From the sequence record NC_052660.1: a stretch of 64,000 nucleotides of DNA; one strand, given 5' to 3'. Below are positions 1 to 64,000 of this stretch, piece after piece. The DNA comes from Escherichia phage tuntematon. The notes under the pieces are model-generated. The model searched no databases. It was not told the origin of the DNA and saw nothing but the letters and a program-made list of their open reading frames with translations. Position 1 is the stretch's first letter. The number at the start of each line of letters is the position of its first letter. The position numbers were made by a program, and so were the translations under genes.

Positions 1-90
1 CCCTGCCGCGAAAAGAACAACATCCCAAAGCCATGCCGCGAAAAGAACAACCACCCAAAGCCATGCCGCGAAAAGAACAACAATAACAAT
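1..90. repeat. 30-bp tandem direct repeat, 3 copies, array cut by window start
   Basis: ccatgccgcgaaaagaacaacNNcccaaag at 1-30, 31-60, 61-90; + frame 1 stays open to TGA 139-141 (PCREKNNxPK repeats), so could be a CDS 3' end. Confidence 0.8.
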
Positions 91-107
91 TACCAAGAAA
101 CTAAACA

Positions 108-422
108 CTATTGGCATTGCACATCCTCCTGTGTAGCATGATCTTTTACCCATTTTATACGGGCAGCATTCAAATGTAGCAGCCCGTTTCTTTGTGCAAA
201 ATCATATTTAAACCAGTCTCCGTCATCAAACGGGTATTCTTCAGACAATCCTGCCTCACGAAATTGCATTTGCATTTCATAATTTAGATCATCGTAACCA
301 CCAGTCCAAAGGTAGAGGCAACTACATAATCCTTTATCATGCCAGAAAGGATTATTATCTGGAGCACCAGCTAACAGCCAGTTATGATATGCCTGATAAA
401 ATTCTTTAAGTTCTTCTGACAT
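108..422 (-). CDS. hypothetical protein (paralog of 3914..4291)
   Basis: ORF-track ORF in tightly packed leftward operon; shares FxxAGLSxxxPFxD...GxLxWVKD pattern with 3914..4291. Confidence 0.6.
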   Translation of the reverse strand: MSEELKEFYQAYHNWLLAGAPDNNPFWHDKGLCSCLYLWTGGYDDLNYEMQMQFREAGLSEEYPFDDGDWFKYDFAQRNGLLHLNAARIKWVKDHATQEDVQCQ

Positions 423-620
423 TTAACCTCCTGTGTACAGTGTTGAAAGATACGCAGCAAAAGCATTCTCCGCTGTTTTCACCTCCTCTTCAAGATCTTC
501 ACGCTCTGCTGGCGTTAATGCATTCCGCACAGCAGCGTCTGCTTCTCGGATTTTTCTTACTAAACGTGAAACATCTTTCAGTTGTTGAAAAGTAGCCATA
601 GTCTTTCTCCTTTTAGTCAA
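423..620 (-). CDS. hypothetical protein
   Basis: ORF abutting neighbours in same operon; RBS upstream. Confidence 0.55.
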   Translation of the reverse strand: MTKRRKTMATFQQLKDVSRLVRKIREADAAVRNALTPAEREDLEEEVKTAENAFAAYLSTLYTGG

Positions 621-864
621 ACCAGTTGTATTCAGAAGGGTAACGAGCGTAGTTTGGCTTGTACCCCAGCCTTTTCATCTTAACAGACATACGAGTGAAG
701 CCAAAAGTTGTTTTGCCCTTAGACATAAACTTCTTCCCACTCTTCATTGGCTTCTTAGGGTCTTTGATCGTCTGGTGTAACGCTCGCGCAAGCCACAAAG
801 TGTATGCGCTAGGCACTTGATTAACTTTCATCTTGTTACCTTTCATCATTTCACCTCGGACCAA
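613..864 (-). CDS. hypothetical basic protein
   Basis: ORF with 8-nt overlap to upstream gene; Lys/Arg-rich. Confidence 0.5.
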   Translation of the reverse strand: MVRGEMMKGNKMKVNQVPSAYTLWLARALHQTIKDPKKPMKSGKKFMSKGKTTFGFTRMSVKMKRLGYKPNYARYPSEYNWFD

Positions 865-1145
865 TCAATAGTGATCCACTCATATGCCCCGTTCAGATCC
901 ATTTCTTTATAAACAATAAGCCCACGCTCACGAAGAATTGCTACTGCTTCATCCATCCACTTCACCTGATTGTAGATCTGCTCTGGGTGGGTGGGAGAAT
1001 TATTCAGACCAAAATCAGATGGCGTGAAATTTCTTGAAGAGTTTCCCGCTCGTGCTTCAGCAAAACATGTCTCGATCACTTCTTCAACAGGGAAGTTGAA
1101 GGAAGCTTCTTTTGCAATACGGCGTAACTGTTCGGTCAGATTCAT
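846..1145 (-). CDS. hypothetical protein
   Basis: ORF in operon; no motif recognised. Confidence 0.55.
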   Translation of the reverse strand: MNLTEQLRRIAKEASFNFPVEEVIETCFAEARAGNSSRNFTPSDFGLNNSPTHPEQIYNQVKWMDEAVAILRERGLIVYKEMDLNGAYEWITIDWSEVK

Positions 1146-1172
1146 CTTATTCTCCTTTCGTTGTGCGAAACA

Positions 1173-1610
1173 TTATAGTAGATCTAATGCTTTCAATTCT
1201 TCTTTCAATGATTCAGGCAGGTCACATTCAACGTCAATCAGAGATAACAAGTGACCAACAATGCCTTCCAGATGTTGATACTCACTATAACTTATAAATT
1301 CAGAATTGTAAACAGAAACATCCTTAGTTTCTTTCACAACTTCCTCCGCAGACACGCACATAAAAAAGTTACGCTCTCCGCGAGCTAACAATATCCCCCA
1401 ACTTCTGAACGGATACTGTCCAGCTTCAATAATATCCCCGCTGTCCAATAAAGTCAATGAGCAAACAGAGCCTGATTCACTAACATCTTCGACGCGGAAA
1501 CAAGACCCTTCAATCAAAGCTGCCATTTTGAAATTTTCATCAGAGATCATAGAGAAAGCTTCACGGGCAGCTTTAGTTTTGAAACAGTAAACAGCATTAA
1601 CTTTAAACAT
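1173..1610 (-). CDS. hypothetical protein, MFK-family paralog 1
   Basis: Starts MFKVNAVY; similar N-terminus and length to 1623..2081 and 2087..2542. Confidence 0.6.
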   Translation of the reverse strand: MFKVNAVYCFKTKAAREAFSMISDENFKMAALIEGSCFRVEDVSESGSVCSLTLLDSGDIIEAGQYPFRSWGILLARGERNFFMCVSAEEVVKETKDVSVYNSEFISYSEYQHLEGIVGHLLSLIDVECDLPESLKEELKALDLL

Positions 1611-1622
1611 AACATTCCCCTC

Positions 1623-2081
1623 TTAAACAAAAGGTACGCCGATGGTAGCAACAACCAAACGTTTATAAACTTCAACCTCTTCTGTAGGATTAGCCATTTT
1701 ATGCTCTGCTGCTTCTTTCAAAGCTTCTTCATAACTTTCAAATCCAGAAATACAGGTGTCATCAGTCATTACAACATACCACTCTTCTTTTGTTGTATCA
1801 ACAGGTTCTTCTTGGGGTTTTCCACGACCACCACGAACACCACCGTCAACAAAATAATCTATATGAGCAGAATTGATTATGTAACGATCCCCATCACCAG
1901 CAGTGATAATACCGTCTCTCATACCTATTACAACCATTGACAAGATATTACCATTTGCATCAGTGCTCAACACCTCGAAAAAATTCTCTCCAATGATAGT
2001 AGCAATACTGTTATCAAAGGTAGAATATAGTCGCATATAATCTTCATCCTGGAAACGGTAGACATGACCTTCTTTGAACAT
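1623..2081 (-). CDS. hypothetical protein, MFK-family paralog 2
   Basis: Starts MFKEGHVY; C-terminal half aligns with 2087..2542 (WYVVMTDD.../WHVVIVGS...). Confidence 0.6.
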   Translation of the reverse strand: MFKEGHVYRFQDEDYMRLYSTFDNSIATIIGENFFEVLSTDANGNILSMVVIGMRDGIITAGDGDRYIINSAHIDYFVDGGVRGGRGKPQEEPVDTTKEEWYVVMTDDTCISGFESYEEALKEAAEHKMANPTEEVEVYKRLVVATIGVPFV

Positions 2082-2086
2082 TGGTT

Positions 2087-2542
2087 TTACTCCTTATCAA
2101 TAGTGATTGTGGCGTTTGCTACTGCAACACGAGCGTAAATCTCAACCGTCTTCGACGGATAATCCTTCTTAGCTTTTGTAGCGACTTCAGAAGCTTTTTC
2201 AAAACTAGAACAAACATCTACACACTCTGATCCTACGATCACAACATGCCATTGTGGTCCTGCTTTACCCATTGTTTCCTCCTTTACTTCTTCAAAATAT
2301 TTAAATTCTTCGTTATCAATCAAATAAGTATACGAATTAAATCCTGCGGTAACACCTGCTGTATAGAGGGTACCATTGATATAAAACTCAAGAACATGAC
2401 CATACTTATCATCTGTATTCATAACTTTGAAAACTTCGTTTCCAATCACTTGGCAAACAGCAATATTTGCTTTGTCATGTGTTGCCATATCTCCTTGGTC
2501 AGCAACGCTTTTGAATTTATAAGTAAGCCCTACTTTAAACAT
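2087..2542 (-). CDS. hypothetical protein, MFK-family paralog 3
   Basis: Start moved to internal ATG (MFKVGLTYKF) 27 codons into ORF-track ORF 2087..2623; ATGTTTAAA overlap with stop of upstream gene. Confidence 0.55.
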   Translation of the reverse strand: MFKVGLTYKFKSVADQGDMATHDKANIAVCQVIGNEVFKVMNTDDKYGHVLEFYINGTLYTAGVTAGFNSYTYLIDNEEFKYFEEVKEETMGKAGPQWHVVIVGSECVDVCSSFEKASEVATKAKKDYPSKTVEIYARVAVANATITIDKE

Positions 2543-2729
2543 GATGTGTTCCTTCTTGTTCAAGAGTAAAAGGAATGATTTCACCGTAGCTGTATCGCAT
2601 AGCATCAACTTCTGCTTCTGCACGTTGTGCTAATTCCAGTGTTGCACAGATTTTATATGGAGTTGTTGTGCACTGACTCCAACCTGGGGTGTTCTTAGTC
2701 ACTAAATATACAGTAGTTCCTTTATTCAT
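2535..2729 (-). CDS. hypothetical protein
   Basis: ORF in operon, stop overlaps next start. Confidence 0.45.
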   Translation of the reverse strand: MNKGTTVYLVTKNTPGWSQCTTTPYKICATLELAQRAEAEVDAMRYSYGEIIPFTLEQEGTHHV

Positions 2730-3183
2730 AACTTTCTCCTCCTAGTTCATCATACCATTTCAAAGCGTCTTTTGGAAGCATACCAAAATCTTCTTTTAGT
2801 TCTTTTTCAATCTCTTCTTTCAGTTCATTCAACACTTGTAGTTGGCGTATTTTCTTCCGTAACAAAGCTTCCTGCTCACTGTTGTTTGGCGTTACTTCGT
2901 TTGCTGTTACCATTACATATCCTGTCGGAGAGCAAGGAAGATAATCATCAATATTTTCTAAAGCATAACGATAATTGGAGTCCAGGAAGTTTACATGCAC
3001 TCGATCACATCCAAACAACGTGGCACGAAATACTTCATAACGAGTTTCAGATAAGATATGTTGCACACAGACAATACCTACATCGTTTTGCACTGCACAG
3101 GTTACATTCAACAAACTTGAGTGTTCTTTGACATAATCTACAACACATTGCACATGCGCTTCTAGTATAGATAGTTGTCTCAT
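2722..3183 (-). CDS. hypothetical protein
   Basis: ORF in operon; C-terminal coiled-coil-like KEEIEKELKE. Confidence 0.55.
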   Translation of the reverse strand: MRQLSILEAHVQCVVDYVKEHSSLLNVTCAVQNDVGIVCVQHILSETRYEVFRATLFGCDRVHVNFLDSNYRYALENIDDYLPCSPTGYVMVTANEVTPNNSEQEALLRKKIRQLQVLNELKEEIEKELKEDFGMLPKDALKWYDELGGESYE

Positions 3184-3419
3184 TTTCTACCTCCCCATAA
3201 TGCTAACATTTTATTGAAAATGGAAACGCGTCGTGCGCGAGATGCCATATCATAATTCATTCTTTCCGTCTCTGCAAGAAATTGATCTACTGTAATCAAC
3301 GCTTTTGTCTTCTCTTTCAGAGTTTGCATATTCATCCATTCACATTCAGAATACCAATTATCGAAATACAAACTATCAAGAAGATCCATTGCTGCTTCAT
3401 TCTGTTGTGGTGTGATCAT
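3180..3419 (-). CDS. hypothetical protein
   Basis: ORF, ATGA-type overlap with neighbour. Confidence 0.5.
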   Translation of the reverse strand: MITPQQNEAAMDLLDSLYFDNWYSECEWMNMQTLKEKTKALITVDQFLAETERMNYDMASRARRVSIFNKMLALWGGRK

Positions 3420-3431
3420 TGCACACAGCCC

Positions 3432-3662
3432 TTAATAAACAATTTCATATTCATGAGGAAAGAAAACATAATCTTCCCCTTCTCGTGCATCTATCTCGTC
3501 CCAAAACCATTCCTGCACTTCCATCATCTTCGAGAATCGCACATGAGCAAGCCCACTGTATTCCACCGTGGCTTCCAACACAAGTGGAAATTTTGCATGT
3601 GCTAATCCTTTATAACCACCATCATTCTCAATACGAATTTTCATGCGTTTCATGTTATGCAT
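3432..3662 (-). CDS. hypothetical protein
   Basis: ORF in operon. Confidence 0.5.
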   Translation of the reverse strand: MHNMKRMKIRIENDGGYKGLAHAKFPLVLEATVEYSGLAHVRFSKMMEVQEWFWDEIDAREGEDYVFFPHEYEIVY

Positions 3663-3864
3663 CCTTCAGACCCTTAATAAAGTAACGACTAACCGGATTC
3701 CCTCGGAAGTATTCGTTAATGAAATCGATAACACACGTTTCACTGCCTGTCACAACGGACGGCTTAAAGTTTTGGAATTCTACAGCTACACGGCTGGCTT
3801 TAGCCAGTGCTTGCACACGTGTAGGATCAGTCAAGAACATTGTGACAGTTTTCAAATTCTTCAT
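3655..3864 (-). CDS. hypothetical protein
   Basis: ORF in operon. Confidence 0.5.
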   Translation of the reverse strand: MKNLKTVTMFLTDPTRVQALAKASRVAVEFQNFKPSVVTGSETCVIDFINEYFRGNPVSRYFIKGLKDA

Positions 3865-3913
3865 TTCATCTCCTCATTAGCTATCTGTTATGTCATCCAC
3901 TATACAGACATTT

Positions 3914-4291
3914 TTATTCAATGCAAGCATTATTTGCATCTTCGATTCTGTCTTTCACCCACTGCAATCTCCCTGGGTTGGTATGACAAGAATGTTTCTT
4001 ACCTTCATCTTCATAACGCAGAAGATCATCATTAAAGGGCAGGAAGGATGATAGCCCAGCACACGTGAATTGCAATTTCATCTCTTCCAGCGTTTTGCTA
4101 CGAACCATTTTGAAATGTTCTATATCTTCTTGCGTAGGCTTTTTCTTTAACATAGTGGTTGCGAGATAATCCATAAGGCAAATACACAAACCAACATTCT
4201 CACGATGCATTGAGGAATGATCTTCCATCCATGCTTTATAGAAGCGAATCAATTCTGCACTGCTCAACGGAACATTTTTACTCTTTTGCAT
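3914..4291 (-). CDS. hypothetical protein (paralog of 108..422), first gene of leftward operon
   Basis: RBS GAGGAGA before ATG at 4291; paralogous to 108..422. Confidence 0.6.
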   Translation of the reverse strand: MQKSKNVPLSSAELIRFYKAWMEDHSSMHRENVGLCICLMDYLATTMLKKKPTQEDIEHFKMVRSKTLEEMKLQFTCAGLSSFLPFNDDLLRYEDEGKKHSCHTNPGRLQWVKDRIEDANNACIE

Positions 4292-4898
4292 GACAATCTC
4301 CTCTCATCGTTAGCCATCTTTCATGGCAATCATCAATCACCAACATCATACGATCAATCTTAGGGAATTACAATCGAATTATCATAGGGGATTCCTATCA
4401 ATTATCCCATATATACCGATTATTTTTGACACCCCACTCTTGTATAAAAAGTAACCCAAAATATCTACGGGGAGAGATTATTTCGACACACCCTGTTTCA
4501 TGGCAATCATGGCAAGAATATCTAATAGAATCAATATCATATGGCAAAAATCATGGCGCATACGTAAGAAGTGCTTAACGCGAATTTTCGGGCCGTCAGG
4601 TCCACGCAGCGACAATTCCCAAATATCATGCGAATGAGAATAATTATCATTCGTATTCAATGACTTATGCAAGGCTTATGCCAACATAGCGACAAGGTGG
4701 GCCACTTGATTATAAATCACACAAACACTTATTTATCAATAGGTTGGCAACTTCATCATATGACGGAACATTGTCAACTAATCCCGCTCATGACAGACGG
4801 ACTATTATTCATATGAGAATGATTATTATTTAAACGTTTATTAACATAAAAACTAAAATAAATCAAGAATTTTCTGATTTTATTTACGTTTAAGAGAA

Positions 4899-5016
4899 GA
4901 TGCTCAACATATCGCTACGCGATAGTATTCGCCCCCGTGATATTTGCTCTTCTCTTAGTGCTCAACATTCCCGCCTGTGGCGGTAACATTTCGCCCCCAA
5001 AATTATTGCTTTTTAT
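4899..5016. repeat. 58-bp tandem direct repeat (2 copies) with internal palindromes
   Basis: tgctcaacat at 4901 and 4959; palindromes tatcgctacgcgata (4910-4924) and ccgcctgtggcgg (4971-4983); ttcgccccc at 4928 and 4990. Confidence 0.7.
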
Positions 5017-5379
5017 TCTATTATGTGCATAGTGTGCAATGTATCGGAATGATGATAATCATCCTCCCATTGCCCCCATAATTATTGCCATGCTAATGAT
5101 TTCATCTTGTAATTACCACAATGATTATTGTTATTGCGCTAATGTTATGATCTTGGTAATTACATATAATGCTAATAATAAGCCAGCGCAATAAGTGTAA
5201 GCGTCATTACGCTTGCAATTATTGCAAGCTACGCAGTAACAAGAAATAACCATCACCGATGGTTATGATTGTTGGGGTGTAGTTGGCTTATTATTAGCTC
5301 GCTATGTGTCCGGCATAGCGTGCTAATGATGATCCTGTGAATGATTCGTTTTGTAATGATTTCATTCAGGCACTATTTT

Positions 5380-5575
5380 GCTAATAGTTGTTATTTTAAT
5401 GGTTTCGTTTGTTATTGTTCGTTAGTTGGTTGTTTTGTCGTGTTATCGTTATCTTGCTTAGTATTCATCATGGTTTGATTGTTTGTCGTTATCAATCATC
5501 TTGCTATTATTCCTTTGATTATGATTAGTTTGCTTATTGTTTTAGGTTGTTGGTTAGTTAGTTGTTGCGAACTAT
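5380..5575. other. strongly strand-skewed GT-rich tract (CA-rich on minus strand)
   Basis: About 200 bp almost devoid of A and C on + strand, with short repeats gttattgtt, cgttatc, ttgctta; no ORF. Confidence 0.7.
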
Positions 5576-5664
5576 TATCAACATTATAGTTATGCACTTA
5601 TATTGCATAGATAAACATGGATAGATGATAATGGTTATCATTGCACTAGAAAGGAGGTAAAAGG

Positions 5665-5763
5665 GTGTTTTTGATGGTTTGTTGTTGGTTGTTGATCGAT
5701 TTTAACCGCTCTAAATGGCTCTCTAACAGCCTGTTACCCTGGGAGGTATGGTTATTCGTTTAA
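5665..5763 (+). CDS. candidate 32-aa Trp-rich small peptide
   Basis: Near-perfect SD AAGGAGGT 5651-5658, GTG 5665 (ATG 5674 in frame), stop 5761-5763; not in ORF track (under 60 aa). Confidence 0.3.
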   Translation: MFLMVCCWLLIDFNRSKWLSNSLLPWEVWLFV

Positions 5764-5847
5764 TGGTTGATTAGCTCGATACCGCGATCTATTCAGTTTT
5801 GTTCTGTGTCGGTTTTTCATAGGCGGAATCTATCAACATTATTCAGG

Positions 5848-5876
5848 CAAAAAGAAAGGGCGCTTAGTGCGCCCCT
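5848..5876 (-). terminator. intrinsic terminator after gene 5891..6310
   Basis: Hairpin gggcgc-ttagt-gcgccc 5858-5874 followed on minus strand by TTTCTTTTT. Confidence 0.7.
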
Positions 5877-5890
5877 TGTTTTGTTGTCAA

Positions 5891-6310
5891 TTATAACGCT
5901 TCATAGATTGAGTAGATCCGGTTCGCCAGGTCATTACGAAAGCGGAATTTTTCATCACGTTTAATCATCAGATCCTTAAAACCGCATTCTTTCAAGGCTT
6001 CATTAACTTTATGGCGGCAAACGTTCATATTATCTTGCGCGTCACCAATAAACTTATTACTGTGATGCATTGCTTTGATCTCTTCCTCTAATACCAGGGC
6101 AACTACACGGATCGGATCAAGCTGATATGCGGTAACATCCATGCGGCATTGTAAACGGCTTTTAACATCGTTTACCGGATATACTGCAACCTCTTCCCCG
6201 TCAACGTTCACGATAACCAATTTACCATCGATTTCGAAGCCTTTGGCGGCGCTACCGTGACAAAAAGCGTTATCGAAGGAGTAAGCTGGATTATTTGATT
6301 TAATGTTCAT
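5891..6310 (-). CDS. hypothetical early protein
   Basis: ORF with RBS AAAGGA; promoter 6356-6384 upstream. Confidence 0.6.
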   Translation of the reverse strand: MNIKSNNPAYSFDNAFCHGSAAKGFEIDGKLVIVNVDGEEVAVYPVNDVKSRLQCRMDVTAYQLDPIRVVALVLEEEIKAMHHSNKFIGDAQDNMNVCRHKVNEALKECGFKDLMIKRDEKFRFRNDLANRIYSIYEAL

Positions 6311-6355
6311 GGTGTTGTCCTTTGTTTCGTTTCGTTGTTTGCTGCCAGTGAGTTA

Positions 6356-6384
6356 AATATAATATAACGCCGATCCCCTGTCAA
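6356..6384 (-). promoter_or_regulatory. sigma70-like early promoter (no leader hairpin)
   Basis: -35 TTGACA (rc 6379-6384) inside inverted repeat atcccct/aggggat, 17-nt spacer, -10 TATATT (rc 6356-6361). Confidence 0.55.
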
Positions 6385-6422
6385 TAGGGGATAGCGCATT
6401 ATTTACATTTCTTTACGTTAAA

Positions 6423-6439
6423 GGGCGCTTGGTGCGCCC
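6423..6439 (-). terminator. terminator-like hairpin after gene 6451..6819
   Basis: gggcgc-ttggt-gcgccc, same hairpin family as 5858 and 12054; weak T-run. Confidence 0.45.
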
Positions 6440-6450
6440 CTTGTATAATC

Positions 6451-6819
6451 TTACTTTGTGCGGTTGTGAACGTTATCGCGTTCAACCATCAGGGCAAGGC
6501 GGATCAGTTGATCAGTTGTATCGCGTAAATTGTCGGGCCATGTTTTACTGTTCCAGCTATCCATGTTTGATTGTATATAGGTTTCAATGGCTTGATCCAT
6601 ATTATCAAACAAGTTTTCCTCCAGGCTCTCGGCTGTTTCACACTGGAAAGCATTAGCGACACTATTAATCAATAAGCAAGCCAGTAAATCAGCATTACGC
6701 CAATTTTTACGGATAGTTTCATCTGTCAGATAACCAACGAGATTAACCTTTGCGCCAGTGGTTGACGTTGCGATCACTTCTTGCGCTTTTTCAAGTGCTT
6801 TAATTGCTGATTTGCTCAT
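6451..6819 (-). CDS. hypothetical early protein
   Basis: ORF-track ORF; RBS AGAGGAAAATAAA. Confidence 0.6.
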   Translation of the reverse strand: MSKSAIKALEKAQEVIATSTTGAKVNLVGYLTDETIRKNWRNADLLACLLINSVANAFQCETAESLEENLFDNMDQAIETYIQSNMDSWNSKTWPDNLRDTTDQLIRLALMVERDNVHNRTK

Positions 6820-6840
6820 TTTATTTTCCTCTTTGTGGGC

Positions 6841-6896
6841 TTGCTGTATTGCTCGCCCTACGCAATAACTATAAGTTAACAGGAGCTATAAAGCAA
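6841..6896 (-). promoter_or_regulatory. PeSL-like promoter + imperfect leader hairpin
   Basis: -35 TTGCTT (rc 6891-6896), -10 TATAGT (rc 6868-6873), conserved cgtaggg then GC-rich segment 6841-6862. Confidence 0.5.
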
Positions 6897-6897
6897 G

Positions 6898-7131
6898 TTA
6901 TTTTTTATAAAATTTTTCTGCTGTGATATTCTTCCCAGTAGGCTTAACCACTTGCAAGATCTTATCATGTGCCGAACGTCCAAAAGAGTAAGATCCGTAC
7001 ACGGTAAACCAATAATCCCCGTTCGGTTGAACGGTTACGGCGGCGTACGGTGTACCTCTTTCATTATCCCCGATAAAGTGAGAAACATTACCGTTAACAT
7101 TTGGTTTAGTGCTTTTAATTTGTTCGATCAT
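6898..7131 (-). CDS. hypothetical early protein
   Basis: ORF; RBS TAGGAG. Confidence 0.55.
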   Translation of the reverse strand: MIEQIKSTKPNVNGNVSHFIGDNERGTPYAAVTVQPNGDYWFTVYGSYSFGRSAHDKILQVVKPTGKNITAEKFYKK

Positions 7132-7149
7132 GATATGACTCCTAAATCA

Positions 7150-7208
7150 GGCGGGAAACATTCCCGCCCTACGTGATAAATAGTAATGTAAGCGTGATCC
7201 GGTGTCAA
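7150..7208 (-). promoter_or_regulatory. PeSL-like promoter + leader stem-loop
   Basis: -35 TTGACA (rc 7203-7208), -10 TACTAT (rc 7180-7185), hairpin ggcgggaa-aca-ttcccgcc 7150-7168. Confidence 0.6.
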
Positions 7209-7345
7209 TAGGTAGAATTGTAAAGATTTGATAGTTTATTCCTTTGATGTTTTGTTGTTTGATAGGCGTTAGTTATCAATATATAGCGGGGTCTTCCAGT
7301 GATTATCTTCCCCGTTGCCAGTGCCGCCCGTTCAATAAGCATAAC

Positions 7346-7375
7346 AAAAAACAGGACAAAAACAAGCCCTGTTTT
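7346..7375 (-). terminator. terminator-like hairpin after gene 7383..7574
   Basis: acagg...cctgt stem followed by TTTTTTG on minus strand. Confidence 0.4.
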
Positions 7376-7382
7376 GTAAAGA

Positions 7383-7574
7383 TTAGATCTCGTCACCTAT
7401 ATAATCAGATCTGTTCTTCTCTGTCATACGCTTAAACAATTCTTGCATATGGCTTATAGCTTGCAAGGTGTCTTCTTCCAGGCTTGAATCAACATAATCA
7501 GGATCATTCTTCACCTTGCTATGGTTGTGATAGCGCAACGCTGCTAATACCTTTCTAACTTGTTCTGTATTCAT
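7383..7574 (-). CDS. hypothetical early protein
   Basis: ORF-track ORF; RBS AGGAATAA. Confidence 0.5.
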   Translation of the reverse strand: MNTEQVRKVLAALRYHNHSKVKNDPDYVDSSLEEDTLQAISHMQELFKRMTEKNRSDYIGDEI

Positions 7575-7585
7575 TTTATTATTCC

Positions 7586-7720
7586 TTAAAACCAGGTGCC
7601 AACCGTTTCCAATAGGTCACTGACTACCAGGACAACATTGATCAGCACATATTCAACCATGAAAGGGATAAGCGCCAGTGTCGCTACTATGATCCCCATT
7701 GTGATGATTACCTTTCTCAT
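7586..7720 (-). CDS. candidate 44-aa small membrane protein
   Basis: Hand-translated MRKVIITMGIIVATLALIPFMVEYVLINVVLVVSDLLETVGTWF; start 2 nt after stop of 7723..8007; not in ORF track. Confidence 0.35.
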   Translation of the reverse strand: MRKVIITMGIIVATLALIPFMVEYVLINVVLVVSDLLETVGTWF

Positions 7721-7722
7721 GG

Positions 7723-8007
7723 TTAGCGGTTTACGTGGGCTTTACCGTTTACGGTCATCGGTATGGCCTCAAGGTCTGGATCTTCCTTAAGGTCGCGCGA
7801 AAGCTCACCGCAGCGGATACCCTCGAATCCGTAGTACTCTGTTGTGCCGTCCTGGAAAGTTTTAGCGGCAAGGCATAGGCGATAATTAACACCGATCCGG
7901 TTTACCGCGTTGATATCGGTTAACGTGATGGATTTAGGCAACTCCTTAGCCATTACAGGCGTGTTAATACCAACAACCAGGGCAACTACTGCGATCATCT
8001 TTTTCAT
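7723..8007 (-). CDS. secreted or periplasmic protein (signal peptide)
   Basis: N-terminus MKKMIAVVALVVGINTPVMA looks like a Sec signal peptide. Confidence 0.6.
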   Translation of the reverse strand: MKKMIAVVALVVGINTPVMAKELPKSITLTDINAVNRIGVNYRLCLAAKTFQDGTTEYYGFEGIRCGELSRDLKEDPDLEAIPMTVNGKAHVNR

Positions 8008-8035
8008 GTGTCTATCCTCTTCCTATTGCGTTTAA

Positions 8036-8051
8036 TAGGGCGTTACCGCCC
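8036..8051 (-). other. intercistronic GC stem-loop (no promoter)
   Basis: agggcg-ttac-cgccct between genes 8062..8298 and 7723..8007; no T-run. Confidence 0.4.
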
Positions 8052-8061
8052 TGCTTAAAGT

Positions 8062-8298
8062 TTATTGATTGATGTTATAATGAAAGTTATTTTCTTCAAT
8101 AGCTTTTAAAATAAAAGCTGTGATCGCTTTCGTGTCTACTTGTTCGAACGTATCAGAATAGCACCAATAATAATCATCCCCTACTTTCGGCGGGTAAACC
8201 TGGACAAGGAGATCGCCACCTGGTTGATCTATAAGCTCAACATGCAAGCCGGATGATTCAGCGGTTTTAACGGCGGTTAATACTGTTGCAATACTCAT
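8062..8298 (-). CDS. hypothetical early protein
   Basis: ORF-track ORF. Confidence 0.55.
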   Translation of the reverse strand: MSIATVLTAVKTAESSGLHVELIDQPGGDLLVQVYPPKVGDDYYWCYSDTFEQVDTKAITAFILKAIEENNFHYNINQ

Positions 8299-8318
8299 AA
8301 TCTTTTCCTTTCTGATGT

Positions 8319-8334
8319 GGGGCGTTGCCGCCCC
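8319..8334 (-). other. intercistronic GC stem-loop (no promoter)
   Basis: ggggcg-ttgc-cgcccc between 8343..8642 and 8062..8298. Confidence 0.4.
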
Positions 8335-8342
8335 TTTGTTGA

Positions 8343-8642
8343 TTAGATCGCTGTTTCCAGTAGTTCGGCTAACGTCTTACCGCCTGATAGTTGGTCTAAC
8401 GTTTGCTCTTCTGGCAAGAAATTAGCTGATATTAATCCGACTTGATTCCCTTTGTGCCAATTAGCTTGACGGATGATTCCATCCTTTAAGGATTTTACCG
8501 CCATTGTGCAACCGTCGCCAAATGATTCATTTTTATGATCCATCACTTCATAAGCGCCCAGTTTGCTGCTGTTAGGCACCATTAACGCGAATACATCACC
8601 AACAACCAGTTTTTCTACGGTAACAATAGCGATAGTTTCCAT
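8343..8642 (-). CDS. hypothetical early protein
   Basis: ORF-track ORF; RBS GAGGAAAAC. Confidence 0.6.
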   Translation of the reverse strand: METIAIVTVEKLVVGDVFALMVPNSSKLGAYEVMDHKNESFGDGCTMAVKSLKDGIIRQANWHKGNQVGLISANFLPEEQTLDQLSGGKTLAELLETAI

Positions 8643-8660
8643 TTTGTTTTCCTCATTATC

Positions 8661-8717
8661 GGCGGCACCATTGCCGCCCTACGTGGTAAATAATACCATA
8701 TTGGGGATCGGTGTCAA
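8661..8717 (-). promoter_or_regulatory. PeSL-like promoter + leader stem-loop
   Basis: -35 TTGACA (rc 8712-8717), -10 TATTAT (rc 8690-8695), hairpin ggcggca-ccat-tgccgcc 8661-8678; near-identical copies at 15840 and 17370. Confidence 0.65.
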
Positions 8718-8723
8718 TACTTT

Positions 8724-9110
8724 TTATTCAATATAAATCAAATTATCTTCACCGATGTAAGCCGACACGTTCGGCATAAACTTAGCTGCATTGGTTAGGC
8801 GGTTGGCGGTGTTAGTGGTGTATATTTCAGTGCGATCCCAAAAGCCTACGCCGTGACCGTTACGGGTAAAATGTAAATCATTCCCGATCTGGTTGGCTGT
8901 AGCGCCGTCGCTCATCGCCTCAGAGATAGCGGCATCATTGGCATCACAAAACGCCGCAACGTCACGAATGATCCGTTGATGGGCTTGATCTGAAAATTCA
9001 TAATCAGTCATGTCATCTATAAAATTACCTTCATGATCCCTGGCTGATTCAGCAAAAATAAAGGCTTCTTTATAACCGTTGATGATTTCAATAATGATTT
9101 CTGTTTTCAT
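8724..9110 (-). CDS. hypothetical early protein
   Basis: ORF-track ORF; ATGA overlap with upstream gene. Confidence 0.6.
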   Translation of the reverse strand: MKTEIIIEIINGYKEAFIFAESARDHEGNFIDDMTDYEFSDQAHQRIIRDVAAFCDANDAAISEAMSDGATANQIGNDLHFTRNGHGVGFWDRTEIYTTNTANRLTNAAKFMPNVSAYIGEDNLIYIE

Positions 9111-9322
9111 GCTGTACGCTCGACAATAATAATAGTTTGCGGGATCTCGTTTTCTACTACTAACAAGGCTTTTTTCTGTGTAATAGATATTTTAACACGT
9201 TGTAAAGTAGCGGTGAAATCTTTCATTTCATTATGCGCGGACTTCGTGCAATGCCAGATCTCAGGCTTACCAACTTGTAAGCCGCGTAAAAATTCCGTTT
9301 TGCCTGTTTTGTTCGTGATCAT
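9107..9322 (-). CDS. hypothetical early protein
   Basis: Start moved to ATG (MITNKTGK) with RBS AAGGTGA; ORF track used upstream TTG at 9340. Confidence 0.5.
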   Translation of the reverse strand: MITNKTGKTEFLRGLQVGKPEIWHCTKSAHNEMKDFTATLQRVKISITQKKALLVVENEIPQTIIIVERTA

Positions 9323-9332
9323 TTGTTTCACC

Positions 9333-9437
9333 TTATCCAATACCGTGGGAAGATAGGATCATGTTAGCCATAGTTGCAATCACTCCAACCGATAACGCCA
9401 GGCCAACCACTGCAACCGTGAAAATTTTCTCTAACAT
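9333..9437 (-). CDS. 34-aa hydrophobic peptide
   Basis: ORF-track ORF 9333..9536 reads through the PeSL hairpin; real start taken as ATG 33 codons in (MLEKIFTVAVVGLALSV...). Confidence 0.4.
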   Translation of the reverse strand: MLEKIFTVAVVGLALSVGVIATMANMILSSHGIG

Positions 9438-9456
9438 GATTCTACCCTCATTAGTA

Positions 9457-9517
9457 GGCGTTGCACCATTGCCCCGCCCTACGTAATACACTTTACTAGA
9501 TAACAAATTATTGTCAA
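9457..9517 (-). promoter_or_regulatory. PeSL-like promoter + degenerate leader hairpin
   Basis: -35 TTGACA (rc 9512-9517), -10 TAAAGT (rc 9490-9495), degenerate hairpin 9457-9478. Confidence 0.5.
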
Positions 9518-9520
9518 GCT

Positions 9521-9658
9521 TTATTTTACTTCCCAAACGGAAAATTCGCTGCCTGTTGGGATCATCTTTTTAATCTTGTTTGCTGCCGCTACCAGGTCAA
9601 CGGCTTGCACTGTAATAATATAACCAATTGTCGAGGCTGTTGCGTTGAAAGTTTTCAT
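9521..9658 (-). CDS. candidate 45-aa protein
   Basis: Hand-translated MKTFNATASTIGYIITVQAVDLVAAANKIKKMIPTGSEFSVWEVK; RBS AAAGGGTAA; not in ORF track. Confidence 0.4.
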   Translation of the reverse strand: MKTFNATASTIGYIITVQAVDLVAAANKIKKMIPTGSEFSVWEVK

Positions 9659-9678
9659 TATATTACCCTTTAATACAG

Positions 9679-9696
9679 GCGGGATTAATCCCGCCT
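9679..9696 (-). other. intercistronic GC stem-loop
   Basis: ggcggga-ttaa-tcccgcc between 9703.. and 9521..9658. Confidence 0.4.
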
Positions 9697-9702
9697 TGTT
9701 GA

Positions 9703-9873
9703 TTACTCTTCATCGTCGCCGTTATAGTATTCAATGCCGTTTTCATCGGTTACGGTGATGTTAACGCCACCGATAGCAACACGATCACGGGCAAACGTCA
9801 TAGCTTCATTTAAATCTTCAGACCAAAAAATATTGTGACCTTTGCGCGATACATAAAACATAGTCGGGATCAT
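9703..9873 (-). CDS. hypothetical early protein (57 aa)
   Basis: ORF-track ORF 9703..9957 translates the PeSL hairpin; start moved to ATG 28 codons in (MIPTMFYV...). Confidence 0.5.
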   Translation of the reverse strand: MIPTMFYVSRKGHNIFWSEDLNEAMTFARDRVAIGGVNITVTDENGIEYYNGDDEE

Positions 9874-9894
9874 GATTTGTTTCTCTTCTGTTGT

Positions 9895-9957
9895 GAGCGG
9901 TGGACCATTCCGCCGCTCTATGTAATAAACTTTACTACGTTGTTTGCCTACTGTCAA
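9895..9957 (-). promoter_or_regulatory. PeSL-like promoter + leader stem-loop
   Basis: -35 TTGACA (rc 9952-9957), 17-nt spacer, -10 TAAAGT (rc 9929-9934), hairpin 9895-9918. Confidence 0.6.
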
Positions 9958-9958
9958 A

Positions 9959-10243
9959 TTATTTTTTAATGTTTTGCCCTACAAAATTGATCACTTCCTT
10001 AAGCTGTTTCTCAGTCATGATCGTGCCTGGTAGTTCCTCTTTGATTTCTTCCGGTAAATAGATATTACCGCGCCAGGTTAACAAACAACCGTTTTGATCT
10101 TCGCAGATAGAATAAGAAAACATCCACTCGCAATCATTTTCAAGCTCCCAAAAACACAAAAAGTCTTCTTTCCCTAAGTTTTCAACGGTTAAACATAATC
10201 CGCGACGTGCTGCATAATTAGTTAGGCTTTTTGTTATTTTCAT
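9959..10243 (-). CDS. hypothetical early protein (94 aa)
   Basis: Start moved 17 codons in (MKITKSLTNY); the ORF-track N-terminus is hairpin-encoded. Confidence 0.55.
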   Translation of the reverse strand: MKITKSLTNYAARRGLCLTVENLGKEDFLCFWELENDCEWMFSYSICEDQNGCLLTWRGNIYLPEEIKEELPGTIMTEKQLKEVINFVGQNIKK

Positions 10244-10262
10244 GATTTTTCTCTCTTCTTGT

Positions 10263-10320
10263 GAGCGGCACCATTGCCGCCCTACAAGATACATATTATC
10301 AGACTAGGCGGACTTGTCAA
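10263..10320 (-). promoter_or_regulatory. PeSL-like promoter + leader stem-loop
   Basis: -35 TTGACA (rc 10315-10320), -10 TAATAT (rc 10293-10298), hairpin gcggca-ccat-tgccgc 10265-10280. Confidence 0.65.
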
Positions 10321-10321
10321 A

Positions 10322-10432
10322 CTATTTTTTCTTTTTCTTTGCTTCCAACCGTCTAAGGTTACGGCTTGACTTATTGCGCAAGGCGCTTAGATCGTCGTAC
10401 CCTTTCCATGCTTGCATATCTTTCGGATTCAT
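10322..10432 (-). CDS. 36-aa Lys-rich small protein
   Basis: Internal ATG (MNPKDMQAWKGY...KKKKK) with RBS AAGGGGGA; the upstream part of ORF-track ORF 10322..10594 overlaps gene 10443..10721. Confidence 0.4.
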   Translation of the reverse strand: MNPKDMQAWKGYDDLSALRNKSSRNLRRLEAKKKKK

Positions 10433-10442
10433 GTTATCCCCC

Positions 10443-10721
10443 TTAACGGTTATAAACATTATGGATGGCTTCAAAGGCAAGATGACCATAAGCCGCCAAA
10501 TCGGGATTGATCCAAGCGTTATCCAACATCGTTTCAAGGACTGTGGAATCATCGTATAAAGCATCATAGAAATCTGCACGGATGATCGTTTCAATGTCGT
10601 CCGGTGTTAGTTTGTCGTTCAACTTGCACACTGTTTCAACGTCAACACCAATTTTCCAATTTTGTAAATTAGTGGTTAACATTGTTTTCATTTCTTCGGT
10701 TGTTAATTTAACGATGGTCAT
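10443..10721 (-). CDS. hypothetical early protein
   Basis: ORF-track ORF starting right after PeSL unit. Confidence 0.6.
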   Translation of the reverse strand: MTIVKLTTEEMKTMLTTNLQNWKIGVDVETVCKLNDKLTPDDIETIIRADFYDALYDDSTVLETMLDNAWINPDLAAYGHLAFEAIHNVYNR

Positions 10722-10742
10722 GATTTTTTCTCTCTTCTGTTA

Positions 10743-10800
10743 GGCGGGGCGCTTGTCGCCCCTATGTGATACATCTTATCAGGTTGATTCAGCTTGTCAA
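10743..10800 (-). promoter_or_regulatory. PeSL-like promoter + leader stem-loop
   Basis: -35 TTGACA (rc 10795-10800), -10 TAAGAT (rc 10773-10778), hairpin ggggcg-cttgt-cgcccc 10743-10762; flanks near-identical to unit at 10263. Confidence 0.6.
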
Positions 10801-10801
10801 A

Positions 10802-10963
10802 CTATTTGTTAGCCGGATTATATGCCAGGACCGCGCCACTTGCTTTCACGCTTTCCGCTTCATAGTTGCGCAGATCGTTTTCTGTAAGATTGAGCGCGAT
10901 CACTTCCTCGATCTCAACGTCAGCGGCAAGGGCGATCTCTTTGATAATATCTGTTGTTTTCAT
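10802..10963 (-). CDS. hypothetical early protein (53 aa)
   Basis: Start moved to ATG 13 codons in (MKTTDIIKEI) with RBS AAGGTG. Confidence 0.5.
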   Translation of the reverse strand: MKTTDIIKEIALAADVEIEEVIALNLTENDLRNYEAESVKASGAVLAYNPANK

Positions 10964-10973
10964 GGTGTGCACC

Positions 10974-11093
10974 TTATAAGATGATTGATAAGATAGTGAC
11001 AACGAAAGCGATTATACTGATGGCAAATGTCATCTTTTTACCTTCGGATACTGCCGGATTCTCTACCGTGTATTCTACTGTGTACTTGCTCAT
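10974..11093 (-). CDS. candidate 39-aa membrane-anchored peptide
   Basis: Hand-translated MSKYTVEYTVENPAVSEGKKMTFAISIIAFVVTILSIIL; RBS GAGAGGA; not in ORF track. Confidence 0.4.
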   Translation of the reverse strand: MSKYTVEYTVENPAVSEGKKMTFAISIIAFVVTILSIIL

Positions 11094-11115
11094 CGTGTAA
11101 TCCTCTCGTTTGCTT

Positions 11116-11172
11116 TGGGAACTATTCCCGCCGCCCTATGAATTAAATATACACTATCTCAAAATGATTGCA
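11116..11172 (-). promoter_or_regulatory. PeSL-like promoter + leader stem-loop
   Basis: -35 TTGCAA (11167-11172), -10 TATATT (rc 11145-11150), hairpin gggaa-cta-ttccc 11116-11128. Confidence 0.55.
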
Positions 11173-11190
11173 AGCCTTTTTCTAAATTAT

Positions 11191-11475
11191 TTATGCAGTA
11201 AACAAACCATCATTTACAACGGCGGCGATGATCTCCCGTGCCATTGATTCAGGGAAAGGGGCGCTATAGTCCTGGCTTGTCTCGTCGGTATCAGTGATCC
11301 AATGATAAGCTAACGAGTAAAAGCCTTTACTAACTGTTTTCAGTGAGATGATGATCACTCGGTCAAGCTTATTGGTGAATGTTGCCGTTAATGTGTTACC
11401 CTCCTGCGTCATGTTGGACAAGTAAGCGGGATCATTAATCAGGGAAAACATTAGTACGGTGTTAGCTTTACTCAT
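11191..11475 (-). CDS. hypothetical early protein (94 aa)
   Basis: Start moved 10 codons in (MSKANTVLMF). Confidence 0.55.
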   Translation of the reverse strand: MSKANTVLMFSLINDPAYLSNMTQEGNTLTATFTNKLDRVIIISLKTVSKGFYSLAYHWITDTDETSQDYSAPFPESMAREIIAAVVNDGLFTA

Positions 11476-11495
11476 GATTGCATCCTCAAAGGGGC

Positions 11496-11550
11496 GCGGC
11501 ACCATTGCCGCCCTACACGATAACTATAACACAATGTAAAACAGGATCAA
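11496..11550 (-). promoter_or_regulatory. PeSL-like promoter + leader stem-loop
   Basis: -35 TTGATC (rc 11545-11550), -10 TATAGT (rc 11523-11528), hairpin gcggca-ccat-tgccgc 11496-11511. Confidence 0.6.
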
Positions 11551-11753
11551 CCTTTATTTTTCCACGGTGTCAGCTTGTTAATCATTGGTGATAAATAACG
11601 TTTACCAACGTAAAACAGCACGCCAACTGATGCAACGGCGGCGATCTCATGTAAGGAGGAAGGACGCGCGGTGTCATAGTAGGTACCGATAATAGCAATA
11701 GCGGCTACGGCTGCAACGTCGATAATGATTTTTTCTTGTTTTGCGGTGATCAT
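11547..11753 (-). CDS. small membrane protein
   Basis: Hydrophobic stretches AAVAAIAIIGTYY and AAVASVGVLFYVG. Confidence 0.55.
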   Translation of the reverse strand: MITAKQEKIIIDVAAVAAIAIIGTYYDTARPSSLHEIAAVASVGVLFYVGKRYLSPMINKLTPWKNKG

Positions 11754-11772
11754 AATATTTACCTTTTTGTAT

Positions 11773-11831
11773 GGTGGGAACTATTCCCCGCCTGATGTAA
11801 TACAGTTTAACAGGTCCGGTTATGGTGTCAA
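11773..11831 (-). promoter_or_regulatory. PeSL-like promoter + leader stem-loop
   Basis: -35 TTGACA (rc 11826-11831), -10 TAAACT (rc 11804-11809), hairpin 11773-11792. Confidence 0.55.
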
Positions 11832-11837
11832 CCACTT

Positions 11838-12023
11838 TTAAAGATATTTTATACTGATAACGTTTTCCGGTTTAACCTTGTTGTGATGTGCATCAACATA
11901 GATCAAACCATCGTCAGAAAAGCCCAGGATCACGCCCTGCGCAATAAAACCGTATTCGTCACGGTAACGCACGGCTATTTTTAATGTTGCGTTATAGGCT
12001 GTTTTAAGCTCGTTTAAAGTCAT
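11838..12023 (-). CDS. hypothetical early protein
   Basis: ORF-track ORF; RBS GAGGATAAACAAAA. Confidence 0.55.
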   Translation of the reverse strand: MTLNELKTAYNATLKIAVRYRDEYGFIAQGVILGFSDDGLIYVDAHHNKVKPENVISIKYL

Positions 12024-12053
12024 TTTTGTTTATCCTCTACATGTAAAAAGAAA

Positions 12054-12070
12054 GGGCGCTTGGTGCGCCC
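12054..12070 (-). terminator. intrinsic terminator or leader hairpin
   Basis: gggcgc-ttggt-gcgccc followed on minus strand by TTTCTTTTT. Confidence 0.55.
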
Positions 12071-12078
12071 TTGTTATG

Positions 12079-12225
12079 TTAATCCTCTAAATCCATCCAA
12101 TTATATTTGTCACTCTTCCCGCGCTTTGTTTTATTGCGCTTGTCGCCTTTGCGGATCACTTCCTCATTCCAGGCCTTGCGGATCTTGGAAGATTGAATTT
12201 TTTCTGCGCGATTAGATGTGTTCAT
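12079..12225 (-). CDS. candidate 48-aa basic protein
   Basis: Hand-translated MNTSNRAEKIQSSKIRKAWNEEVIRKGDKRNKTKRGKSDKYNWMDLED; RBS AAAGAGGAAAC; not in ORF track. Confidence 0.4.
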   Translation of the reverse strand: MNTSNRAEKIQSSKIRKAWNEEVIRKGDKRNKTKRGKSDKYNWMDLED

Positions 12226-12245
12226 TTTGTTTCCTCTTTATATGA

Positions 12246-12298
12246 GCGGCACCATTGCCGCTATATTGTTAATTTAAACTGTTTTGTAAAATTGTCAA
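12246..12298 (-). promoter_or_regulatory. PeSL-like promoter (weak -10) + leader stem-loop
   Basis: -35 TTGACA (rc 12293-12298), hairpin gcggca-ccat-tgccgc 12246-12261. Confidence 0.5.
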
Positions 12299-12304
12299 GG
12301 TTTA

Positions 12305-12658
12305 TCATTCATAAGAGCAAGCAAGGATCACGCCTGCAATATAAAGCCAATAATTTTCCCTTTCTCGTTGGATTTTATCATCGCTGCTATTCTCTTTAAT
12401 GTATCCCCAGGATGTTAACAAGCGATCAATTTCCCAATATTCGAAAGCGATATTAATGTCTGATGGCAAACCTTGTAACCATGATGCAAGTGCTTTAACA
12501 ATACTATAATTAAAACGTGATTGGTTATCAGGGTACCAGTACTCGGAATTAAAACGGCGCATCAATTCCGCGATCTTCTCTTTTTCGGTTGTAATACCAT
12601 AATCATTAAAATCGATAGCGGCAAGGATGTACTCTTTAATTGCATTTTGTGCTTTCAT
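12305..12658 (-). CDS. hypothetical early protein
   Basis: ORF-track ORF. Confidence 0.6.
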   Translation of the reverse strand: MKAQNAIKEYILAAIDFNDYGITTEKEKIAELMRRFNSEYWYPDNQSRFNYSIVKALASWLQGLPSDINIAFEYWEIDRLLTSWGYIKENSSDDKIQRERENYWLYIAGVILACSYE

Positions 12659-12676
12659 GGTCTTTCTCTCTTTTTA

Positions 12677-12733
12677 GCGGGAACTATTCCCGCCCTATGT
12701 GTAACAGTTTACTGAAAATTAAATCTGTGTCAA
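12677..12733 (-). promoter_or_regulatory. PeSL-like promoter + leader stem-loop
   Basis: -35 TTGACA (rc 12728-12733), -10 TAAACT (rc 12706-12711), hairpin gcgggaa-ctat-tcccgcc 12677-12694. Confidence 0.6.
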
Positions 12734-12736
12734 GTT

Positions 12737-12958
12737 TTATTTTGTTACTACCATTTGGTACCCTGTTTCAATGTTGCTAAACACTGTTATCCCGTCCTGG
12801 CGTTCACTCATTAGCATACAAGGCGCTAACATCCTTTCTACTGCCTTGCACTCGTTGTAAACGGCGGTTATATCTCCTGCTGCCTTGTCTTCTGTAGTAA
12901 ATGTCTCATTTACGTAAACTTGACCAGCGACAACGGTGACAATAGCGAAAGTGATCAT
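12737..12958 (-). CDS. hypothetical early protein
   Basis: ORF-track ORF. Confidence 0.55.
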   Translation of the reverse strand: MITFAIVTVVAGQVYVNETFTTEDKAAGDITAVYNECKAVERMLAPCMLMSERQDGITVFSNIETGYQMVVTK

Positions 12959-13031
12959 GATGTTTTTCTCTTTATGTGTTTCGATTAGTTGATATTACAG
13001 CAATTCGCAGATTAGTTTTTAGCAATTCGTG

Positions 13032-13250
13032 CTATTTACTCATAACAGTATCGAAAACAAATTTTTCTTTGTTGTCAAAGCTCACGTATCCGATTCGACC
13101 ACGCAAGCCGCGAGTAGTGCCGTATTCGTAACCGTCAAGACCTTTAACCTTCCAATCCACGCCCATTAAAACCGCATTATATTTCTGACCAACTACAAAC
13201 GCGCCACCAGTTGATTCAATGCAAACAACTTTAATTTTACGGATTGCCAT
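13032..13250 (-). CDS. hypothetical early protein
   Basis: ORF-track ORF; RBS AGAGAGAAAGAAAA. Confidence 0.55.
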   Translation of the reverse strand: MAIRKIKVVCIESTGGAFVVGQKYNAVLMGVDWKVKGLDGYEYGTTRGLRGRIGYVSFDNKEKFVFDTVMSK

Positions 13251-13288
13251 TTTCTTTCTCTCTTTCTGGTGATTGGTTTCTCTTCTCT

Positions 13289-13312
13289 ATAGCGCCCATT
13301 ATAAGGCGCTAT
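13289..13312 (-). other. intercistronic stem-loop
   Basis: atagcgcc-cattataa-ggcgctat, 8-bp stem. Confidence 0.4.
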
Positions 13313-13328
13313 AACGAAAAGTCAACGA

Positions 13329-13496
13329 TTATTTTTTAAGGCTTAAAGTACCTAACTTGTCAGCGTGACGCAGACCAGGGAAGATCCATTTGCCTGATTC
13401 ATCTTTTACAGGGGCTTTAAGTGTAGCGCCCAGGTTGGCGGCGTTAACTTTACGTGCAACGTTGCGAGCGGCTTCACGGGTAGTAAAAGTAATCAT
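13329..13496 (-). CDS. candidate 55-aa protein
   Basis: Hand-translated MITFTTREAARNVARKVNAANLGATLKAPVKDESGKWIFPGLRHADKLGTLSLKK; not in ORF track. Confidence 0.4.
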   Translation of the reverse strand: MITFTTREAARNVARKVNAANLGATLKAPVKDESGKWIFPGLRHADKLGTLSLKK

Positions 13497-13520
13497 GATG
13501 TTTTCCTCTTCTCTTTGTTA

Positions 13521-13581
13521 GGCGGTGGACCATTCCCCGCCTTGATGTAATACAGTTTACTTTATTTTTGCAGTATTGCAA
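13521..13581 (-). promoter_or_regulatory. PeSL-like promoter + leader stem-loop
   Basis: -35 TTGCAA (13576-13581), -10 TAAACT (rc 13554-13559), hairpin 13521-13541. Confidence 0.55.
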
Positions 13582-13586
13582 GCGTT

Positions 13587-13799
13587 TTATGAAATAATCG
13601 TCAAAGTAAAATTGTAATCACCTGATTGATACAATACCTTGTCACCGAACGTTCCAACACGTTTAACATTGCAATATATACCCATAACACTTTTTACATC
13701 TTTGATATTCTTCACGCCTGTAATATCTTTATTAAAATGATCGTGATCAGAAAATAAAACTTGTTTTGCATTTTTTAACAGTGTGCGGATATTAGCCAT
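13587..13799 (-). CDS. hypothetical early protein
   Basis: ORF-track ORF. Confidence 0.55.
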   Translation of the reverse strand: MANIRTLLKNAKQVLFSDHDHFNKDITGVKNIKDVKSVMGIYCNVKRVGTFGDKVLYQSGDYNFTLTIIS

Positions 13800-13822
13800 C
13801 GTGATAATCTCTCTTCTGTTGT

Positions 13823-13880
13823 GAGCGGCACCATTGCCGCCCTACGTAATATAGTTTACTCTTTTTCTTTCCCGTGTCAA
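13823..13880 (-). promoter_or_regulatory. PeSL-like promoter + leader stem-loop
   Basis: -35 TTGACA (rc 13875-13880), -10 TAAACT (rc 13853-13858), hairpin gcggca-ccat-tgccgc 13825-13840. Confidence 0.65.
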
Positions 13881-13889
13881 CAATCTTTT

Positions 13890-14117
13890 TCAGATTAATT
13901 CATCCAGGCATAACAGGCGATCAACGTTGAGATCGGTTAGGCTGATGGTTGGCACCTGGTAGGATTCGATGTACTCGACGCTTGCATATTCCCCAAAATT
14001 AGCAATAGCCCACTTATTCAAGATCTCACATACATCATTAATCTTTTTGTTTGTTACAACTGCAATAACCTGGGAAGTGCCAACGGTGCCGGATACGCGA
14101 ACAATATTGATAGCCAT
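13890..14117 (-). CDS. hypothetical early protein
   Basis: ORF-track ORF. Confidence 0.55.
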   Translation of the reverse strand: MAINIVRVSGTVGTSQVIAVVTNKKINDVCEILNKWAIANFGEYASVEYIESYQVPTISLTDLNVDRLLCLDELI

Positions 14118-14139
14118 AATCTTTAATCTCTCTGTTGTT

Positions 14140-14199
14140 GGCGGGAAACCACTTCCCGCCCTATGTGATACATCTTACACTAATTTTAAACGTTGTCAA
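14140..14199 (-). promoter_or_regulatory. PeSL-like promoter + leader stem-loop
   Basis: -35 TTGACA (rc 14194-14199), -10 TAAGAT (rc 14172-14177), hairpin ggcgggaa-accac-ttcccgcc 14140-14160. Confidence 0.65.
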
Positions 14200-14208
14200 C
14201 TGTTTTTA

Positions 14209-14448
14209 TTACATTCCAACCATCGCGGCGCGGATCGCAGTAGTGCTATATTTGAAACCGTCTGGCGTTTTATCTTGTCCAGTTTGTTCCAGAAAAAGCA
14301 TCATATCCCGCGCAGCATCATTACGATTAGTATTAGCGGCGATAAATTCTTTCGCCAACCGATATAATGATTCATCGTTATTAATCCAAAGGCTTACATT
14401 CCAATGAGTTTTGTTTTTGTGACCTAAGAACATTTTTGATTTAGCCAT
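14209..14448 (-). CDS. hypothetical early protein
   Basis: ORF-track ORF. Confidence 0.55.
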   Translation of the reverse strand: MAKSKMFLGHKNKTHWNVSLWINNDESLYRLAKEFIAANTNRNDAARDMMLFLEQTGQDKTPDGFKYSTTAIRAAMVGM

Positions 14449-14472
14449 GATATTAATCTCTTTTTCAGTGAG

Positions 14473-14531
14473 GCGGGAACTATTCCCGCTCTCTATGTAA
14501 TACAGTTTACTCTTTTTATTCGTGCTGTCAA
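14473..14531 (-). promoter_or_regulatory. PeSL-like promoter + leader stem-loop
   Basis: -35 TTGACA (rc 14526-14531), -10 TAAACT (rc 14504-14509), hairpin gcgggaa-cta-ttcccgc 14473-14489. Confidence 0.6.
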
Positions 14532-14537
14532 TGCTTT

Positions 14538-14903
14538 TTATAAATCTTTTTTACGTTTAACATCGCTTGCATGACTGTATACAGCGATCCCATTATCACG
14601 GCAAAAACGGGAAAGGTAGGCATAATTTGAAAACTCTTTACCTTCCAGGTTGATAACCTTGCTAAACTCTTCTAGGGCAACGGTATCAAAATGATCCCCA
14701 TAGCCATATTGAAACGGAACGTTAACTACTTCGATCAGTTTACCGCCGATCTCAACGTCAACCATCAAAGAGAAATAAGTATTACCATAAGACTTTTGAA
14801 ACCAGCGACGGGCGCTAATATGTACCGCTTCAATGCTGGATAGTTCAATTTTAGCAGTGTTAGCCAGGGTAGCATAAGCAGAAACATTGATATTTTTAGC
14901 CAT
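14538..14903 (-). CDS. hypothetical early protein
   Basis: ORF-track ORF. Confidence 0.6.
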   Translation of the reverse strand: MAKNINVSAYATLANTAKIELSSIEAVHISARRWFQKSYGNTYFSLMVDVEIGGKLIEVVNVPFQYGYGDHFDTVALEEFSKVINLEGKEFSNYAYLSRFCRDNGIAVYSHASDVKRKKDL

Positions 14904-14950
14904 AGTCTTTAATCTCTTTTGATTAGTTAGGAGTATTCCCGATAAAAGTT

Positions 14951-14988
14951 ATTATGCTTATACTATCACTCATTGTCAATAGTATAAG
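14951..14988 (-). promoter_or_regulatory. early promoter overlapped by 10-bp inverted repeat (operator candidate)
   Basis: -35 TTGACA (rc 14974-14979), -10 CATAAT (rc 14951-14956); inverted repeat cttatactat 14957-14966 / atagtataag 14979-14988. Confidence 0.5.
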
Positions 14989-14998
14989 ACTAAAACTT

Positions 14999-15178
14999 TT
15001 AACGATAATCGTTATAGGCTTTATTGACCTGGCGAATGTAACATTCGAAAGCAAGATCAATGTATTCGTATTCACGCACATAATCACCATAGGTCACTAC
15101 ATACATTTTTAAAGTTTCCTCATAAGCCAGGAGGATCGAATCTAAACCTATAATCTCAGTTTTTGCAATGATAGCCAT
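14999..15178 (-). CDS. candidate 59-aa protein
   Basis: Hand-translated MAIIAKTEIIGLDSILLAYEETLKMYVVTYGDYVREYEYIDLAFECYIRQVNKAYNDYR; not in ORF track. Confidence 0.4.
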   Translation of the reverse strand: MAIIAKTEIIGLDSILLAYEETLKMYVVTYGDYVREYEYIDLAFECYIRQVNKAYNDYR

Positions 15179-15198
15179 GATGTTAACCTTTTATTGTT

Positions 15199-15255
15199 GG
15201 CGGCACCATTGCCGCCCTACGTGATAAACTATACCAGAATTTTAAACAGTGTCAA
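15199..15255 (-). promoter_or_regulatory. PeSL-like promoter + leader stem-loop
   Basis: -35 TTGACA (rc 15250-15255), -10 TATAGT (rc 15228-15233), hairpin ggcggca-ccat-tgccgcc 15199-15216. Confidence 0.65.
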
Positions 15256-15261
15256 CCGTTT

Positions 15262-15624
15262 TTATTCGTAAATTTTACCGCTCTCGGCCCATACCATAAC
15301 GCGGCGCATACTATCCCAAGTGTTCTGATCCAAGTTTAAGCCGTGCAACTCTTCGGTACTTCCCAGACCAGGTACCGCCTTGTTGTAAGTAGCATATAAG
15401 CGCCCTTGATACTCATACGCCAGAGTAAGATCCGTTTGAATCATCTTTTTAAGCATAGCATTAAGCATCATATTAGCGGCATGTTGATCACGTTTTAGCG
15501 GTAACATATCAATAAGGGCGCGATAAGCTGAAACATGAATATCAACCGTTTCACGTGGTAAATTTTTCATATCATCGCGGAAAGATACCAGATTAAACAT
15601 GATAGTATTGATTTGCTTGCTCAT
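15262..15624 (-). CDS. hypothetical early protein (120 aa)
   Basis: Start moved 19 codons in (MSKQINTIMFN); ORF-track N-terminus is hairpin-encoded. Confidence 0.55.
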   Translation of the reverse strand: MSKQINTIMFNLVSFRDDMKNLPRETVDIHVSAYRALIDMLPLKRDQHAANMMLNAMLKKMIQTDLTLAYEYQGRLYATYNKAVPGLGSTEELHGLNLDQNTWDSMRRVMVWAESGKIYE

Positions 15625-15646
15625 TGTGTTACCCTTTTTTTGTTTT

Positions 15647-15707
15647 GGCGGGGAAGTATTCCGCCGCCCTATGTGATACATCTTATCAGATTAAAAAACG
15701 TTGTCAA
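15647..15707 (-). promoter_or_regulatory. PeSL-like promoter + leader stem-loop
   Basis: -35 TTGACA (rc 15702-15707), -10 TAAGAT (rc 15680-15685), hairpin 15647-15668. Confidence 0.55.
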
Positions 15708-15716
15708 GAATATTTT

Positions 15717-15812
15717 TTAGAAAATAATAGCCGCTACTACAACCCAAAATGGAACGGCGAAAATGATAGCATTAATCGTTCCAACCGTCAAGCTATTTTC
15801 TTTATTAATCAT
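15717..15812 (-). CDS. candidate 31-aa hydrophobic peptide
   Basis: Hand-translated MINKENSLTVGTINAIIFAVPFWVVVAAIIF; RBS AAGAGG; not in ORF track. Confidence 0.35.
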   Translation of the reverse strand: MINKENSLTVGTINAIIFAVPFWVVVAAIIF

Positions 15813-15839
15813 TGTAAACCTCTTGCATAATTTCACTAT

Positions 15840-15898
15840 GAGCGGCACCATTGCCGCCCTACGTGGTAAATATTATGCCAGTGGCGGCGATATGTCAA
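15840..15898 (-). promoter_or_regulatory. PeSL-like promoter + leader stem-loop
   Basis: -35 TTGACA (rc 15893-15898), 17-nt spacer, -10 TAATAT (rc 15870-15875), hairpin gcggca-ccat-tgccgc 15842-15857. Confidence 0.65.
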
Positions 15899-16461
15899 AG
15901 ACTATTTTCAAAGTTTTCTAGTGCGATCCTTTTTTCTTCCTCTGTCGGCTGATAATCAGGAAAAGCATCAACACACAACAACGGCGGGATCTCTTCGTAC
16001 TCTTCCTCTTCCGTTGTCTCCTCGTCTTCCTCCTGGGCTATGGCTGCAATTTTGGCTAATTTTCTTTCAGCTTGAATCAATTTACCATCAAGTACGTTTT
16101 TTGCCATGTTGTAAGCGGTCCAGGTGATGCGCTTACTTTCCAATGCTTCATCAAGCGCCGCTATCTTGCTGGGGTATTCATCCAGGACACGAAAAGCCGG
16201 ATCAACTTTGTATAAAGGATTATCTTTCGCGCCATCGCTCGCATCTTCCGCACTGGATAAATCAGCGTTACCATTTGCCAGCCAACCAGGGCGCACATAA
16301 CGCGCTTTTACGTTGCCGTTACTACGTGCTAATCTGTTACCTATTTGCTCACCGCTATATCCCGTGGATTCATCGATAAGATGATCGGGAATGATGCGCG
16401 GATCATCTGCTTCATGTTTTACCCAAGACTGGATCACATATTCGCGGCCCATATTAACCAC
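15895..16461 (-). CDS. hypothetical acidic early protein
   Basis: ORF-track ORF; acidic tract EEDEETTEEEEYEEIPP. Confidence 0.6.
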   Translation of the reverse strand: MVNMGREYVIQSWVKHEADDPRIIPDHLIDESTGYSGEQIGNRLARSNGNVKARYVRPGWLANGNADLSSAEDASDGAKDNPLYKVDPAFRVLDEYPSKIAALDEALESKRITWTAYNMAKNVLDGKLIQAERKLAKIAAIAQEEDEETTEEEEYEEIPPLLCVDAFPDYQPTEEEKRIALENFENSL

Positions 16462-16711
16462 CTTTTTTCAACAATTGACATACTTTAAAAAGACTTGCTG
16501 AATCCTTGCAAGGGTAGAAAGATGTACGATAATCACGTACGCCAACCTTGCGGATCTCGATGTTTTCGCATGTTGTTTGATCAAAGATATTTATTTCATC
16601 ACGCCCCCTTATATAAACATAGTGGGGATGTATTAACGCATATTTTGCTAATCTGTAAAAAGCGTTATCTTTGAACGCGATCACGTGACCTTTTAATTTG
16701 ATGTAAAACAT
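16454..16711 (-). CDS. hypothetical early protein
   Basis: ORF-track ORF; 8-nt overlap with downstream gene. Confidence 0.55.
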   Translation of the reverse strand: MFYIKLKGHVIAFKDNAFYRLAKYALIHPHYVYIRGRDEINIFDQTTCENIEIRKVGVRDYRTSFYPCKDSASLFKVCQLLKKGG

Positions 16712-16728
16712 TCTACCACCTTACAAAT

Positions 16729-16784
16729 AGCGGGAACTATTCCCGCTTTATGTAACATATTAACAAATTATTCGTTAATGTCAA
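16729..16784 (-). promoter_or_regulatory. PeSL-like promoter + leader stem-loop
   Basis: -35 TTGACA (rc 16779-16784), -10 TAATAT (rc 16757-16762), hairpin 16729-16747. Confidence 0.6.
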
Positions 16785-16787
16785 GCC

Positions 16788-17060
16788 TTAAAGCAAAAAC
16801 GCTACATCTTGCGCTTTTAGTGTAGTATCAACCATTTTCGGGCTTTTATAATCAACAAAGCGCGCGGTTTTTTCAATAGCGAAACCGAGATAATCTTGTT
16901 TGTTGAAATTACATTCTTTCTTAAATGTTTCCCGTGCAATGGCAATCGCTGCGTCCAGGGATAAACGCCCGTCAATATTGATATTAGCGAAAGATCCGCC
17001 ACCGCTCATAGGTTTACCAGTTGTGCCAGCTACGATCATTGTTGCGCTATATGATGCCAT
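16788..17060 (-). CDS. hypothetical early protein
   Basis: ORF-track ORF; the overlapping 16817..17002 frame is rejected. Confidence 0.55.
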   Translation of the reverse strand: MASYSATMIVAGTTGKPMSGGGSFANINIDGRLSLDAAIAIARETFKKECNFNKQDYLGFAIEKTARFVDYKSPKMVDTTLKAQDVAFLL

Positions 17061-17083
17061 GATGATAATCTCTCTTCTGTTAC

Positions 17084-17144
17084 GAGCGGGAAACCACTTC
17101 CCGCCCTATGTGATACATCTTATCAGGTTGTTGTTTGTTGTCAA
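17084..17144 (-). promoter_or_regulatory. PeSL-like promoter + leader stem-loop
   Basis: -35 TTGACA (rc 17139-17144), -10 TAAGAT (rc 17117-17122), hairpin 17086-17104. Confidence 0.6.
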
Positions 17145-17150
17145 TACTTT

Positions 17151-17348
17151 TTATTCTATCCCTGCAATTTGATTAACGCGCTTGCATTTTGTAGCGTGCT
17201 GGTCTTCTGTAATGACTCCCATTTCTAACAGGGAATCAATGAAAGATAAAACCGTTTCATGATCATCCTGGGGATGACTGAACTCAGTAAAACCGTTTAC
17301 TATTACGTTGATTTGTCCAGCTTTCGCCACAATGTGCAATGTTGCCAT
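17151..17348 (-). CDS. hypothetical early protein (65 aa)
   Basis: Start moved 30 codons in (MATLHIVAKAGQ); ORF-track N-terminus is hairpin-encoded. Confidence 0.5.
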   Translation of the reverse strand: MATLHIVAKAGQINVIVNGFTEFSHPQDDHETVLSFIDSLLEMGVITEDQHATKCKRVNQIAGIE

Positions 17349-17369
17349 GATCTTAACTCCAAATAGTGA

Positions 17370-17426
17370 GCGGCACCATTGCCGCGCTACGTGGTAAATA
17401 TTATGCCGCCACCTGGCGAACGTCAA
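17370..17426 (-). promoter_or_regulatory. PeSL-like promoter + leader stem-loop (first of array)
   Basis: -35 TTGACG (rc 17421-17426), -10 TAATAT (rc 17398-17403), hairpin 17370-17385. Confidence 0.6.
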
Positions 17427-17535
17427 CCACTTTTTCAATCTTTTTTATTTTCTTTTTGCTTGCTATATATAAAGGAAAGGGCTATCATCTTTCTACCGCG
17501 CCAACCAGGGCGCACAACAAAGAAAGGGCGACACC

Positions 17536-17802
17536 ATGACAACTACTACATTACACCTTATGCACTCATTGGGCTGGCAAGGCGGCACGGTGCACCAGGT
17601 AGCAAGCGCAACGGGCTTAAAGGTTGAAACCGTTCTCAACCTGGGCGATCATAAAGTGGAAGAGATAGAACATTTTGATCCGTTCGCTGATGGTTATTTA
17701 TGGGCTTGTAATGGCGGCGGGGAAAGCAAGATACCGCCAGGGGCGCGGGGCGATATGTATTTTTGGTTAGGTGTCCTATCCTGGCAAGAAAACAAAAAAT
17801 AA
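17536..17802 (+). CDS. hypothetical protein, divergent from early array
   Basis: ORF-track ORF; candidate promoter TTGCTA-17-TATCAT near 17457-17485. Confidence 0.45.
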   Translation: MTTTTLHLMHSLGWQGGTVHQVASATGLKVETVLNLGDHKVEEIEHFDPFADGYLWACNGGGESKIPPGARGDMYFWLGVLSWQENKK

Positions 17803-17804
17803 TC

Positions 17805-17833
17805 TTGACAAGCCCAGGGATCGGGCTTATACT
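17805..17833 (+). promoter_or_regulatory. orphan sigma70-like promoter facing ORF-free region
   Basis: TTGACA 17805-17810, 17-nt spacer, TATACT 17828-17833; no ORF of 60 aa or more in the 0.8 kb downstream. Confidence 0.55.
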
Positions 17834-18091
17834 GTTTTACATACAGAAGAGGAAGCGCCACCCCACGGCGTAAAGGCGGGGCTAACATACCAGGGGCACT
17901 GGTTGGAAGGTTGATCGCCGGTAGCTCGTCTAAAATAAATTTGTAAAGAAATGTAAAGATAAAAATAATCGCTTGCTTTTGTTGTTGGTTATGTTATTCT
18001 TATTGTATGGCGAGGGGACACGGGAGCGCGAGACAAACACCGCCCCTGCGCGTCATTCTCTAAATGAGATTGATTCTTATTTAATAAAGTA

Positions 18092-18139
18092 AATGATAAT
18101 CATTCTCATTTATAAACTTAAATGCGAATCATTATCATT
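18092..18139. promoter_or_regulatory. two Fur-box-like palindromes
   Basis: aatgataatcatt (18092-18104) equals the 13-bp core of the Fur box consensus GATAATGATAATCATTATC; gaatcattatcatt (18126-18139) is close. Confidence 0.35.
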
Positions 18140-18190
18140 TGCATTTCCATATGAGAACCCTTCTCATTCTCACCTGCATAAAAATTTTTG

Positions 18191-18368
18191 TAAACTTTAA
18201 ATTTTGCTTTTGTACTTTCATTTTTGTAAAAGCAAAAAAACTTTAAATACTGTGGGCGCGCAAAATTTTTAAAATTTTCCTTGACTTTTGAGTTTTGTTT
18301 TGTATCTAACATTTTAAGATAATTTTCCTAAACTTTAAATTTTGGTTTTCAACTTTCACTTTTGTAAA
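18191..18368. repeat. 40-bp direct repeat, 2 copies about 138 bp apart
   Basis: taaactttaaattttgcttttgtactttcatttttgtaaa (18191-18230) vs taaactttaaattttggttttcaactttcacttttgtaaa (18329-18368), about 35/40 identical. Confidence 0.6.
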
Positions 18369-18610
18369 TTCTTAAAAAGTTTAAATAATTTGAGGAATTT
18401 TTGAGATAACAAGTAGTGGTAATTTGAGATAACCTTTAATCTTATTGGCAGACCTTCAGGAACCCACCTAGATCGAATCCTAATGATGCAAACTGAAAAA
18501 GATAAGTGTTTGTATAGGACAAAATAATAGGCTCTCTACGGTGCTGTAGGAGCCTTATTTCTGTGCTACAAAGTGACACCTTTGTTCTAAAAATGAAAAA
18601 AGTTAAAATA

Positions 18611-19153
18611 TCACAAATATCGTCTTTGCGGTATTTTGTCTGGGAAAAGTATTTCGATCAGTTTGTTATGATATTTGCCTAAAAGATTCTGCCCTTTCCA
18701 GGTGGCAGGGTTTAGCACCCCTGGTTCATACATCCCCATTCCAATTCCGTAAACCTTATCGTAGGGGCTTGCTTCAACAAACGTTTTGTATTGGTAAAGG
18801 TGTAAGTCTGCATACAAATCTGGATTCTGTACATATTTCAAGCATAAACCTCGCATAACAATACGCTCACGGTTCTCTTCCCATACGTTGTTATCAAAAT
18901 CCGACACTGCCCTACCCATACGTTTGTAATAAGCTTGGATCTTCTCATCTTTCCGTATCAAACTATGAGTCAGAATAGCCTGTGCAGTGTTGTGGTCATT
19001 AAAAAGCAAAGCTTTACGCCACATCATGTATTGTTCGACACAATTAAATGTCTGATTGTAACCTGGTTCGGTTTCTGTAAAGGGTGCAATATACCAATTA
19101 CTAAAAACATCTTTATGTGAAAAGAAGAATACATATTCGTCAGTTATTCTCAT
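18611..19153 (-). CDS. NADAR-family (YbiA-like) protein
   Basis: FFFSHKDVFSNW, CVEQYMMWRKA and WKGQNLLGKYHNKLIE match NADAR/DUF1768 hallmarks (E. coli YbiA: FYSTSDDYGDFSNF, SEHYFQAQKF, GKGKNRLGYLLMELR). Confidence 0.75.
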   Translation of the reverse strand: MRITDEYVFFFSHKDVFSNWYIAPFTETEPGYNQTFNCVEQYMMWRKALLFNDHNTAQAILTHSLIRKDEKIQAYYKRMGRAVSDFDNNVWEENRERIVMRGLCLKYVQNPDLYADLHLYQYKTFVEASPYDKVYGIGMGMYEPGVLNPATWKGQNLLGKYHNKLIEILFPDKIPQRRYL

Positions 19154-19365
19154 TTTTTCATACCTTCTAAGACTTTAGCTTGCCCGTCTTGAAAAGCTTT
19201 CATCAGAACTATCTTAAGATTGACTTCCAAACGTTCTTCATCCTCTTTATAACAATCCAACACTGCTTTAAGTTCATCATAGTGGTTCAGAATAGGTTTA
19301 AAGATTTCATGATCTGCTAAACGTGCCATAGTTTCTCCTTTGTTAATCCATCCACCAGTAGCCAT
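19150..19365 (-). CDS. hypothetical protein
   Basis: ORF, ATGA overlap with NADAR gene. Confidence 0.55.
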   Translation of the reverse strand: MATGGWINKGETMARLADHEIFKPILNHYDELKAVLDCYKEDEERLEVNLKIVLMKAFQDGQAKVLEGMKK

Positions 19366-19708
19366 AAACCGCGTCTGCGTCGATGAGTTTGTGTTTGTTG
19401 TTCCGCATGTAGTCTAAGATAAGTAGACGTTTATTGTATCTGGAGAGATTATGACCCTCTTTTCCGCCATAGTCAAAATATTTTGCAAGATCTTTACACT
19501 CAAACAAAATCAATTCGGGAGTTTCTTCATACTGGTCTGTCTGGTACACTTGACGAATGATCATGTATACATCATCGTCTTCCGCTAAATGCTCTACTGG
19601 TCCACATCCAGCAGGAACAAATTCATAGTCCCATCGAATCAGATGTTTCTCTACTGCTTCAAAGAAGTCCATTCTTTCGTTGCGCATAATTTGAACGTCA
19701 ACTAACAT
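19343..19708 (-). CDS. hypothetical protein
   Basis: ORF-track ORF in operon. Confidence 0.55.
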   Translation of the reverse strand: MLVDVQIMRNERMDFFEAVEKHLIRWDYEFVPAGCGPVEHLAEDDDVYMIIRQVYQTDQYEETPELILFECKDLAKYFDYGGKEGHNLSRYNKRLLILDYMRNNKHKLIDADAVYGYWWMD

Positions 19709-20700
19709 GTTTCCTCCTGTAATGTTCCACCATAAAGTTTATAAATGTTTTGTATTGAAGCCAGACAAGATAGCTCCACTGTTTCTGTGTAGCCATCTGG
19801 CATAGAATATTTGCTCACTGCTTCCGTGTGAAGGACACGCTTACAACGCTTTTCTGCATCTTTGCATTGCTTCACAGTAGGGAAGTGCCACACTTGGCTC
19901 TGTTTCATAGTAAACACATTATGACTATTTTGTTCTTTGATACGGCGATCACTACTATTGGCAATACCAAACTTCAAAGCACAGAGAAGATTTTGTTCAT
20001 CATAGATATAGTTGATGTATGCCTGTTGTTGTGTATGCCCTTTACACTGCGGACAACCACGCCCCTTATGTAATAAGTGGTCAGCATTCCCTATTTGCTC
20101 CCCGTGATCCTTACATCCATATTTAAACTCTCCTGTTGAGGAAGGTTTACTAATCCACTCTATCCAGATATATCCTTTACTTTCTAAACCTTTTCTCGCC
20201 TTGTAAGTGATCTGATCTTTTGTATAACGGTAAACTCTAGTACAACGACAAGGGATAATCCCTTTTTTAAGATCGTTCCCTGCAATGTAAAATTTACCAT
20301 CACACACTCCTGCTTGTACGTATTCATCATGAGAACAAACAGGACATTCAACCATCCAGAGAATATGACTCCCTTTACGTTTGCCTGTATTGGTGAAAAT
20401 GGTACCAGGTTTAAACTTTCCTGTGTTAATGAAATCTTTTATGTGCTGATCGTCTGTCTTACCTCCTTTCCCAACTCCTTTCCCAATTGCACAGACAGGA
20501 CAACCAGCACGACCAGTTTTAAAGTTTTTAAATGTTGTAGTGTTCCATTCATGAGCATACTGACAACGATTGATCATTTTCGTGTGTTGTCCTGTAAACG
20601 GCTCAACAATTCCAATAATCTCAATACCTTTAGCAGCAGCAATAGGTTGACACTCTTCAATATATTGTTCAATACTCTTCTTTACTGGCATATCTAACAA
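19702..20700 (-). CDS. Cys-rich zinc-ribbon protein, function unknown
   Basis: Repeated CPVC/CPQC/CxC pairs (CPVCAIGK, ECPVCSHDEY, CPQCKGH); no catalytic motif recognised. Confidence 0.6.
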   Translation of the reverse strand: MLDMPVKKSIEQYIEECQPIAAAKGIEIIGIVEPFTGQHTKMINRCQYAHEWNTTTFKNFKTGRAGCPVCAIGKGVGKGGKTDDQHIKDFINTGKFKPGTIFTNTGKRKGSHILWMVECPVCSHDEYVQAGVCDGKFYIAGNDLKKGIIPCRCTRVYRYTKDQITYKARKGLESKGYIWIEWISKPSSTGEFKYGCKDHGEQIGNADHLLHKGRGCPQCKGHTQQQAYINYIYDEQNLLCALKFGIANSSDRRIKEQNSHNVFTMKQSQVWHFPTVKQCKDAEKRCKRVLHTEAVSKYSMPDGYTETVELSCLASIQNIYKLYGGTLQEETC

Positions 20701-20726
20701 TTATCTCCCTATTAAACTGAAATCAA

Positions 20727-20753
20727 TATAACAAAACCCGCCGAAGCGGGTTT
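20727..20753 (-). terminator. intrinsic terminator after ATPase gene
   Basis: aacccgc-cgaa-gcgggtt followed on minus strand by TTTTGTT. Confidence 0.65.
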
Positions 20754-20769
20754 AGCTATTTGTGCTGTA

Positions 20770-21909
20770 TCAGAATACGCTACCCAGGGTAGTGGAACGT
20801 TGTGTTACAGGTTCCAGCACCACTCGCAGAGTGTTTCCTGGTGTAGTGCTCATAACCAGAATCTTACCACCTTCAATCAGATCACAAGTTAGACCATCAG
20901 CCGTTGCACATAGATCAATATGTGGATCACCATCTTCATCCAGGATAACATAACTGTTGGTTTCCATTGCTTCCACTTCATCATCTTTCAAACTTTGTAG
21001 ATAGATGTTCAGGGAACAAGCACCCGACAAAAACTTAGTAGGGGTGAAGTCGTGCCAGTTATTGATCCAATTCACCTTCAAGGTTTTGCCATTAGCTACG
21101 ATAGAAGCCACATTCCATTTAGCATCGTTGCCTAAAGAAATACCCATCATTTCAAGACATTCTTTAAAAGTCATTTTTGGATAGAAATTCAATTCTTCTA
21201 CAATGCCTTGAATAACATCGAAAGACAACTCTGTGCTAACATCCCATAAACGTTGGAAGTTATCTACGTGCTTTTTATTTACCAAGTTCTTATCCAAGTA
21301 ATCTAACATAGTTTCACTAGACAGTTTATCGTAATTGAAACTGTAGTAGATACGACTAGGACGGTTTACAAAATATTCCGAGATATAACCACTATTTTTA
21401 GTGAGGATGTAAAGTTTATTCCCACTTCCTGTTCCATCCAACAAGGTCAACAGTGCTTCCTGATCTTCTTTCTTAGCGTACACTTTATCAAATTCGTCAA
21501 ATAAAACAACAGCACGATCTGTAATTTTACTCATAAATTCTAAGAAGCCAGCATCTGTGTAAGGCTGTGTAACCAAAATGGTTGGAATACCTAAACCTTC
21601 TGTGGACATTAGGGACATGCTAATTAGTTTAGCTAACATCGTCTTACCACTGCCTTTTGTGCCTGTCAGTAACACCCCAGTATTTTTACCTTCTTTACTA
21701 CGACGAGCAAATGTTTTAATAACATGTGCGGCGCGGTCTTTAGTTTCCCCATAAAGAGTGTTCGGAAGAGAGAAACTTTCGCCACGCACTAAAGAGTAGT
21801 TACCGTGCGGATCGCAGTTGACAACCCAAACTCCAGCAGGAAGTTTATTAGCTTCAACGCCATATTCCTTATTTACAACAGCTACATCTCCAAAAATAGT
21901 GTATTTCAT
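20770..21909 (-). CDS. P-loop NTPase (AAA-type ATPase)
   Basis: Walker A GTKGSGKT and Walker B VVLFDEFD. Confidence 0.65.
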   Translation of the reverse strand: MKYTIFGDVAVVNKEYGVEANKLPAGVWVVNCDPHGNYSLVRGESFSLPNTLYGETKDRAAHVIKTFARRSKEGKNTGVLLTGTKGSGKTMLAKLISMSLMSTEGLGIPTILVTQPYTDAGFLEFMSKITDRAVVLFDEFDKVYAKKEDQEALLTLLDGTGSGNKLYILTKNSGYISEYFVNRPSRIYYSFNYDKLSSETMLDYLDKNLVNKKHVDNFQRLWDVSTELSFDVIQGIVEELNFYPKMTFKECLEMMGISLGNDAKWNVASIVANGKTLKVNWINNWHDFTPTKFLSGACSLNIYLQSLKDDEVEAMETNSYVILDEDGDPHIDLCATADGLTCDLIEGGKILVMSTTPGNTLRVVLEPVTQRSTTLGSVF

Positions 21910-22265
21910 TAGAACGTTTCTCCTTTTAAAATAATTACTGTAAACTTTGCAGTTTTTTCACTCTTAATATTCTTGACTAATAAGTACTCTCCTCCAGGGG
22001 CATCTTTGTATTGTTTAATAGCTACTATTTCATTTTTGCAAGTAGCTATAATCGAATAAAAAGGACGTTCCGTGTTATCTTCTTTTCCTGTATATGCCTC
22101 AACATCTTGGCACTCTTCCAGAACACCATTTCCAGGTGTATAGTAAAATTTGTTGCCTGTGATTACAACATCTTTACCAATATCCGTTTTAACTGCTACA
22201 AATTTTTGAGCGTAAGTGGTGAAGCTTACGGTAGCCAGCAATGTGGCTAAGATTAATTTTTTCAT
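21909..22265 (-). CDS. secreted protein (signal peptide)
   Basis: Start moved 10 codons in to MKKLILATLLATVSFTTYAQ (RBS GGAGGGAAG); signal-peptide-like. Confidence 0.55.
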   Translation of the reverse strand: MKKLILATLLATVSFTTYAQKFVAVKTDIGKDVVITGNKFYYTPGNGVLEECQDVEAYTGKEDNTERPFYSIIATCKNEIVAIKQYKDAPGGEYLLVKNIKSEKTAKFTVIILKGETF

Positions 22266-22276
22266 AAACTTCCCTC

Positions 22277-22441
22277 CTATTCCCACAACATACAAATCGC
22301 AGCGACAAACATATTAACAATAGCCGCACCAAGAACTATAAACATCGCCAGTTCTGAACAATATTCACCAACCAGAGGGGATATTATTGCACAAAGTAGT
22401 CCCAATGTCAAACACAAATTGATGATGAAGTTTAAAATCAT
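22277..22441 (-). CDS. candidate 54-aa membrane protein
   Basis: Hand-translated MILNFIINLCLTLGLLCAIISPLVGEYCSELAMFIVLGAAIVNMFVAAICMLWE; RBS AAGGAGAGAA; not in ORF track. Confidence 0.4.
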   Translation of the reverse strand: MILNFIINLCLTLGLLCAIISPLVGEYCSELAMFIVLGAAIVNMFVAAICMLWE

Positions 22442-22450
22442 ATTCTCTCC

Positions 22451-22615
22451 TTACAACCAACCCTTTGCCTGGTAGCCTTTAGAAAATCCATCTTCCCATT
22501 CTTCGAATTCCTTTTTGTGTGTCATTGGACAGTATGGATTTACTTTATTAAACATACCAAACTTGAACCCTGCGGTATACCCTTTCTTAAAAGCTATTGA
22601 TTCTAAAGAGATCAT
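22451..22615 (-). CDS. hypothetical protein (54 aa)
   Basis: Start moved 9 codons in (MISLESIAFKKGY) with RBS AAGAGGAGAAAG. Confidence 0.45.
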   Translation of the reverse strand: MISLESIAFKKGYTAGFKFGMFNKVNPYCPMTHKKEFEEWEDGFSKGYQAKGWL

Positions 22616-22628
22616 ATTCTTTCTCCTC

Positions 22629-22880
22629 TTAGAACTCGACAATGATTTTGTCTAAGTGTTCTGCTTCAACTTGGGATAATGTTAACACCTGCACCAAACC
22701 TCTGTCAATGCCTAATTTGATCACTTGCAAATAATCACCGAAAAGATCAGAGATTTCGATCTGGTGTTCAGTAACCACCACGACCTCGTTACCCTTGGTA
22801 TACTCTCTCCAGATTCGTCCACACTTGTAAATGAAATCTTTCTGGTCTTCACTGATCATCTTAGGCTTAACGCTTAACAT
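22629..22880 (-). CDS. hypothetical protein
   Basis: ORF-track ORF. Confidence 0.55.
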   Translation of the reverse strand: MLSVKPKMISEDQKDFIYKCGRIWREYTKGNEVVVVTEHQIEISDLFGDYLQVIKLGIDRGLVQVLTLSQVEAEHLDKIIVEF

Positions 22881-23236
22881 TACATACTCCCGTATTCTGG
22901 TTCAATATTATGTTTACGACAAATGGTATCCCAACGTTCATTACCAAAACTTCTTCCATGTAGAGCGTTAAATGCGAAATGCTCTGCCAACCACAATACT
23001 ACATCATCAGGATCTGTGTCAAGAGGAATTCTAAACTCTCGATCATAACGCATACGCAGAATAAAATCCTTATCATCTTCAAGGAGATACATGTGACTTT
23101 TAGCCCGTGATGCCAAATCAAAGAAAGGAGGCTCATCTTTCCAAACGTGACGCTCAACTTCAACACCATGATCAACTACCAGAGTAGCGATCACCTCTCT
23201 CATTTCTTTACTAAACATATTACCTCCATTAACCAA
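22880..23236 (-). CDS. hypothetical protein
   Basis: ORF-track ORF. Confidence 0.55.
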   Translation of the reverse strand: MVNGGNMFSKEMREVIATLVVDHGVEVERHVWKDEPPFFDLASRAKSHMYLLEDDKDFILRMRYDREFRIPLDTDPDDVVLWLAEHFAFNALHGRSFGNERWDTICRKHNIEPEYGSM

Positions 23237-23417
23237 TTAGTTCAACCGATTTGCAAATGTAAATCCAAACTGGAGTGAGCATAAGAGCTATACCGAATAC
23301 ACAATTCCACTTAATTCCCATTTCCTCTATTAGAGACATGATTAAGCCAACAGCACTAATAATCAGATAGATCCCTAAGAAAGCCATTGTGAAGAATTCA
23401 GACATATTTAGCTCCAA
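23229..23417 (-). CDS. small membrane protein
   Basis: Two hydrophobic segments (FLGIYLIISAVGLIM, VFGIALMLTPVWIYI). Confidence 0.5.
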   Translation of the reverse strand: MELNMSEFFTMAFLGIYLIISAVGLIMSLIEEMGIKWNCVFGIALMLTPVWIYICKSVELIG

Positions 23418-23764
23418 AGATTATCAAAATAACTAGCAAATAAAAGACGGCCCTCTAATCGTGCCTTCCTTTGATCTTCAGCATACACGATTTCTGGATT
23501 ACCACTATCAATAAAAGCATTCTCCATCTTTTCTAAAATATTTAACCACTCTCTTCTACCTGTCTCCTCTTCTTCATCTGTATACGGCGCACTTCTATTT
23601 GGATACAAAACACGCATCAGTTTAGTGGGGATCATGACAAACGTGCTATTGTTTGCCTTCTCACGGAAGGCTTTAATTCCTGCATAGATTACCTTCCCCA
23701 AAGCTGCATCCAAATCCATCAGGTCACTTTCTTCTATTTGAATTTCATCGTGTACAATTTTCAT
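23408..23764 (-). CDS. hypothetical protein
   Basis: ORF-track ORF. Confidence 0.55.
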   Translation of the reverse strand: MKIVHDEIQIEESDLMDLDAALGKVIYAGIKAFREKANNSTFVMIPTKLMRVLYPNRSAPYTDEEEETGRREWLNILEKMENAFIDSGNPEIVYAEDQRKARLEGRLLFASYFDNLWS

Positions 23765-24048
23765 CGTGCATTCTCCCGATCTGCATCTAATTTCGACAAG
23801 AAAGCTGTATACTCTTCAGAACCTTGGTGTAAAAACATGCGATAAGAGCTTACCAGTTTCTTGGTCGTTGTATAACGTTCCATTTCCCCAACAACACCTC
23901 CACCTAGTGTGTAGAGCACAATACCTTCAACTCCAACATGGGTTACTACTTCAACCAAGTCTGTGTTATCCCAATGGTAGTTAGGTGACACAATAAGATC
24001 GCCCACTGCCAGTTTAATGTTTGCTACTTCATTTTGTGAATAATACAT
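23761..24048 (-). CDS. hypothetical protein (95 aa)
   Basis: Start moved 33 codons in (MYYSQNEV) with strong RBS AGAGGAGAA. Confidence 0.5.
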   Translation of the reverse strand: MYYSQNEVANIKLAVGDLIVSPNYHWDNTDLVEVVTHVGVEGIVLYTLGGGVVGEMERYTTTKKLVSSYRMFLHQGSEEYTAFLSKLDADRENAR

Positions 24049-24085
24049 TTGGTTCTCCTCTCTTAATTGATGGAAATAGTATACC

Positions 24086-24577
24086 TCACCACATAATCTC
24101 GCGCAACTCTTTTTCTTCTTTAAAATTACGCAAGTCTTCCAGTGCACGGTTTAGGTCTTCTTCCGTCTCTGCTTTCTGGACTTTTTCCATCATTTTCGCA
24201 ACAATATTTTTCTTAACTTGCAAATCTGGAACAGGCATACGTTTTTCCATTTCATAAACTTCTCGTTTATGGCGTTCCTCCATCTCTGCTTTTTCTTTTA
24301 CCCAATCCGCCTCGTCCATTGCACCTTTGCAGACACAAGTGTAACCTTTAATAGTATAATCACCATGTTCAATACCAGGTTGAAGAGCTAAGGCTTCATT
24401 ACCACAATACGCGCACAACGGACGACCTGGCATTTTCAAAGTTTTGGTAGCCTTAGCGCCACATTGACTATCCCAGCTTGTTTTATAACTGGAACCGTTG
24501 TCTCCGTGAGAACGACCAACCAAGAAGTTACGGAAGAAACCCATAGCACGTTCGTCAATGTAATCAGGGTAAGCCAT
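24086..24577 (-). CDS. hypothetical Cys-rich protein
   Basis: ORF-track ORF; CAYCG...CVCKG pairs. Confidence 0.55.
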   Translation of the reverse strand: MAYPDYIDERAMGFFRNFLVGRSHGDNGSSYKTSWDSQCGAKATKTLKMPGRPLCAYCGNEALALQPGIEHGDYTIKGYTCVCKGAMDEADWVKEKAEMEERHKREVYEMEKRMPVPDLQVKKNIVAKMMEKVQKAETEEDLNRALEDLRNFKEEKELREIMW

Positions 24578-24589
24578 TATATTCTCCTT

Positions 24590-24883
24590 TCACATTAAGA
24601 CACGTTTTGTGTCGATGGGTGCATTATCAAACATGTTAAGAACATTGTCAAGCAGTTTTACTAATTCGTTTGTAATTTGTTCCTTTGAACGGGAGGAAGT
24701 GAGCACTTTGCTTTCACCAACAATATGCATAACTTTTATAGGAGCGTCTAAAATGATGTTGTGCTGACGATCCTCTTCAAAAGAAGCCAACCATTTCTCA
24801 TTGTTACCGTGCAAGGCTACAATCACACCAAAACCGTTAATTGTTTCAGAAATATTCTTAGTTGCTAAAGTAATGTTCATCAT
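24590..24883 (-). CDS. hypothetical protein, first gene of leftward operon
   Basis: ORF-track ORF adjacent to divergent promoter region. Confidence 0.55.
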   Translation of the reverse strand: MMNITLATKNISETINGFGVIVALHGNNEKWLASFEEDRQHNIILDAPIKVMHIVGESKVLTSSRSKEQITNELVKLLDNVLNMFDNAPIDTKRVLM

Positions 24884-24915
24884 CTACCTCTCTTGTTAAT
24901 GTTCATACATGATAC

Positions 24916-24931
24916 CTGAAAATAATTTCAG
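24916..24931. promoter_or_regulatory. inverted repeat between divergent operons (operator candidate)
   Basis: ctgaaa-ataa-tttcag palindrome. Confidence 0.35.
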
Positions 24932-24939
24932 ATCAAGTG

Positions 24940-24967
24940 TTGACATGCTTTTTAGTCCTGTTAAGAT
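24940..24967 (+). promoter_or_regulatory. sigma70-like promoter of rightward block
   Basis: TTGACA 24940-24945, 16-nt spacer, TAAGAT 24962-24967; RBS GAGAGGAG, ATG 24998. Confidence 0.6.
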
Positions 24968-24997
24968 CAACTCATACAAAACGAGAGGAGAAAACAA

Positions 24998-25426
24998 ATG
25001 CAAAACATGACTTGGACCGAAGCTAAAGAAGCGATGCAGAATGGCAAACGTGTGAAGCACGAATACTTCTGTAGTGATGAGTGGTTTGAGATGCAATACG
25101 GTGTTATTCTGGATGAGCATGGCTACAATATGTCAAACTGGTTCCGAGGGGAAGCTTGGCAAGAACAGGGTTGGTTTGTAATTGAAAAAGAAGACAGTAA
25201 GGAAGAAGGCGTGTTGTCTAATGTAGAACGCGAGATGAGGGAAACAAAGATACCTGCTTTGGATTTTGTATACCTGGAAGAACTTGTGGCAGCATCTTTT
25301 GTAGCAGGAAACCTTTGGAATACACCTGTTAGCCGACTGGAGAACCAAAATAACCCGTCTGCTCGTAATCACAAGCTTTATAAGGGTAAAGGTCACAACA
25401 AATTAAAGAAAGGAAAGAAGAAATGA
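24998..25426 (+). CDS. DUF2829-like protein (Tad2-like candidate) with basic C-terminal tail
   Basis: N-terminus MTWTEAKEAMQNGKRVKHEYF resembles the xFxEALEALKxGKKVRRxGW signature I associate with DUF2829; tail KLYKGKGHNKLKKGKKK. Confidence 0.5.
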   Translation: MQNMTWTEAKEAMQNGKRVKHEYFCSDEWFEMQYGVILDEHGYNMSNWFRGEAWQEQGWFVIEKEDSKEEGVLSNVEREMRETKIPALDFVYLEELVAASFVAGNLWNTPVSRLENQNNPSARNHKLYKGKGHNKLKKGKKK

Positions 25427-25572
25427 TCTACAAAAACAAGTTCACTGGTTGTCTCCGTAAATTTATCGATAAGAAAGGGTTTGTTTCTCTTGACAAGGGT
25501 GTTACGTGGGTGCAAAATGGCACTTCAGAACAACTGATCAAGGCTTTACCTTACTATGAGGAGGTTTTATGA
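25423..25572 (+). CDS. candidate 49-aa protein
   Basis: Hand-translated MIYKNKFTGCLRKFIDKKGFVSLDKGVTWVQNGTSEQLIKALPYYEEVL; ATGA overlaps on both sides; not in ORF track. Confidence 0.4.
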   Translation: MIYKNKFTGCLRKFIDKKGFVSLDKGVTWVQNGTSEQLIKALPYYEEVL

Positions 25573-25829
25573 CACTTTATCACGTAACTACAGAAGGCGA
25601 CTGTGAAGGCCGCACTACAAAAGATTTGGGGTATGTTGAAGCAGATTCACCTGAACATGCTATCAAATACCTGCATTCCATCGGGAAGTATGCGGGTTAT
25701 GAGTATACTATCTACGAGGTTGAAATTATTAACCTTATACAAGTGGCAACTCCTATGGCAGAGTTGAAACATCTTAAGGCAAAAGTAAGACCTGGTGTAG
25801 TGTCCGATTACAAAGGGGAAGTAAAGTGA
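25569..25829 (+). CDS. hypothetical protein
   Basis: ORF-track ORF; RBS GAGGAGG. Confidence 0.55.
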   Translation: MTLYHVTTEGDCEGRTTKDLGYVEADSPEHAIKYLHSIGKYAGYEYTIYEVEIINLIQVATPMAELKHLKAKVRPGVVSDYKGEVK

Positions 25830-26038
25830 GTGGATGGATTAAAGTATCTGGTACCGAGAATGTTCCTATCGGAGAGTGGCTTGTAATCATGGCAAACGGC
25901 AAGAAGGGATTCTGTGAAGTTAACAAAACACGCAATGGCACGATAGCTGTTATCAATGGTCATTTTTATTTTGACTTGGCACCTGTGATCGCATACCATG
26001 CACTACCAACATATGAAGAGGAGATTAACAATGGCTAA
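25826..26038 (+). CDS. hypothetical protein
   Basis: ORF-track ORF, GTG start overlapping previous stop. Confidence 0.5.
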   Translation: MSGWIKVSGTENVPIGEWLVIMANGKKGFCEVNKTRNGTIAVINGHFYFDLAPVIAYHALPTYEEEINNG

Positions 26039-26354
26039 CAAAGAACCACACGTATATACTGCACTGGTAAAGCACTTGAACAAAGAACGTAACAGGATCA
26101 TTGCAGATTATCGTAAATTTAAACGTAGTAGTCTAAATCGTAAATACATGCCACATGCAGCTTTTGACGCTACACGTGCAGTATTTCGTGCAAAGATTGC
26201 GGAAATGGATAATCTGCTTAAGCTTGCACGATTATCTATTCAGGCATCCAAAGTAACAGGGGTCACTCACTTCTTTGACTTCGATACTAAAGCACTATAT
26301 GCACCAGAAGCAGGTGAACAATTGATTTATCTACTTACCAAAAATAAGTGTTGA
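26031..26354 (+). CDS. hypothetical protein (107 aa)
   Basis: Start moved to ATG 26031 (MANKEPHV) behind RBS GAGGAG. Confidence 0.5.
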   Translation: MANKEPHVYTALVKHLNKERNRIIADYRKFKRSSLNRKYMPHAAFDATRAVFRAKIAEMDNLLKLARLSIQASKVTGVTHFFDFDTKALYAPEAGEQLIYLLTKNKC

Positions 26355-26523
26355 CTTTTTTCAAAAAATATGCTACCCTAACCCCGAAGGGTCGAGCGAT
26401 AGCGAGTATAGATTATGTAATAGATTAATCTCTATCGTTAGATGTTCGAAGAATAGAGATTTAAGTACTTGTTCTTATCGGTAGATGATCGTAAGATCAA
26501 GAACAATAATAGGAGAGTATGTT
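26355..26523 (+). promoter_or_regulatory. structured intergenic region with repeats and hairpins
   Basis: Hairpin acccgaagggt; 8-bp inverted repeats atctctat/atagagat and ttgttctt/aagaacaa; direct repeats tagatta x2. Confidence 0.35.
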
Positions 26524-26721
26524 ATGTTAGTCAGTGAAATACTACCTGACTCTAATGGTAATCAGATCACTGTTGATTGGTTTCCTGGTACTGGTACACT
26601 AGATCTAACTGCTGAATGGTCTGGTGATATTTATGGAGAAGGTGTATTATCATTGTCTACAGAACAAATGATCATCCTTCGTGACTTCTTAATTAGTTTA
26701 GATCTAGGAGAAAACAAATGA
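26524..26721 (+). CDS. hypothetical protein (65 aa)
   Basis: Start moved to ATG 26524 (MLVSEIL) behind RBS AGGAGAG. Confidence 0.5.
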   Translation: MLVSEILPDSNGNQITVDWFPGTGTLDLTAEWSGDIYGEGVLSLSTEQMIILRDFLISLDLGENK

Positions 26722-26987
26722 GTAATACTTCTGTTGAGTTTATCGAGAAATCCCCTGTTCCAAAGTTATACCGTTTATCTGAAATTGAACCTATGTCTGT
26801 TTTCTACTACTACGATTCAGAAGTAAGTGAACAAGAACGGGACTACTACTTAGCTACAGATACAGGTGCAGTGTGCTTAACAGGTTCTCGTGCAGGAGAA
26901 TACATTGTGACTAGTCGTTTTAATGAAGCAGATTACTGTTGGGCTAAGGTTGAAACTAAGATTGTCATCAACATCACTAATCATTAA
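26718..26987 (+). CDS. hypothetical protein
   Basis: ORF-track ORF, ATGA overlap. Confidence 0.55.
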   Translation: MSNTSVEFIEKSPVPKLYRLSEIEPMSVFYYYDSEVSEQERDYYLATDTGAVCLTGSRAGEYIVTSRFNEADYCWAKVETKIVINITNH

Positions 26988-27009
26988 GACTAATCTGACA
27001 AAGAGTTAC

Positions 27010-27039
27010 TTGACATGTGCAAAGCTCTTTGTGTAGAAT
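27010..27039 (+). promoter_or_regulatory. sigma70-like promoter flanked by inverted repeat
   Basis: TTGACA 27010-27015, 18-nt spacer, TAGAAT 27034-27039; inverted repeat caaagag (about 26998) / ctctttg (27025-27031) brackets the -35. Confidence 0.5.
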
Positions 27040-27069
27040 AAAGATTCACTTACTAAGGAGATTTTATAA

Positions 27070-27267
27070 ATGGCTACAAAGAAACAGAAAATGAAATGTC
27101 TTACTCTCACTGAACTGGGTCAAGCTTCCAACTGCGTTACTGTTGGTAAGATTTATTCTACAGTTCTTGATAAAGACAACAACAGTTTTACTTTCAAAGA
27201 TGATAACGGAAACCCTCAAGTTGGAATCTACCCTTCCTGTGCTTTTGGTACTTGGGAAAAAGTGTAA
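27070..27267 (+). CDS. hypothetical protein
   Basis: ORF-track ORF; RBS AAGGAG. Confidence 0.55.
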   Translation: MATKKQKMKCLTLTELGQASNCVTVGKIYSTVLDKDNNSFTFKDDNGNPQVGIYPSCAFGTWEKV

Positions 27268-27310
27268 CTAATTAGAGGGTATACTTGTAAACAAGATTAA
27301 GGAGGCATTT

Positions 27311-27484
27311 ATGGGAGATAAACAAAGTAACATCCGTTACGCGCTTTATGGAAGAATGGGTGCAGATTGTGAATGGATGCTTCTGTCGCAACGTATACCC
27401 TCTTACAAAGAGGCTCTTGAAAAAAGAGACTATTACAAACAAACATGGCGTTTTGTCATTTGTAAACACTATTTGGAGGCGTGA
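27311..27484 (+). CDS. candidate 57-aa protein
   Basis: Hand-translated MGDKQSNIRYALYGRMGADCEWMLLSQRIPSYKEALEKRDYYKQTWRFVICKHYLEA; RBS AAGGAGGC; not in ORF track. Confidence 0.4.
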   Translation: MGDKQSNIRYALYGRMGADCEWMLLSQRIPSYKEALEKRDYYKQTWRFVICKHYLEA

Positions 27485-27792
27485 TGAGTACATTATCATT
27501 AGCAGTTATGGTACATCAACAGTATGAAGAAGCTGTGAAAGATTCAGAAAACCCTTCTACATTGGTGTTTGAAGATCGGACTGGTCTTAAATGGGTAGAA
27601 TCTGGGGATGAACTCTACTTTTGGTATCCACAAGGTTGCACAAGTAATTCTAATTTGTATAGTTATGAATTGGAGTATCGTGCGCCTGTAGACGAAGATG
27701 ATAATTACATCATGTATTATGTTAATAATGGTTGCGGTGAAACGTTTAATGTAGTATTCTCTAAAGCCTTGAAGTCCGACGAGGAGATGTAA
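27484..27792 (+). CDS. hypothetical protein, tandem paralog 1
   Basis: TLSLAV...AVKD...YRAPV.EDD.YIMYYVNNGCGE aligns with 27792..28097. Confidence 0.55.
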   Translation: MSTLSLAVMVHQQYEEAVKDSENPSTLVFEDRTGLKWVESGDELYFWYPQGCTSNSNLYSYELEYRAPVDEDDNYIMYYVNNGCGETFNVVFSKALKSDEEM

Positions 27793-28097
27793 TGCGGCAC
27801 AATACGACTTTAAGTTTGGCAGTTGCAGCCCACATGCTGTACAATGATTCTGTGAAGGATGAGTTGTCGCCTGTGAGTTTAGCTTTCTATCTGATAGATA
27901 GGGATTGGATGTTCTCTGGTGAGGATGAAATCTACTACGTAAATTCACGCGGTTTTATTGAAAGTTTTGAACTTGAACATCGCGCACCAACAGCAGAAGA
28001 TGATCGTTTTATTATGTTCTGTGTAAATGATGGTTACGGAGAGGTATATGACGTAGTATTCTTCAAAAACCGACAGAAGACTGAAGAGGAATTCTAA
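27792..28097 (+). CDS. hypothetical protein, tandem paralog 2
   Basis: TLSLAV...SVKD...HRAPTAEDDRFIMFCVNDGYGE aligns with 27484..27792. Confidence 0.55.
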   Translation: MRHNTTLSLAVAAHMLYNDSVKDELSPVSLAFYLIDRDWMFSGEDEIYYVNSRGFIESFELEHRAPTAEDDRFIMFCVNDGYGEVYDVVFFKNRQKTEEEF

Positions 28098-28460
28098 ATG
28101 AAAAGGCTACTTTGTGTCCTGATGTTGATGATTGCGACCAATGCTACAGCCGCCCGTGATGGTTTCAAGATTGGGGTGGAAGGTAGCCAATTCTTCACTT
28201 GGTATGGTGGTGAAGCTGTCTACCAGGTGGATGATAAAAAGTATAACTGTAAGTTTGATCGTATAGATCGTGGAGTGGATAATTGGGGTGACGCTTACAA
28301 AGCCACAGGTTTCTATTGCACAAAAGATTTATATATTACAGTCAAAGAACCACAAGACAACAGAAAGGTGTTGTTCATTGTGCTAAACCCTGCTAAATTT
28401 GAAGAACGTAAAGCTTACTATGCAGATATGTTCATTGAATACAAAAAGGAGGAAAAATGA
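28098..28460 (+). CDS. secreted protein (signal peptide)
   Basis: MKRLLCVLMLMIATNATAARD looks like a signal peptide. Confidence 0.6.
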   Translation: MKRLLCVLMLMIATNATAARDGFKIGVEGSQFFTWYGGEAVYQVDDKKYNCKFDRIDRGVDNWGDAYKATGFYCTKDLYITVKEPQDNRKVLFIVLNPAKFEERKAYYADMFIEYKKEEK

Positions 28461-28819
28461 GAGAAACAATCGTAGATGTTGTTATTAATGGTCAACGTTA
28501 TGTGCCTGTTGTAGAGAAAGCTGAACCAGATGCTTTAGATGTTGTTTTTGAAGACGATGATCTTGGCACTGTTACTGTGCGTGAATATTTCAGACGACTG
28601 CTCTCTACGCTTTGGGAAGAAGAAGATAGCTTCAGTGGAAAACGCCCTTTCGGTAACTCTTGCTGGCAGTTCGATTTGATTATTGGTTTGATCGATGCTG
28701 GGTACCTGGAAGGTAAAGTTTATCGTGACGAAGATGGTGGTATAGAAGATACCGACTATGATCGCGAAGAAGCAGATAAACTCATCCAGGGTCTGATCGC
28801 ACGTATGTGTTTAGGTTAA
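28457..28819 (+). CDS. hypothetical acidic protein
   Basis: ORF-track ORF. Confidence 0.55.
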   Translation: MRETIVDVVINGQRYVPVVEKAEPDALDVVFEDDDLGTVTVREYFRRLLSTLWEEEDSFSGKRPFGNSCWQFDLIIGLIDAGYLEGKVYRDEDGGIEDTDYDREEADKLIQGLIARMCLG

Positions 28820-28820
28820 T

Positions 28821-29189
28821 ATGAAGGTATTAAACTTTTACCATTTAGGCAAAACAATCCCAGAGGGTGCTGTTTATATTGGTAGAGCAATGCCACATAT
28901 GGGACTAAAAGCCTCTAAGTTTGCAAATCCTTTTAAGTTAAAAGATGATGAACCACGAGGATCAACCATACAAAGGTATAAAGAGTGGTTGTGGGAGCAA
29001 ATTCGTTGTGGTAAGATCACTCTTGAAGATTTATTAGAGTTAGAAGGGAAAGATTTAGTTTGCTTCTGCTCACCTCAACCTTGTCATGGAGATGTATTGG
29101 TAGCAGCCGTAGCTTGGGCTAGAAAAGAGTGGGACAAAAGGCATCCTACTTATGTAGACAATTATTGGATTTGGGAGGAGAATTTTTGA
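28821..29189 (+). CDS. hypothetical protein with conserved Cys/His motif
   Basis: Motif FANPF...CFCSPQPCHGDVL; family not assigned. Confidence 0.55.
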   Translation: MKVLNFYHLGKTIPEGAVYIGRAMPHMGLKASKFANPFKLKDDEPRGSTIQRYKEWLWEQIRCGKITLEDLLELEGKDLVCFCSPQPCHGDVLVAAVAWARKEWDKRHPTYVDNYWIWEENF

Positions 29190-29539
29190 AAAATATTATT
29201 GATGTAGATGTGTTTGGTATCACAACACTACAAGACAAACAAGCAACATTGTATTATCATAAAAAAGAGGACCAAGCTTACATCTACATCGGGGCAGAAA
29301 AGTTTGGTGTCGGAGATATGGTTTTAAATGTTGAAGGAGATCTTCCTTTAGAACAAAAGTTGAAAGTTTTTCGTTTCACAGGAGATGTTAAACTAGACGG
29401 CGTTATCGCAATCCTACAAGAAGACCATTATTATATGGTAACTTTCGTTACTCCTGCTTTCTCTGGCCTTAATGGAGAAGAAGCTCTTAATGATGTTATT
29501 ATCTTAAAGATTGGTAATGCTCTAAACGATGTAAACTAA
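29186..29539 (+). CDS. hypothetical protein (117 aa)
   Basis: Start moved to TTG 29186 behind RBS GGAGGAG; ORF-track start at 29129 overlaps previous gene. Confidence 0.45.
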   Translation: MKNIIDVDVFGITTLQDKQATLYYHKKEDQAYIYIGAEKFGVGDMVLNVEGDLPLEQKLKVFRFTGDVKLDGVIAILQEDHYYMVTFVTPAFSGLNGEEALNDVIILKIGNALNDVN

Positions 29540-29546
29540 AGGGGGA

Positions 29547-30062
29547 GTGAGTATGTTCTTTGATGCAAATTCTCTTTTTGTATCTACAGCAGGGCAATCT
29601 GCTGTTAATGCAGAATTTGAGGAAAGAGAAGAATGGATTGATAATCACAACTACGATCCAAGTAATTTAAACTGGTGCAGTTTGGATGTTGGTAATCTTA
29701 GTAGAGATAATGCACTTAGAGCATACTACTCTGTATATACTGTTGACAATCTTTATCAATACTACGTGTTTCGTAGTCTTATTGTTAATCTTAATTTAGC
29801 TGGACGTTTAAAGAACAATAAGGCATTCACATTGGGACATTATATTCCCTTCCGTAAAGGTGGTGTGCATTTTCCATGCAATTGGATTATTCAAACACGA
29901 AAAGAAAACAGTTTAGCAGGAGACACCATGCCAAGATTTAAAGATAAGTGGACATGGGAAAAACAAATGGGGTACATTAATGCACATTTGCCACCTAATC
30001 TAAAAGAACCTTATGCCAGCAGAGCTAAGGAAATGATGAGGATTGTCAAGAGTTTTTATTAA
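29547..30062 (+). CDS. hypothetical protein
   Basis: ORF-track ORF; RBS AAGGGGGAG. Confidence 0.55.
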   Translation: MSMFFDANSLFVSTAGQSAVNAEFEEREEWIDNHNYDPSNLNWCSLDVGNLSRDNALRAYYSVYTVDNLYQYYVFRSLIVNLNLAGRLKNNKAFTLGHYIPFRKGGVHFPCNWIIQTRKENSLAGDTMPRFKDKWTWEKQMGYINAHLPPNLKEPYASRAKEMMRIVKSFY

Positions 30063-30076
30063 GAGAGGAGAAATAC

Positions 30077-31669
30077 GTGTCTACACAATTGAGTTTTACA
30101 CCTACCGAGGAACAATACGCTATTGAAAGCGGGTATAAAGAAAATCGTTTCGTTACAATTCAAGCTAAATCTGGATCAGGTAAAACGTCAACACTATATA
30201 TGTTGGCTAATGGCACAAATGATAGTATTCTATACTTGGCGTTTAACAAAAGTATGGCAGAGGAAGCTCGGCGTAAAATGCCGCCTAACGTTATGTGCCG
30301 AACGCTACATTCAATCTGTTACCAGCGTCTTCCACAAAACCTTCGACACAAATTATCTCGTCCAGAAGGTCAATATGTTAACGTAGCTGGAACTGGTAGT
30401 GAGATTGCCAAAAAATTCAAGATTCAGAACTTGATTGATAAGAATGGTAAAGTGCTACTGACTCGTGCAATGATCGGGTTAATGGTAAAACAAACTTTAG
30501 CTAAATATGAGTTTTCTGACGATGAACATATTGGACATAAACATTTTCCTAAAGTGCATATGTCAGATCTTAAACGTAAGAACATCAACGAACAAAAACT
30601 TATTAACGAAGTTGTTAAATATGCGAAGCAACTTTGGCGTGAGCGTATCGATCCTAAATCAGAAACCATTATGACTCATGACACCTATGTGAAACTCTTT
30701 GAATTGAGCAAAGAAGACTTAGGATACGATATTATTTTTGGAGATGAATTCCAGGATGTTAACCCTGCATTCCTGTCTATCCTTCGCAATGCTAAATCGG
30801 CTAAACGTATTGTTGTTGTGGGTGATGAATTTCAGAGTATTTATCAGTTCCGTGGAAGCCAGAACATGATGAAGCAAACGGCTACATATGGGGTTGAGTT
30901 GCCTCTGACAGCTTGTTTTCGCTTTGGTCCTAAAGTTGCGGACATTGCTAATGCGATCCTTTCTGATCGTTCACCTCTGAAGCATCCGCTGGTAGGCAAA
31001 GGTTATGATACTGTCACTGGAAGTTTTCATTCTGATGTGGTAGATTATAGTAAACCTTACACCATTATTTTCCGTAAGAATTTGACTCTGTTGCTCGAAG
31101 CTATGGACCGAATTGCTAACGGAGAAGAGATTATTATTAACGTAGATACCAAAGATTTCATTTCTATGGTTGATAGTGTTAATGCTTTACGTAGAGGCGA
31201 TTTGGACAAAGTTAAGCATGAGACAGTTCTCCCTTACACCTCTTGGGAAGAATTTGTAGAGTGTGCAGAATCAGATCCTGATGCAAAACGACTTTTAAAC
31301 ATTGTTGTTTCTGGTAAAGCTAATAATATTGCATACACTTTACGTATGCACCGTAACTCTCCAACGGCTAAAGTTACTTTAACTACAGCCCACAAATCAA
31401 AAGGTTTGGAGTGGGATCAGGTTATTGTTGCAAATGACTTCCCTTCCAATTATGATAAGAAGGGTGAGTGGGTAGGTCTTGAAGAATCAGAACGAAATCT
31501 TCTGTATGTTGCACATACACGTTGTATTAAATGTCTGCAATGGAACCGGACTGTTCAAGAGATTTTAGACATGCATCGTTTAGGTAAGAGCACGGCTCCT
31601 GTATCCGAAGAAGATAAGCTTATAGCTGCCCTTGCTCGTAAGATTAATCAAATCAGAGAGGATCGTTAA
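30077..31669 (+). CDS. SF1 DNA helicase, UvrD/Rep/PcrA family
   Basis: Walker A AKSGSGKT, motif II FGDEFQDVNP, motif III VVVGDEFQSIYQFRGS, motif V/VI TTAHKSKGLEWDQVIV. Confidence 0.85.
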   Translation: MSTQLSFTPTEEQYAIESGYKENRFVTIQAKSGSGKTSTLYMLANGTNDSILYLAFNKSMAEEARRKMPPNVMCRTLHSICYQRLPQNLRHKLSRPEGQYVNVAGTGSEIAKKFKIQNLIDKNGKVLLTRAMIGLMVKQTLAKYEFSDDEHIGHKHFPKVHMSDLKRKNINEQKLINEVVKYAKQLWRERIDPKSETIMTHDTYVKLFELSKEDLGYDIIFGDEFQDVNPAFLSILRNAKSAKRIVVVGDEFQSIYQFRGSQNMMKQTATYGVELPLTACFRFGPKVADIANAILSDRSPLKHPLVGKGYDTVTGSFHSDVVDYSKPYTIIFRKNLTLLLEAMDRIANGEEIIINVDTKDFISMVDSVNALRRGDLDKVKHETVLPYTSWEEFVECAESDPDAKRLLNIVVSGKANNIAYTLRMHRNSPTAKVTLTTAHKSKGLEWDQVIVANDFPSNYDKKGEWVGLEESERNLLYVAHTRCIKCLQWNRTVQEILDMHRLGKSTAPVSEEDKLIAALARKINQIREDR

Positions 31670-31921
31670 ATGGCGGGGTATCACATAACAGACATTAAGA
31701 AACAACCTTATGGCAGCATAGAAAAGATTAAAGAGGAAGTAGAAGAACTTTTTGATGCTGTTGAGCAGGATTGCAAAATAATGCAACTTGTTGAATTGTC
31801 AGATATTATAGGTGCTGTCGAGGGAGTTTTAGAACAACAGTTCCCAGATATGACTTTACAAGATTTGATCATTATGTCAAACATTACTAAACGTGCGTTT
31901 CGCACAGGAGGAAGGTCATGA
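31670..31921 (+). CDS. small acidic protein, possibly MazG-like NTP pyrophosphohydrolase
   Basis: 83 aa with EEVEELFDAVEQD...ELSDIIGAV; weak pattern match only. Confidence 0.35.
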   Translation: MAGYHITDIKKQPYGSIEKIKEEVEELFDAVEQDCKIMQLVELSDIIGAVEGVLEQQFPDMTLQDLIIMSNITKRAFRTGGRS

Positions 31922-32475
31922 ACACAGGTGTGATTGCCGAAGCCATCCAGAGTTATGGACGCTTTGCTGAAATGTTAGATGTTCCTTATTTAGTGGATGC
32001 AGATATTTTGGCATTCACACTGCCACCTGGCAAAGAAGATGCTCCTTTGGGGCATCCTAATGGGAAGTTTTATGTTGCCAGTGCCGAGCAATCATTCTTG
32101 CAAATGGAAAAGGATGGCTACGAGTTTATCGCTGGTCATCCCTACATGGCCCTGACACCATGTTACCGCACAGAGGAAGTGTTGGATGATTCTCACTTCA
32201 ACATCTTCTTGAAGCTGGAGTTGATTGAGTTCTATCCCAGCTTTGGTGAAGTGAAAGAGTATGCCGAAGAAATGCGATACTTCTTCTGGACCTACTACAA
32301 AGTCCAAACAAGAATTGTAGAAACAGAAATAGGGCTTGACGTGGAAGACATGAATGGTTTAGAATTAGGGTCATTCGGAACAAGATTGTCCCCACAAGGT
32401 CATCCATATATTTATGCAACAGCCATAGCCGAACCTCGTGCATCTATGGCAATTAACAGGAGGAATCATGATTAA
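31918..32475 (+). CDS. hypothetical protein
   Basis: ORF-track ORF. Confidence 0.55.
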   Translation: MNTGVIAEAIQSYGRFAEMLDVPYLVDADILAFTLPPGKEDAPLGHPNGKFYVASAEQSFLQMEKDGYEFIAGHPYMALTPCYRTEEVLDDSHFNIFLKLELIEFYPSFGEVKEYAEEMRYFFWTYYKVQTRIVETEIGLDVEDMNGLELGSFGTRLSPQGHPYIYATAIAEPRASMAINRRNHD

Positions 32476-33856
32476 TAAATTTGCCCGTAAACAGGAAGTT
32501 GCTGAAGCAGCACGTCGCGCTGGTGTGTATGACAAATTGTGTGAAGGTATTGTGAAGGTGTATGGCTGGGAGGGAGAAGATGATCCAACCTGTTCAGGTG
32601 ATTTTGCAATGAACGATATGACCTTCCCATATATTTCCTACAATGCCTCCACTGGTGAAATAAACGGTGTAACCAGCACCAGTGTTGATCGTTATCCAGA
32701 CGCAGAACAAACCACAGGAGGTTACATGTTAGATCTGATTCTTAAGAAATCAGGGTTATTGGGAATCGAAGACGTTTTCGTAGATGCAGATAGTTTATCA
32801 TTAGGAGATGTTGTTAAACTACTGGTAGACTTTAGATTTGCAACAGGTAAAAGCTTCTGGAAGCCAGAAGATGCTGAACGTTTGAAGACAATCGACCCAA
32901 GTATGTATGAACTGCCACAATATAAAGATAAACAATTCCGCAAGGTTATCTTCTTTGATCGTCAAGCAGGTTTAGATGCAATGCATATTGAAGTTGGGGA
33001 TTTACCACGCCCACACTCTGCTGCTACTGGTGATCGCAGCCTTGTAGAAGTCACGGCCCAAGAATTTAAAAATATGTTTGCTGCGAAATACGATGAAGCT
33101 GCGCCTGTGCCAAGTATTGAGGAGCAAGAGGAAGAACAGTTTGTAGCGGAAGATACTGCATTTGAATATCTGCCGAACACAGGTGTTATGCCTTCAGAAG
33201 ATTTCGTGCAGGTTCGCTTCAACAATGGTCAAACAGATGTTGCTAAGGGAACAGTATTCACTTGGAATATCGACAATCTGGAAGAGTGGGCGATTAAAGA
33301 ATACTTCATTCTCCCGCGCACGGCAAAATACAACTATAATAATGGTGGACACCGCCCTTGTGGTGGTCACGTAGAAGTTCTCTTTCGTGACGGAACTACG
33401 GATAGTGGATCGGCTACGCATTTCACTTGGGGTCATGTTGGATATGATCGGGATATTGTTGGTTGGCTTCCAACTAACAACCCTAAACCACGTTACCGTA
33501 AGCCTCGTAAGAAGCCGCCAGTAGGTAAGAAGAGTGTTGTTCGTGTCCTTTACACTACACAGCAGACATACACATTTAAAAATGTGGTAGACGTGCAAGT
33601 GACCGAGGAGCGAGTTTATATCCAATATGATCGTGAAGTTACAGAGGGTATTAAAGAATCGGTTACTACCGAAATTGAAAATAAGCTTGTTATGGCAATC
33701 ATTGTTGAAGAAAGTAAAGTAGAGAACGGTAAAGCCTACACTGTTCGTGATAGCTTCTTGCGTAACATTGATGGAACTTGGGATTATAATGGACACGATG
33801 GGACCGCTGTAAAGAACGGTAAGATCATGGGAAGACAATTCCTCTCCAAACGATAA
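32468..33856 (+). CDS. hypothetical protein (462 aa)
   Basis: Start moved to ATG 32468 behind RBS AGGAGG; basic segment PRYRKPRKKPPVGKK. Confidence 0.55.
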   Translation: MINKFARKQEVAEAARRAGVYDKLCEGIVKVYGWEGEDDPTCSGDFAMNDMTFPYISYNASTGEINGVTSTSVDRYPDAEQTTGGYMLDLILKKSGLLGIEDVFVDADSLSLGDVVKLLVDFRFATGKSFWKPEDAERLKTIDPSMYELPQYKDKQFRKVIFFDRQAGLDAMHIEVGDLPRPHSAATGDRSLVEVTAQEFKNMFAAKYDEAAPVPSIEEQEEEQFVAEDTAFEYLPNTGVMPSEDFVQVRFNNGQTDVAKGTVFTWNIDNLEEWAIKEYFILPRTAKYNYNNGGHRPCGGHVEVLFRDGTTDSGSATHFTWGHVGYDRDIVGWLPTNNPKPRYRKPRKKPPVGKKSVVRVLYTTQQTYTFKNVVDVQVTEERVYIQYDREVTEGIKESVTTEIENKLVMAIIVEESKVENGKAYTVRDSFLRNIDGTWDYNGHDGTAVKNGKIMGRQFLSKR

Positions 33857-33863
33857 AACTTAA

Positions 33864-33886
33864 AGGCGCACTTTGCGCCTTTTTTG
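33864..33886 (+). terminator. rho-independent terminator
   Basis: aggcgca-ctt-tgcgcct then TTTTTT. Confidence 0.8.
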
Positions 33887-33956
33887 ATTTTCCTCAAAGC
33901 TTTTTTCGGTTAGAAGAGGTAGAATAATAGTTCTACTCACAAAATAAGGATTAATA

Positions 33957-35771
33957 ATGAAAGATTTGTACCAAGATGTTTTTTCTTTTTTAGATCGCAC
34001 TTCAGAAACATACACTAGAGAGAATGCAAACAAACCTTCCCACCTCGTTAACACGCATAGGGATCTCTTGGCGGGGATTTTAAGCAAACATATGGCAATG
34101 ATACAGATACTGCCAAAAAACTTGTCAGAATGGCATACAGAAGGTTTTGGACATATTCACGACTTGGATTATCTGCTCTCTCCTCTTACAAACTGTTGTC
34201 TTGTTAATTATCAAGATATGTTAGAAAATGGTTTTAAGATCGGTGCTGCACAGATAGAAAAACCAAAATCTATTGGAGTAGCTACCACAGTGCTAACTCA
34301 AATCATCCAAGCTGTTGCCTCCAGTCAGTATGGAGGTCAAACGTGTGCACACATTGATAAAGGGCTTAGTCCTTATGTTGAAGCTAGTTTCCTTAAAAAC
34401 ATGGAGATAACCAAACGTCGCTACGGTTGTTATGCAAGGAAAGAAGCCCTAGAAATGACAGAACAAGATGTATATGATGCTATGCAAACTCTCTTGTATC
34501 AGGTTAATACTTTAATGAGTGTTAATGGACAATCTCCTTTTATTACAATCAGTATGGGTCTGGATACCTCTGTTTTTGGCAGAATGATCACAGCCAACTA
34601 TCTTAAAGTGCATAGTAACGGTCTAGGCAAAGATCATGTAACGCCTGTATTCCCTAAAGTTATTTTCTTTTTACAAGAAGGTGTTAACATGAAACCTAGT
34701 GATCCTAACTATGACCTTAAGCAACAAGCTTTGGCATGTTGTGCTGATCGTATTTATCCAGATTTTATTTCTGTTCCTTTGAACAAAGAAGTTACGGGAT
34801 CAGCAGATGGTACTGTTACGAGTATGGGTTGTCGTTCCTTTTTGTCGTACTATGCCACCGAACAAGGAGAAAAATATGATGGACGATTCAACCTTGGAGT
34901 AGTTTCTATCAACTTGCCTCTGATTGCTGCGGAAGCGAGAAGTAAAGGAGAATCTTTCACCTACCTCCTTAATAAACATATGGAGATAGCCTACGATGCT
35001 CACATGCTACGTGTAAACCGTATTAGACATACCAAAGCATCTGAAAACCCTATTCTTTTCATGGAAGGGGCTTTAGCGCGTTTAAATGCCAATGATGAAA
35101 TTGGTGTTTTGTTTGAAGATGGTTATGCTTCTATTAGTATTGGTTATGTAGGTCTTGCCGAAGCTTTGGAAATCCTTTATCCAGAAGAAAAAGATAAAAA
35201 GGAACTTGGTAAAAGCATTCTGCAACATATGAAAGATGTGTGTGCTGTGTTTAAAGAACGATCTAAGCTGGCGTTTAGTCTCTATGGAACTCCAGCAGAA
35301 TCCTTGTGCTATAAGTTTGCAACAGCTTTAAATAAAAAATACCCAGGTTTGGTAGAAAGAGACTATCTTACTAACTCTTTTCATCAACCTGTATGGTTGG
35401 TAACAAATCCTTTTGAAAAATGGGATTATGAAGCAGGTTTTGCACAGATTAGTAATGGTGGTAACATAAGTTATGTCGAAACACCAAACTTAAAGAATAA
35501 CTTAGAAGCTTTGGAGACTTTAGTAGACTACGCTTATGAACATATTCACTATTTTGGTATTAATCAGCCCGTGGATCAATGCTTTAAGTGTGGTTTTCAT
35601 GGAGAATTTAAGGCAACGGCTAAAGGGTTTGAGTGTCCTGATTGTGGCAACCATGAAGAAGAAACTATTTCTGTAGTTAGACGTGTATCAGGGTATCTTT
35701 CTGCCCCTAATTCACGGCCTTACAACAAAGGTAAAATGCAGGAAGTTTTGCAAAGGGAGAAACATCTTTGA
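33957..35771 (+). CDS. nrdD: anaerobic ribonucleoside-triphosphate reductase (class III)
   Basis: C-terminal glycyl-radical motif RVSGYL preceded by Zn-ribbon CFKCGFHG...CPDCG; 604 aa. Confidence 0.9.
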   Translation: MKDLYQDVFSFLDRTSETYTRENANKPSHLVNTHRDLLAGILSKHMAMIQILPKNLSEWHTEGFGHIHDLDYLLSPLTNCCLVNYQDMLENGFKIGAAQIEKPKSIGVATTVLTQIIQAVASSQYGGQTCAHIDKGLSPYVEASFLKNMEITKRRYGCYARKEALEMTEQDVYDAMQTLLYQVNTLMSVNGQSPFITISMGLDTSVFGRMITANYLKVHSNGLGKDHVTPVFPKVIFFLQEGVNMKPSDPNYDLKQQALACCADRIYPDFISVPLNKEVTGSADGTVTSMGCRSFLSYYATEQGEKYDGRFNLGVVSINLPLIAAEARSKGESFTYLLNKHMEIAYDAHMLRVNRIRHTKASENPILFMEGALARLNANDEIGVLFEDGYASISIGYVGLAEALEILYPEEKDKKELGKSILQHMKDVCAVFKERSKLAFSLYGTPAESLCYKFATALNKKYPGLVERDYLTNSFHQPVWLVTNPFEKWDYEAGFAQISNGGNISYVETPNLKNNLEALETLVDYAYEHIHYFGINQPVDQCFKCGFHGEFKATAKGFECPDCGNHEEETISVVRRVSGYLSAPNSRPYNKGKMQEVLQREKHL

Positions 35772-36238
35772 ATTTTGCAGGATATGAACCTGTAGATCTT
35801 ATTAATGGTGAGGGAGTTAGGTGCTCCCTCTGGGTTAGTGGTTGTAGCCACGGTTGTCGTGGCTGTTTTAACCAAAAAGCCTGGTCTTATTCTTATGGGA
35901 AACCGTTCACTCACGAAAATGTAGAGCAAGTTTTAAAAGATTTGTCAAGACCGTTTGTAAAAGGTTTAACAATTTTAGGAGGAGAGCCATTAGATCCACA
36001 GAATATTTACAATGTTAAAAACCTTATAGAAAAGGTTAGAGACGTTTATGGGTCAAGCAAAGATATAATGGTGTATACAGGGTATACTTTTGAGGAAGTG
36101 CCTTTGTATATTAAAAATCTTGTTGACATTATTGTAGACGGAAAGTATGAAATAAACAATCCAACTACAAAACCTTTCAGAGGGTCAGATAATCAAAGAT
36201 TATGGACCAAAACGGCAAGTGGTTGGCAATCAGATTAA
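35768..36238 (+). CDS. nrdG: anaerobic RNR activating enzyme (radical SAM)
   Basis: CSHGCRGC (CxxxCxxC) near N-terminus; immediately after nrdD; TTG start. Confidence 0.8.
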   Translation: MNFAGYEPVDLINGEGVRCSLWVSGCSHGCRGCFNQKAWSYSYGKPFTHENVEQVLKDLSRPFVKGLTILGGEPLDPQNIYNVKNLIEKVRDVYGSSKDIMVYTGYTFEEVPLYIKNLVDIIVDGKYEINNPTTKPFRGSDNQRLWTKTASGWQSD

Positions 36239-36251
36239 CTTAGGAGGTTTC

Positions 36252-36443
36252 ATGGTTACATATTTTGCTGTAGGAGATAGAGTAGGGACGGCAGGAGAAC
36301 TTTTGAAGAACAGTGATCGGGACGTTAAGGACATTCTTGCAACCCTTGTGGATATTTTACAAAGAAAAGAGTTGCTTTCTGATCGAGATGTTGCTAAATT
36401 ACTTGATATCGGAGGAGATGAACTTCAAAGACTTCCATTTTAA
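36252..36443 (+). CDS. hypothetical protein (63 aa)
   Basis: Start moved to ATG 36252 behind RBS TAGGAGG. Confidence 0.45.
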   Translation: MVTYFAVGDRVGTAGELLKNSDRDVKDILATLVDILQRKELLSDRDVAKLLDIGGDELQRLPF

Positions 36444-36458
36444 GTGAGGAGATAAGTA

Positions 36459-37064
36459 ATGCAACATAGTGTAGTAGTCAACATGCCGAATAGTGGGGAT
36501 AAATCTTTTGGTGTTCCTGCTAAAAAAGTGTGGAAAGCCCATTTTCATCTTACTTTATCTAACGTTAGTTCTGAAGAGTTGATGAAAGCAGCTAAGATTA
36601 TTGGTGCCAAATGCACAACAATTGATTTACATCGGGATACAAAGTCTCAACGTGATCGTATGTTAACAAAGTATCAAAGCGATCTCGACACTACTTTAAT
36701 GTTGCAGTGTGTAGAAAAACTTGAGAATGCAGGTTTCAATGTTGTTCGTTACAAACTGGAACGAATGTTTAAACATGTTGCCTGTGTTCTTTTCATGGAT
36801 CTAAGTAAAGAAAATTACGGAGAAGTTCACATTAAGACTTCAGCAAGTGATCCCGAAGTAGAAACAAACTTCTTCCGTATTTCTTCTAATGCTGAAGAAA
36901 TTGATTACCGATTTTATAATGCTCGCTTATATTCCGCAGAAGATAAGTTGCGTTTCAATGAAGCGTATGATATGCTCTTGAACAGTGGGATACAGATAAA
37001 AGGCTACCACATAGAACAAGTGGTAGTGGACAGTAATCTTAACTTAGACGCATGGTGGGCTTAA
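36459..37064 (+). CDS. hypothetical protein
   Basis: ORF-track ORF; one HxTx motif (HFHLTL) but no confident family. Confidence 0.55.
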   Translation: MQHSVVVNMPNSGDKSFGVPAKKVWKAHFHLTLSNVSSEELMKAAKIIGAKCTTIDLHRDTKSQRDRMLTKYQSDLDTTLMLQCVEKLENAGFNVVRYKLERMFKHVACVLFMDLSKENYGEVHIKTSASDPEVETNFFRISSNAEEIDYRFYNARLYSAEDKLRFNEAYDMLLNSGIQIKGYHIEQVVVDSNLNLDAWWA

Positions 37065-37065
37065 T

Positions 37066-37722
37066 ATGACTATTAAACATATCTCTTTTGATGTATGGAA
37101 CACACTGATCACAGCAAACTCCAATTACGCAGACATGCGAGCCTGGACTATCGCAAAATATGGAGATATTACGGAAGTTGAAGCAAGAGCAGCTTATAAA
37201 AAAATCAAAAAGGAACTGGATAATGCAGCACTTCAAGGCAAAGCCGAGTGTGCAGCATACGCCTGGGAAAGACTCGGTTCTGAACTTGGGATAACGCCTT
37301 GGAAGTCTGCAAAGCTTCGTTTCGAGTGTGAACAGTGGTTCCTTAAGTTTCCACCACACGTAGCCGTAGATCTGCCGATGTACTTGCTGTATCTTTCTGG
37401 GCGTTATGATTTGAGTATTAAGAGCAATACCAACTTCATATCAGGGGATATTCTGCGTCGTGCTTGTAAGTTTGATAGTTGGAATTGTTTTGAGTTCACC
37501 CATTTCTCGGATGAAGCTTTACTTTGTAAACCAGATCCGCGATTCTTTGCTCGCACGCTCACGTATTCTCCGATCCCTCTGTTAGGGCACGAAGTATTGC
37601 ACGTAGGCGATAGTGAAGAATATGATGGAAAATGTGTTGACTTAGGATTTAACTTCTGTCATATTAAGAACCCTAACGACTTACTAGAGAAACTTAAAAG
37701 AGGAGAAATTGTAAATGCGTAA
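37066..37722 (+). CDS. HAD-superfamily hydrolase
   Basis: Motif I FDVWNTL (dehalogenase-like DxYxTL type) and motif IV VGDSEEYD. Confidence 0.55.
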   Translation: MTIKHISFDVWNTLITANSNYADMRAWTIAKYGDITEVEARAAYKKIKKELDNAALQGKAECAAYAWERLGSELGITPWKSAKLRFECEQWFLKFPPHVAVDLPMYLLYLSGRYDLSIKSNTNFISGDILRRACKFDSWNCFEFTHFSDEALLCKPDPRFFARTLTYSPIPLLGHEVLHVGDSEEYDGKCVDLGFNFCHIKNPNDLLEKLKRGEIVNA

Positions 37723-38542
37723 TCAAACTCAAATTTTTGCAAATAAATTTGATGACCTGGAAACTGCTACTTTTGATATCCAAGATTATTCAAAATTGAA
37801 ATTTGGTAGTAACCAAGCCGCGCGTCGTATGGGTAAAGAATTGGCACTTCAGTTTTTTGCTCAAGTGGCAATGAAACATATTGGGGAACAATTTGTTATC
37901 ATTCCTTCTCCTTACAACCATGTGCATAATGCTGCAACAATGATGACAGATCATTTTATTAATTACTTTAATATGTTGCAAGCACAATATGATCAAGGTC
38001 GTTCAGCAGAACTGGACATTATTCATCGTAAAGTTAGCTATATCAACGATTATGGTTTCTTGGATAAAGCTAGTCGTAAGAAACTTATTGATGGGGATAC
38101 ATTCTACTGTAACAAAGAATTCTGGGGGGATAAGAAGCTTGTATTCATTGATGATGTAAATATCACTGGAACGCATGAAGACAAACTGATTGAGATCCTT
38201 AATGAAAATCAAGTTAAAAATGATGTTTACTTCCTGTATTTTGCAAAATATGAAGGTAATCAAGCAGATACCGAAGCTAAACTGAATTTTAACTACATTA
38301 ATACACCGGAAGCGTTTGTTAAAATGATTAATGAAGAACGTGATGCACAGTGTCTTGTTCGTCCTATTAAGTATCTTATGGGCCAAAATCATGAAGACTT
38401 CAAAATCATTCTTAGCCAATTGCCACATTACTATGTAGAGCAACTTTTCTTTGGATGCTTGGGAGAAGGTTACAACCGAATTTCAAAGTATGCTGAAAAC
38501 TTTGAATTCTTGGATCGTTACACAAAACAACACATTCTGTAA
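37715..38542 (+). CDS. type I phosphoribosyltransferase-fold protein
   Basis: PRPP-binding loop KLVFIDDVNITGTHEDK. Confidence 0.65.
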   Translation: MRNQTQIFANKFDDLETATFDIQDYSKLKFGSNQAARRMGKELALQFFAQVAMKHIGEQFVIIPSPYNHVHNAATMMTDHFINYFNMLQAQYDQGRSAELDIIHRKVSYINDYGFLDKASRKKLIDGDTFYCNKEFWGDKKLVFIDDVNITGTHEDKLIEILNENQVKNDVYFLYFAKYEGNQADTEAKLNFNYINTPEAFVKMINEERDAQCLVRPIKYLMGQNHEDFKIILSQLPHYYVEQLFFGCLGEGYNRISKYAENFEFLDRYTKQHIL

Positions 38543-38555
38543 TAAGGAGCTAAAA

Positions 38556-39029
38556 ATGCTTAAAATGAAAACAGGTAATCTTATTGATGCCGCTAAAGCA
38601 GGTGAAGTAACTGTTATTGCTCATTGTTGCAACTGTATGTGTAATATGGGGGCAGGTATTGCCCCACAAATCAAACGAGCATTTCCTTACGCATATGCAG
38701 CAGACTTAGACACAATGGCTGGTGATCAAAGTAAACTAGGTTGTTTTAGTTTAGGGGTGCCAGACGAACAATCAGACCCTTTGGTATATAATCTATACGG
38801 GCAATACCGTTACGGATACAATGCTAAAGGTCGTCAGTTGGACTATGATGCACTTTACGATGCACTAATAGCTATGGCTAACGATTTGCTTCTCCGTGAC
38901 CAAAAATGTAAGATCGGCTTACCTATGATTGGCGCTGGACATGCTGGAGGTAATTGGGCTATCATCCAAGTGATGATTGAAGAAACTTTAGTAAAAACAG
39001 GTCACGATGTGACTATTTATAAACTTTAA
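38556..39029 (+). CDS. macrodomain protein (ADP-ribose binding/hydrolase)
   Basis: VTVIAHCCNCMCNMGAGIAPQIKRAFP and IGLPMIGAGHAGG match macrodomain signature blocks; start moved to ATG 38556 behind AAGGAG. Confidence 0.7.
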   Translation: MLKMKTGNLIDAAKAGEVTVIAHCCNCMCNMGAGIAPQIKRAFPYAYAADLDTMAGDQSKLGCFSLGVPDEQSDPLVYNLYGQYRYGYNAKGRQLDYDALYDALIAMANDLLLRDQKCKIGLPMIGAGHAGGNWAIIQVMIEETLVKTGHDVTIYKL

Positions 39030-39041
39030 GAGGAGATTAGT

Positions 39042-39263
39042 ATGGGTGTTTTTGCAGGTATTGTTGCAGTGGTAAGCTTTTTTGTTATTGCTTTTATGCT
39101 TAGTTTGATTCCAGCTTGGTTACTGTTGCTGGCTTACAACTATGTTGCTGAAGTTATGGGTCATGCAGATATCACTGTCCCAGTAACCTTCTGGACCGTG
39201 GTTTGTGTTTCGTTTATTCTGGCTGTATTACGAGGAATCTTTTCCTCTCATTCAACAAAATAA
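39042..39263 (+). CDS. small membrane protein
   Basis: Two hydrophobic helices. Confidence 0.5.
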   Translation: MGVFAGIVAVVSFFVIAFMLSLIPAWLLLLAYNYVAEVMGHADITVPVTFWTVVCVSFILAVLRGIFSSHSTK

Positions 39264-39342
39264 GTGTTGACATAGTTCTTAAAAAGAGTAAGATATATCA
39301 CATGAAGCGGGGAATAGTTCCCCGCAAAGAGAGGAGAAAAGA

Positions 39343-40317
39343 ATGCAACTTGGTTTCCCAATTATTGATGTAGTTGTTTTAGTTGGTATTTTAGCATTGT
39401 CTATTGGTATTGATTTCTTTGGTCACAAAGAAAATAAAGAAATTTCATTCAAATCCGCAGTTGGTTGGTCGATCTTTTGGATTGGTGTATCATTAGCTTA
39501 TTATGGTTTTGTATACTTCCAACATGGTGCCGATTTTGCTAACTTGTTTTTAAGTGGATATGTGTTGGAAAAATCTTTGTCGGTAGATAACTTGGTAGTA
39601 TTTGTAGCAGTATTCGCAAGTTTTGGTATTAAAAGCACACACTTGCAGCACAAGATTCTACTTTGGGGTATTGCAGGTGCGATTGTCTTCCGAGGTGTGT
39701 TTGTAGCAGTAGGCACTTACTTGTTAAGTTTGGGCTGGTATGTTAATATCTTCTTCGGTGCGGTCATCCTTTTCTGTGCAGCTAAAATGGTATTTGCTGG
39801 AGATAATGACGCAGAAGTTGATTACTCTAAACACTGGGCTACCCGTATTGTTCGTAAACTGTTCCCTGTATCTAATAAAATGGATGGGGAGAAGTTCTTC
39901 ACAATCGAAAATGGTGTTCGTGTAGCAACTCCAGCTTTGGTTTGCGTATTCGTGATGGAAATGGTGGATGTAATCTTTGCAGTAGATTCGGTTCCAGCGG
40001 TGATCGCAGTGACACAAGAACCCCTGCTTGTATTCTCTTCGATGTTATGTGCAATCTTAGGTCTACGTGCTCTGTTCTTTGTTCTTAGTGTCGCACTGAA
40101 GTATCTGGTTCACTTGGAGAAAGCAGTTATTGTGGTTCTGGTGTTTGTAGGCGTTAAACTGATGTATCACCCGTTTGCAGAAACATTGCATGAGAAAATC
40201 AGTTTCCTGCCAGCACATATTGATCCAACTGTTAGTATGTATATCGTGCTTGGTACTTTGGCCCTTGGTGTTATTGCAAGCTTTATCTTCCCTGAAAAAG
40301 AAGAAGCTACTGTTTAA
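39343..40317 (+). CDS. TerC-family integral membrane protein
   Basis: Polytopic membrane protein with LEKSLSVDNLVVFVAVF motif typical of TerC. Confidence 0.6.
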   Translation: MQLGFPIIDVVVLVGILALSIGIDFFGHKENKEISFKSAVGWSIFWIGVSLAYYGFVYFQHGADFANLFLSGYVLEKSLSVDNLVVFVAVFASFGIKSTHLQHKILLWGIAGAIVFRGVFVAVGTYLLSLGWYVNIFFGAVILFCAAKMVFAGDNDAEVDYSKHWATRIVRKLFPVSNKMDGEKFFTIENGVRVATPALVCVFVMEMVDVIFAVDSVPAVIAVTQEPLLVFSSMLCAILGLRALFFVLSVALKYLVHLEKAVIVVLVFVGVKLMYHPFAETLHEKISFLPAHIDPTVSMYIVLGTLALGVIASFIFPEKEEATV

Positions 40318-40323
40318 TAAATG

Positions 40324-40348
40324 AGCCTCCTTCGGGAGGCTATTTTAT
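40324..40348 (+). terminator. rho-independent terminator
   Basis: agcctcc-ttcg-ggaggct then ATTTTAT. Confidence 0.75.
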
Positions 40349-40359
40349 AGGAGAGACTT

Positions 40360-40710
40360 ATGAGTAATTTTGATGAAATTCAAGAACTTGTTTGGGATTT
40401 ATCTGGTGATGTGGATTACATTTCAGATTATCTTTCAAAAGTTTACCCTGGGGTAAGCGTTATGATTGTGACCAAAGATCCAATTAATTTGCCTCCTAAT
40501 GTTGTAGCTTGTTGTGGAAGTGGTTCAGGAGAAGTAGAGCCTGTATCTCGTTGGGAATTAACTAAAGCTGTTTCAAAACGAAACGGTGAAGTTTTGAATA
40601 TTGATATTGAGCAAATATGGACTTCTCCAGCAGCCAAATGGAATGATCCAAATGGTTGGGATTTGTTCTTCTGGGATAATGAGACTGATGATGAGGTGTT
40701 TTTAAAATGA
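40360..40710 (+). CDS. hypothetical protein
   Basis: ORF-track ORF; RBS AGGAGAG. Confidence 0.55.
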   Translation: MSNFDEIQELVWDLSGDVDYISDYLSKVYPGVSVMIVTKDPINLPPNVVACCGSGSGEVEPVSRWELTKAVSKRNGEVLNIDIEQIWTSPAAKWNDPNGWDLFFWDNETDDEVFLK

Positions 40711-40893
40711 AATACTTGTTGGTTGTGTTTGAAAATATCTGTTTTGCAATAGGGTTGTTTGTTGTAATTTTTGTATTGACAAGCGTAATCAACGGCAGTA
40801 AAGTGAGTTTATACCGAGATGGAGAGCAACTTTATTGCTTCTCTGGAGATTTCAAACACAGATGTATTAATAGCCAAAACGAGGAAAGCAAAT

Positions 40894-41331
40894 ATGAAAA
40901 AACTAGCCCTGATTTTAATTGGTTGTATCTTTTTAACAGCTTGCGAGGATGAAACAAATCCTGCACAATACCAACAACCTCCTCAACAATACGCTCAACA
41001 AGGATCTGACGGAGATACAACTATTATCAACAATGGTGGCGGTTCTAGTAGTAGCGGTGTTGGTGAGTTTGCTACAGGTATGTTGTTAGGGCATATGATG
41101 AGTGGCGGTAGTAATCGTAACAGTGGGGATTATAACGATAACAGAACGATTATTAATAAGCATTATAATACACCTAAACCGAAAACTAATTTTTATGGTA
41201 AGCCTAAACAAGAGATAAAAACTTATGAAAAGCCGAGACAAACTTTTAAAACAAATAGTAGCTATACAACTCGTAAATCTTACAATAGCCCTTTAAGTAA
41301 AAAGAGTTCATCTCGTAGCAAGCGACGTTAA
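40894..41331 (+). CDS. lipoprotein, low-complexity Q/P/S/G/N-rich
   Basis: Start moved to ATG 40894 (MKKLALILIGCIFLTAC lipobox) behind RBS GAGGAAAG. Confidence 0.5.
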   Translation: MKKLALILIGCIFLTACEDETNPAQYQQPPQQYAQQGSDGDTTIINNGGGSSSSGVGEFATGMLLGHMMSGGSNRNSGDYNDNRTIINKHYNTPKPKTNFYGKPKQEIKTYEKPRQTFKTNSSYTTRKSYNSPLSKKSSSRSKRR

Positions 41332-41345
41332 TAAGGAGAAAAACA

Positions 41346-41939
41346 ATGACAATTTCTATTCGTACTTCCATCGTAGGTGTTAAAAGGTTGCCTAATGCTT
41401 TGCAAATCACACGCGCTTTGAGGGATACATTCTCTGCTGTGGACGAGCATAAGATGCTTGATAATCTTTCAAATTGGCCCTATTTCCATTATTTTAAAAA
41501 TGAAGATGACGAGTTTATAGACGCTGTTTCTTATGGTTATGATTTCGGTAAGGAGGTTTCTGCTGAAGAATTTGTAGCTATGGTGTTCCCAAACGGTTTG
41601 CCTACTCGCAGTAAACGTAAAAAAGGACCAAAAAACAAGAAACGTGCTACTAATAAAGCTACCATTTTCTTTACTGATGGCACACAATATACGATTAAAG
41701 ATTTTGAAGAGGTATCTTATACAGCAGGTGGGAATCTTTCTTTCTACACCATCAAAAAACAAAACTCTACGTTCAGCCATGTTTCTAACATGATTGAAAT
41801 GTTAGTAGAAGATATTGAAAGCGTAGCTGTGTTAGGTATGCATAAAAGCTTTTTAATTACAAATATTTCAGATTTCAGTGCAAGTTTATCTGGCCCTGAT
41901 TTTGAAGCCACGACCACACATTTCGCTTTTAAGGTGTAA
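41346..41939 (+). CDS. hypothetical protein
   Basis: ORF-track ORF. Confidence 0.55.
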   Translation: MTISIRTSIVGVKRLPNALQITRALRDTFSAVDEHKMLDNLSNWPYFHYFKNEDDEFIDAVSYGYDFGKEVSAEEFVAMVFPNGLPTRSKRKKGPKNKKRATNKATIFFTDGTQYTIKDFEEVSYTAGGNLSFYTIKKQNSTFSHVSNMIEMLVEDIESVAVLGMHKSFLITNISDFSASLSGPDFEATTTHFAFKV

Positions 41940-41942
41940 GTT

Positions 41943-42533
41943 ATGCATACCGAGAGAGACTTGCAACTCTTGTGGTGGGAAGTGATGCAGGAAATAAAAG
42001 AAGATTTTCCTGTTTACTACAACATGTTACGTGAAGCAGGATATAAAGCTTGTGTTAGAAACAAAGTGAATAACTCTTTCGGTTGGTGCAACTACCGAGA
42101 TAAAATTGTTGTTGTAAATTGGCACTTGCATAAGAACTCCACAAGAGATATGATCGTGGATACAATGAAGCACGAAATTGCTCATGCTATTGATGGTTGT
42201 ATGGGTAAGTTTAGTAGGCACGGTGCTCATTGGCAAAAACTGGCAGCAGAATTAGGGGCTAATCCTAAAGCCACTTCCAAAGAGCCGTTGAACCACGAAT
42301 ATAAATATGTTCTTGTTCTGGTAGATAGGTTTGCGACAAGATGTGTTAGAGGTTATAATCGTAAACCTAATCGCATGTACCCAGGTAAGCAACCTAATAT
42401 GTGGTTGAAATCAGATAAAGAAGGGACCGAAGGAAAATTATGGTTGTATAAATGGGACGATTGGGTTAAAGTAGCTAAAGAGTACGGTGTTTCACCATAT
42501 ATAAGAGATGCAGAAGAGGAGAATGAAGAATGA
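41943..42533 (+). CDS. SprT-like zinc metallopeptidase
   Basis: HExxH motif MKHEIAHAIDG with downstream His; SprT-like length. Confidence 0.55.
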   Translation: MHTERDLQLLWWEVMQEIKEDFPVYYNMLREAGYKACVRNKVNNSFGWCNYRDKIVVVNWHLHKNSTRDMIVDTMKHEIAHAIDGCMGKFSRHGAHWQKLAAELGANPKATSKEPLNHEYKYVLVLVDRFATRCVRGYNRKPNRMYPGKQPNMWLKSDKEGTEGKLWLYKWDDWVKVAKEYGVSPYIRDAEEENEE

Positions 42534-43642
42534 CAAGTCCATTTTTAAAAGCAGCTACTGGTGGTCAGAAGAAGCCTGAAATGAGCGTATTTGCTGCAAC
42601 AACAGATGCAAGTAAATCTGTATTCGCTCCAAGCGTGTTAGATGCCAGTCCTGTTTATGCACCAGCGGCACCGCAAGAAGTTCCAGTTTTGCCTTCTATG
42701 ACCCGACAAGAGATCGAAGAGATTGGGGCAGAGGCAGGAACAACCTTGCGTTCCTTGAATGCCGAGGTATTAAAACATCAACGTAGTAATCAAGGCGATC
42801 AGATGAGTGAACGACTCACAGCTTTGATTAAACAGGCAAAACAACTTGATCCAAACTCTATTAAACAAAGCAAGGGTATTACTAAACTCATTAAAAAAGT
42901 TATGGGTATGAAAGAAGACCTGTTTGGGGAGTTTGATAATGTTAATAACCGTATTGAAGAGTTGGTAAAGAACCTTCAAATGGATATTCGCAAAGAAGAA
43001 GATTCCTTGGTATATCTTGAAAAGCTACATCAAGCTATTGGACAGTATGCTGCAAGTTTGAACCGAGATATGCAGCTTCTAACAGCAACCTATGAAAAAG
43101 AAGAACAAGCTTTGGCTGCTCTTCCAGAAGATGCAGTAGAACAGCGACAAGTGATCCGAGATACTTTGGATCTTCTGGAGATTCGTATTGCAGATTTAAA
43201 AGCATTGCGCCTACTGTGTGTCCAAATGGGACCGCGTGTACAAGGTATGCAAAAAGTTTCTGCAAGCTTAATGCGATCTGCGCGTAACATAGTAAATAAT
43301 GTTATTCCTGCTTACTCTGCTAACTTCTCAATGTATATCGAGAGCTTACGTCAAATGAAAGCAGCAGAGACGCAGAATAACGTTCTTGATGAATTTAACC
43401 TGGCAATTAAACTGGGTAGCGATCTTGCCACACAGAATCAGATCGAAGCAGCAGCACTGGCTAACCGTCAAGTGTTGGATATTGAAACTCTGCGTCACGA
43501 TCAGGAAAACTTGGTTAAGATGTTGGAAGAAACTAACCGCATCAATACGGAAGCCCGTGCTGCTCGTGTTGATTATATTAATGAAGTTCAATCTCTGGAA
43601 GACGGGATGGTAGCTGCTGTGAAACGAGGGCTTGGTAAATGA
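42530..43642 (+). CDS. TelA-like (toxic anion resistance family) coiled-coil protein
   Basis: 370-aa mostly helical protein of TelA-like size, sitting between TerC and TerD genes; family call is tentative. Confidence 0.45.
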   Translation: MTSPFLKAATGGQKKPEMSVFAATTDASKSVFAPSVLDASPVYAPAAPQEVPVLPSMTRQEIEEIGAEAGTTLRSLNAEVLKHQRSNQGDQMSERLTALIKQAKQLDPNSIKQSKGITKLIKKVMGMKEDLFGEFDNVNNRIEELVKNLQMDIRKEEDSLVYLEKLHQAIGQYAASLNRDMQLLTATYEKEEQALAALPEDAVEQRQVIRDTLDLLEIRIADLKALRLLCVQMGPRVQGMQKVSASLMRSARNIVNNVIPAYSANFSMYIESLRQMKAAETQNNVLDEFNLAIKLGSDLATQNQIEAAALANRQVLDIETLRHDQENLVKMLEETNRINTEARAARVDYINEVQSLEDGMVAAVKRGLGK

Positions 43643-43833
43643 GAATCCGTATCTATATAATTGATGAAGACATTGGTGTCCGTTATGATGACGAAAAACG
43701 ATTCGCACCGATGGGAGGTATATATCCCCCAAGTGTTCTAGCAGTTTGTCGTGATTGTTATATTTATGAAGGTTGTCGTAACTTCCGTAAATTCGAACTC
43801 CTTGCAGATATTGACTTCAATGAGGAGGAGTAA
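43639..43833 (+). CDS. hypothetical Cys-containing protein
   Basis: ORF-track ORF, ATGA overlap. Confidence 0.5.
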   Translation: MRIRIYIIDEDIGVRYDDEKRFAPMGGIYPPSVLAVCRDCYIYEGCRNFRKFELLADIDFNEEE

Positions 43834-44006
43834 TGAAAATATTACGAGTGAATATTGAAACTGCTTGGTGTGGATGCAATGAGGTTGTGGATATCGAAAT
43901 TGAAGATGATATGTCTCAAGAGGATATAGAAGATCTTGCACACGAAACCTTTCAGGATTATTGTAATTACGGGTTCCATATTTTAGAGGAGGAAGAAGAT
44001 GTATAA
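43833..44006 (+). CDS. candidate 57-aa acidic protein
   Basis: Hand-translated MKILRVNIETAWCGCNEVVDIEIEDDMSQEDIEDLAHETFQDYCNYGFHILEEEEDV; TAATG overlap; not in ORF track. Confidence 0.4.
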   Translation: MKILRVNIETAWCGCNEVVDIEIEDDMSQEDIEDLAHETFQDYCNYGFHILEEEEDV

Positions 44007-44397
44007 TCCAACAGGTATTCTTTTAAAACTTACAGTAACAGACCCTACTCTTTTCACCAAGTTAGCAAGTGGTGAAGTTTATGAAGTAATGAAAGATGAT
44101 GACGGTTGGTGTTATCTTTGTGGCTACTTCCTCTGTGATGCAGAAGAGTTAGAATCCATTGTAACTAAAGGTTTTTATGAAGAACCAGGGTTCCGTGTGG
44201 AAACTACGCAGAAACCTGATACCATTACGTTGACTCGACAGGAACTGATCACAATCATTGAAGATGCTTTTATTGATGGCTGGAATACACAAGATAATGA
44301 CTGGGGTGGACCCGAAGCTTTTCTGGAACATCATAAAGCTTATGGAGAATTTTGTGAAACCACTGTAGCTCTTGATAATCTGAAGGAGGGTTTGTAA
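43999..44397 (+). CDS. hypothetical protein
   Basis: ORF-track ORF. Confidence 0.55.
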   Translation: MYNPTGILLKLTVTDPTLFTKLASGEVYEVMKDDDGWCYLCGYFLCDAEELESIVTKGFYEEPGFRVETTQKPDTITLTRQELITIIEDAFIDGWNTQDNDWGGPEAFLEHHKAYGEFCETTVALDNLKEGL

Positions 44398-44960
44398 TGG
44401 GTTGTTTTAGTTTTTTGTGCAAAGAATCGGGCAAAGCTGCCCTTTCTACTTCTTTCGACGGATCGCCTTGCTACCTCTTTCTTTTGAAGGACGGTGTTGT
44501 TATTGAAGAGATGTATGGCAACTATGATAGTTATGGTTGTGTTTTCTCTGGAAAGGAGGATGAAAATGGTGTTCGTGAACGATTTGAATGGGCTATGGAT
44601 TGGAGTAAGGTTTGTGATTTGATGCATTCCTCAAATCCAAGGGACGGTATCGCTATGGTGCTGGAAGAGTACTTTACAGGTGAAATCCCTACAGAACAAT
44701 CTGACGGAGATCCTAACCAAGGTTGGGGTGATGGTGAAGAAGATCCAGATTGTTTTTTCAGCACAGAAAAGAATAAGTTTAAACGTGTTGACAACCCTTA
44801 TCACAAAGTGCATAATACTCTCATTGAAACAGAAGATGACAAGATGGAAATTGAAGAAGATGATCCTCTTGTAACACTTCCTATAAGTGAGTTACAAAAG
44901 ATCACTAAGGAAGCTTACGATTTGGGCTTCAAAATTGGTAGAGGAGGTATGCGTGTTTAG
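44397..44960 (+). CDS. hypothetical protein
   Basis: ORF-track ORF. Confidence 0.55.
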   Translation: MGCFSFLCKESGKAALSTSFDGSPCYLFLLKDGVVIEEMYGNYDSYGCVFSGKEDENGVRERFEWAMDWSKVCDLMHSSNPRDGIAMVLEEYFTGEIPTEQSDGDPNQGWGDGEEDPDCFFSTEKNKFKRVDNPYHKVHNTLIETEDDKMEIEEDDPLVTLPISELQKITKEAYDLGFKIGRGGMRV

Positions 44961-45231
44961 ATTCAATATTCAAGAAGAAAAAAGTCAGGATTTACCTATT
45001 GCTTTCGAAGATCTTGACGTAGGGGCCACATTCATGTATTATGATGCCTATGAAGACGCAGGGTTGGATACCTACCGTAACTTGGTGTTCATTAAAAATT
45101 CCACAAACAGTGCGATCTGTATTAATGGATCACTAGCACAACGAGGCTATACTCATTGCATCCCACCAGATACAAATATGGTGGAAGTAGATTTAGAAGT
45201 TACCAATATTACACTTAAGAAGGAGAAATAA
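44953..45231 (+). CDS. hypothetical protein (paralog of 46253..46522)
   Basis: Start moved to GTG 44953 behind GGAGGT; FRFNIQEEK...DLDVGATF aligns with LNFEIDEQK...DLDVGDTF. Confidence 0.45.
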   Translation: MFRFNIQEEKSQDLPIAFEDLDVGATFMYYDAYEDAGLDTYRNLVFIKNSTNSAICINGSLAQRGYTHCIPPDTNMVEVDLEVTNITLKKEK

Positions 45232-45232
45232 T

Positions 45233-46027
45233 ATGTCCGAGAAAATCAGCCTGAAAAAACGTCAAGAAAACCTTGCTTTCTCTCTGAAAAAGAATAAGAA
45301 CCTGAATGAAGGTAAGATTGTTCTTCGTGTAGCATGTGCTCTAGATATTTCTGGTAGTATGCATGGTCTATATTCTAGTGGGGTAGTGAGTGATTTTGTA
45401 GGTAAACTGCTTCCTTTTGGTATGCTGTTCGACGATAATCAACAAATTGATATGTGGGCCTTCAATACGAGTTCCCAAGAGCTTACTCCAGCAACAGCAG
45501 ATGTTTACGATGACTATGTTGGTAAATGTATGCGTAATGTTCGTATCGGAGGTGGAACAAATTACGCCCCTGTAATGGCAGATATCTACGATGAGTATTT
45601 TGGCACTGTTACCAAATATATTACCACTAAACAAGTGGTACAAGAGGAGGCTCCAAAGAAAGGCTTCTTTAATCGTCTGCTTGGTAAAACTGAAACAGTA
45701 TCTGTAGAGCGTGAAAAGGTTGTAGCTGTATCTGAACCAGGTGCTGACGTTACCCCTGGTGTTGTATTCTTCCAGACAGACGGTGAGAATGGTGATCCTA
45801 GTGCTGTTCGTCGTCTTATTGAAGAGAATAAGAATAAACCTATTTATTGGTTCATGGTTGGCGTTGGTAATGAGAAGTTTGGCTTCCTGAAAGAACTGGC
45901 AAATGCTTATGATAATGTTGGTTTTATTGGCATTAAAGATTTAGACTTGACAGATTCAGAGCTTTATGACAAACTCTTATCTGAAGAGTTCGGAGAGTGG
46001 GTTGTTAAAGTAGGTGCTAAAAAATGA
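45233..46027 (+). CDS. von Willebrand factor A domain protein (TerY-like)
   Basis: MIDAS motif DISGSM near N-terminus of a Rossmann-like region. Confidence 0.6.
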   Translation: MSEKISLKKRQENLAFSLKKNKNLNEGKIVLRVACALDISGSMHGLYSSGVVSDFVGKLLPFGMLFDDNQQIDMWAFNTSSQELTPATADVYDDYVGKCMRNVRIGGGTNYAPVMADIYDEYFGTVTKYITTKQVVQEEAPKKGFFNRLLGKTETVSVEREKVVAVSEPGADVTPGVVFFQTDGENGDPSAVRRLIEENKNKPIYWFMVGVGNEKFGFLKELANAYDNVGFIGIKDLDLTDSELYDKLLSEEFGEWVVKVGAKK

Positions 46028-46272
46028 TCGACGAGCTTGCCTCTCAAGTCATAGAAAATTATTGGCGCGAGAGAGAAGCTTTCATTATGCGCAGTCTCAA
46101 AGAGTATTTCATTGGGACTGTGCGAATGGAAGATATTGTAAGTAGAGTAGAGATTCATGTATGGCCCGATTATGAAGAATGGGTTGACAAAGAAAATGAA
46201 AATGCTATAATTCTTCGTATATACAAACCGGAGATAACATTAGGAGGAAGAAGTGTTAAACTTCGAAATTGA
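46024..46272 (+). CDS. hypothetical protein
   Basis: ORF-track ORF, ATGA overlap. Confidence 0.5.
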   Translation: MIDELASQVIENYWREREAFIMRSLKEYFIGTVRMEDIVSRVEIHVWPDYEEWVDKENENAIILRIYKPEITLGGRSVKLRN

Positions 46273-46522
46273 TGAGCAAAAAGTAAATAAACGATGCCTT
46301 ACCATTAAAGATTTGGATGTAGGAGATACTTTCGTCTATGAAAATGCATTTGACGAAAATGGTTTAGACCTTAGTGAAATCATTGTTTATTTAAAAGTAG
46401 ATGATGGGGAAAATGATTATTCTGCTGTAGAACTAAACCATCATGCACAATTAGTATCAATCCAAAACACATCTAAGCTTTTGGAAGTAGAATTGACTGT
46501 AACTGGTATTACACTTAAATAA
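46253..46522 (+). CDS. hypothetical protein (paralog of 44953..45231)
   Basis: GTG start; shared DLDVG.TF and LEV.LTVT.ITLK blocks. Confidence 0.5.
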   Translation: MLNFEIDEQKVNKRCLTIKDLDVGDTFVYENAFDENGLDLSEIIVYLKVDDGENDYSAVELNHHAQLVSIQNTSKLLEVELTVTGITLK

Positions 46523-46537
46523 TAGAGGAGACAAAAG

Positions 46538-47140
46538 ATGACTGATAAAATTTCCCTGAAAAAAGGCTCTAGCGAAAAAATTTCCCTGAAGAAGGTTGCT
46601 CCGGCTCTGAAAGAACTGCGCCTGGAATTCTCTTGGAAGTCTGATTCTAAACTGGATCTGGATGTAAGTGCACTGGTTTGTCGTCACAATGCCGCTGGCA
46701 ATCCTGAAATGCTGTCTGCACGTCATCTTGTTTGCTATGCTAACAAGTTTGATCCTGAACGTTCTACCTTCGCTGGTGACGATGTTCGTGATGGCACTGG
46801 CAGCATGGAGCAGATTGATATTACTCTGGCTAAAATCTCTCCTGATGCACAAGAGATTGCCTTTGTTCTGACCATTGATGATGATACAGGTCTGAAACGT
46901 TTTGGTCATGCTTCTGAAGGTATGCTTAAAATCTTCGACTCCGAGCGCAATGTGGAAATTCTGGATTTTGACTTCCTGGCTCCTGAAGTAGCTGGTAACA
47001 CAATCTGCCACGTGGCTTCCTTGGTTCGTGAAGATGGAGAATGGAAGCTGAAAGCATATGGTGTAGGTAAAGCTGGTCTGGATATTTGTGATGTGGTGAT
47101 GGCCTTCGGTGGTAAAAAAGAATGGTATGAATGTCCGTAA
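46538..47140 (+). CDS. TerD-domain protein
   Basis: 200 aa; LDLDVSALV and GDDVRDGTGSMEQIDITL match the TerD signature (GDNxTGEGDGDDEQI). Confidence 0.7.
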   Translation: MTDKISLKKGSSEKISLKKVAPALKELRLEFSWKSDSKLDLDVSALVCRHNAAGNPEMLSARHLVCYANKFDPERSTFAGDDVRDGTGSMEQIDITLAKISPDAQEIAFVLTIDDDTGLKRFGHASEGMLKIFDSERNVEILDFDFLAPEVAGNTICHVASLVREDGEWKLKAYGVGKAGLDICDVVMAFGGKKEWYECP

Positions 47141-47158
47141 TAATTAACAAATGATTTT

Positions 47159-47180
47159 GAGGGGGAGAAATCCCCCTCTT
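47159..47180 (+). terminator. terminator-like hairpin
   Basis: gaggggga-gaaa-tccccctc then TT. Confidence 0.5.
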
Positions 47181-47207
47181 GCAATAAAGCCTCTATCGTG
47201 TTATACT
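47179..47207 (+). promoter_or_regulatory. sigma70-like promoter
   Basis: TTGCAA 47179-47184, 17-nt spacer, TATACT 47202-47207. Confidence 0.55.
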
Positions 47208-47239
47208 AGAAATTCGTTAACTTAAAAAGGAGGCAAAAT

Positions 47240-47761
47240 TTGCTGATAAAAAACTTTGTAACAGTTGCGTTACTATCCTTAACTGCTTTTACATTTACAC
47301 CTGTTGTGGCGAAAGCCGAAGCTGCAAACGTAAAAACCGCTAAAGTAGTTCACAAATGTACAAAGCAATATAATGATAAAATTCTATTAGCTTGTGCAAT
47401 TTACGCAGAAGGTCGCGGTCTGGGTAAAAAAGGAATGAATGCCGTTGGGAATGTGGTAATCAACAGAAGAAATGATACCTACTTCCCTAACACAGTCAGA
47501 GGAGTCTTGTTCCAGAAAGGGCAATTCTCATATGCGAAAACTTTTAACGTAACAGAGAAAGATAAGTGGCAGGAAGCAAAAGCAATAGCGGAGCGTTTAC
47601 TTTATTTAGAGAAACATTTTCCTGAATTGCGGTCTGTTTTAGATGTTACTAAAGGTGCTCTATACTTCAAGAAACGGAATATAAGAACACACTGGGAACG
47701 TGATATGCGTCTTGTTTATCGAGATAAAGTGCATGGTTTCTATCTACCAAAGGGGAGTTAA
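47240..47761 (+). CDS. SleB/CwlJ-type cell wall hydrolase with signal peptide
   Basis: Signal-peptide-like N-terminus; LLACAIYAEGRG, MNAVGNVVINRR and GQFSYAKTF match hydrolase_2 family blocks; TTG start. Confidence 0.7.
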   Translation: MLIKNFVTVALLSLTAFTFTPVVAKAEAANVKTAKVVHKCTKQYNDKILLACAIYAEGRGLGKKGMNAVGNVVINRRNDTYFPNTVRGVLFQKGQFSYAKTFNVTEKDKWQEAKAIAERLLYLEKHFPELRSVLDVTKGALYFKKRNIRTHWERDMRLVYRDKVHGFYLPKGS

Positions 47762-47762
47762 A

Positions 47763-48047
47763 ATGCAAGAAGATAATACTGTTGTTGTAGCAAGTTACCT
47801 GGTTGTCGGTCTTACTGAAGAGGATGTATACTACACCCGTAAGCATTTAGAAGCATACGCTACTTTGTTTATGGAAGATGAAAAGGATGTAGATAAATAT
47901 AGCATTGACATGATCAACGACAGTATTTATCCTTGTATGGTTCTTAAAGTAGATGCTGTGTTGTGGGAGCGTTTTGCAAGGACTCATGATGCTGTAGAAT
48001 GCTCCGCAGTAATGTCTCAAAACAACATTTTAGGGGAGATTCACTGA
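47763..48047 (+). CDS. hypothetical protein (94 aa)
   Basis: Start moved to ATG 47763 (MQEDNTVVV) behind RBS GGGGAG. Confidence 0.5.
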   Translation: MQEDNTVVVASYLVVGLTEEDVYYTRKHLEAYATLFMEDEKDVDKYSIDMINDSIYPCMVLKVDAVLWERFARTHDAVECSAVMSQNNILGEIH

Positions 48048-48277
48048 TGGGAGAAGTCATTGAAGTCAATTTTCGCACTAAACAGAAAGTGCAAAAATAT
48101 GTCGTTATTAAAAACATTTGCGTTGTCTGCTTCAATACAGTAATATACGACTCACGACGCGGAGAAAACGAAAATGAACCTTACATTGAAATTTCTAAGA
48201 ACAAAGGTCAATGTATTTGTAAGAACTGTGCAGTAGCTATTAAGGAGGTTGTAAATGAAAACGCTTGGGACCAATGA
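48047..48277 (+). CDS. Cys-rich zinc-ribbon protein (76 aa)
   Basis: Start moved to ATG 48047; CVVC...CKNC pairs. Confidence 0.45.
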   Translation: MGEVIEVNFRTKQKVQKYVVIKNICVVCFNTVIYDSRRGENENEPYIEISKNKGQCICKNCAVAIKEVVNENAWDQ

Positions 48278-48446
48278 AACTGGCGAGATCTCTCTTCAAG
48301 AAGTGACAAACGACAAACTGATTAAACTACGGGACGTAGCCCGTGACCATCTCCAAGAATCTTTTAAAGAATATATGGAAGCACGAGATCGTGTGATCCA
48401 AATCCAACAAGAAATGATTAAACGTGGGATTGTAGCCGACAGTTAA
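48255..48446 (+). CDS. hypothetical protein
   Basis: ORF-track ORF; RBS AAGGAGG. Confidence 0.5.
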   Translation: MKTLGTNETGEISLQEVTNDKLIKLRDVARDHLQESFKEYMEARDRVIQIQQEMIKRGIVADS

Positions 48447-48462
48447 TATAACGGAGGGGAGA

Positions 48463-49026
48463 ATGATTTATTATATTACTCCCTATCTGACAGGAAATAT
48501 CGGCAAGGCTATCAATGAAGCCATTGCCGTTCTTCCAGATGATAGTTGGGTGTGTTTAAGAGATACCGATACAATGTTCCTCCTACCTGATCAACCATCT
48601 ATGCTTGAAGAGCTTGTTATGTCAAACCCGCCTTTTGATGTAATAGGTGCAACTTGTAACAGGTTAGGCAGTGGTTATCAGCTTTTCTCTAACCAAATTA
48701 ACGATGATCCAGATATTCTAAACCATATAGAATATGCTAAGATTGCAAGAGAATATCATAAAGTAAATGTTGAAGAAGTTCCTTTCGGAACACCTCTGGC
48801 AGGTTTCTTTTTGCTTTTTAGAAAATCATTGTGGAATGAAATTCCTTTTGAAGAAAAATCTATCCAATTCGACTTAATTTTCTCTCGCACTTTACATGAA
48901 AAAGGAAAGAGGTTAGGATTGATGCGGGGAATGTATCTGTTTCACATTTACAGATTAGGTCAAACAAATCCTCAACGGTCTATACATCATTTATTACACT
49001 GTCATGATCACAGTAAAACTATTTAG
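48463..49026 (+). CDS. putative glycosyltransferase-like protein
   Basis: DxD-type acidic motif CLRDTDTMF; weak call. Confidence 0.4.
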   Translation: MIYYITPYLTGNIGKAINEAIAVLPDDSWVCLRDTDTMFLLPDQPSMLEELVMSNPPFDVIGATCNRLGSGYQLFSNQINDDPDILNHIEYAKIAREYHKVNVEEVPFGTPLAGFFLLFRKSLWNEIPFEEKSIQFDLIFSRTLHEKGKRLGLMRGMYLFHIYRLGQTNPQRSIHHLLHCHDHSKTI

Positions 49027-49034
49027 GAGAGAAA

Positions 49035-49718
49035 ATGGAAAATATTAAAATCGGAGTGGGTGTTATCACTGTAGGTGTCCGTCCACTTAAAGACTACCTT
49101 GTAACAGATCCACGTGCAGATTTTCGAGTATTCAACGATCCAGATCGTAAAGGTGTAGCTTATGCCAGGAATGAACTTATGCACCAGTTTTATGAAGAAG
49201 GTTATGATTATTGGTTTATTTTTGACGACGATTGCTACCCAGTCATGGAGGGATGGGAAACATATTTTGTAGATCAAGCTGTCTCTGGAGGATGGGATTT
49301 CTTTGGTATGCCGGAGTACTTCAAAGATAAAGTTGTTGGAAGCAAAGGAGAAGTTATTCTCTGGGAACTTGCAATGTGTCAATTTGCAATGTATTCTCGT
49401 GCTGTTGTTGAGAAGATGGGTTATTTCCGTCCTTACACTCACGGTTATGGTTTTGAAGATGCTGAATGGGGACACCGTTTGCAAGCTGCTGGTTTGAATC
49501 ATGGTATTCAGGCAACACCTTGTCCACTTCGTATCATGGCTTATATCCACCCAGACGATGTTTTTGGAAACAATCCTATGCCTTTTGCTAACCTGACAAA
49601 AGAAGAGAAAGAGGCTGCTATTGGGATTAACTGGGAAGAATATAAAGCATCTTTAGAGGATATTAAAAATGGGAAAATCCGAATTTCCTATGAGGAGGCA
49701 CTAGCACATGTCAAATAA
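49035..49718 (+). CDS. glycosyltransferase, GT-A fold (family 2-like)
   Basis: FIFDDDCYP and YGFEDAEWGHR resemble GT2 signature blocks. Confidence 0.6.
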   Translation: MENIKIGVGVITVGVRPLKDYLVTDPRADFRVFNDPDRKGVAYARNELMHQFYEEGYDYWFIFDDDCYPVMEGWETYFVDQAVSGGWDFFGMPEYFKDKVVGSKGEVILWELAMCQFAMYSRAVVEKMGYFRPYTHGYGFEDAEWGHRLQAAGLNHGIQATPCPLRIMAYIHPDDVFGNNPMPFANLTKEEKEAAIGINWEEYKASLEDIKNGKIRISYEEALAHVK

Positions 49719-50655
49719 AAAATGGTCTAAACTAAAAATTGATGCAAAACCTCACAGCGGTTGTGACTATCATCGTATTGTTATACCATTTAACAACAAT
49801 AATATTCAACCTAAGAAAGATGTTGTTGTGTTTAACCGTATCCACTCTAAAGGTGCAGAATACGTTTTATCTTTGAAACGTCAAGGTGTTAAGGTTGTTG
49901 TAGACTTAGATGATTTTTACCAACTTAATCCAGAACATTATTTAGCAAGCCTATACGAGTCAAACACTCATGCTATTGTAGCTATGGTTAAGCTTGCTGA
50001 TGTGGTTATTGTGACTACGGAATATTTGGCATATAAGATCCGTCACTTAAATAGGAATGTTGTTGTGATCCGAAATGCACTTCCTTTTGATAGCGGACAA
50101 TTCACTTTGTCAAATGATCGTTCATCCGGTACCCCTGTTGTATGGGCTGGCGGTGCTAGTCACGAACCAGACTTACGACTAGTCTCTAATACTTTCGATG
50201 ATGAACTTCTTACTATTGCGGGATATGAAGCATCACAAAGCATCACGGGACAAGAGTGGATTAAGATTCGCAGAAATTTACCAAATGCCAAATATAAAGC
50301 CGCTGTAAAAGATTTAGATAATTACATGAGTGTTTACGAAAGTCATGCTATTGCTATAGCTCCTTTGGTAGATAATGATTTTAATAATTGTAAAAGTAAT
50401 CTCAAAATCCTGGAAGCTGGAGCAAAAGGTATTCCAATTGTTTGTTCTAAGGTATTACCTTATTTTAACCCTGTAGATGCTCGCGCTGTTGCTTACGCAG
50501 AGAATAAAGCAGAATGGCATTACGAAATTGTTAAGCTTCTTCGCAATCCAAACTATCGGGAAGATCGTGGCTTGTTCTTGGCTGAACATGTTCGAACACA
50601 TTATAATCTGGCAGATGCAAACGAGTTGCGACGCCAGGTTATTGAAAGTTTGTAG
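49708..50655 (+). CDS. glycosyltransferase, GT-B fold, paralog 1
   Basis: C-terminal SNLKILEAGAKGIPIVCS resembles GT-B nucleotide-sugar site; paralog of 50663..51607. Confidence 0.5.
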   Translation: MSNKKWSKLKIDAKPHSGCDYHRIVIPFNNNNIQPKKDVVVFNRIHSKGAEYVLSLKRQGVKVVVDLDDFYQLNPEHYLASLYESNTHAIVAMVKLADVVIVTTEYLAYKIRHLNRNVVVIRNALPFDSGQFTLSNDRSSGTPVVWAGGASHEPDLRLVSNTFDDELLTIAGYEASQSITGQEWIKIRRNLPNAKYKAAVKDLDNYMSVYESHAIAIAPLVDNDFNNCKSNLKILEAGAKGIPIVCSKVLPYFNPVDARAVAYAENKAEWHYEIVKLLRNPNYREDRGLFLAEHVRTHYNLADANELRRQVIESL

Positions 50656-50662
50656 GTGAAGT

Positions 50663-51607
50663 ATGGGACAAATAATTCTTGACAATCGTAACGGAATCAA
50701 TTATAGTGTCTGCGATTTCCATAGGGTAGTGCTGCCTTACTCAAGGCAGTTCTCTTCACAACCTAAACACAACGTTTTCGTTTTTAACGGAGTGCCAACA
50801 AAAGGTAAAGAGGGCTTTTTAGCCCTTAAAAACCTAGGCTTTAAAATGGTTATGGATTTGGATGACTCTTTAGTTATTCCAAAAGGACACATGTTAGAAG
50901 GTATTTTTGAATCAGGTATTCGTGAACATTTAAAATGGTTTTTAGAGCACAGCGATCTTGTTACAACTACGACACCTGCTTTGCAAGTTGAACTTTCACA
51001 ATACAATGATAATGTGCACATAATCCCTAATGGTCTTCCTTACGATGAAGGTCAATTTGTGTTGACCCGTGATCGCTACTCCAAAACTCCATTAGTCTGG
51101 GCTGGAAGTGAAACACATAAACAAGATTTGGCTATCTTGCCCGATTTTGGTAAAAATCTTACAATATGTGGTTTTCGTAGGGATTCTGAAGTTTTAAGTA
51201 GTCGTGAATGGTCTGTGATCAGAGAAAATGTAGCACCAACTTGTGTTTATGAAGGTGTAAGACCATATGCCAACTACATGGAATCTTACGATGGTCATCA
51301 AATCAGTCTTGCGCCATTGCTTGATAACGTGTTTAATAATGCAAAAAGCAATCTTAAAATTCTTGAGGCAGGTGCTAAGGGTTTACCTTTGATCTGTTCT
51401 CCTCGTGAGAATTATCATACACAAGAGTTTAAAGATTTGTTATTCTTTGCTGAAACACCTTCCGAGTGGAAAGATATTACGGAATACTTATTAAGTGCTC
51501 CCGATGTTTGCATGGAGAAAGGATTAGCATTAGCTAAGTATGTCAGGACTCATTATCACATTGATGTGTTGAATGAGCGTCGTAGACTTTTATTTGAGGA
51601 GCTATAA
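50663..51607 (+). CDS. glycosyltransferase, GT-B fold, paralog 2
   Basis: SNLKILEAGAKGLPLICS; collinear similarity to 49708..50655. Confidence 0.5.
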   Translation: MGQIILDNRNGINYSVCDFHRVVLPYSRQFSSQPKHNVFVFNGVPTKGKEGFLALKNLGFKMVMDLDDSLVIPKGHMLEGIFESGIREHLKWFLEHSDLVTTTTPALQVELSQYNDNVHIIPNGLPYDEGQFVLTRDRYSKTPLVWAGSETHKQDLAILPDFGKNLTICGFRRDSEVLSSREWSVIRENVAPTCVYEGVRPYANYMESYDGHQISLAPLLDNVFNNAKSNLKILEAGAKGLPLICSPRENYHTQEFKDLLFFAETPSEWKDITEYLLSAPDVCMEKGLALAKYVRTHYHIDVLNERRRLLFEEL

Positions 51608-51885
51608 TGATTAACACTTTTGATTTTGAATACACCACTCGTAACGGGAAAGCCTTAGTCGTGGAGGTGGATTACTATTATGAAGAGCCTAACCCGCTTT
51701 CTCGTGAAAGTGATTGGGATTACCACGGAGGGCTTTTAATCGACGGTATTCGTTTTTATGAAGGCTCTACAGAAGTTTTTGAAAAAGATTTAAATGTAAC
51801 TGTAGCAGAAATTGCTTTCCAATTTAGAAAGCACATGGAAGAACTAGAAGCAGAATATATGATGGAGACTAACGAACCATTTTAA
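51607..51885 (+). CDS. hypothetical protein
   Basis: ORF-track ORF, ATGA overlap. Confidence 0.5.
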   Translation: MINTFDFEYTTRNGKALVVEVDYYYEEPNPLSRESDWDYHGGLLIDGIRFYEGSTEVFEKDLNVTVAEIAFQFRKHMEELEAEYMMETNEPF

Positions 51886-51897
51886 CAGGAGAACAAA

Positions 51898-53676
51898 GTG
51901 TCGCACATTATAACTAAATATGGATTTGATGTTGATCTTAGCAAGGAAGGGCATACAGGTTGTCCGCGCTGCATGAAAAATGGCAAGGATCGCTCTCGTA
52001 ATAACCTGATGGTTTATGGATTAGATTCTAATGGAGAGCATAAAGGTGCTAAGTGCTTTGCGTGTGAATACACTATTCCTAGCGTAGAATGGTTACGAGA
52101 AAATGGTGAAGTTTTAGAAGAAGAGGAGGAGATTGTGGGTTCGGAATTTAATAAACAGATTCATCGTAAAATTGTTCAAGAAACATCAACCAACCCACGT
52201 GGTTATCGAGGCATTAAAGAAAAAGTTTCATCTTTCTATGGTGTTCGTTATGAATACCGTCAGGAAGGGGATCAGATGGTAGTAGAAAGTTGTTTATATC
52301 CAACTACTATCGGTAAAGAGTTGGTTGGTTTTAAGCGTCGTATTCATCCTAAAGATTTCAGTAAACCTATTGGTCAAGTAGGTAAAGATGTAGATCTTTT
52401 TGGACAAATTCGTTTTGCAGACCGTTCTCATACTGTGGTAATTACAGGTGGTGAACACGATGCTCTGGCAGCTTATCAAATGCTGTCTGAAAACTTGGAC
52501 AACAAATATGAACTTCCAGCAGTAGTTAGTGGCACAACTGGTGAAACCAGTATGTATAAACAAGTTCAGGCACAATATCCTTTCTTTGAAAAATTTAAGA
52601 AGATTATTGTTTGCATGGATAATGACAAAGCTGGTAATGAGGCATTTGAAAATATTGTTAAGGTGCTGCCTCGTAACAAAGTCTACCGTATGCAGATGGA
52701 TCTTAAGGATGCCAATCAGTATCTGGAAGAAGGTCGTGCAAAAGATTTCGTAAAAGCTTTTTGGAGTGCTCGTCTATACACCCCAGCAGGTGTTTATGCT
52801 TCTAATGTCTTGTATGAAGCTGCATTAGAATGCTTGGAATCCAAGATGATTACCTTGCCTCCTTTTATGCGTGTTGCTGCAAATATGCTGGGTGGTGGTT
52901 TAGTAGAGGAAGAGATTACAGTTATCCTGGCAAAGACCAGTATCGGTAAAACTTTGATGGTGAACGAGATCACCAAACATATTATTGTTGCGCACCCAGA
53001 ACATACCCTAGGTATTCTGTCCTTGGAAGCAACTTATAAGAAATATTCTCGTAACCTGTTGTCCTCGTTCCTGCATATTCCTCTACACAGGAAAACACCG
53101 GAAGAGAAATTTCAAATCTTGGAAGAGAATAAAGAAAAAATCCTAGATTTTTACGAAAGAGAAGATGGATCACCACGTTTTTATGTGTGTGATGATCGTG
53201 GAGCAGATGTGGAGTCTATCAAAGAAAAAGTTTTGGAGATGATCATCTATTTTGGAGTAACAATTCTTGTTATCGACCCTTATTCTGATTTGCTTTCTGG
53301 TATGGATGTTCAAGCCCAGGAAGAGTTAGCAACATGGTTGAAGCGCATCATGAAAGAGTATGCTATAACCATTATCGTCATCTCACACGTTAAGAAGTCG
53401 GCTAATGGTGGCAATGAACACTTAACAGAGGACGATGCAATGGGTAGTAGTTTCTTGGCTAAAGGTGCTGGTATTACCTTGGCTTTGGAACGAGATAAAG
53501 CCGCTGAAGACCCTGTAGAACGCAATACGACTCATTGCTTTATCCTAAAAAACCGTGAGTTCTCGGAAACTGGTCCGGCAGGGCAGTTTTACTATGACAT
53601 TAGAACTGCAACTCTGCATGACAAAGAGCAGTATTTCAACAATCCTGCTAATTTGCCTACGGATAGCAACTATTAA
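51898..53676 (+). CDS. T7 gp4-type DNA primase-helicase
   Basis: Zn ribbon CPRC...CFAC, TOPRIM block VVITGGEHDALA...CMDNDKAGNEAF...DLKDANQY (compare T7 gp4), Walker A KTSIGKT; GTG start. Confidence 0.85.
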   Translation: MSHIITKYGFDVDLSKEGHTGCPRCMKNGKDRSRNNLMVYGLDSNGEHKGAKCFACEYTIPSVEWLRENGEVLEEEEEIVGSEFNKQIHRKIVQETSTNPRGYRGIKEKVSSFYGVRYEYRQEGDQMVVESCLYPTTIGKELVGFKRRIHPKDFSKPIGQVGKDVDLFGQIRFADRSHTVVITGGEHDALAAYQMLSENLDNKYELPAVVSGTTGETSMYKQVQAQYPFFEKFKKIIVCMDNDKAGNEAFENIVKVLPRNKVYRMQMDLKDANQYLEEGRAKDFVKAFWSARLYTPAGVYASNVLYEAALECLESKMITLPPFMRVAANMLGGGLVEEEITVILAKTSIGKTLMVNEITKHIIVAHPEHTLGILSLEATYKKYSRNLLSSFLHIPLHRKTPEEKFQILEENKEKILDFYEREDGSPRFYVCDDRGADVESIKEKVLEMIIYFGVTILVIDPYSDLLSGMDVQAQEELATWLKRIMKEYAITIIVISHVKKSANGGNEHLTEDDAMGSSFLAKGAGITLALERDKAAEDPVERNTTHCFILKNREFSETGPAGQFYYDIRTATLHDKEQYFNNPANLPTDSNY

Positions 53677-53695
53677 GGGCTTCGGCCCTTTTATT
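53676..53695 (+). terminator. rho-independent terminator
   Basis: gggc-ttcg-gccc then TTTTATT. Confidence 0.75.
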
Positions 53696-53705
53696 AAAAA
53701 TACCT

Positions 53706-53734
53706 GTTGACAACTTTACGGAAGGGACTTATAC
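53706..53734 (+). promoter_or_regulatory. sigma70-like promoter
   Basis: TTGACA 53706-53711, 17-nt spacer, TATACT 53729-53734. Confidence 0.6.
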
Positions 53735-53768
53735 TTGTCTCATCAACCAAACAAGAGGAGAAGTAAAA

Positions 53769-54200
53769 ATGCGTATGACAATCGATCTGAATGCAAAAGT
53801 TAAAGCTGCTGGTGCTCTGGGTGCTGGTGTTATTAAACACAAACAAGCGTTGGCATTTGCCATCCCACATATGATTGTTGAGGATCATCCTGAAGAGTTT
53901 GCTGTAAAAGTTGTTGAGAACAATGTCTCTGTTATTGAACATCTTCCAACTGGACGTTCTTACCGTGTTGTTTCTTCTAAAGGTTTCCGTTTCGATGTAA
54001 GCCCTTCTTTCACAAAAGGTGCTGGTCGTAGTAAAGTGGGTATTCTTTCTTACAAATATTATATCGATAAAGTTGCAGATGGTGTCGCATTCTGTCGTGT
54101 AAGTGAAGGTAAAGTAGATATCATCTTTAAAAATACCAAAAACATGGTTATTTCTGACGATGGTAAAGTTGACCTCACTATTGAGTTCGCTAACAACTAA
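53769..54200 (+). CDS. hypothetical protein
   Basis: ORF-track ORF; RBS AAGAGGAG. Confidence 0.55.
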   Translation: MRMTIDLNAKVKAAGALGAGVIKHKQALAFAIPHMIVEDHPEEFAVKVVENNVSVIEHLPTGRSYRVVSSKGFRFDVSPSFTKGAGRSKVGILSYKYYIDKVADGVAFCRVSEGKVDIIFKNTKNMVISDDGKVDLTIEFANN

Positions 54201-54209
54201 GGAGGACTA

Positions 54210-55004
54210 TTGAGCAAGTTGAATACACTTGATCAATATTACACTAACCCCGCTTATGCGGGGTTCTTATGTGATAAGATCAAAGAAATTTTTGGAGAGG
54301 AAGCTAACTACGTAGAACCATCTGCGGGAGAAGGAGCTTTCTCTTTTTGTTTTAAAAACATAACTTCTTTTGATATTGACCCTAAGTTTGAAGATTGTAT
54401 TGAGGCAGATTTTTTAGCTCAATCTGTTGAGTCTGTTGGCAGTGTAACTGCTTTTGTCGGTAATCCTCCGTTTGGAAAAAATGCCAGTCTTGCCATTAAG
54501 TTCTTTAACCATTGTGCTGAAATGTTGGATAACGAAGGTGGTATTTGTTTTATCTTGCCTCGCACATTTCAAAAAATCTTTTTTGCACACAAACTAAATC
54601 CCCACATGCATCTTCTTTACGAAGAAGAATGTCCAAAAGGATCTTTTATTCTTCATGGAGAACCTTGGGATGTTCCTTGTGTATTCCAGATATGGATTAA
54701 ACGCAACGAGAAGCGTTCTCCCGTTGTTTTAGGAGAGAATCGACTGTTCGTATTAGGTAACAGTAAAGACTACGATATAGCCGTTAGGAGAGCGGGAGCA
54801 AGTGCAGGTAAAGTGTTATCAGAAGAAGATTCTTTATCTGAAGCATCTACCTACTTTTTAAAAGCCTTGACTTCTGATCTTAAAACACGTATCATTGAGG
54901 CTTACCCGTTACTTAAAGCTGAAGCTAGTAAAACTGCGGGAGTAAGAAGTTTAAGTTTAAAAGAACTTCAGTGGGTTCTGGAGAACATTAGAAAGGAGGA
55001 ATAG
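54210..55004 (+). CDS. N6-adenine DNA methyltransferase (orphan)
   Basis: QYYTNP motif, SAM-binding EPSAGEGAF, catalytic GNPPFGK; TTG start behind GGAGGA. Confidence 0.7.
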   Translation: MSKLNTLDQYYTNPAYAGFLCDKIKEIFGEEANYVEPSAGEGAFSFCFKNITSFDIDPKFEDCIEADFLAQSVESVGSVTAFVGNPPFGKNASLAIKFFNHCAEMLDNEGGICFILPRTFQKIFFAHKLNPHMHLLYEEECPKGSFILHGEPWDVPCVFQIWIKRNEKRSPVVLGENRLFVLGNSKDYDIAVRRAGASAGKVLSEEDSLSEASTYFLKALTSDLKTRIIEAYPLLKAEASKTAGVRSLSLKELQWVLENIRKEE

Positions 55005-57601
55005 TGAGTAAGTTTACATGGGATATTGAAGCAAACGGATTGTTGAATAATGACACTATTGATTATTTAGCTAGTCCTTATCGTCTCAAAGACACATTTC
55101 AAATGCACTGTATTGTCTTAGAGAACCATGAAACAGGAGAAATAGTAGCTTTCCACGATGGCCCTAAATACATCTTTGATGGGCGTCCTTATGAAGAGTC
55201 AGATGGTAAATACACATATGTTCTTAAAGAGTATGTGGCGCAAGATTACACACATTTTCAACTAAAAGATTTCCCAGATTTTATTAATCATGAAGGTTAT
55301 TTTAAAGACAAGCCTGAATATCTGGTTGAAATGGCTGTGGCTCACAACGGTATCAACTACGACTGGTTGGCTACAAAACTGTTTTATGGATTAGATTACA
55401 GTGTTAAATATAATACGTGGGGCAAAAATAAGGTAAAACTTATTGACTCCTTGATTTTGAGTAAAGTGTTAAACCCAGATCGAAAGATTGAGGGCAAATC
55501 AGGACATAGCTTGGCAGCACTTTCTCGAAAAGCAGGTGGTGATGTAAAAATAGATTTCCGTAAAGAGATTCCAGAAGAAGATCGATTTAAGACTTTTGCT
55601 GCGGATATGCTTTATTACTGTATCTATGACAACAAAGCCAATACGAGCGTATATAATTACCTTATGGAAGAATGGGGTGATTATGATAAATGGGAAGGTC
55701 CATTTGAACTTGAACAACGTGTAGCAGACATTATTACACGTCAGGAACACCGTGGATTTGCTTTTAACATGAAACAAGCAGAAGAGAACCTTGCTTTTTT
55801 GGATGCAGAAATGGAGCGTCTTCGTTTACTCGTTGAGCCTATTTTGCCACCTAAACCAGCAACAAAAGGTTATCTTAAGGCTTTTATTCCACCTAAGTTG
55901 CAAATTAAAAAGAACTTAGAGCCAACTAACCATATGATCAATTTTGCTAAGAAACATGATGGTCATTTGGAAGAGAGGGATGGCGATTGGTGGTTAGTTA
56001 TGTTGGGGAAAGAGTGGAAACTGCCAGTTGCAGCAGATGAACCTCTATGTGATCCTAACATTCCTGCAACATTGAACGATACAACCCATATTAAAAACTG
56101 GCTTGTAGGATTAGGTTGGGTACCATCTGAATATAAAGATAAAGACTTGACTCTTAAATCTGGCACCAAGATTAAAAAGAGCGAGGAAGAACTTCAGAAA
56201 GGTATTCGAGCTTACGTTGAGCAAACTCTATCTTCTAATTTTTGTCAGGATCGTTGTGATCATCTGGAGTGCACACCGGAAACCCTGGAAAGGAAGATTC
56301 AAGAGCGTATAGCAAAAGGTAAAGGTCGCGGTCTTAAAGTATTGACTAACCCATGTTTTACCAAAGGTCAGGAAAAAGAAATTTGTCCTAACCTGCAAGC
56401 TTTGGGTGAGAAGTTTCCTTATGCTACACAGATTGTAGAATACTTAACGTATAAGCATCGTAGGAACTCTATTTTAGGTGGCGGTGCTGATTGGGAAGAA
56501 GATGAAGAAGATCAAGAATACGATAAAGGTTTCTTAGCCGCAGTAAGGGCGGATGGGCGTATTCCTACCCCAGCCGCTACATGTGATGCTGCAACCTCTC
56601 GTATGAAGCATAGATCTGTAGCTAATATTCCTCGTGTCACATCTTTGTTTGGATGGGAGATGCGTAACTTGTTTGGTGTAGAGGTTCCTAAATACTTCCA
56701 GATCGGCTACGATTTCGACTCTTTGGAAGCAAAAATTGAATCACACTACTGTTGGCGGTACGAGCCGGAGCCACACGAATATTGTAACGCTCTGTTGTTA
56801 GAGAAACCTAACGATGTTCACACAATGATGGCAAAACGTATCACTGAAACTATTGGACGTAAATTTGAACGTAGTCCTGCTAAATCTGTTAAGTATGGTA
56901 TTACCTATGGTGCACAAGCCGACAAGGTTGCTAAAACAATTGGTAGCGATAAGTTTACAGGTCAATTGGTGTTTGATGCTTTCTGGGAAGCTGCATTCCC
57001 ATTGGCGCGTCTTAAAGAACGTTTAAACGATTTCTGGGTTAAGACTGGTAAACAATATGTTTTGGGTATTGACGGTCGTAAGGTTCCTACTCGTTCTGCT
57101 CACGCGATTCTTAACTCTCTATTCCAAAGCGGCGGGGTTATCTGTGCTAAACGTGCAATGGTTATTTATGACGACATGATCGAAGAAGAAGGGCTAAGTG
57201 TTGACTTCTTTAAAGATGACTGGAAGAATAAAGACTTCGTGCAACAAATGATCGCATATCACGATGAAGCCCAGCTTGAAGTTTCTCGTAACCTTGTAGA
57301 ATTTAAATGGTTTTCACCTGAATCATTAGGTTGGAAGAAAGTAGACGATCCTGAAGAACAAAAGAAAATTGATAAAGAATGCCTTGCTAAAGTTGAAGAA
57401 TGGAAGCATAATAAGGAAAAAGAGACGGGACAAATTTGGGCTAACATTCATGAATCTCCCAAAGGTGGATGGTTTACAGCCTATAGTCGGGCAGGTGAAC
57501 TTGCTGCTTTAGCTGTTACTAAGGCTGGAGAATTTTACAATCTTAATGTTCAGCTTACTGCCGGATATGATGTGGGTAACTCCTGGGCGTCCTGTCACTA
57601 G
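55004..57601 (+). CDS. family A DNA polymerase with 3'-5' exonuclease domain (T7 gp5-like)
   Basis: N-terminus FTWDIEANGLL...FHDGPKYIFDG parallels T7 gp5 IVSDIEANALL...FHNGHKYDVPA; 865 aa; GTG start overlapping MTase stop. Confidence 0.9.
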   Translation: MSKFTWDIEANGLLNNDTIDYLASPYRLKDTFQMHCIVLENHETGEIVAFHDGPKYIFDGRPYEESDGKYTYVLKEYVAQDYTHFQLKDFPDFINHEGYFKDKPEYLVEMAVAHNGINYDWLATKLFYGLDYSVKYNTWGKNKVKLIDSLILSKVLNPDRKIEGKSGHSLAALSRKAGGDVKIDFRKEIPEEDRFKTFAADMLYYCIYDNKANTSVYNYLMEEWGDYDKWEGPFELEQRVADIITRQEHRGFAFNMKQAEENLAFLDAEMERLRLLVEPILPPKPATKGYLKAFIPPKLQIKKNLEPTNHMINFAKKHDGHLEERDGDWWLVMLGKEWKLPVAADEPLCDPNIPATLNDTTHIKNWLVGLGWVPSEYKDKDLTLKSGTKIKKSEEELQKGIRAYVEQTLSSNFCQDRCDHLECTPETLERKIQERIAKGKGRGLKVLTNPCFTKGQEKEICPNLQALGEKFPYATQIVEYLTYKHRRNSILGGGADWEEDEEDQEYDKGFLAAVRADGRIPTPAATCDAATSRMKHRSVANIPRVTSLFGWEMRNLFGVEVPKYFQIGYDFDSLEAKIESHYCWRYEPEPHEYCNALLLEKPNDVHTMMAKRITETIGRKFERSPAKSVKYGITYGAQADKVAKTIGSDKFTGQLVFDAFWEAAFPLARLKERLNDFWVKTGKQYVLGIDGRKVPTRSAHAILNSLFQSGGVICAKRAMVIYDDMIEEEGLSVDFFKDDWKNKDFVQQMIAYHDEAQLEVSRNLVEFKWFSPESLGWKKVDDPEEQKKIDKECLAKVEEWKHNKEKETGQIWANIHESPKGGWFTAYSRAGELAALAVTKAGEFYNLNVQLTAGYDVGNSWASCH

Positions 57602-57618
57602 TTAACTCATTGTTTTAT

Positions 57619-57640
57619 AAGGGGCTTCTGCCCCTTTATA
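57619..57640 (+). terminator. rho-independent terminator
   Basis: aaggggc-ttct-gcccctt then TATA. Confidence 0.7.
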
Positions 57641-57649
57641 GGAGGAGAT

Positions 57650-57841
57650 ATGCATTACGATTTAGATTGTCTTGGTATGCCTTACCTACCAGATGAATTT
57701 GAAGGTGAAGAAGAACGTGAATGGGACGATGGGGATATCCGTTGTTGGTCTTGTGGTAAAGATATGTCTTATGAACAACATATGCACAATGATGGTTTCT
57801 GCATACATTGTTATAATGAAATTGATCTGGAGGAAGATTAA
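57650..57841 (+). CDS. small zinc-ribbon protein
   Basis: CWSCG...CIHCYN; RBS GGAGGAG. Confidence 0.5.
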   Translation: MHYDLDCLGMPYLPDEFEGEEEREWDDGDIRCWSCGKDMSYEQHMHNDGFCIHCYNEIDLEED

Positions 57842-58008
57842 TGGGAAATGGTATCATGATTTGCTATAAAATTGTGCGTATTGTCGGAGACGAAGTTACC
57901 ACTCGGTATTTTATGATAGAGTCTCAAGCCGATGAGGTTTACAATGACTGGCTTGAAAAAGGTGGATACGATTTTGTATCTAAAGAAACTTTCCGTTTAG
58001 AGGTATAA
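57841..58008 (+). CDS. candidate 55-aa protein
   Basis: Hand-translated MGNGIMICYKIVRIVGDEVTTRYFMIESQADEVYNDWLEKGGYDFVSKETFRLEV; TAATG overlap; not in ORF track. Confidence 0.4.
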   Translation: MGNGIMICYKIVRIVGDEVTTRYFMIESQADEVYNDWLEKGGYDFVSKETFRLEV

Positions 58009-58018
58009 GGAGAAAACA

Positions 58019-58237
58019 ATGCGTAAACTAGTGAGCTTTAATGTTTCAATTCTTATTGATGAACAAAATGAAGATGTTATTAAAGGTCTTGCAAATAAGA
58101 TTGCAGGTGGAATGACGGAAGCTGAAGTGTGGGAAGAATGTGCTCGACTTTATGAGGAAGGTGTTATTGAGGTCTTGGGGGATGAGATTAATATGGACGA
58201 TGTTGTAAAAGTAACTGTGGAGCGTATCAATGACTAA
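58019..58237 (+). CDS. hypothetical protein
   Basis: ORF-track ORF; RBS TAAGGAG. Confidence 0.5.
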   Translation: MRKLVSFNVSILIDEQNEDVIKGLANKIAGGMTEAEVWEECARLYEEGVIEVLGDEINMDDVVKVTVERIND

Positions 58238-58823
58238 ATCAAAACAAATCAATATTGCCAAAGAAATTCTTACCGTATTAAAGATCGCTGATCCTAATTC
58301 TGTCTTGGCTGGCGGTGCTGTTCGTGATTGGCGTATTCTTGATATTGCTGGACGTGATCTGGATTTCTATACATCCCTTCCTGCACATCGGACTGAAGAA
58401 CAAATACAAGGATTAATTGCATCTGCTTTAATGGGAACCAATATTCGTAAACTAGGAAACAAAGAGGCTTCTGACAATTATGAAGGTGTTACTGGTCTTA
58501 AACACGTTTTTGAGTTTGAACGTGATGGTCAGCTTTGCAACCTTATGATTATGGAACCAAGCGTAATGACAACCTTTCTAAATGAGTTCGATCTGTCCAT
58601 CTGCCAGGCTGCATTTGATGGGAAGGACTGTTATTATTCTAAAGATTTTGAAACAACCTTGGAAACAGGGATCTGCTTCTTGCACAAAGATGTTAGAGAA
58701 GATGCCAAACACGTTATTAAAATTGCTACACGTTTCCCATATCTTCGTTTTGTGAAAGAGGTTAAGGTTCCACGTCCACCTCAAGTAGATACCAGATTGG
58801 AAGAAGATGATATTCCTTGGTAA
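58230..58823 (+). CDS. Pol-beta-superfamily nucleotidyltransferase (CCA-adding-enzyme head-like) with SSB-like acidic tail
   Basis: AGGAVRDWRILDIAGRDLDFY matches GGxVRD...DxD nucleotidyltransferase motif; C-terminus EEDDIPW. Confidence 0.55.
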   Translation: MTKSKQINIAKEILTVLKIADPNSVLAGGAVRDWRILDIAGRDLDFYTSLPAHRTEEQIQGLIASALMGTNIRKLGNKEASDNYEGVTGLKHVFEFERDGQLCNLMIMEPSVMTTFLNEFDLSICQAAFDGKDCYYSKDFETTLETGICFLHKDVREDAKHVIKIATRFPYLRFVKEVKVPRPPQVDTRLEEDDIPW

Positions 58824-58830
58824 TTAAAGC

Positions 58831-58860
58831 TTGACAATATTAAACATTTTATGATAGGAT
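58831..58860 (+). promoter_or_regulatory. sigma70-like promoter
   Basis: TTGACA 58831-58836, 18-nt spacer, TAGGAT 58855-58860. Confidence 0.5.
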
Positions 58861-58868
58861 AGCATTCA

Positions 58869-59261
58869 ATGACTGAACGTTCTAAGATAGCTGTTGAAAC
58901 TGTTTATGGAAACTATACCAGTTTGACACTAGTTGAGAAAAATGTTGTAGGTCTTGACAACTCTTTTTATTTTCAAATTTTGGTTATTCAAGGTGGAAAC
59001 AAGAAGCTAACTGCTCGTGTTGAAACATCTGAAATAATTGAAACCACTGTTACAAACAAAGAATTCATTTCACTGCAAGATACAATCCGAAACGTTATAG
59101 ACGAAGAAGGCAAAGCTGCCACAATTAAACTCGGAGGTTTCCCAGTGCAAATAGTTCATTTTCCTAATGGTGAAATTGGAGTTGGAATAGGTAAAGGTAA
59201 ATACCTGTTAGAGCAAGATGATATGGAAAGACTCCGCTCTTTCTGTGCAAAATTAATGTAA
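58869..59261 (+). CDS. hypothetical protein
   Basis: ORF-track ORF. Confidence 0.55.
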   Translation: MTERSKIAVETVYGNYTSLTLVEKNVVGLDNSFYFQILVIQGGNKKLTARVETSEIIETTVTNKEFISLQDTIRNVIDEEGKAATIKLGGFPVQIVHFPNGEIGVGIGKGKYLLEQDDMERLRSFCAKLM

Positions 59262-59277
59262 TGTAGAGGAGATAATA

Positions 59278-60165
59278 ATGTCCGTAATTAATACTGAAAC
59301 TGATCGTAAAGGCAAAACTGTAACTTATGCAACTGGTATCGTAGACTACGTTAAACTGGATAAATTCGCTGAACCTAAAACTTTTCATTGGGAAGGAAAA
59401 ACGATTGTTTCAACTCACCGAGCTTCTCTTGTTCTGAAAGAGAAAGGTGCTAAACCAGATGAGAAAGGTGTTTGGATTTCTCTTGGTGACATTGAACTGA
59501 AAGAAGGTTATGAAAACCTACAAGTCAAAGAAGGTGATAACTGGATCACTATTGAAAAAGGTGTAGAAGTAAGTATTGATATTGATCGCGTTGATAATAA
59601 AGGCGGTAAAACTTACTACAATACTAAAAAATCTCGTATTACAGTATTGTCTACCGATGGTGTTCAGAAGTCTAACAAATCTTCTGGCAATAAGGGGTCC
59701 AACGATGCGGCTCCTAAACAATCCTATAAAAAACGTGATACTGTAGGTCTGGAAACTGGTCACGCAGTAAATGGTGCACTGGAACTGATTCGTAATGGTG
59801 TTAAAGGTGATGCTTTCGATATCGCTGGGGTTGTTCAATCTGCAACTGTCACACTGAAATCGGAAATTGCTGAATCTCGTGGCGTTGATATTAATGATTA
59901 TGATCTTGGGGCATCTGTTGGTCACGCTATCCTCAATGCTTGTAAAGACCATACCATTAAGACTGTATCTGTAGAAGATCTGATTGATTCTGCTCGTAAA
60001 GTTCTGGCTCTGTCTGATAAAGTTGCTGCTGCCATTCGTGGTTCCGCAGAACAACCTAAGAAAGAAGAGAAGAAAGAAGTTAAGAAACCTGAACCACAAC
60101 CAGAACCAACTCCAAGTAATCAAGAAGAACCTCCAATGGACTTCGACGATGATATTCCATTCTGA
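59278..60165 (+). CDS. ssb: single-stranded DNA-binding protein
   Basis: C-terminus MDFDDDIPF is identical to the E. coli SSB C-terminal tip as I recall it; acidic/Pro-rich linker; next to replication genes. Confidence 0.6.
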   Translation: MSVINTETDRKGKTVTYATGIVDYVKLDKFAEPKTFHWEGKTIVSTHRASLVLKEKGAKPDEKGVWISLGDIELKEGYENLQVKEGDNWITIEKGVEVSIDIDRVDNKGGKTYYNTKKSRITVLSTDGVQKSNKSSGNKGSNDAAPKQSYKKRDTVGLETGHAVNGALELIRNGVKGDAFDIAGVVQSATVTLKSEIAESRGVDINDYDLGASVGHAILNACKDHTIKTVSVEDLIDSARKVLALSDKVAAAIRGSAEQPKKEEKKEVKKPEPQPEPTPSNQEEPPMDFDDDIPF

Positions 60166-60193
60166 TCTTATTGATTTATAAAGAGTTTTTATA

Positions 60194-60224
60194 AAAGAAA
60201 GGAGCCATTTGGCTCCTTTTCTTA
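60194..60224. terminator. bidirectional rho-independent terminator between convergent genes
   Basis: ggagcc-attt-ggctcc flanked by A-run (left) and T-run (right). Confidence 0.75.
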
Positions 60225-62894
60225 TTTATAATTGGAAGGAATGTTGTTATAATCTGAAAGTTTTGTGCAATACCTGAATAGGTAACTATTAGCTACTCCG
60301 CCTAATGTATTTGTTAATGTTGTTCCTGTTCCTGTAAGATTTGTGCATCCACTAAAGAAAGAAGATAATGCTCCACGTTTACCACAAACAGTTAACCCTG
60401 GGTTGTCATTAAAGATTTTATTAAAATCTGTAAGTGCTAAACAACCTTGGAATGTAGCTGTTAAAGAGGTCACTTTCGTTGGAATATTATCAAACATTCC
60501 TGCTGGAACTTCTGCAAGAGAGGTGCAATCTTTAAAGGTGTAAGAATATCTTGTAACTTTTGATAGATTCTTAAATAAATCTGAAGGAATAGATGTTAAA
60601 GATGTACAACCTTCAAACGTGCTTGACATTGTTGTCAGCGAAGGAAATAAAGCATCACTGAATAATCCTTCAGGGATAGCTGTCAAACTTGTACAGCCAG
60701 AGAAGATACCACTTATAGATGTTCCGGTGTAAGATGTGTTACTAAAACAATCAGAAGTTATTCGTCTTAAGTTAGCACAACCTTTTAAGAATTGTGAGGC
60801 TGGGCTTGTAGAATAACCAATTCTGTTGCCGCCCCATAATTCTAAAAGATTTGGATTTGCTTCCATAGACACATCAACACTATTCACTACTGAAGCACTT
60901 GCAAATTCAATAGCCAGTCTATATTCTCCTGTTGGATAACTATCCACTGTAGAGAAAGCTTTATTTCTAAATATTACTTTATTTGAAGGTATTACAACGT
61001 CATCCACCTTAACTACAAAGTTAGCTGGTGTGACAGTACCCGATAAAATTGGGAACGTAATTGCCCCATCTGCCGAGTGGTTGAAATATCCGTTTAGAAC
61101 CGTTAAGCTACTACTAGGAGATGGAGCTAACTCCTTTCCCGCAACAGCATTCACCGTTAAATAAGAACTATCAGAAGCGGTAACAACACCTTGATACGTA
61201 GCTGTGCAACCAATCCTACAACCACCATCACCAACACCAGTTATTACACCAGTTGTAGGATCTACTGTAGCAACATTAGGATCTGTAGTTGTATACTCAA
61301 CAACCATACCAGGTAAGCTTGCTGCCCCTGTTGGCGTTATTTCTGCTACCATTGTTTGTGTTGTTCCTACATCCATTGCAGATAAGCTAGGGGTGTAAAC
61401 GCTCAATGTTGAAGCATATCCTCCAGAGGTATCTGATAAAGTTGTTCCTTCAGCGTTTAAGGCTGTCATACCTGCATCAAAACCACCTTCTGCATGGAAA
61501 GTCATTAAACCAGTAGATGATATTGTCATGTTTGCAGGGGCAGAAGAAGTGTATTTAATATCGAAAAGTTTACCTCCTTCTGGGCTAACAGAATGTGTCA
61601 ACTGTTTAGTTCCACCTACAATACAAATTCCTAAAGAATCTGTAGTTAAGCCAGTTGCCAGAATATCACCCGTAATCACGGAGCTTGCTATTGGTGTGAA
61701 TTTATTATAGTTTAGACCACTATTGAACAGATACGAGGCTTTCCCATCTTTCCAAATACCGGAATAATACATATCTCCATTATAAACGAAAAAGGTTCCT
61801 TGATAACCTAATTGGTTAGTAACATCCATATTCAGCGTATGAACGCTTGTGAGCTTGTTTATATCCCAAGAACCCACTCCTTCAGGTTTAACTGGTTTCC
61901 CCACTTGGAGTGGATCTCCGCTCGCAGAATCATACCCCAAACCTAAGTTTGCAGTGTAGTTCTTACCAATAGCCCACAAGGAATTATTGATCCCAACGAA
62001 AAAAGAGTGGCGGCTTGGTGGAAACTTCCATGTTGAGAAACCTGCTGCAAAGGTATCCAGTTTAGTGTAGGTTGTTTCTGTATTAGATCTAACATATAAG
62101 TAGTTTACTGTACCCGTGCCACCGGAGGTATCTCCTACAACTATTGTCTGGGAAACTGTATTGATGTAATCTTTGACATACACTGTTTCAGTAGCGGATA
62201 TCTTGGCATTGACAAAAGCTGTTGTTGTGTTATTATTACCTGCTAAACCTTTACTAGCTCCACAAACACGCAAGGTTCCCACATTGTTGACATAAGAGCA
62301 TTGGTTGTAACCTGCATCAAAAGCAACTGCTGCACTTGTTATCTGACGAGGAGTAGAAACTTCGTTAGTAGTACTTGCACCTAAACTACCTACTGTGTTT
62401 TGACCTGATCCATAAAGAACACCACTATTCATTAACCAGAGAGTGTTATTATATCCTCCCTTAACCTCTTTAAGATTAGCTAAAGAGATAGTCCCTGTTA
62501 TTACAGATGGAAAGCTGGTCCAAGTAGTTACACATGCGTCCGTACCACCTGCTGCTATAGATCCTACCAATCCTGCTGTCAATCCTGAATATTGCCATCC
62601 ACCACTGTTAGTTTTAATAACAAAACAACGATCTGCGGTAAACACATCCGCTACTACAGTAGAAGCTAAGTGGAAATTATTGAATCGTGCACTACGAGTT
62701 CCATCTGCAATCTCACCAAAGAGGTTTGCGCCTTGAGTAAACAATCTACCATCATTAAGCAAAATTGCTAAACTGCTGTTAGAATTACCAGCATTATCTG
62801 GGTAATCTAAAGCGATTACTTTTTTAACAATACCTGCTGGCAGAGGAACGACACCAGTGCTGGTCATAATAGTAAATATTGGAATTGGAAACAT
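60222..62894 (-). CDS. tail fibre / receptor-binding protein with C-terminal LRR-like repeats
   Basis: 890 aa; C-terminal repeats GCTSLTAIPEGLF, EGCTSLTSIPSDLF, KDCTSLAEVPAGMF, QGCLALTDF resemble BspA-type leucine-rich repeats; Gly/Thr/Ser-rich body. Confidence 0.65.
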   Translation of the reverse strand: MFPIPIFTIMTSTGVVPLPAGIVKKVIALDYPDNAGNSNSSLAILLNDGRLFTQGANLFGEIADGTRSARFNNFHLASTVVADVFTADRCFVIKTNSGGWQYSGLTAGLVGSIAAGGTDACVTTWTSFPSVITGTISLANLKEVKGGYNNTLWLMNSGVLYGSGQNTVGSLGASTTNEVSTPRQITSAAVAFDAGYNQCSYVNNVGTLRVCGASKGLAGNNNTTTAFVNAKISATETVYVKDYINTVSQTIVVGDTSGGTGTVNYLYVRSNTETTYTKLDTFAAGFSTWKFPPSRHSFFVGINNSLWAIGKNYTANLGLGYDSASGDPLQVGKPVKPEGVGSWDINKLTSVHTLNMDVTNQLGYQGTFFVYNGDMYYSGIWKDGKASYLFNSGLNYNKFTPIASSVITGDILATGLTTDSLGICIVGGTKQLTHSVSPEGGKLFDIKYTSSAPANMTISSTGLMTFHAEGGFDAGMTALNAEGTTLSDTSGGYASTLSVYTPSLSAMDVGTTQTMVAEITPTGAASLPGMVVEYTTTDPNVATVDPTTGVITGVGDGGCRIGCTATYQGVVTASDSSYLTVNAVAGKELAPSPSSSLTVLNGYFNHSADGAITFPILSGTVTPANFVVKVDDVVIPSNKVIFRNKAFSTVDSYPTGEYRLAIEFASASVVNSVDVSMEANPNLLELWGGNRIGYSTSPASQFLKGCANLRRITSDCFSNTSYTGTSISGIFSGCTSLTAIPEGLFSDALFPSLTTMSSTFEGCTSLTSIPSDLFKNLSKVTRYSYTFKDCTSLAEVPAGMFDNIPTKVTSLTATFQGCLALTDFNKIFNDNPGLTVCGKRGALSSFFSGCTNLTGTGTTLTNTLGGVANSYLFRYCTKLSDYNNIPSNYK

Positions 62895-62905
62895 TTAAAC
62901 CCTCC

Positions 62906-62931
62906 ATAAAAAGAAAGCCCCTTTCGGGGCT
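62906..62931 (-). terminator. terminator or attenuator between tail-fibre genes
   Basis: gcccc-tttc-ggggc followed on minus strand by TTTCTTTTTAT, then RBS GGAGGG. Confidence 0.6.
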
Positions 62932-62935
62932 TCTG

Positions 62936-64000
62936 TTATCGTGTTACAACAACCATGTCCACGATATCACCCACACCAGGATACGTTAATTGCAAAATTG
63001 TTACTGCGTTAGCAGTAGTTGCTATTTCTGTATCATTTAGTGCTCCATAAGACGCATCTAGTGTAACCGTGTGTCCCGTTGTATCTTGAATCAAATAAAT
63101 CATTGCTGAAAACGCTTTAGGTTTTGTAGAGCCAGTGACACCAGGCCATGCTCCAACTGTCAGAGCGTCAGTTACTGTAACAACATACATATTGGAAGTT
63201 CCAGAAGGAGTCCAAGATGCTCCAGAGTTGGCAGTAGTTGTTTCAAGTTCCATGAAACCTGCTGTAACTTTAGTTGGTGTTATAGCTTCCGTAGGATCTG
63301 ATCCTGATATTTCGATCCAGTTTCCATCAGAACGACCATACGTCAAGCCGTCTTGAGGGGCTTCTGGTATACTAGGAAGAGTTCCTATAAGTGTCCACGT
63401 AGAAGAATCTGTTTTCTTAAACACTGCTCCAGTGGTAGTATTGAAGGCGTAATCATTGATAACACCGTCTCCTGCGACTGGATTAGTTGTTGCTACAAAC
63501 CATTGTGCGCCGTCCTTACCGTTGGTCCCATTAGTACCATTGGTTCCGTTTGCTCCTGGATCACCTTTCTCACCTTTATCTCCCTTCTCGCCTTTGTCAC
63601 CTTTAATACTCCCCATGTCAACAAAAGATGCGGAATTGGTGTCTTGATCATAAGTATAGATGTAAAGATTACTGGTGTCTTCAGTTAAATAAGCATCGCC
63701 ATAGTTATTATAAACGGGGAGAGCTTCTCCATTTGCAACATGACCTTTAGCTGTAATAGATCTACCACCCAAACTACCCACATTGAGCCACGTTTGATTG
63801 TCGTCGATCCACACGTAAAGGTCATTTTTTACAATGTAGGCATCACCAACCTCCGCTACAGACGGTAGTTCTGAAACATCTGACAATTCGCCATTTACAG
63901 AAAGACCTGCACCAACCGGACCTTGGATACCTTGAACACCCTGTTCACCTTGTGGACCAGGATCTCCCTTATCTCCTTTGTCCCCCTTCTCTCCTTTTAA
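62936..64000 (-). CDS. collagen-like tail-fibre protein, 5' end beyond window
   Basis: Gly-X-Y repeats GDKGEKGDKGEKGDPGANGTNGTNGTNGKDG; frame stays open through 63887-64000 (KGEKGDKGDKGDPGPQGEQGVQGIQGPVGAG), so ORF-track start at 63886 (a TTG) is not the true start. Confidence 0.75.
   Translation of the reverse strand, partial: LKGEKGDKGDKGDPGPQGEQGVQGIQGPVGAGLSVNGELSDVSELPSVAEVGDAYIVKNDLYVWIDDNQTWLNVGSLGGRSITAKGHVANGEALPVYNNYGDAYLTEDTSNLYIYTYDQDTNSASFVDMGSIKGDKGEKGDKGEKGDPGANGTNGTNGTNGKDGAQWFVATTNPVAGDGVINDYAFNTTTGAVFKKTDSSTWTLIGTLPSIPEAPQDGLTYGRSDGNWIEISGSDPTEAITPTKVTAGFMELETTTANSGASWTPSGTSNMYVVTVTDALTVGAWPGVTGSTKPKAFSAMIYLIQDTTGHTVTLDASYGALNDTEIATTANAVTILQLTYPGVGDIVDMVVVTR

What the first reader, a model, noticed from the sequence alone, without database searches (positions are those of the whole stretch)
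6356..17426. Array of 24 reiterated promoter + leader stem-loop cassettes (PeSL-like) driving very small early genes
Across 11 kb nearly every leftward gene is preceded by the same roughly 60-bp unit on the minus strand: TTGACA, a 16-17-nt spacer, a TAnnnT -10, a conserved cgtaggg box, then a GC-rich hairpin before the RBS. Hairpin sequences differ between copies (ggcggcaccattgccgcc, gcgggaactattcccgc, ggcgggaaaccacttcccgcc, ggggcgcttgtcgcccc) but keep base pairing, which argues for selection on RNA or DNA structure. Some units are near-identical duplicates (8661, 15840, 17370; 10263 and 10743). Several intercistronic hairpins have no promoter (8036, 8319, 9679, 13289). The pattern looks like a mobile regulatory cassette shuffling small accessory genes, comparable to the promoter-early-stem-loop cassettes reported for T4-type phages, although this phage has T7-type replication genes.
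Basis: seen in the sequence. Interest (0 to 1): 0.75.

Follow-up and report, generated by a model that had tools for sequence, protein, structure and literature searches.

The report
Repeated early promoter plus leader-hairpin cassettes
An 11-kb stretch of a phAPEC8-like E. coli phage carries about two dozen copies of one ~80-bp expression unit (strong host-type promoter, a GC hairpin predicted to sit at the start of the transcript, ribosome site) in front of unrelated tiny genes, and related phages differ by gene gains, losses and swaps that break inside these units; this resembles the T4 'PeSL' cassettes but occurs in another phage lineage, so it is interesting but not unprecedented.

Summary
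On the minus strand between 6311 and 17426 there are 25 sigma-70-type promoters. 22 of them are followed at a fixed distance by the box C-R-TAG and a GC-rich hairpin, then a purine-rich ribosome site and an ATG. One more copy lies on the plus strand at 39267. The window is a Phapecoctavirus (phAPEC8-like myovirus). In a complete relative the units are confined to this one array plus that single outlier. Eight relatives differ by indels and replacements whose ends are enriched in the cassettes, several junctions are hybrid cassettes, and the same gene carries different hairpins in different phages. It does not hold for the hairpin's role. From promoter geometry the hairpin starts about +4 to +6 of its own transcript, and none is followed by a U-tract, while true terminators exist elsewhere in the array. 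It is therefore most likely a 5'-terminal leader hairpin (mRNA stabiliser or insulator), not a terminator. That step is inferred, because no transcription start is mapped. The 20-mer was already annotated in phAPEC8 as a 'PHIRE promoter'. Verdict: a new variant of a known kind, of moderate interest.

The parts
17349..17426 (-). cassette u17426: TTGACG-17-TAATAT, CGTAG box, hairpin GCGGCAATGGTGCCGC, ribosome site; precedes the 65-aa gene 17348..17151
   Evidence: Covariance model 66.9 bits; sequence. In L002, L005 and L006 the hairpin segment is replaced.
17061..17144 (-). cassette u17144: TTGACA-16-TAAGAT, CATAG, hairpin GGGCGGGAAGTGGTTTCCCGCTC; precedes gene 17060..16788
   Evidence: Covariance model 40.2 bits; -14.1 kcal/mol. 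The same gene carries five different leader hairpins across the window and seven relatives.
16712..16784 (-). cassette u16784: TTGACA-16-TAATAT, hairpin AGCGGGAATAGTTCCCGCT; precedes gene 16711..16454
   Evidence: Covariance model 26 bits
15813..15898 (-). cassette u15898: TTGACA-17-TAATAT, CGTAG, hairpin GGGCGGCAATGGTGCCGCTC; precedes the 31-aa gene 15812..15717
   Evidence: Covariance model 70.8 bits
15625..15707 (-). cassette u15707: TTGACA-16-TAAGAT, CATAG, hairpin GGCGGCGGAATACTTCCCCGCC; precedes gene 15624..15262
   Evidence: Covariance model 36.7 bits
15179..15255 (-). cassette u15255: TTGACA-16-TATAGT (TGn), CGTAG, hairpin GGCGGCAATGGTGCCGCC; precedes gene 15178..14999
   Evidence: Covariance model 79 bits; leader fold z -2.3
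14904..14979 (-). promoter without a strong leader hairpin: TTGACA-17-CATAAT; precedes gene 14903..14538
14449..14531 (-). cassette u14531: TTGACA-16-TAAACT, CATAG, hairpin GAGAGCGGGAATAGTTCCCGCCTC; precedes gene 14448..14209
   Evidence: Covariance model 23.9 bits. Crossover partner in the L004 deletion.
14118..14199 (-). cassette u14199: TTGACA-16-TAAGAT, CATAG, hairpin GGCGGGAAGTGGTTTCCCGCC; precedes gene 14117..13890
   Evidence: Covariance model 47.3 bits; leader fold z -3.8. A different hairpin class stands before the same gene in L005 and L006.
13800..13880 (-). cassette u13880: TTGACA-16-TAAACT, CGTAG, hairpin GGGCGGCAATGGTGCCGCTC; precedes gene 13799..13587
   Evidence: Covariance model 71.3 bits. 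Crossover partner in the L007 deletion.
13497..13583 (-). cassette u13583: TTGCAA-16-TAAACT, hairpin AGGCGGGGAATGGTCCACCGCCT with a bulge; precedes gene 13496..13329
   Evidence: Covariance model 14.1 bits. Hybrid junctions with 75-77 nt of overlap in L004 and L007.
13251..13325 (-). promoter TTGACT-16-TATAAT whose -10 lies in the loop of the stem AGCGCC/GGGCGCT; no leader hairpin; precedes gene 13250..13032
12659..12733 (-). cassette u12733: TTGACA-16-TAAACT, CATAG, hairpin GGCGGGAATAGTTCCCGCT; precedes gene 12658..12305
   Evidence: Covariance model 34.4 bits; leader fold z -3.7
12226..12298 (-). cassette u12298: TTGACA-16-TAAATT, hairpin AGCGGCAATGGTGCCGCT (outer A-U pair); precedes the 48-aa basic gene 12225..12079
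   Evidence: Covariance model 58.1 bits
11754..11831 (-). cassette u11831: TTGACA-16-TAAACT, hairpin GGCGGGGAATAGTTCCCACC; precedes gene 11753..11547
   Evidence: Covariance model 14.7 bits. Relatives carry one extra C that restores pairing.
11485..11550 (-). cassette u11550: weak -35 TTGATC-16-TATAGT (TGn), TGTAG, hairpin GCGGCAATGGTGCCGC; precedes gene 11484..11191
   Evidence: Covariance model 63.4 bits
11094..11173 (-). degenerate cassette u11173: TTGCAA-16-TATATT, CATAGGGCGG, short hairpin GGGAATAGTTCCC; precedes gene 11093..10974
   Evidence: below the covariance-model threshold
10722..10800 (-). cassette u10800: TTGACA-16-TAAGAT, CATAG, hairpin GGGGCGACAAGCGCCCC; precedes gene 10721..10443
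   Evidence: Covariance model 24.3 bits. Cassette plus gene are absent from L001, L003, L005 and L007.
10244..10320 (-). cassette u10320: TTGACA-16-TAATAT, TGTAG, hairpin GGGCGGCAATGGTGCCGCTC; precedes gene 10243..9959
   Evidence: Covariance model 70.3 bits. Hybrid with u8717 in L007.
9874..9957 (-). cassette u9957: TTGACA-17-TAAAGT, CATAG, hairpin GAGCGGCGGAATGGTCCACCGCTC; precedes gene 9873..9703
   Evidence: Covariance model 43.8 bits
9438..9517 (-). cassette u9517: TTGACA-16-TAAAGT, CGTAG, interrupted hairpin GGGCGGGGCAATGGTGCAACGCCT; precedes gene 9437..9333
   Evidence: Covariance model 44.4 bits
8643..8717 (-). cassette u8717: TTGACA-16-TATTAT (TGn), CGTAG, hairpin GGCGGCAATGGTGCCGCC; precedes gene 8642..8343
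   Evidence: Covariance model 77.1 bits. Duplicated around an extra ORF in L006 and L008.
7132..7208 (-). cassette u7208: TTGACA-17-TACTAT, CGTAG, hairpin GGGCGGGAATGTTTCCCGCCT; precedes gene 7131..6898
   Evidence: Covariance model 36.8 bits. Crossover with u6887 in L003, L006 and L008.
6820..6887 (-). degenerate cassette u6887: TTGCTT..TATAGT, CGTAG, interrupted hairpin GGGCGAGCAATACAGCAAGCCC; precedes gene 6819..6451
   Evidence: Covariance model 12.5 bits
6311..6384 (-). last promoter of the array: TTGACA-17-TATATT, no leader hairpin; precedes gene 6310..5891
39267..39342 (+). the only cassette outside the array: TTGACA-16-TAAGAT, hairpin GCGGGGAATAGTTCCCCGC; precedes the TerC-like membrane protein gene 39343..40317
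   Evidence: Covariance model 29.5 bits; phrog_7180; leader fold z -4.1. Conserved in Mt1B1_P17.
9677..9696 (-). promoterless intercistronic hairpin GGCGGGATTAATCCCGCC preceded by TCAACAA
8319..8334 (-). promoterless intercistronic hairpin GGGGCGGCAACGCCCC preceded by TCAACAAA
8038..8051 (-). promoterless intercistronic hairpin GGGCGGTAACGCCC
12052..12072 (-). canonical intrinsic terminator inside the array (hairpin followed by TCTTTTT)
7348..7375 (-). canonical intrinsic terminator (hairpin followed by TTGTTAT, T-rich stem)
5855..5877 (-). canonical intrinsic terminator that closes the array

Best explanation
The region is the early 'small-gene' array of a phAPEC8-like phage. It is built from about 25 self-contained expression units of roughly 75-85 bp. 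Each unit starts right after the stop codon of the gene before it. In order, it holds an A-rich tract, a perfect or near-perfect -35 (TTGACA), a non-conserved 16-17-nt spacer, a -10 (often with an extended TGn), and a 7-nt discriminator ending in C. Then come a purine (the probable start site), TAG, a 6-10-bp GC hairpin, about 10 unstructured nt, a purine-rich Shine-Dalgarno sequence and the ATG. Host sigma-70 RNA polymerase initiates at each unit (inferred from the consensus). The transcript then begins 5'-RUAG followed at once by the hairpin (inferred from geometry). With only 3-5 unpaired 5' nucleotides, the hairpin most likely shields these short early mRNAs from 5'-end-dependent decay by RppH and RNase E. 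In read-through transcripts it most likely acts as an insulator or exonuclease barrier between cistrons, leaving the ribosome site open. This function is inferred by analogy with the ompA and papA 5' stem-loops. Because the same ~80 bp recurs every 250-450 bp in one orientation, the units also serve as portable homology. Recombination between them deletes, inserts, reorders and re-heads gene modules; this is shown by comparison with relatives. In genome dynamics the array therefore works like the PeSL cassettes of T4-type phages, but with a transcribed leader hairpin in place of a promoter-embedded terminator.
For: Anatomy: there are 12 exact pattern matches against 0 expected and 22 covariance-model hits in the window. 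All intergenic regions were read.

Selection acts on the functional elements rather than on repeated DNA as a whole. Among 14 units, identity is 1.00 in the -35, 0.35 in the spacer, 0.73 in the -10, 0.62 in the discriminator and 0.70 over +1..+9.

Every leader folds into one 5' hairpin with the ribosome site unpaired, with z-scores of -2.3 to -4.4.

Pairing is kept through sequence change. 97.5% of cells are paired; one pair swaps C-G and G-C 51:33 with none unpaired; the outer pair runs G-C 20 / G.U 29 / A-U 8. The sense-strand hairpin is more stable than the antisense one in 70 cassettes against 15.

The hairpins are not terminators by sequence. There are 0-3 T in the 8 nt after each stem, and none passes the terminator scan. 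Three hairpins with U-tracts in the same array do pass it.

Recombination: of 20 distinct breakpoint events against 8 relatives, 17 of 40 ends fall in cassettes, which make up 17.6% of the sequence (binomial p about 5e-4). Hybrid cassettes can be read base by base. In L006 and L008 an extra ORF is flanked by a duplicated cassette. The same orthologous gene carries different hairpin classes in different phages, for example gene 17060.

Distribution: in a whole 150-kb relative the units are confined to one array plus one outlier. Related units occur in phi92 and in the Vequintavirus FV3, where two of them flank FV3-only ORFs and the gene order differs.

That a 5'-terminal stem-loop can stabilise E. 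coli mRNA is established knowledge: Emory et al. 1992 and Bouvet & Belasco 1992, as listed in the reference list of PMC3997798.
Against: No transcription start, half-life or expression timing is available for this phage or any relative, so 'early', the position of +1 and the stabilising effect are all inferences. A tail of 3-5 unpaired 5' nucleotides is at the upper limit of what is thought to protect against RppH and RNase E. Covariation is modest: most stem positions never vary, and the few changes are inherited by many related copies, so the counts overstate the number of independent events. One hairpin family (CGG...CCA) has a C/A mismatch that would be a G.U pair on the antisense strand. 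BLAST block ends are approximate, and the eight relatives are not independent. The hairpin stem-loop of one T4-type PeSL cut reporter expression as strongly as a terminator (PMC2839356), so a U-less GC hairpin cannot be excluded as an attenuator by sequence alone.
Confidence: 0.6

Rival explanations
1. True PeSL-type element: the stem-loop is a terminator or attenuator. It stops or damps transcription arriving from the upstream cassette, so that each small gene is expressed only from its own promoter.
For: The PeSL stem-loop of RB49 reduced lacZ expression like rrnB T1 in a reporter (PMC2839356). Without attenuation, transcription would accumulate along 25 co-oriented strong promoters. The hairpins are GC-rich and stable.
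Against: The hairpin lies downstream of its own promoter, so a strong terminator would also abort the unit's own transcript. None has a U-tract (0-3 T in 8 nt), while the array uses canonical hairpin-plus-U terminators at three other places. The fixed distance from the -10 hexamer fits a leader element. PeSL stem-loops have variable positions.
Confidence: 0.15
2. The box plus hairpin is a common RNA tag read by a trans-acting phage or host factor. It could load an antiterminator (nut/boxB-like) or mark all early mRNAs for coordinated shut-off or translational control.
For: The box R-TAG-GGCGG is conserved at the 5' end of all units. Three terminators lie within and at the end of the array and could need read-through. 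Regulon-wide tags are known in other phages (lambda nut and T4 RegB targets; from memory).
Against: Loop sequences and lengths are not conserved (AUGG, UAG, GUGGU, ACAAG, UGU), and hairpin classes are freely exchanged before the same gene. No N-like or other RNA-binding family was found among the 37 array proteins. The basic 48-aa protein belongs to the T7 gene 1.1 family. Twenty-two loading sites in 11 kb would be redundant.
Confidence: 0.1
3. The inverted repeat acts in double-stranded DNA as the operator of a dimeric phage repressor. Binding at +5 to +25 would switch off all early promoters together.
For: A palindrome centred just downstream of the start site is a classical operator position. 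One factor could silence 22 promoters. The outer half-sites GGCGG/CCGCC are well conserved.
Against: The distance between the conserved outer half-sites varies from 8 to 12 bp among units, which a rigid dimer would not tolerate. Changes in one arm are mirrored in the other, and G.U pairs are frequent on the sense strand only, as expected for RNA pairing and not for protein contacts.
Confidence: 0.05
4. The conserved 20-mer is a phage-specific promoter, as annotated in the phAPEC8 record ('putative promoter determined with PHIRE').
For: GenBank annotation of NC_020079. The motif is conserved, oriented, and lies just upstream of genes.
Against: PHIRE reports any over-represented 20-mer. The 20-mer is the box plus hairpin (gtagggcggcaatggtgccg) and sits about 20 nt from the ATG, directly behind a near-consensus sigma-70 promoter. 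No phage RNA polymerase or sigma factor is annotated in the complete relative, in the parts of the phAPEC8 record read, or among the window proteins scanned. Its variation follows base-pairing rules.
Confidence: 0.03
5. The hairpin has no function of its own. The units are simply copies of one ancestral intergenic segment spread by duplication and gene conversion.
For: Many copies share the identical hairpin GGCGGCAATGGTGCCGC (69 of 150 aligned cassettes). Patchy exchange between cassettes is evident.
Against: Spacers between the elements have drifted to near-random identity (0.35) while the -35, the -10, the box and the stem stay conserved. Stems keep pairing through swaps while loops vary. 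The architecture persists in a second subfamily, Vequintavirinae, as well as in two genera of Stephanstirmvirinae.
Confidence: 0.05

Closest known systems
PeSL (promoter-early stem-loop) cassettes of T4-type phages (Arbiol et al. 2010, PMC2839356; Comeau et al. 2014, PMC4122927)
   Same: Both are short repeated intergenic units that combine a strong sigma-70-type early promoter with a GC stem-loop and a Shine-Dalgarno sequence. Both cluster in a plastic region in front of small ORFs of unknown function. In both, indels, replacements and reorderings between close relatives have their ends in the units, with crossovers between the -10 and the ATG.
   Different: The phage lineage differs (Stephanstirmvirinae and Vequintavirinae, not T4-like). 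The stem-loop here has one fixed position inside the predicted transcript (+4 to about +25), whereas PeSL stem-loops sit at five variable positions before the start site. Here there is no U-tract and no test of termination. Mini-circles have not been examined. A PeSL-like subclass does occur nearby: the stem around the -10 at 13325, and the stem around the -35 in FV3.
5'-terminal stabilising stem-loops of E. coli mRNAs (ompA, papA; Emory, Bouvet & Belasco 1992; cited from the reference list of PMC3997798)
   Same: Both are stable hairpins within a few nucleotides of the 5' end of the transcript, upstream of an accessible ribosome site. The effect is sequence-independent, which fits the free exchange of hairpin classes before one gene.
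   Different: Those are single cellular genes with measured half-lives. Here the start site and the stabilisation are inferred, and the element is reiterated 22 times as part of a promoter cassette.
Host-takeover module of Bacillus phage SPO1 (Stewart et al. 1998; recalled from memory, not checked here)
   Same: Both are compact blocks of about two dozen very small early genes, served by many strong host-type promoters and strong ribosome sites.
   Different: SPO1 units are operons with their own terminators. No common leader hairpin or cassette-mediated shuffling has been reported for SPO1, as far as I recall.
lambda-type nut sites (boxA plus the boxB hairpin)
   Same: Both have a conserved linear box followed by a short hairpin near the 5' end of early transcripts.
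   Different: boxB has a conserved GNRA-like pentaloop read by the N protein. Here the loops vary, no N-like protein was found, and there are 22 copies.
'PHIRE promoters' in the phAPEC8 GenBank record NC_020079 / JX561091
   Same: It is the same 20-mer at the same places.
   Different: There it is filed as a putative phage promoter, with no mention in the record of a hairpin, the leader position, the ~80-bp unit or recombination.

Membership tests
PeSL cassettes (T4-type phages) | Strong sigma-70-like early promoter in the unit | tested here: met
   Perfect TTGACA in 19 units, a 16-17-nt spacer, TAnnnT, and TGn in 8 of 14. This is a consensus match only; activity was not measured.
PeSL cassettes (T4-type phages) | Stable stem-loop within the same intergenic unit | tested here: met
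   Present in 22 of 25 units, at -8 to -20 kcal/mol
PeSL cassettes (T4-type phages) | Stem-loop placed upstream of, within or overlapping the promoter, before the start site (five subclasses) | tested here: not met
   The stem starts 10-11 nt after the -10 hexamer, about +4 to +6 of the predicted transcript, in all 22 units. Only p13325 has its stem around the -10.
PeSL cassettes (T4-type phages) | Stem-loop acts as a terminator or attenuator of upstream transcription | not testable with these tools
   The sequence argues against a canonical intrinsic terminator, since there is no U-tract. Function needs a reporter or in vitro assay.
PeSL cassettes (T4-type phages) | Clustered in a hyperplastic region in front of small ORFs of unknown function | tested here: met
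   37 ORFs of 31-185 aa, all in different PHROG families of unknown function. The units are confined to one array in a whole genome.
PeSL cassettes (T4-type phages) | Indel and replacement ends between close relatives lie in the units | tested here: met
   17 of 40 ends against 17.6% expected, p about 5e-4; hybrid cassettes
PeSL cassettes (T4-type phages) | Formation of excised mini-circles | not testable with these tools
   Needs inverse PCR on infected cells
5'-terminal stabilising stem-loop (ompA type) | Hairpin within about 0-4 unpaired nt of the mRNA 5' end | tested here: inconclusive
   3-5 nt if initiation is at the conserved purine 8 nt after the -10 (C at -1, R at +1). The start site is not mapped.
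5'-terminal stabilising stem-loop (ompA type) | Prolongs mRNA half-life in an RNase E / RppH-dependent way | not testable with these tools
   Needs half-life measurements
Intrinsic (Rho-independent) terminator | GC hairpin immediately followed by a U-tract | tested here: not met
   None of the 22 leader hairpins passes the scan. The positive controls 12072, 7375 and 5877 in the same array do.
lambda nut / boxB | Conserved pentaloop hairpin plus a cognate N-like arginine-rich protein | tested here: not met
   Loops vary in length and sequence. A Pfam scan of the 37 array proteins finds no N family; the basic 48-aa protein is Phage_1_1.
Any Rfam family | Match at or above the gathering score | tested here: not met
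   Only one chance-level hit, at E = 0.64

The most novel reading that the evidence does not exclude
The box plus leader hairpin is more than a passive stabiliser: it is a regulon-wide handle. A dedicated phage or host factor would read the 5'-RUAG-hairpin tag to switch the whole early gene set, by coordinated decay, translational control or antitermination through the three internal terminators. Alternatively or in addition, the cassettes are actively excised and exchanged as promoter-ORF mini-circles between phages of two subfamilies (Stephanstirmvirinae and Vequintavirinae). That would make them a general gene-trafficking device of large virulent coliphages beyond the T4 group.
Probability: 0.12. 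Interest if true: 0.75.

Novelty: new variant of a known kind. Interest (0 to 1): 0.45.

Why it matters
It extends the PeSL idea, in which repeated promoter/stem-loop units both express accessory genes and shuffle them, from T4-type phages to the phAPEC8 / phi92 / rV5 supergroup, which is widely used in phage therapy. It shows a distinct architecture in which the hairpin is predicted to be part of the transcript. It also re-reads the features filed as 'PHIRE promoters' in the phAPEC8 reference record. It explains much of the mosaic variation seen among closely related therapeutic phages in this region. Finally, it offers a natural series of compact, strong promoter/5'UTR parts, and a directly testable case for 5'-hairpin protection of phage early mRNAs.

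Tried and rejected
1. A MAFFT alignment of all 23 units (A1) misaligned the 3' arms of hairpins of different length. I used a covariance model built from the 8 equal-length units instead.

2. Rfam at a permissive threshold found nothing.

3. I noticed that the basic 48-aa protein 12225..12079 superficially resembles the arginine-rich motif of lambda N. Pfam places it in the T7 gene 1.1 family, so I dropped the idea.

4. I rejected the operator reading because half-site spacing varies by 4 bp and arm changes are mirrored.

5. I rejected the terminator reading on sequence grounds, for lack of U-tracts.

6. Literature searches found no description of this unit. I searched for Phapecoctavirus / phAPEC8 / rV5 promoters, stem-loops and transcriptomes, and for the motif as a text string. 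The rV5 paper lists only sigma-70 promoters and terminators. The phAPEC8 genome announcement itself is not in the library.

7. A first sense/antisense energy comparison was corrupted by truncated rows, so I redid it.

8. I did not use the large protein or metagenome searches, because the question is about non-coding repeats and the phage collection gave enough relatives.

Full report
**What the window is.** Megablast of 6000-18000 against the phage collection gives 306 records. The best are Escherichia phages vB_EcoM_EP57 (99.1%) and Mt1B1_P17 (96.9%), both genus Phapecoctavirus, subfamily Stephanstirmvirinae, with genomes of about 130-152 kb. All genes under the match are annotated 'hypothetical protein'. 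PHROG scans elsewhere in the window find a family-A DNA polymerase, a primase-helicase, NrdD and a tail protein.

**Checking the observation.** I read the minus strand of 6000-17800 and extracted every intergenic region between the 37 leftward ORFs. Most gaps are 73-95 nt and have the same order of parts:
- the stop codon within an A-rich tract;
- TTGACA, a 16-17-nt spacer, and TAnnnT;
- about 7 nt ending in C, then a purine, then TAG;
- a GC-rich hairpin, about 10 nt, a purine-rich Shine-Dalgarno sequence, and the ATG.

The pattern TTGACA-N16/17-TANNNT-N5-8-YRTAGNGCGG has 12 exact matches, all on the minus strand between 7164 and 17144, against none in 100 shuffles. TAGGGCGG occurs 13 times on the minus strand of the region and never on the plus strand. 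A covariance model built from eight equal-length units finds 22 units in the 64-kb window at E<1. Of these, 21 are on the minus strand at 6831-17428 and one is on the plus strand at 39265-39331, in front of a TerC-like membrane protein gene.

Counting by eye gives 25 promoters. 22 have the leader hairpin (one degenerate, u11173) and three lack it (14979, 13325, 6384). So '24 units' is about right. 'Nearly every gene' is too strong: 25 of 37 genes have a promoter. The hairpin at about 13289 is not promoterless, because it encloses the -10 of TTGACT-16-TATAAT. The truly promoterless hairpins are at 9677-9696, 8319-8334 and 8038-8051. Three canonical terminators (12052-12072, 7348-7375, 5855-5877) also lie in or at the end of the array.

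**Are the elements selected or merely repeated?** Among 14 units with a 16-nt spacer, mean pairwise identity is 1.00 in the -35, 0.35 in the spacer, 0.73 in the -10, 0.62 in the discriminator and 0.70 in the first nine transcribed positions. Conserved elements separated by drifted spacers point to selection on a promoter and on what follows it. The 37 proteins are unrelated to each other. Each falls in its own PHROG family of unknown function, and one 48-aa basic protein belongs to the T7 gene 1.1 family.

**The hairpin.**
- *Fold.* From the conserved purine to the ATG, each leader folds into a single hairpin near the 5' end with the ribosome site unpaired. Energies are -12 to -16 kcal/mol and z-scores -2.3 to -4.4.
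- *Pairing counts.* The model finds 164 units in the window plus eight relatives. On the 150 aligned units, 97.5% of cells are paired. One pair alternates C-G (51) and G-C (33) with no unpaired cell. The outer pair is G.U 40, G-C 35, A-U 10.
- *Where variation falls.* Within the commonest hairpin class (69 copies), variation is confined to the loop and the outermost pair, which runs G-C 20, G.U 29, A-U 8.
- *Strand.* The sense-strand hairpin is more stable than the antisense one in 70 cassettes against 15. One family has a C/A mismatch that points the other way.
- *Limits.* Covariation is real but modest, and the counts are inflated by shared ancestry.
- *Loops and spacing.* Loops differ in sequence and length (AUGG, UAG, GUGGU, ACAAG, UGU). 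The distance between the conserved outer arms varies by 4 bp. This argues against a dimeric DNA operator and against loop-specific protein recognition.

**Position relative to the promoter.** The stem starts 10-11 nt after the -10 hexamer in all units. The conserved C-purine step lies 7-8 nt after the hexamer, which is where E. coli RNA polymerase prefers to start (pyrimidine at -1, purine at +1; established knowledge, not tested here). The predicted transcript therefore begins 5'-RUAG followed by the stem. None of the 22 hairpins is followed by a U-tract: there are 0-3 T in 8 nt, and none passes the terminator scan. Three hairpins with U-tracts in the same array do pass it. A strong terminator at this place would also abort the unit's own transcript. 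The best reading is a 5'-terminal leader hairpin. Such hairpins are known to stabilise E. coli mRNAs against 5'-end-dependent decay (Emory et al. 1992; Bouvet & Belasco 1992; titles as listed in PMC3997798). This step is inference, because no start site or half-life is available.

**Comparison with relatives.** I fetched the homologous regions of eight phages and aligned them to 5800-18000. Blocks of 85-99% identity are interrupted by recurrent indels and replacements. I distinguish 20 events. Of their 40 ends, 17 fall within cassettes, which occupy 17.6% of the region (binomial p about 5e-4). Five events have both ends in cassettes, with 17-77 nt of overlapping homology. The junctions read base by base are hybrid cassettes:
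- In Ro121c4YLVW the promoter of u7208 is joined to the hairpin and gene of u6887, with the switch in CGTAGGGC.
- In nieznany the promoter of u10320 is joined to the leader of u8717, with the switch inside the shared 22 nt TGTAGGGCGGCAATGGTGCCGC. This removes seven genes.
- Two further deletions join u13880 or u14531 to u13583, within the -10 and discriminator.

In PsgM04F and SKA64 an extra ORF is flanked by a duplicated cassette. Leader hairpins are also exchanged in place. The ortholog of gene 17060..16788 carries five different hairpin sequences across the window and seven relatives. Gene 14117..13890 carries three hairpin versions. Gene 17348..17151 has lost the hairpin in three phages. 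This is the pattern described for PeSLs, where crossovers lie between the -10 and the ATG (PMC2839356 and PMC4122927). It needs nothing more than homologous recombination between repeats; active mobility is not shown.

**Distribution.** In the complete genome of Mt1B1_P17 (150 kb in three loci) the model finds 18 units in one array at 2.5-12.3 kb, plus the same single plus-strand unit and nothing else convincing. A single cassette used as a blastn query hits 150 phage records. Every one of the 60 listed is 130-156 kb in size. Phapecoctavirus records have many copies, Justusliebigvirus records three to four places, and Vequintavirus records one place. Phi92 has 11 model hits in 12 kb. The Vequintavirus FV3 has five. 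Two of them are nearly identical to the commonest class here and flank two FV3-only ORFs with no homolog in the fetched loci. The order of shared genes also differs from the window. FV3 carries three exact copies of a second unit in which the stem-loop embraces the -35 hexamer, plus one divergent copy seen in the intergenic listing. That is a typical PeSL subclass.

**Prior knowledge.** The phAPEC8 reference record annotates the sigma-70 part of some units as a 'putative host dependent promoter determined with MEME'. It annotates the 20-mer gtagggcggcaatggtgccg, which is the box plus hairpin, as a 'putative promoter determined with PHIRE', 12 times in the array. So the repeated motif was noticed in 2012, but it was filed as a phage promoter. 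I found no paper describing it as a leader hairpin, as an ~80-bp unit, or as a recombination substrate. The genome announcement itself is not in the library, so I cannot exclude a sentence there. Rfam has no matching family.

**Verdict.** In genome dynamics the array behaves like PeSL cassettes, but it fails one defining PeSL feature, the position of the stem-loop before the start site. The presumed terminator role could not be tested, and the sequence argues against it. I do not file it as a PeSL. I describe it as a PeSL-like variant with a transcribed leader hairpin, in a different phage lineage. My confidence is high for the anatomy, good for cassette-associated shuffling, and moderate for the stabiliser function. 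Interest is moderate at 0.45: it is a useful generalisation and re-annotation that can be tested directly, not a new principle.

Noticed in passing
window 4300-5890: About 1.5 kb of AT-rich sequence without convincing ORFs, directly downstream of the terminator that closes the array. Relatives leave it unannotated or fill it with tiny, doubtful ORFs. It contains a 24-bp tandem repeat at 4357-4406. It may be a genome end, a packaging site or an origin region.
   Followed up: partly
window 17800-18600, repeat at 18061-18140: A non-coding stretch beside the divergent gene 17536-17802. It holds 2.8 copies of a 29-bp unit containing the palindrome AAATGAGAATCATTCTCATTT, which looks like a protein-binding or origin-type repeat.
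   Followed up: no
window 9677-9703 and 8319-8342 (minus strand): The promoterless intercistronic hairpins are preceded by a conserved TCAACAA(A). Read on the plus strand this is a hairpin followed by TTTGTTGA, so the terminator scan flags them as terminators for antisense transcription.
   Followed up: partly
window 12079-12225 (minus strand): A 48-aa, very basic protein matches Pfam Phage_1_1 (the T7 gene 1.1 protein family, E = 5e-13). It is followed directly by a canonical terminator.
   Followed up: partly
window 39267-40317 (plus strand): The only cassette outside the array drives a TerC-like membrane protein gene inside the replication and nucleotide-metabolism block. This looks like a moron carrying its own portable promoter-leader unit. 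It is conserved in Mt1B1_P17.
   Followed up: partly
window 13251-13325 (minus strand): The promoter TTGACT-16-TATAAT has its -10 hexamer in the loop of the stem AGCGCC/GGGCGCT. This arrangement matches one PeSL subclass and differs from the other units.
   Followed up: partly
L014 (phage FV3) 448-465, 1070-1087, 4789-4806: The Vequintavirus early array carries a second repeated unit in which a stem-loop (TGGCC-TTGACT-CCAGGGCCA) embraces the -35 hexamer. It is absent from the window and from the Phapecoctavirus loci.
   Followed up: partly
window 10443-10963 compared with L001 7420-7476: In EP57 and three other relatives, loss of the segment 10446-10802 (cassette u10800 plus its gene) fuses the flanking ORFs 10963..10802 and 10432..10322 in frame into one longer ORF.
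   Followed up: partly
window 4-83: A 30-bp tandem repeat (2.7 copies, 94% matches) lies at the left edge of the window.
   Followed up: no

What the first reader, a model, noticed from the sequence alone, without database searches (positions are those of the whole stretch)
7586..58008. At least 14 plausible genes under 60 aa missing from the ORF track, several hydrophobic
Hand translation of gaps that have good RBSs and start/stop coupling gives small ORFs not in the supplied track: 7586..7720, 9333..9437, 9521..9658, 10322..10432, 10974..11093, 12079..12225, 13329..13496, 14999..15178, 15717..15812, 22277..22441, 25423..25572, 27311..27484, 43833..44006, 57841..58008. Five are mostly hydrophobic single-helix peptides (7586, 9333, 10974, 15717, 22277), a class often involved in host membrane targeting or superinfection exclusion. 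About twelve ORF-track entries also start too far upstream because they translate through the PeSL hairpin.
Basis: seen in the sequence. Interest (0 to 1): 0.5.

Follow-up and report, generated by a model that had tools for sequence, protein, structure and literature searches.

The report
Fourteen short, already-annotated phage genes
The 14 short open reading frames are real, conserved protein-coding genes of a phAPEC8-like E. coli phage, but they were missed only because the first-stage ORF list stopped at 60 amino acids, and nearly all are already in public databases as proteins of unknown function.

Summary
All 14 intervals are ATG-to-stop ORFs on the local coding strand, and they fill gaps between genes without overlap. 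Thirteen have a Shine-Dalgarno site; 7586 has none and relies on a 2-nt stop/start junction. The window is a Phapecoctavirus (phAPEC8-like myovirus). In related phages, the start codon, reading frame and RBS are conserved, and ORF length mostly so. Every ORF shows in-frame purifying selection (omega 0.05-0.44; pooled 0.22, p=5e-65; off-frame controls 1.4).

None of this is new. Ten of the 14 are annotated in the 2012 phAPEC8 type genome and the other four in other GenBank relatives. Thirteen match PHROG families end to end. Thirteen exact peptide sequences are already in NCBI/UniRef. They were absent from the ORF track because of its 60-aa floor.

- Five are hydrophobic as claimed, but 22277 and probably 7586 have two hydrophobic spans, not one.
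- 12079 belongs to the T7 gene 1.1 family (Pfam PF08200).
- 9333 (34 aa) and 15717 (31 aa) lack a CDS in roughly half of the annotated relatives sampled.
- I find 6 over-long same-strand starts that read through the hairpin, not about twelve.

Functions remain unknown. Small early host-takeover or membrane proteins is my inference, not a result.

The parts
7586..7720 (-). 44-aa hydrophobic peptide gene (probably two hydrophobic spans). No SD; the ATG lies 2 nt after the stop of 7723..8007.
   Evidence: ORF. Intact in 9 relatives. omega 0.36, p=4e-4. phrog_16005 matched 1-44 of 44. Annotated in EP57 and PsgM04F; phAPEC8_0015 uses an internal start. Weakest intrinsic scores of the 14.
9333..9437 (-). 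34-aa single-TM peptide gene behind its own promoter (-35 at 9517), hairpin and RBS.
   Evidence: omega 0.19, p=0.001. phrog_14631. Found in 148 phage records at 80-97% aa identity across Phapecoctavirus, Justusliebigvirus and Vequintavirus, with no CDS under the match in about half of the annotated rows sampled, and in phi92 and phAPEC8.
9521..9658 (-). 45-aa accessory gene, present in only a subset of relatives.
   Evidence: phrog_29854. Found in 53 records including Vequintaviruses. omega 0.24, p=0.003. Seunavirus FENT2 keeps an intact 45-codon homolog.
10322..10432 (-). 36-aa basic protein with a poly-Lys tail. The C-terminus varies in length at an A-run.
   Evidence: Equals phAPEC8_007. 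phrog_31652. omega 0.19, p=0.008. Stop at codon 36, 42, 43 or 49 in relatives.
10974..11093 (-). 39-aa protein with a C-terminal TM helix, behind a TTGCAA-type promoter and hairpin.
   Evidence: Equals phAPEC8_004. phrog_10979 'membrane protein'. omega 0.44, p=0.047. RefSeq name 'membrane protein'.
12079..12225 (-). 48-aa basic protein, member of the T7 gene 1.1 family, behind its own promoter-hairpin cassette.
   Evidence: Pfam PF08200, 49.8 bits against a cutoff of 21. phrog_2490. Equals phAPEC8_00269 and homologous to phi92 gp237. omega 0.34, p=2e-6.
13329..13496 (-). 55-aa basic soluble protein, 96% identical to its phi92 homolog in another genus.
   Evidence: Equals phAPEC8_00266 and homologous to phi92 gp235. 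phrog_13689. omega 0.14, p=1e-11.
14999..15178 (-). 59-aa acidic protein carried on a cassette-flanked insertion module that is absent from some relatives.
   Evidence: phrog_9374. omega 0.23, p=1.5e-8. Annotated in EP57, PsgM04F and phiWec181. Indel boundary lies in the cassette.
15717..15812 (-). 31-aa peptide with a C-terminal TM helix. The true start is the RBS-ATG at 15812, not the ATG at 15851 in the hairpin loop.
   Evidence: No PHROG match. Found in 105 records, with no CDS under the match in about 40% of the annotated rows sampled. omega 0.28, p=1e-4. KKP 3954 annotates 96 nt; EP57 annotates 135 nt. Hairpin geometry.
22277..22441 (-). 54-aa membrane protein with two TM-length spans, coupled to its neighbours (gaps of 9 and 11 nt).
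   Evidence: Equals phAPEC8_00250. phrog_27459. omega 0.18, p=7e-4. One deposited member of its 90% cluster is named 'TMhelix containing protein'. Hydropathy.
25423..25572 (+). 49-aa protein with ATGA start/stop overlaps on both sides.
   Evidence: Equals phAPEC8_00240 and homologous to phi92 gp213. omega 0.14, p=5e-10.
27311..27484 (+). 57-aa protein with a strong SD (AAGGAGG).
   Evidence: Equals phAPEC8_00233. phrog_2381. omega 0.17, p=8e-13.
43833..44006 (+). 57-aa very acidic protein (net charge -16) in the TelA/TerD/TerC neighbourhood, translationally coupled.
   Evidence: Equals phAPEC8_00207. phrog_1997. DUF7167 at 23.2 bits, just below the 24.4 cutoff. omega 0.05, p=5e-6.
57841..58008 (+). 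55-aa protein downstream of the DNA polymerase gene, translationally coupled.
   Evidence: Equals phAPEC8_00185. phrog_22931. omega 0.11, p=2e-11.
6300..17200 (-). Array of about 20 repeated early cassettes. Each has an A-rich tract, TTGACA-N16-TAAxxT, a GC hairpin (GGGCGGCAATGGTGCCGCC or GGCGGGAATAGTTCCCGCC), an AG-rich SD and an ATG. These cassettes drive many of the small genes.

Best explanation
The 14 intervals are genuine short protein-coding genes of a phAPEC8-like (Phapecoctavirus, Stephanstirmvirinae) E. coli myovirus.

Ten lie in the leftward early accessory block. There, almost every gene or gene pair has its own near-consensus host sigma70 promoter, followed by a conserved GC-rich 5'-UTR hairpin and a Shine-Dalgarno site. 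This layout should allow host RNA polymerase to express them immediately after infection.

Four lie in tightly packed rightward operons (nucleotide metabolism, tellurite-resistance-like genes, replication). They are translated by start/stop coupling.

The products fall into these groups:
- Five small membrane peptides: 9333, 10974 and 15717 with one TM helix; 22277 and probably 7586 with two hydrophobic spans.
- One T7 gp1.1-family basic protein (12079).
- Several small soluble acidic or basic proteins.

Shown: they are conserved, under purifying selection and already catalogued. Inferred: they act as small binders or modulators of host proteins and the host inner membrane during takeover (probability about 0.4-0.5). 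They were absent from the first-stage ORF track only because that track has a 60-aa minimum.
For: - The ORFs exist at the stated coordinates.
- The genome is identified as a Phapecoctavirus.
- In up to 16 related loci, start codon, frame, stop position (variable mainly in 10322 and 15717) and RBS are conserved; the few exceptions are isolated frameshifts or shifted starts.
- dN/dS is 0.05-0.44 for each of the 14. Pooled it is 0.216 (p=4.5e-65), against 1.39 in off-frame controls.
- Codon-usage scores exceed decoys.
- SD strength exceeds background (p=1e-6).
- An independent gene-finder pass recovers 13 of 14.
- Thirteen of 14 match PHROGs end to end.
- 12079 matches Pfam PF08200 above its gathering threshold.
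- All 14 are annotated as a CDS in at least one GenBank relative, ten of them in phAPEC8.
- Thirteen of 14 exact sequences are in NCBI/UniRef.
- Promoter/hairpin/RBS or coupling context.
- Hydropathy.
Against: - No expression data (RNA, ribosome footprints or peptides) were available for any of them.
- 7586 has no SD and a decoy-like codon score. Its support rests on conservation, omega 0.36 and the PHROG match.
- 10974 has only marginal selection statistics (p=0.047).
- dN/dS was computed from counts of unique variant codons, not on a phylogeny, so the p-values are approximate.
- The functional inference rests only on genomic position, size and composition.
- No homolog with a tested function was found. 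T7 gp1.1 itself has no known function.
Confidence: 0.9

Rival explanations
1. The ORFs are chance open frames in non-coding spacers between real genes.
For: ORFs of 30-60 codons are abundant: 202 ORFs of 25 aa or more lie in 16 kb. 7586 has a decoy-like codon score and no SD.
Against: Frame and start codon are conserved across genera, and ORF length mostly so. In-frame omega is 0.05-0.44 against about 1.4 off-frame. SD sites are enriched. The ORFs fill gaps exactly on the coding strand.
Confidence: 0.02
2. They are leader peptides or upstream ORFs. On this view the act of translation regulates the downstream gene (coupling, attenuation) and the peptide sequence does not matter.
For: Several are tightly coupled to the downstream gene with overlaps or gaps of -8 to +11 nt. 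9333 and 15717 are very short (31-34 aa).
Against: Amino-acid sequences are under purifying selection (omega 0.05-0.44). Sequences stay 80-97% identical across subfamilies. Six have their own promoter and are followed by another promoter, so they are not leaders of the next gene.
Confidence: 0.04
3. They are decaying fragments (pseudogenes) of longer ancestral genes.
For: The C-terminus of 10322 varies in length (36-49 codons). Isolated frameshifts occur in EP57 (10974) and SKA64 (57841), and BI-EHEC has a disrupted 13329 start.
Against: For most of the 14, length is the same across relatives, and the PHROG profiles have exactly the same length as the peptides. No longer homolog was found apart from start mis-annotations. 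The purifying selection argues against decay. The frameshifts are single-genome events, consistent with sequencing errors.
Confidence: 0.03
4. The hydrophobic peptides are lysis-related (holin, antiholin, spanin or similar) rather than early membrane effectors or superinfection-exclusion factors.
For: Small one- or two-TM phage proteins are often holins or antiholins (general knowledge). 22277 has a two-TM topology.
Against: They lie in the leftward block that is dense in host-type sigma70 promoters, not next to the endolysin (SleB-like, near 47.2-47.8 kb). No Pfam holin or spanin family was hit. At 31-44 aa with one TM helix, three of them are shorter than typical holins.
Confidence: 0.1

Closest known systems
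Annotated hypothetical proteins of Escherichia phage phAPEC8 (JX561091) and relatives, and their PHROG families
   Same: Same genes. phAPEC8_004, 007, 0015 (shorter start), 00185, 00207, 00233, 00240, 00250, 00266 and 00269 are syntenic with, and 68-100% identical to, the candidates (mostly above 90%; phAPEC8_00233 only 68%). Thirteen of 14 match a PHROG profile end to end.
   Different: 9333, 9521, 14999 and 15717 are not annotated in phAPEC8 itself. 9521 and 14999 are absent from it, and 9333 and 15717 are present but uncalled. 15717 has no PHROG. The exact 7586 sequence is not deposited.
Bacteriophage T7 gene 1.1 protein (Pfam PF08200, Phage_1_1)
   Same: 12079 matches the family HMM at 49.8 bits (cutoff 21) over 40 of 40 profile positions. 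It is a small, very basic, early-expressed protein.
   Different: It sits in a myovirus rather than a T7-like podovirus. It has its own sigma70 promoter cassette rather than lying in the T7 1.1-1.2 operon. The family's function is unknown; the only report is synergy with Ocr in host shut-off (PMC7064336).
T4-type PeSL cassettes (promoter-early stem-loops; Arbiol et al. 2010, PMC2839356)
   Same: Repeated intergenic modules with an A-rich tract, a strong sigma70 promoter, a GC-rich stem-loop, SD and ATG. They flank small ORFan genes in a hyperplastic region. Presence/absence boundaries of 14999 and 9521 fall inside the cassette.
   Different: The phage lineage is different (Stephanstirmvirinae). 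Here the hairpin lies about 8 nt downstream of the -10 box, inside the transcript, with no T-run. A role as a 5'-UTR stabiliser or regulator is therefore at least as likely as a terminator role. Neither recombination nor termination was tested.
Small early 'monkey-wrench' and membrane proteins of model phages (for example lambda Kil, T7 Gp0.4, T4 Imm and Sp; from general knowledge)
   Same: Size class (30-60 aa), early expression from host promoters, non-core distribution, and frequent single TM helix.
   Different: No sequence or family relationship was detected. No functional data exist. This is an analogy only.

Membership tests
Pfam PF08200 Phage_1_1 (T7 gene 1.1 protein), for 12079..12225 | Whole-protein HMM score at or above Pfam's gathering threshold | tested here: met
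   49.8 bits against a cutoff of 21; E=4.9e-13; profile positions 2-40 of 40.
Pfam PF08200 Phage_1_1 (T7 gene 1.1 protein), for 12079..12225 | Genomic context as in T7 (class II early operon, adjacent to gene 1.2, the dGTPase inhibitor) | not tested
   The neighbours (12305..12658 and 11838..12023) were not compared with T7 gp1.2. The gene has its own promoter cassette.
PHROG families of phage proteins (phrog_16005, 14631, 29854, 31652, 10979, 2490, 13689, 9374, 27459, 2381, 1997, 22931) | Significant end-to-end HMM match | tested here: met
   Thirteen of 14 match with E from 1e-9 to 8e-44, most over the full profile length. 25423 matches phrog_2381 only partially (E=1.3e-9).
PHROG families, for 15717..15812 | Significant HMM match | tested here: not met
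   No family at E<=0.01. The exact sequence is nevertheless in NCBI.
Pfam PF23768 DUF7167, for 43833..44006 | Score at or above the gathering threshold | tested here: not met
   23.2 bits against a cutoff of 24.4; E=7.5e-5. Borderline; likely a distant relative.
T4-type PeSL regulatory cassette | Strong sigma70-like early promoter with an upstream AT-rich tract, repeated in intergenic regions of a hyperplastic region | tested here: met
   About 18-20 copies of TTGACA-N16-TAAxxT preceded by A-runs on the - strand between 6.3 and 17.2 kb.
T4-type PeSL regulatory cassette | Adjacent GC-rich stem-loop that acts as a transcription terminator or attenuator | not testable with these tools
   A stable hairpin is present (-9 to -21 kcal/mol). 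It lies downstream of the -10 box and lacks a T-run. Terminator activity needs a reporter assay.
T4-type PeSL regulatory cassette | Cassettes serve as recombination linkers: gene gain or loss boundaries fall within them | tested here: inconclusive
   Two cases examined (14999 against KKP 3954; 9521 against phAPEC8) have boundaries in or next to the cassette. With only two cases and no mini-circle or recombinant data, this is not decisive.
Superinfection-exclusion or membrane-targeting small phage proteins (such as T4 Imm/Sp) | Predicted transmembrane segment | tested here: met
   Kyte-Doolittle 17-residue windows of 2.5-2.9 in 7586, 9333, 10974, 15717 and 22277.
Superinfection-exclusion or membrane-targeting small phage proteins (such as T4 Imm/Sp) | Homology to a characterised exclusion protein, or a demonstrated exclusion phenotype | tested here: not met
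   No Pfam family above threshold. The phenotype cannot be tested here.

The most novel reading that the evidence does not exclude
The small genes are the cargo of a PeSL-like system outside the T4-like phages. Each micro-gene would be an independently transcribed module, and the conserved promoter plus 5'-UTR-hairpin cassette would serve as the homologous linker for module exchange among Phapecoctavirus, Justusliebigvirus and even Vequintavirinae. For example, 9521 and 9333 are 94-98% identical in rV5-like phages. Within that cargo, 9333 is a 34-aa membrane peptide kept in about 150 genomes of three genera, yet uncalled in about half of those sampled. It would be a conserved early membrane effector with a specific host target.
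Probability: 0.3. Interest if true: 0.45.

Novelty: already known. Interest (0 to 1): 0.15.

Why it matters
For the scan, this shows that a 60-aa ORF floor hides about 15% of the genes in this kind of phage: about 19-20 of about 133 genes in this window. It also shows that 'longest ORF' logic puts several starts upstream of a conserved hairpin whose loop contains an ATG.

For phage biology the result is ordinary. Small early ORFans of unknown function are a well-known feature of large lytic phages, and these particular ones are already deposited.

The modest practical value lies in three annotation points:
- Two conserved micro-genes (9333, 15717) are inconsistently annotated across GenBank relatives.
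- Some GenBank start codons are placed in the hairpin loop.
- One homolog of 12079 carries a wrong enzyme name.

Tried and rejected
- IMG/VR scan with a neighbouring 117-aa protein to collect many loci. It returned only one relative, so I used GenBank records instead.
- First exact look-up of the minus-strand peptides used wrongly trimmed coordinates and found nothing. Repeated with literal sequences.
- Paralogy of 25423 and 27311, suggested because both hit phrog_2381. Pairwise BLASTP is not significant (E=0.055), so I do not claim paralogy.
- Rfam scan of the whole window for a known RNA family covering the hairpin: no hits.
- RNAalifold on a MAFFT alignment of 18 hairpin copies. The alignment was not structure-aware and recovered only 4 pairs, so it is uninformative. 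Compensatory stem variants are visible by eye only.
- PDB sequence searches for 43833, 13329, 57841 and 14999: nothing significant (best E=0.13).
- Pfam for the hydrophobic peptides: only a sub-threshold DUF7396 hit for 7586 (E=0.05).
- Structure prediction and the large homology searches were not run. The peptides are tiny, the available alignments are shallow, and the outcome would not change the verdict.
- The FENT2 hit for 9521 first looked spurious because it lies on the strand opposite the annotated CDSs. Translation shows an intact 45-codon homolog with an SD, so it is more likely a real unannotated gene.

Full report
**What the window is.** Megablast of 7000-23000 and 24500-49000 finds hundreds of Escherichia phages of the genus Phapecoctavirus (Stephanstirmvirinae). 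The closest records are EP57 (99%), SKA64 (99.1%), phAPEC8 (96.9%) and KKP 3954 (95%). More distant relatives are phiWec181/190 (about 79% nucleotide identity), PsgM04F (86.5%) and phi92 (Justusliebigvirus). The leftward block around 6-24 kb is mosaic among relatives, with 60-91% coverage. This is typical of an early accessory region.

**Checking the observation.**
- All 14 coordinate pairs translate as ATG..stop ORFs. The first ten lie on the - strand and the last four on the + strand.
- I trained a codon log-odds model on the 35 long ORFs of the window. It places 11 of the 14 above at least 97% of 155 same-length decoy ORFs. The hydrophobic 7586, 10974 and 22277 score lower, as expected from their composition.
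- Anti-SD duplex energies for the 14 starts are much stronger than for 1200 random ATGs (Mann-Whitney p=1e-6). The exception is 7586, which has no SD; its ATG lies 2 nt after the upstream stop.
- Each ORF fits a same-strand gap without overlap. Six of the ten minus-strand ORFs (9333, 10974, 12079, 13329, 14999, 15717) sit directly behind their own promoter, hairpin and RBS.
- The remaining ORFs have junctions of -8 to +11 nt on at least one side.
- A simple gene finder of my own (codon score plus SD plus start codon, greedy and non-overlapping) independently selects 13 of the 14. It misses 7586.

I fetched homologous regions from 16 loci covering 12 genomes, and later four Vequintavirus loci. 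In most relatives that carry a homolog, tblastn shows the ATG, the SD and the frame preserved, and the stop position in most. The exceptions are the poly-Lys C-terminus of 10322, a 31- to 35-codon range in 15717, shifted starts in a few distant homologs, and three single-genome frameshifts or disruptions (EP57 in 10974, SKA64 in 57841, BI-EHEC in 13329). The last three look like sequencing errors.

I counted unique variant codons against Nei-Gojobori site numbers. In-frame omega is 0.05-0.44, with p<0.05 for each of the 14. The weakest is 10974 (p=0.047). 9521 gives 0.24 (p=0.003) using rV5-like homologs. Pooled omega is 0.216 (p=4.5e-65), whereas the two off-frames pooled give 1.39. These are approximate, non-phylogenetic statistics, but the contrast is large. 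The ORFs are protein-coding.

**Are they 'missing'?** Only from the first-stage track.
- The phAPEC8 type genome (2012) annotates CDSs of 120, 111, 147, 168, 165, 150, 174, 174 and 168 nt at the syntenic positions of 10974, 10322, 12079, 13329, 22277, 25423, 27311, 43833 and 57841. It also annotates a 114-nt version of 7586.
- EP57, PsgM04F, KKP 3954, phiWec181 and slur16 annotate 9333, 9521, 14999 and 15717.
- Thirteen of 14 match PHROG profiles end to end. 10974 matches phrog_10979 'membrane protein'. Only 15717 has no PHROG.
- Thirteen of 14 exact peptide sequences are already in NCBI/UniRef, several of them seen on hundreds of contigs.
- The two shortest are inconsistently annotated. 9333 is present in 148 phage records and 15717 in 105. 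In the sampled rows from annotated records, about half (9333) and about 40% (15717) have no CDS under the match. phi92 lacks both, and phAPEC8 lacks 9333.

**What the products look like.**
- 7586, 9333, 10974, 15717 and 22277 are hydrophobic (GRAVY 0.87-1.84).
- 9333 has one TM helix. 10974 and 15717 have a polar N-terminus and a C-terminal TM helix. 22277 has two TM-length spans, and 7586 probably has two, so 'single-helix' is only partly right.
- 12079 is a member of Pfam PF08200, the T7 gene 1.1 protein (49.8 bits against a cutoff of 21). T7 gp1.1 is described as a small protein of unknown function whose co-expression with Ocr shuts off host protein synthesis (PMC7064336).
- 43833 is very acidic (net charge -16) and scores just under threshold for DUF7167.
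- 10322, 12079 and 13329 are strongly basic.
- I found no PDB relatives.

**Regulatory context and the 'PeSL' remark.** On the - strand between about 6.3 and 17.2 kb there are about 20 copies of a cassette. Each consists of an A-rich tract, TTGACA-N16-TAAxxT, about 8 nt, a GC hairpin, an AG-rich SD and an ATG. The hairpin is GGGCGGCAATGGTGCCGCC, GGCGGGAATAGTTCCCGCC or a variant, at -9 to -21 kcal/mol. One further copy precedes the TerC gene on the + strand (39267).

The phAPEC8 record annotates the 5' arm and loop of this hairpin (GTAGGGCGGCAATGGTGCCG) as 'promoter determined with PHIRE'. It separately annotates the true sigma70 site as a 'host promoter (MEME)'.

The T4-type PeSL (Arbiol et al. 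2010, PMC2839356) is similar in composition: a strong sigma70 promoter plus a stem-loop, flanking ORFans. There the stem-loop is described as a terminator. Here it lies in the 5' UTR with no T-run.

Where relatives lack 14999 or 9521, the indel boundaries fall in or beside the cassette. The promoter, hairpin, SD and ATGGCTA are retained and fused to the next gene. This is compatible with cassette-mediated module shuffling, but two cases do not prove it. Rfam has no family for the hairpin.

**Over-long starts.** The hairpin loop CAATGG contains an ATG, and TTG/GTG codons occur upstream of it. With longest-ORF logic, six same-strand entries of 60 aa or more begin in or before the hairpin:
- 17151..17438
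- 15262..15681
- 11191..11505
- 9959..10294
- 9703..9957
- 9333..9536

About six antisense shadow ORFs also cross hairpins. So 'about twelve' is an overcount for genuine genes.

The same error exists in GenBank. EP57 and ETEC-TG annotate 15717 as 44 aa, starting at the loop ATG. A7_1 annotates the 9333 homolog as 52 aa.

**Mechanism.**
- Shown: these are conserved coding genes. Many of the leftward ones have a private host-type promoter, and the rightward ones are translationally coupled in operons.
- Inferred: the leftward genes are expressed by unmodified host RNA polymerase at the start of infection. They would act as small modulators of host proteins or of the inner membrane, as small early proteins do in model phages. 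I rate this at about 0.4-0.5.
- Nothing here distinguishes superinfection exclusion from other membrane roles. A lysis role is less likely given their position away from the endolysin and in the block that is dense in sigma70 promoters.

**Verdict.** The finding mainly exposes the length floor and the start-codon logic of the first-stage ORF track. Interest is low (0.15). The only mildly novel angle is the PeSL-like cassette architecture outside T4-like phages, together with the widely conserved but inconsistently annotated 34-aa and 31-aa membrane peptides.

Noticed in passing
window 6300-17200 (- strand); further copies at 39267-39343 (+) and 17805-17833 (+): About 20 repeated early cassettes, each with an A-tract, TTGACA-N16-TAAxxT, a conserved GC hairpin in the 5' UTR, an AG-rich SD and an ATG. 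The stems show compensatory variants (GGCGGCA..TGCCGCC versus GGCGGGA..TCCCGCC). No Rfam family matches. The layout is PeSL-like but differs from the T4-type PeSL.
   Followed up: partly
L007 (phAPEC8) 556-575, 937-956, 1787-1806, 3202-3221: The features annotated in the phAPEC8 GenBank record as 'promoter determined with PHIRE' are the 5' arm and loop of the hairpin (GTAGGGCGGCAATGGTGCCG), not a promoter. The sigma70 promoter lies immediately upstream.
   Followed up: yes
window 15851, 11505, 10294 (ATGs in or next to the hairpin loop CAATGG): The hairpin loop contains an ATG that seeds false long starts. GenBank records carry the same error: 15717 is annotated as 44 aa in EP57 and ETEC-TG, and the 9333 homolog as 52 aa in A7_1.
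   Followed up: partly
Most are hidden in the ORF track under over-long TTG/GTG starts. 23229..23405 is another two-TM membrane peptide. Several correspond to annotated phAPEC8 genes (005, 009, 00249, 00246).
   Followed up: partly
window 14904-15261 versus L001 7534-7621; window 9438-9702 versus L007 2370-2446: Relatives that lack 14999 or 9521 have the deletion boundary inside or beside the promoter-hairpin-RBS cassette. The cassette is retained and fused to the next gene's ATGGCTA. This suggests cassette-mediated gain and loss of modules.
   Followed up: partly
window ~4292-5890: A stretch of about 1.6 kb with no convincing gene on either strand and lower GC (0.31-0.40). It contains a 24-bp tandem repeat at 4357-4406 and GC hairpins at 5857-5875 and 6422-6440. 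phAPEC8 has a similar unannotated gap (5512-7022), and the rV5 paper reports a 2.6-kb 'non-coding' region.
   Followed up: no
L004 (SKA64) 13078-13224: The 48-aa homolog of 12079 (T7 gp1.1 family) is annotated in SKA64 as 'TDP-4-keto-6-deoxy-D-glucose transaminase'. This is an evident mis-annotation.
   Followed up: yes
window 10322-10340 (3' end of 10322..10432): The gene ends in an A-run encoding KKKKK. In relatives the stop falls at codon 36, 42, 43 or 49, suggesting homopolymer length variation that alters the C-terminus.
   Followed up: no
L002 (EP57) 4123-4240; L005 (SKA64) 2569-2732; L012 (BI-EHEC) 13329 homolog: Single-genome frameshifts or disrupted starts in otherwise conserved small genes (10974 in EP57, 57841 in SKA64, 13329 in BI-EHEC). 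These are probably assembly or sequencing errors that changed the annotated CDS lengths.
   Followed up: no
L021 (Enterobacter phage FENT2) 401-538: An intact 45-codon homolog of 9521 (38% identity) with an SD lies on the strand opposite to the PHANOTATE-called CDSs. It is a likely unannotated gene, and the opposite-strand calls may be spurious.
   Followed up: partly
L017 (slur16), L019 (DrSchubert), L020 (A7_1): The adjacent pair of 9521 and 9333 is syntenic and 94-98% identical at the amino-acid level in rV5-like Vequintavirinae, a different subfamily. This implies recent horizontal exchange of this two-gene stretch.
   Followed up: no
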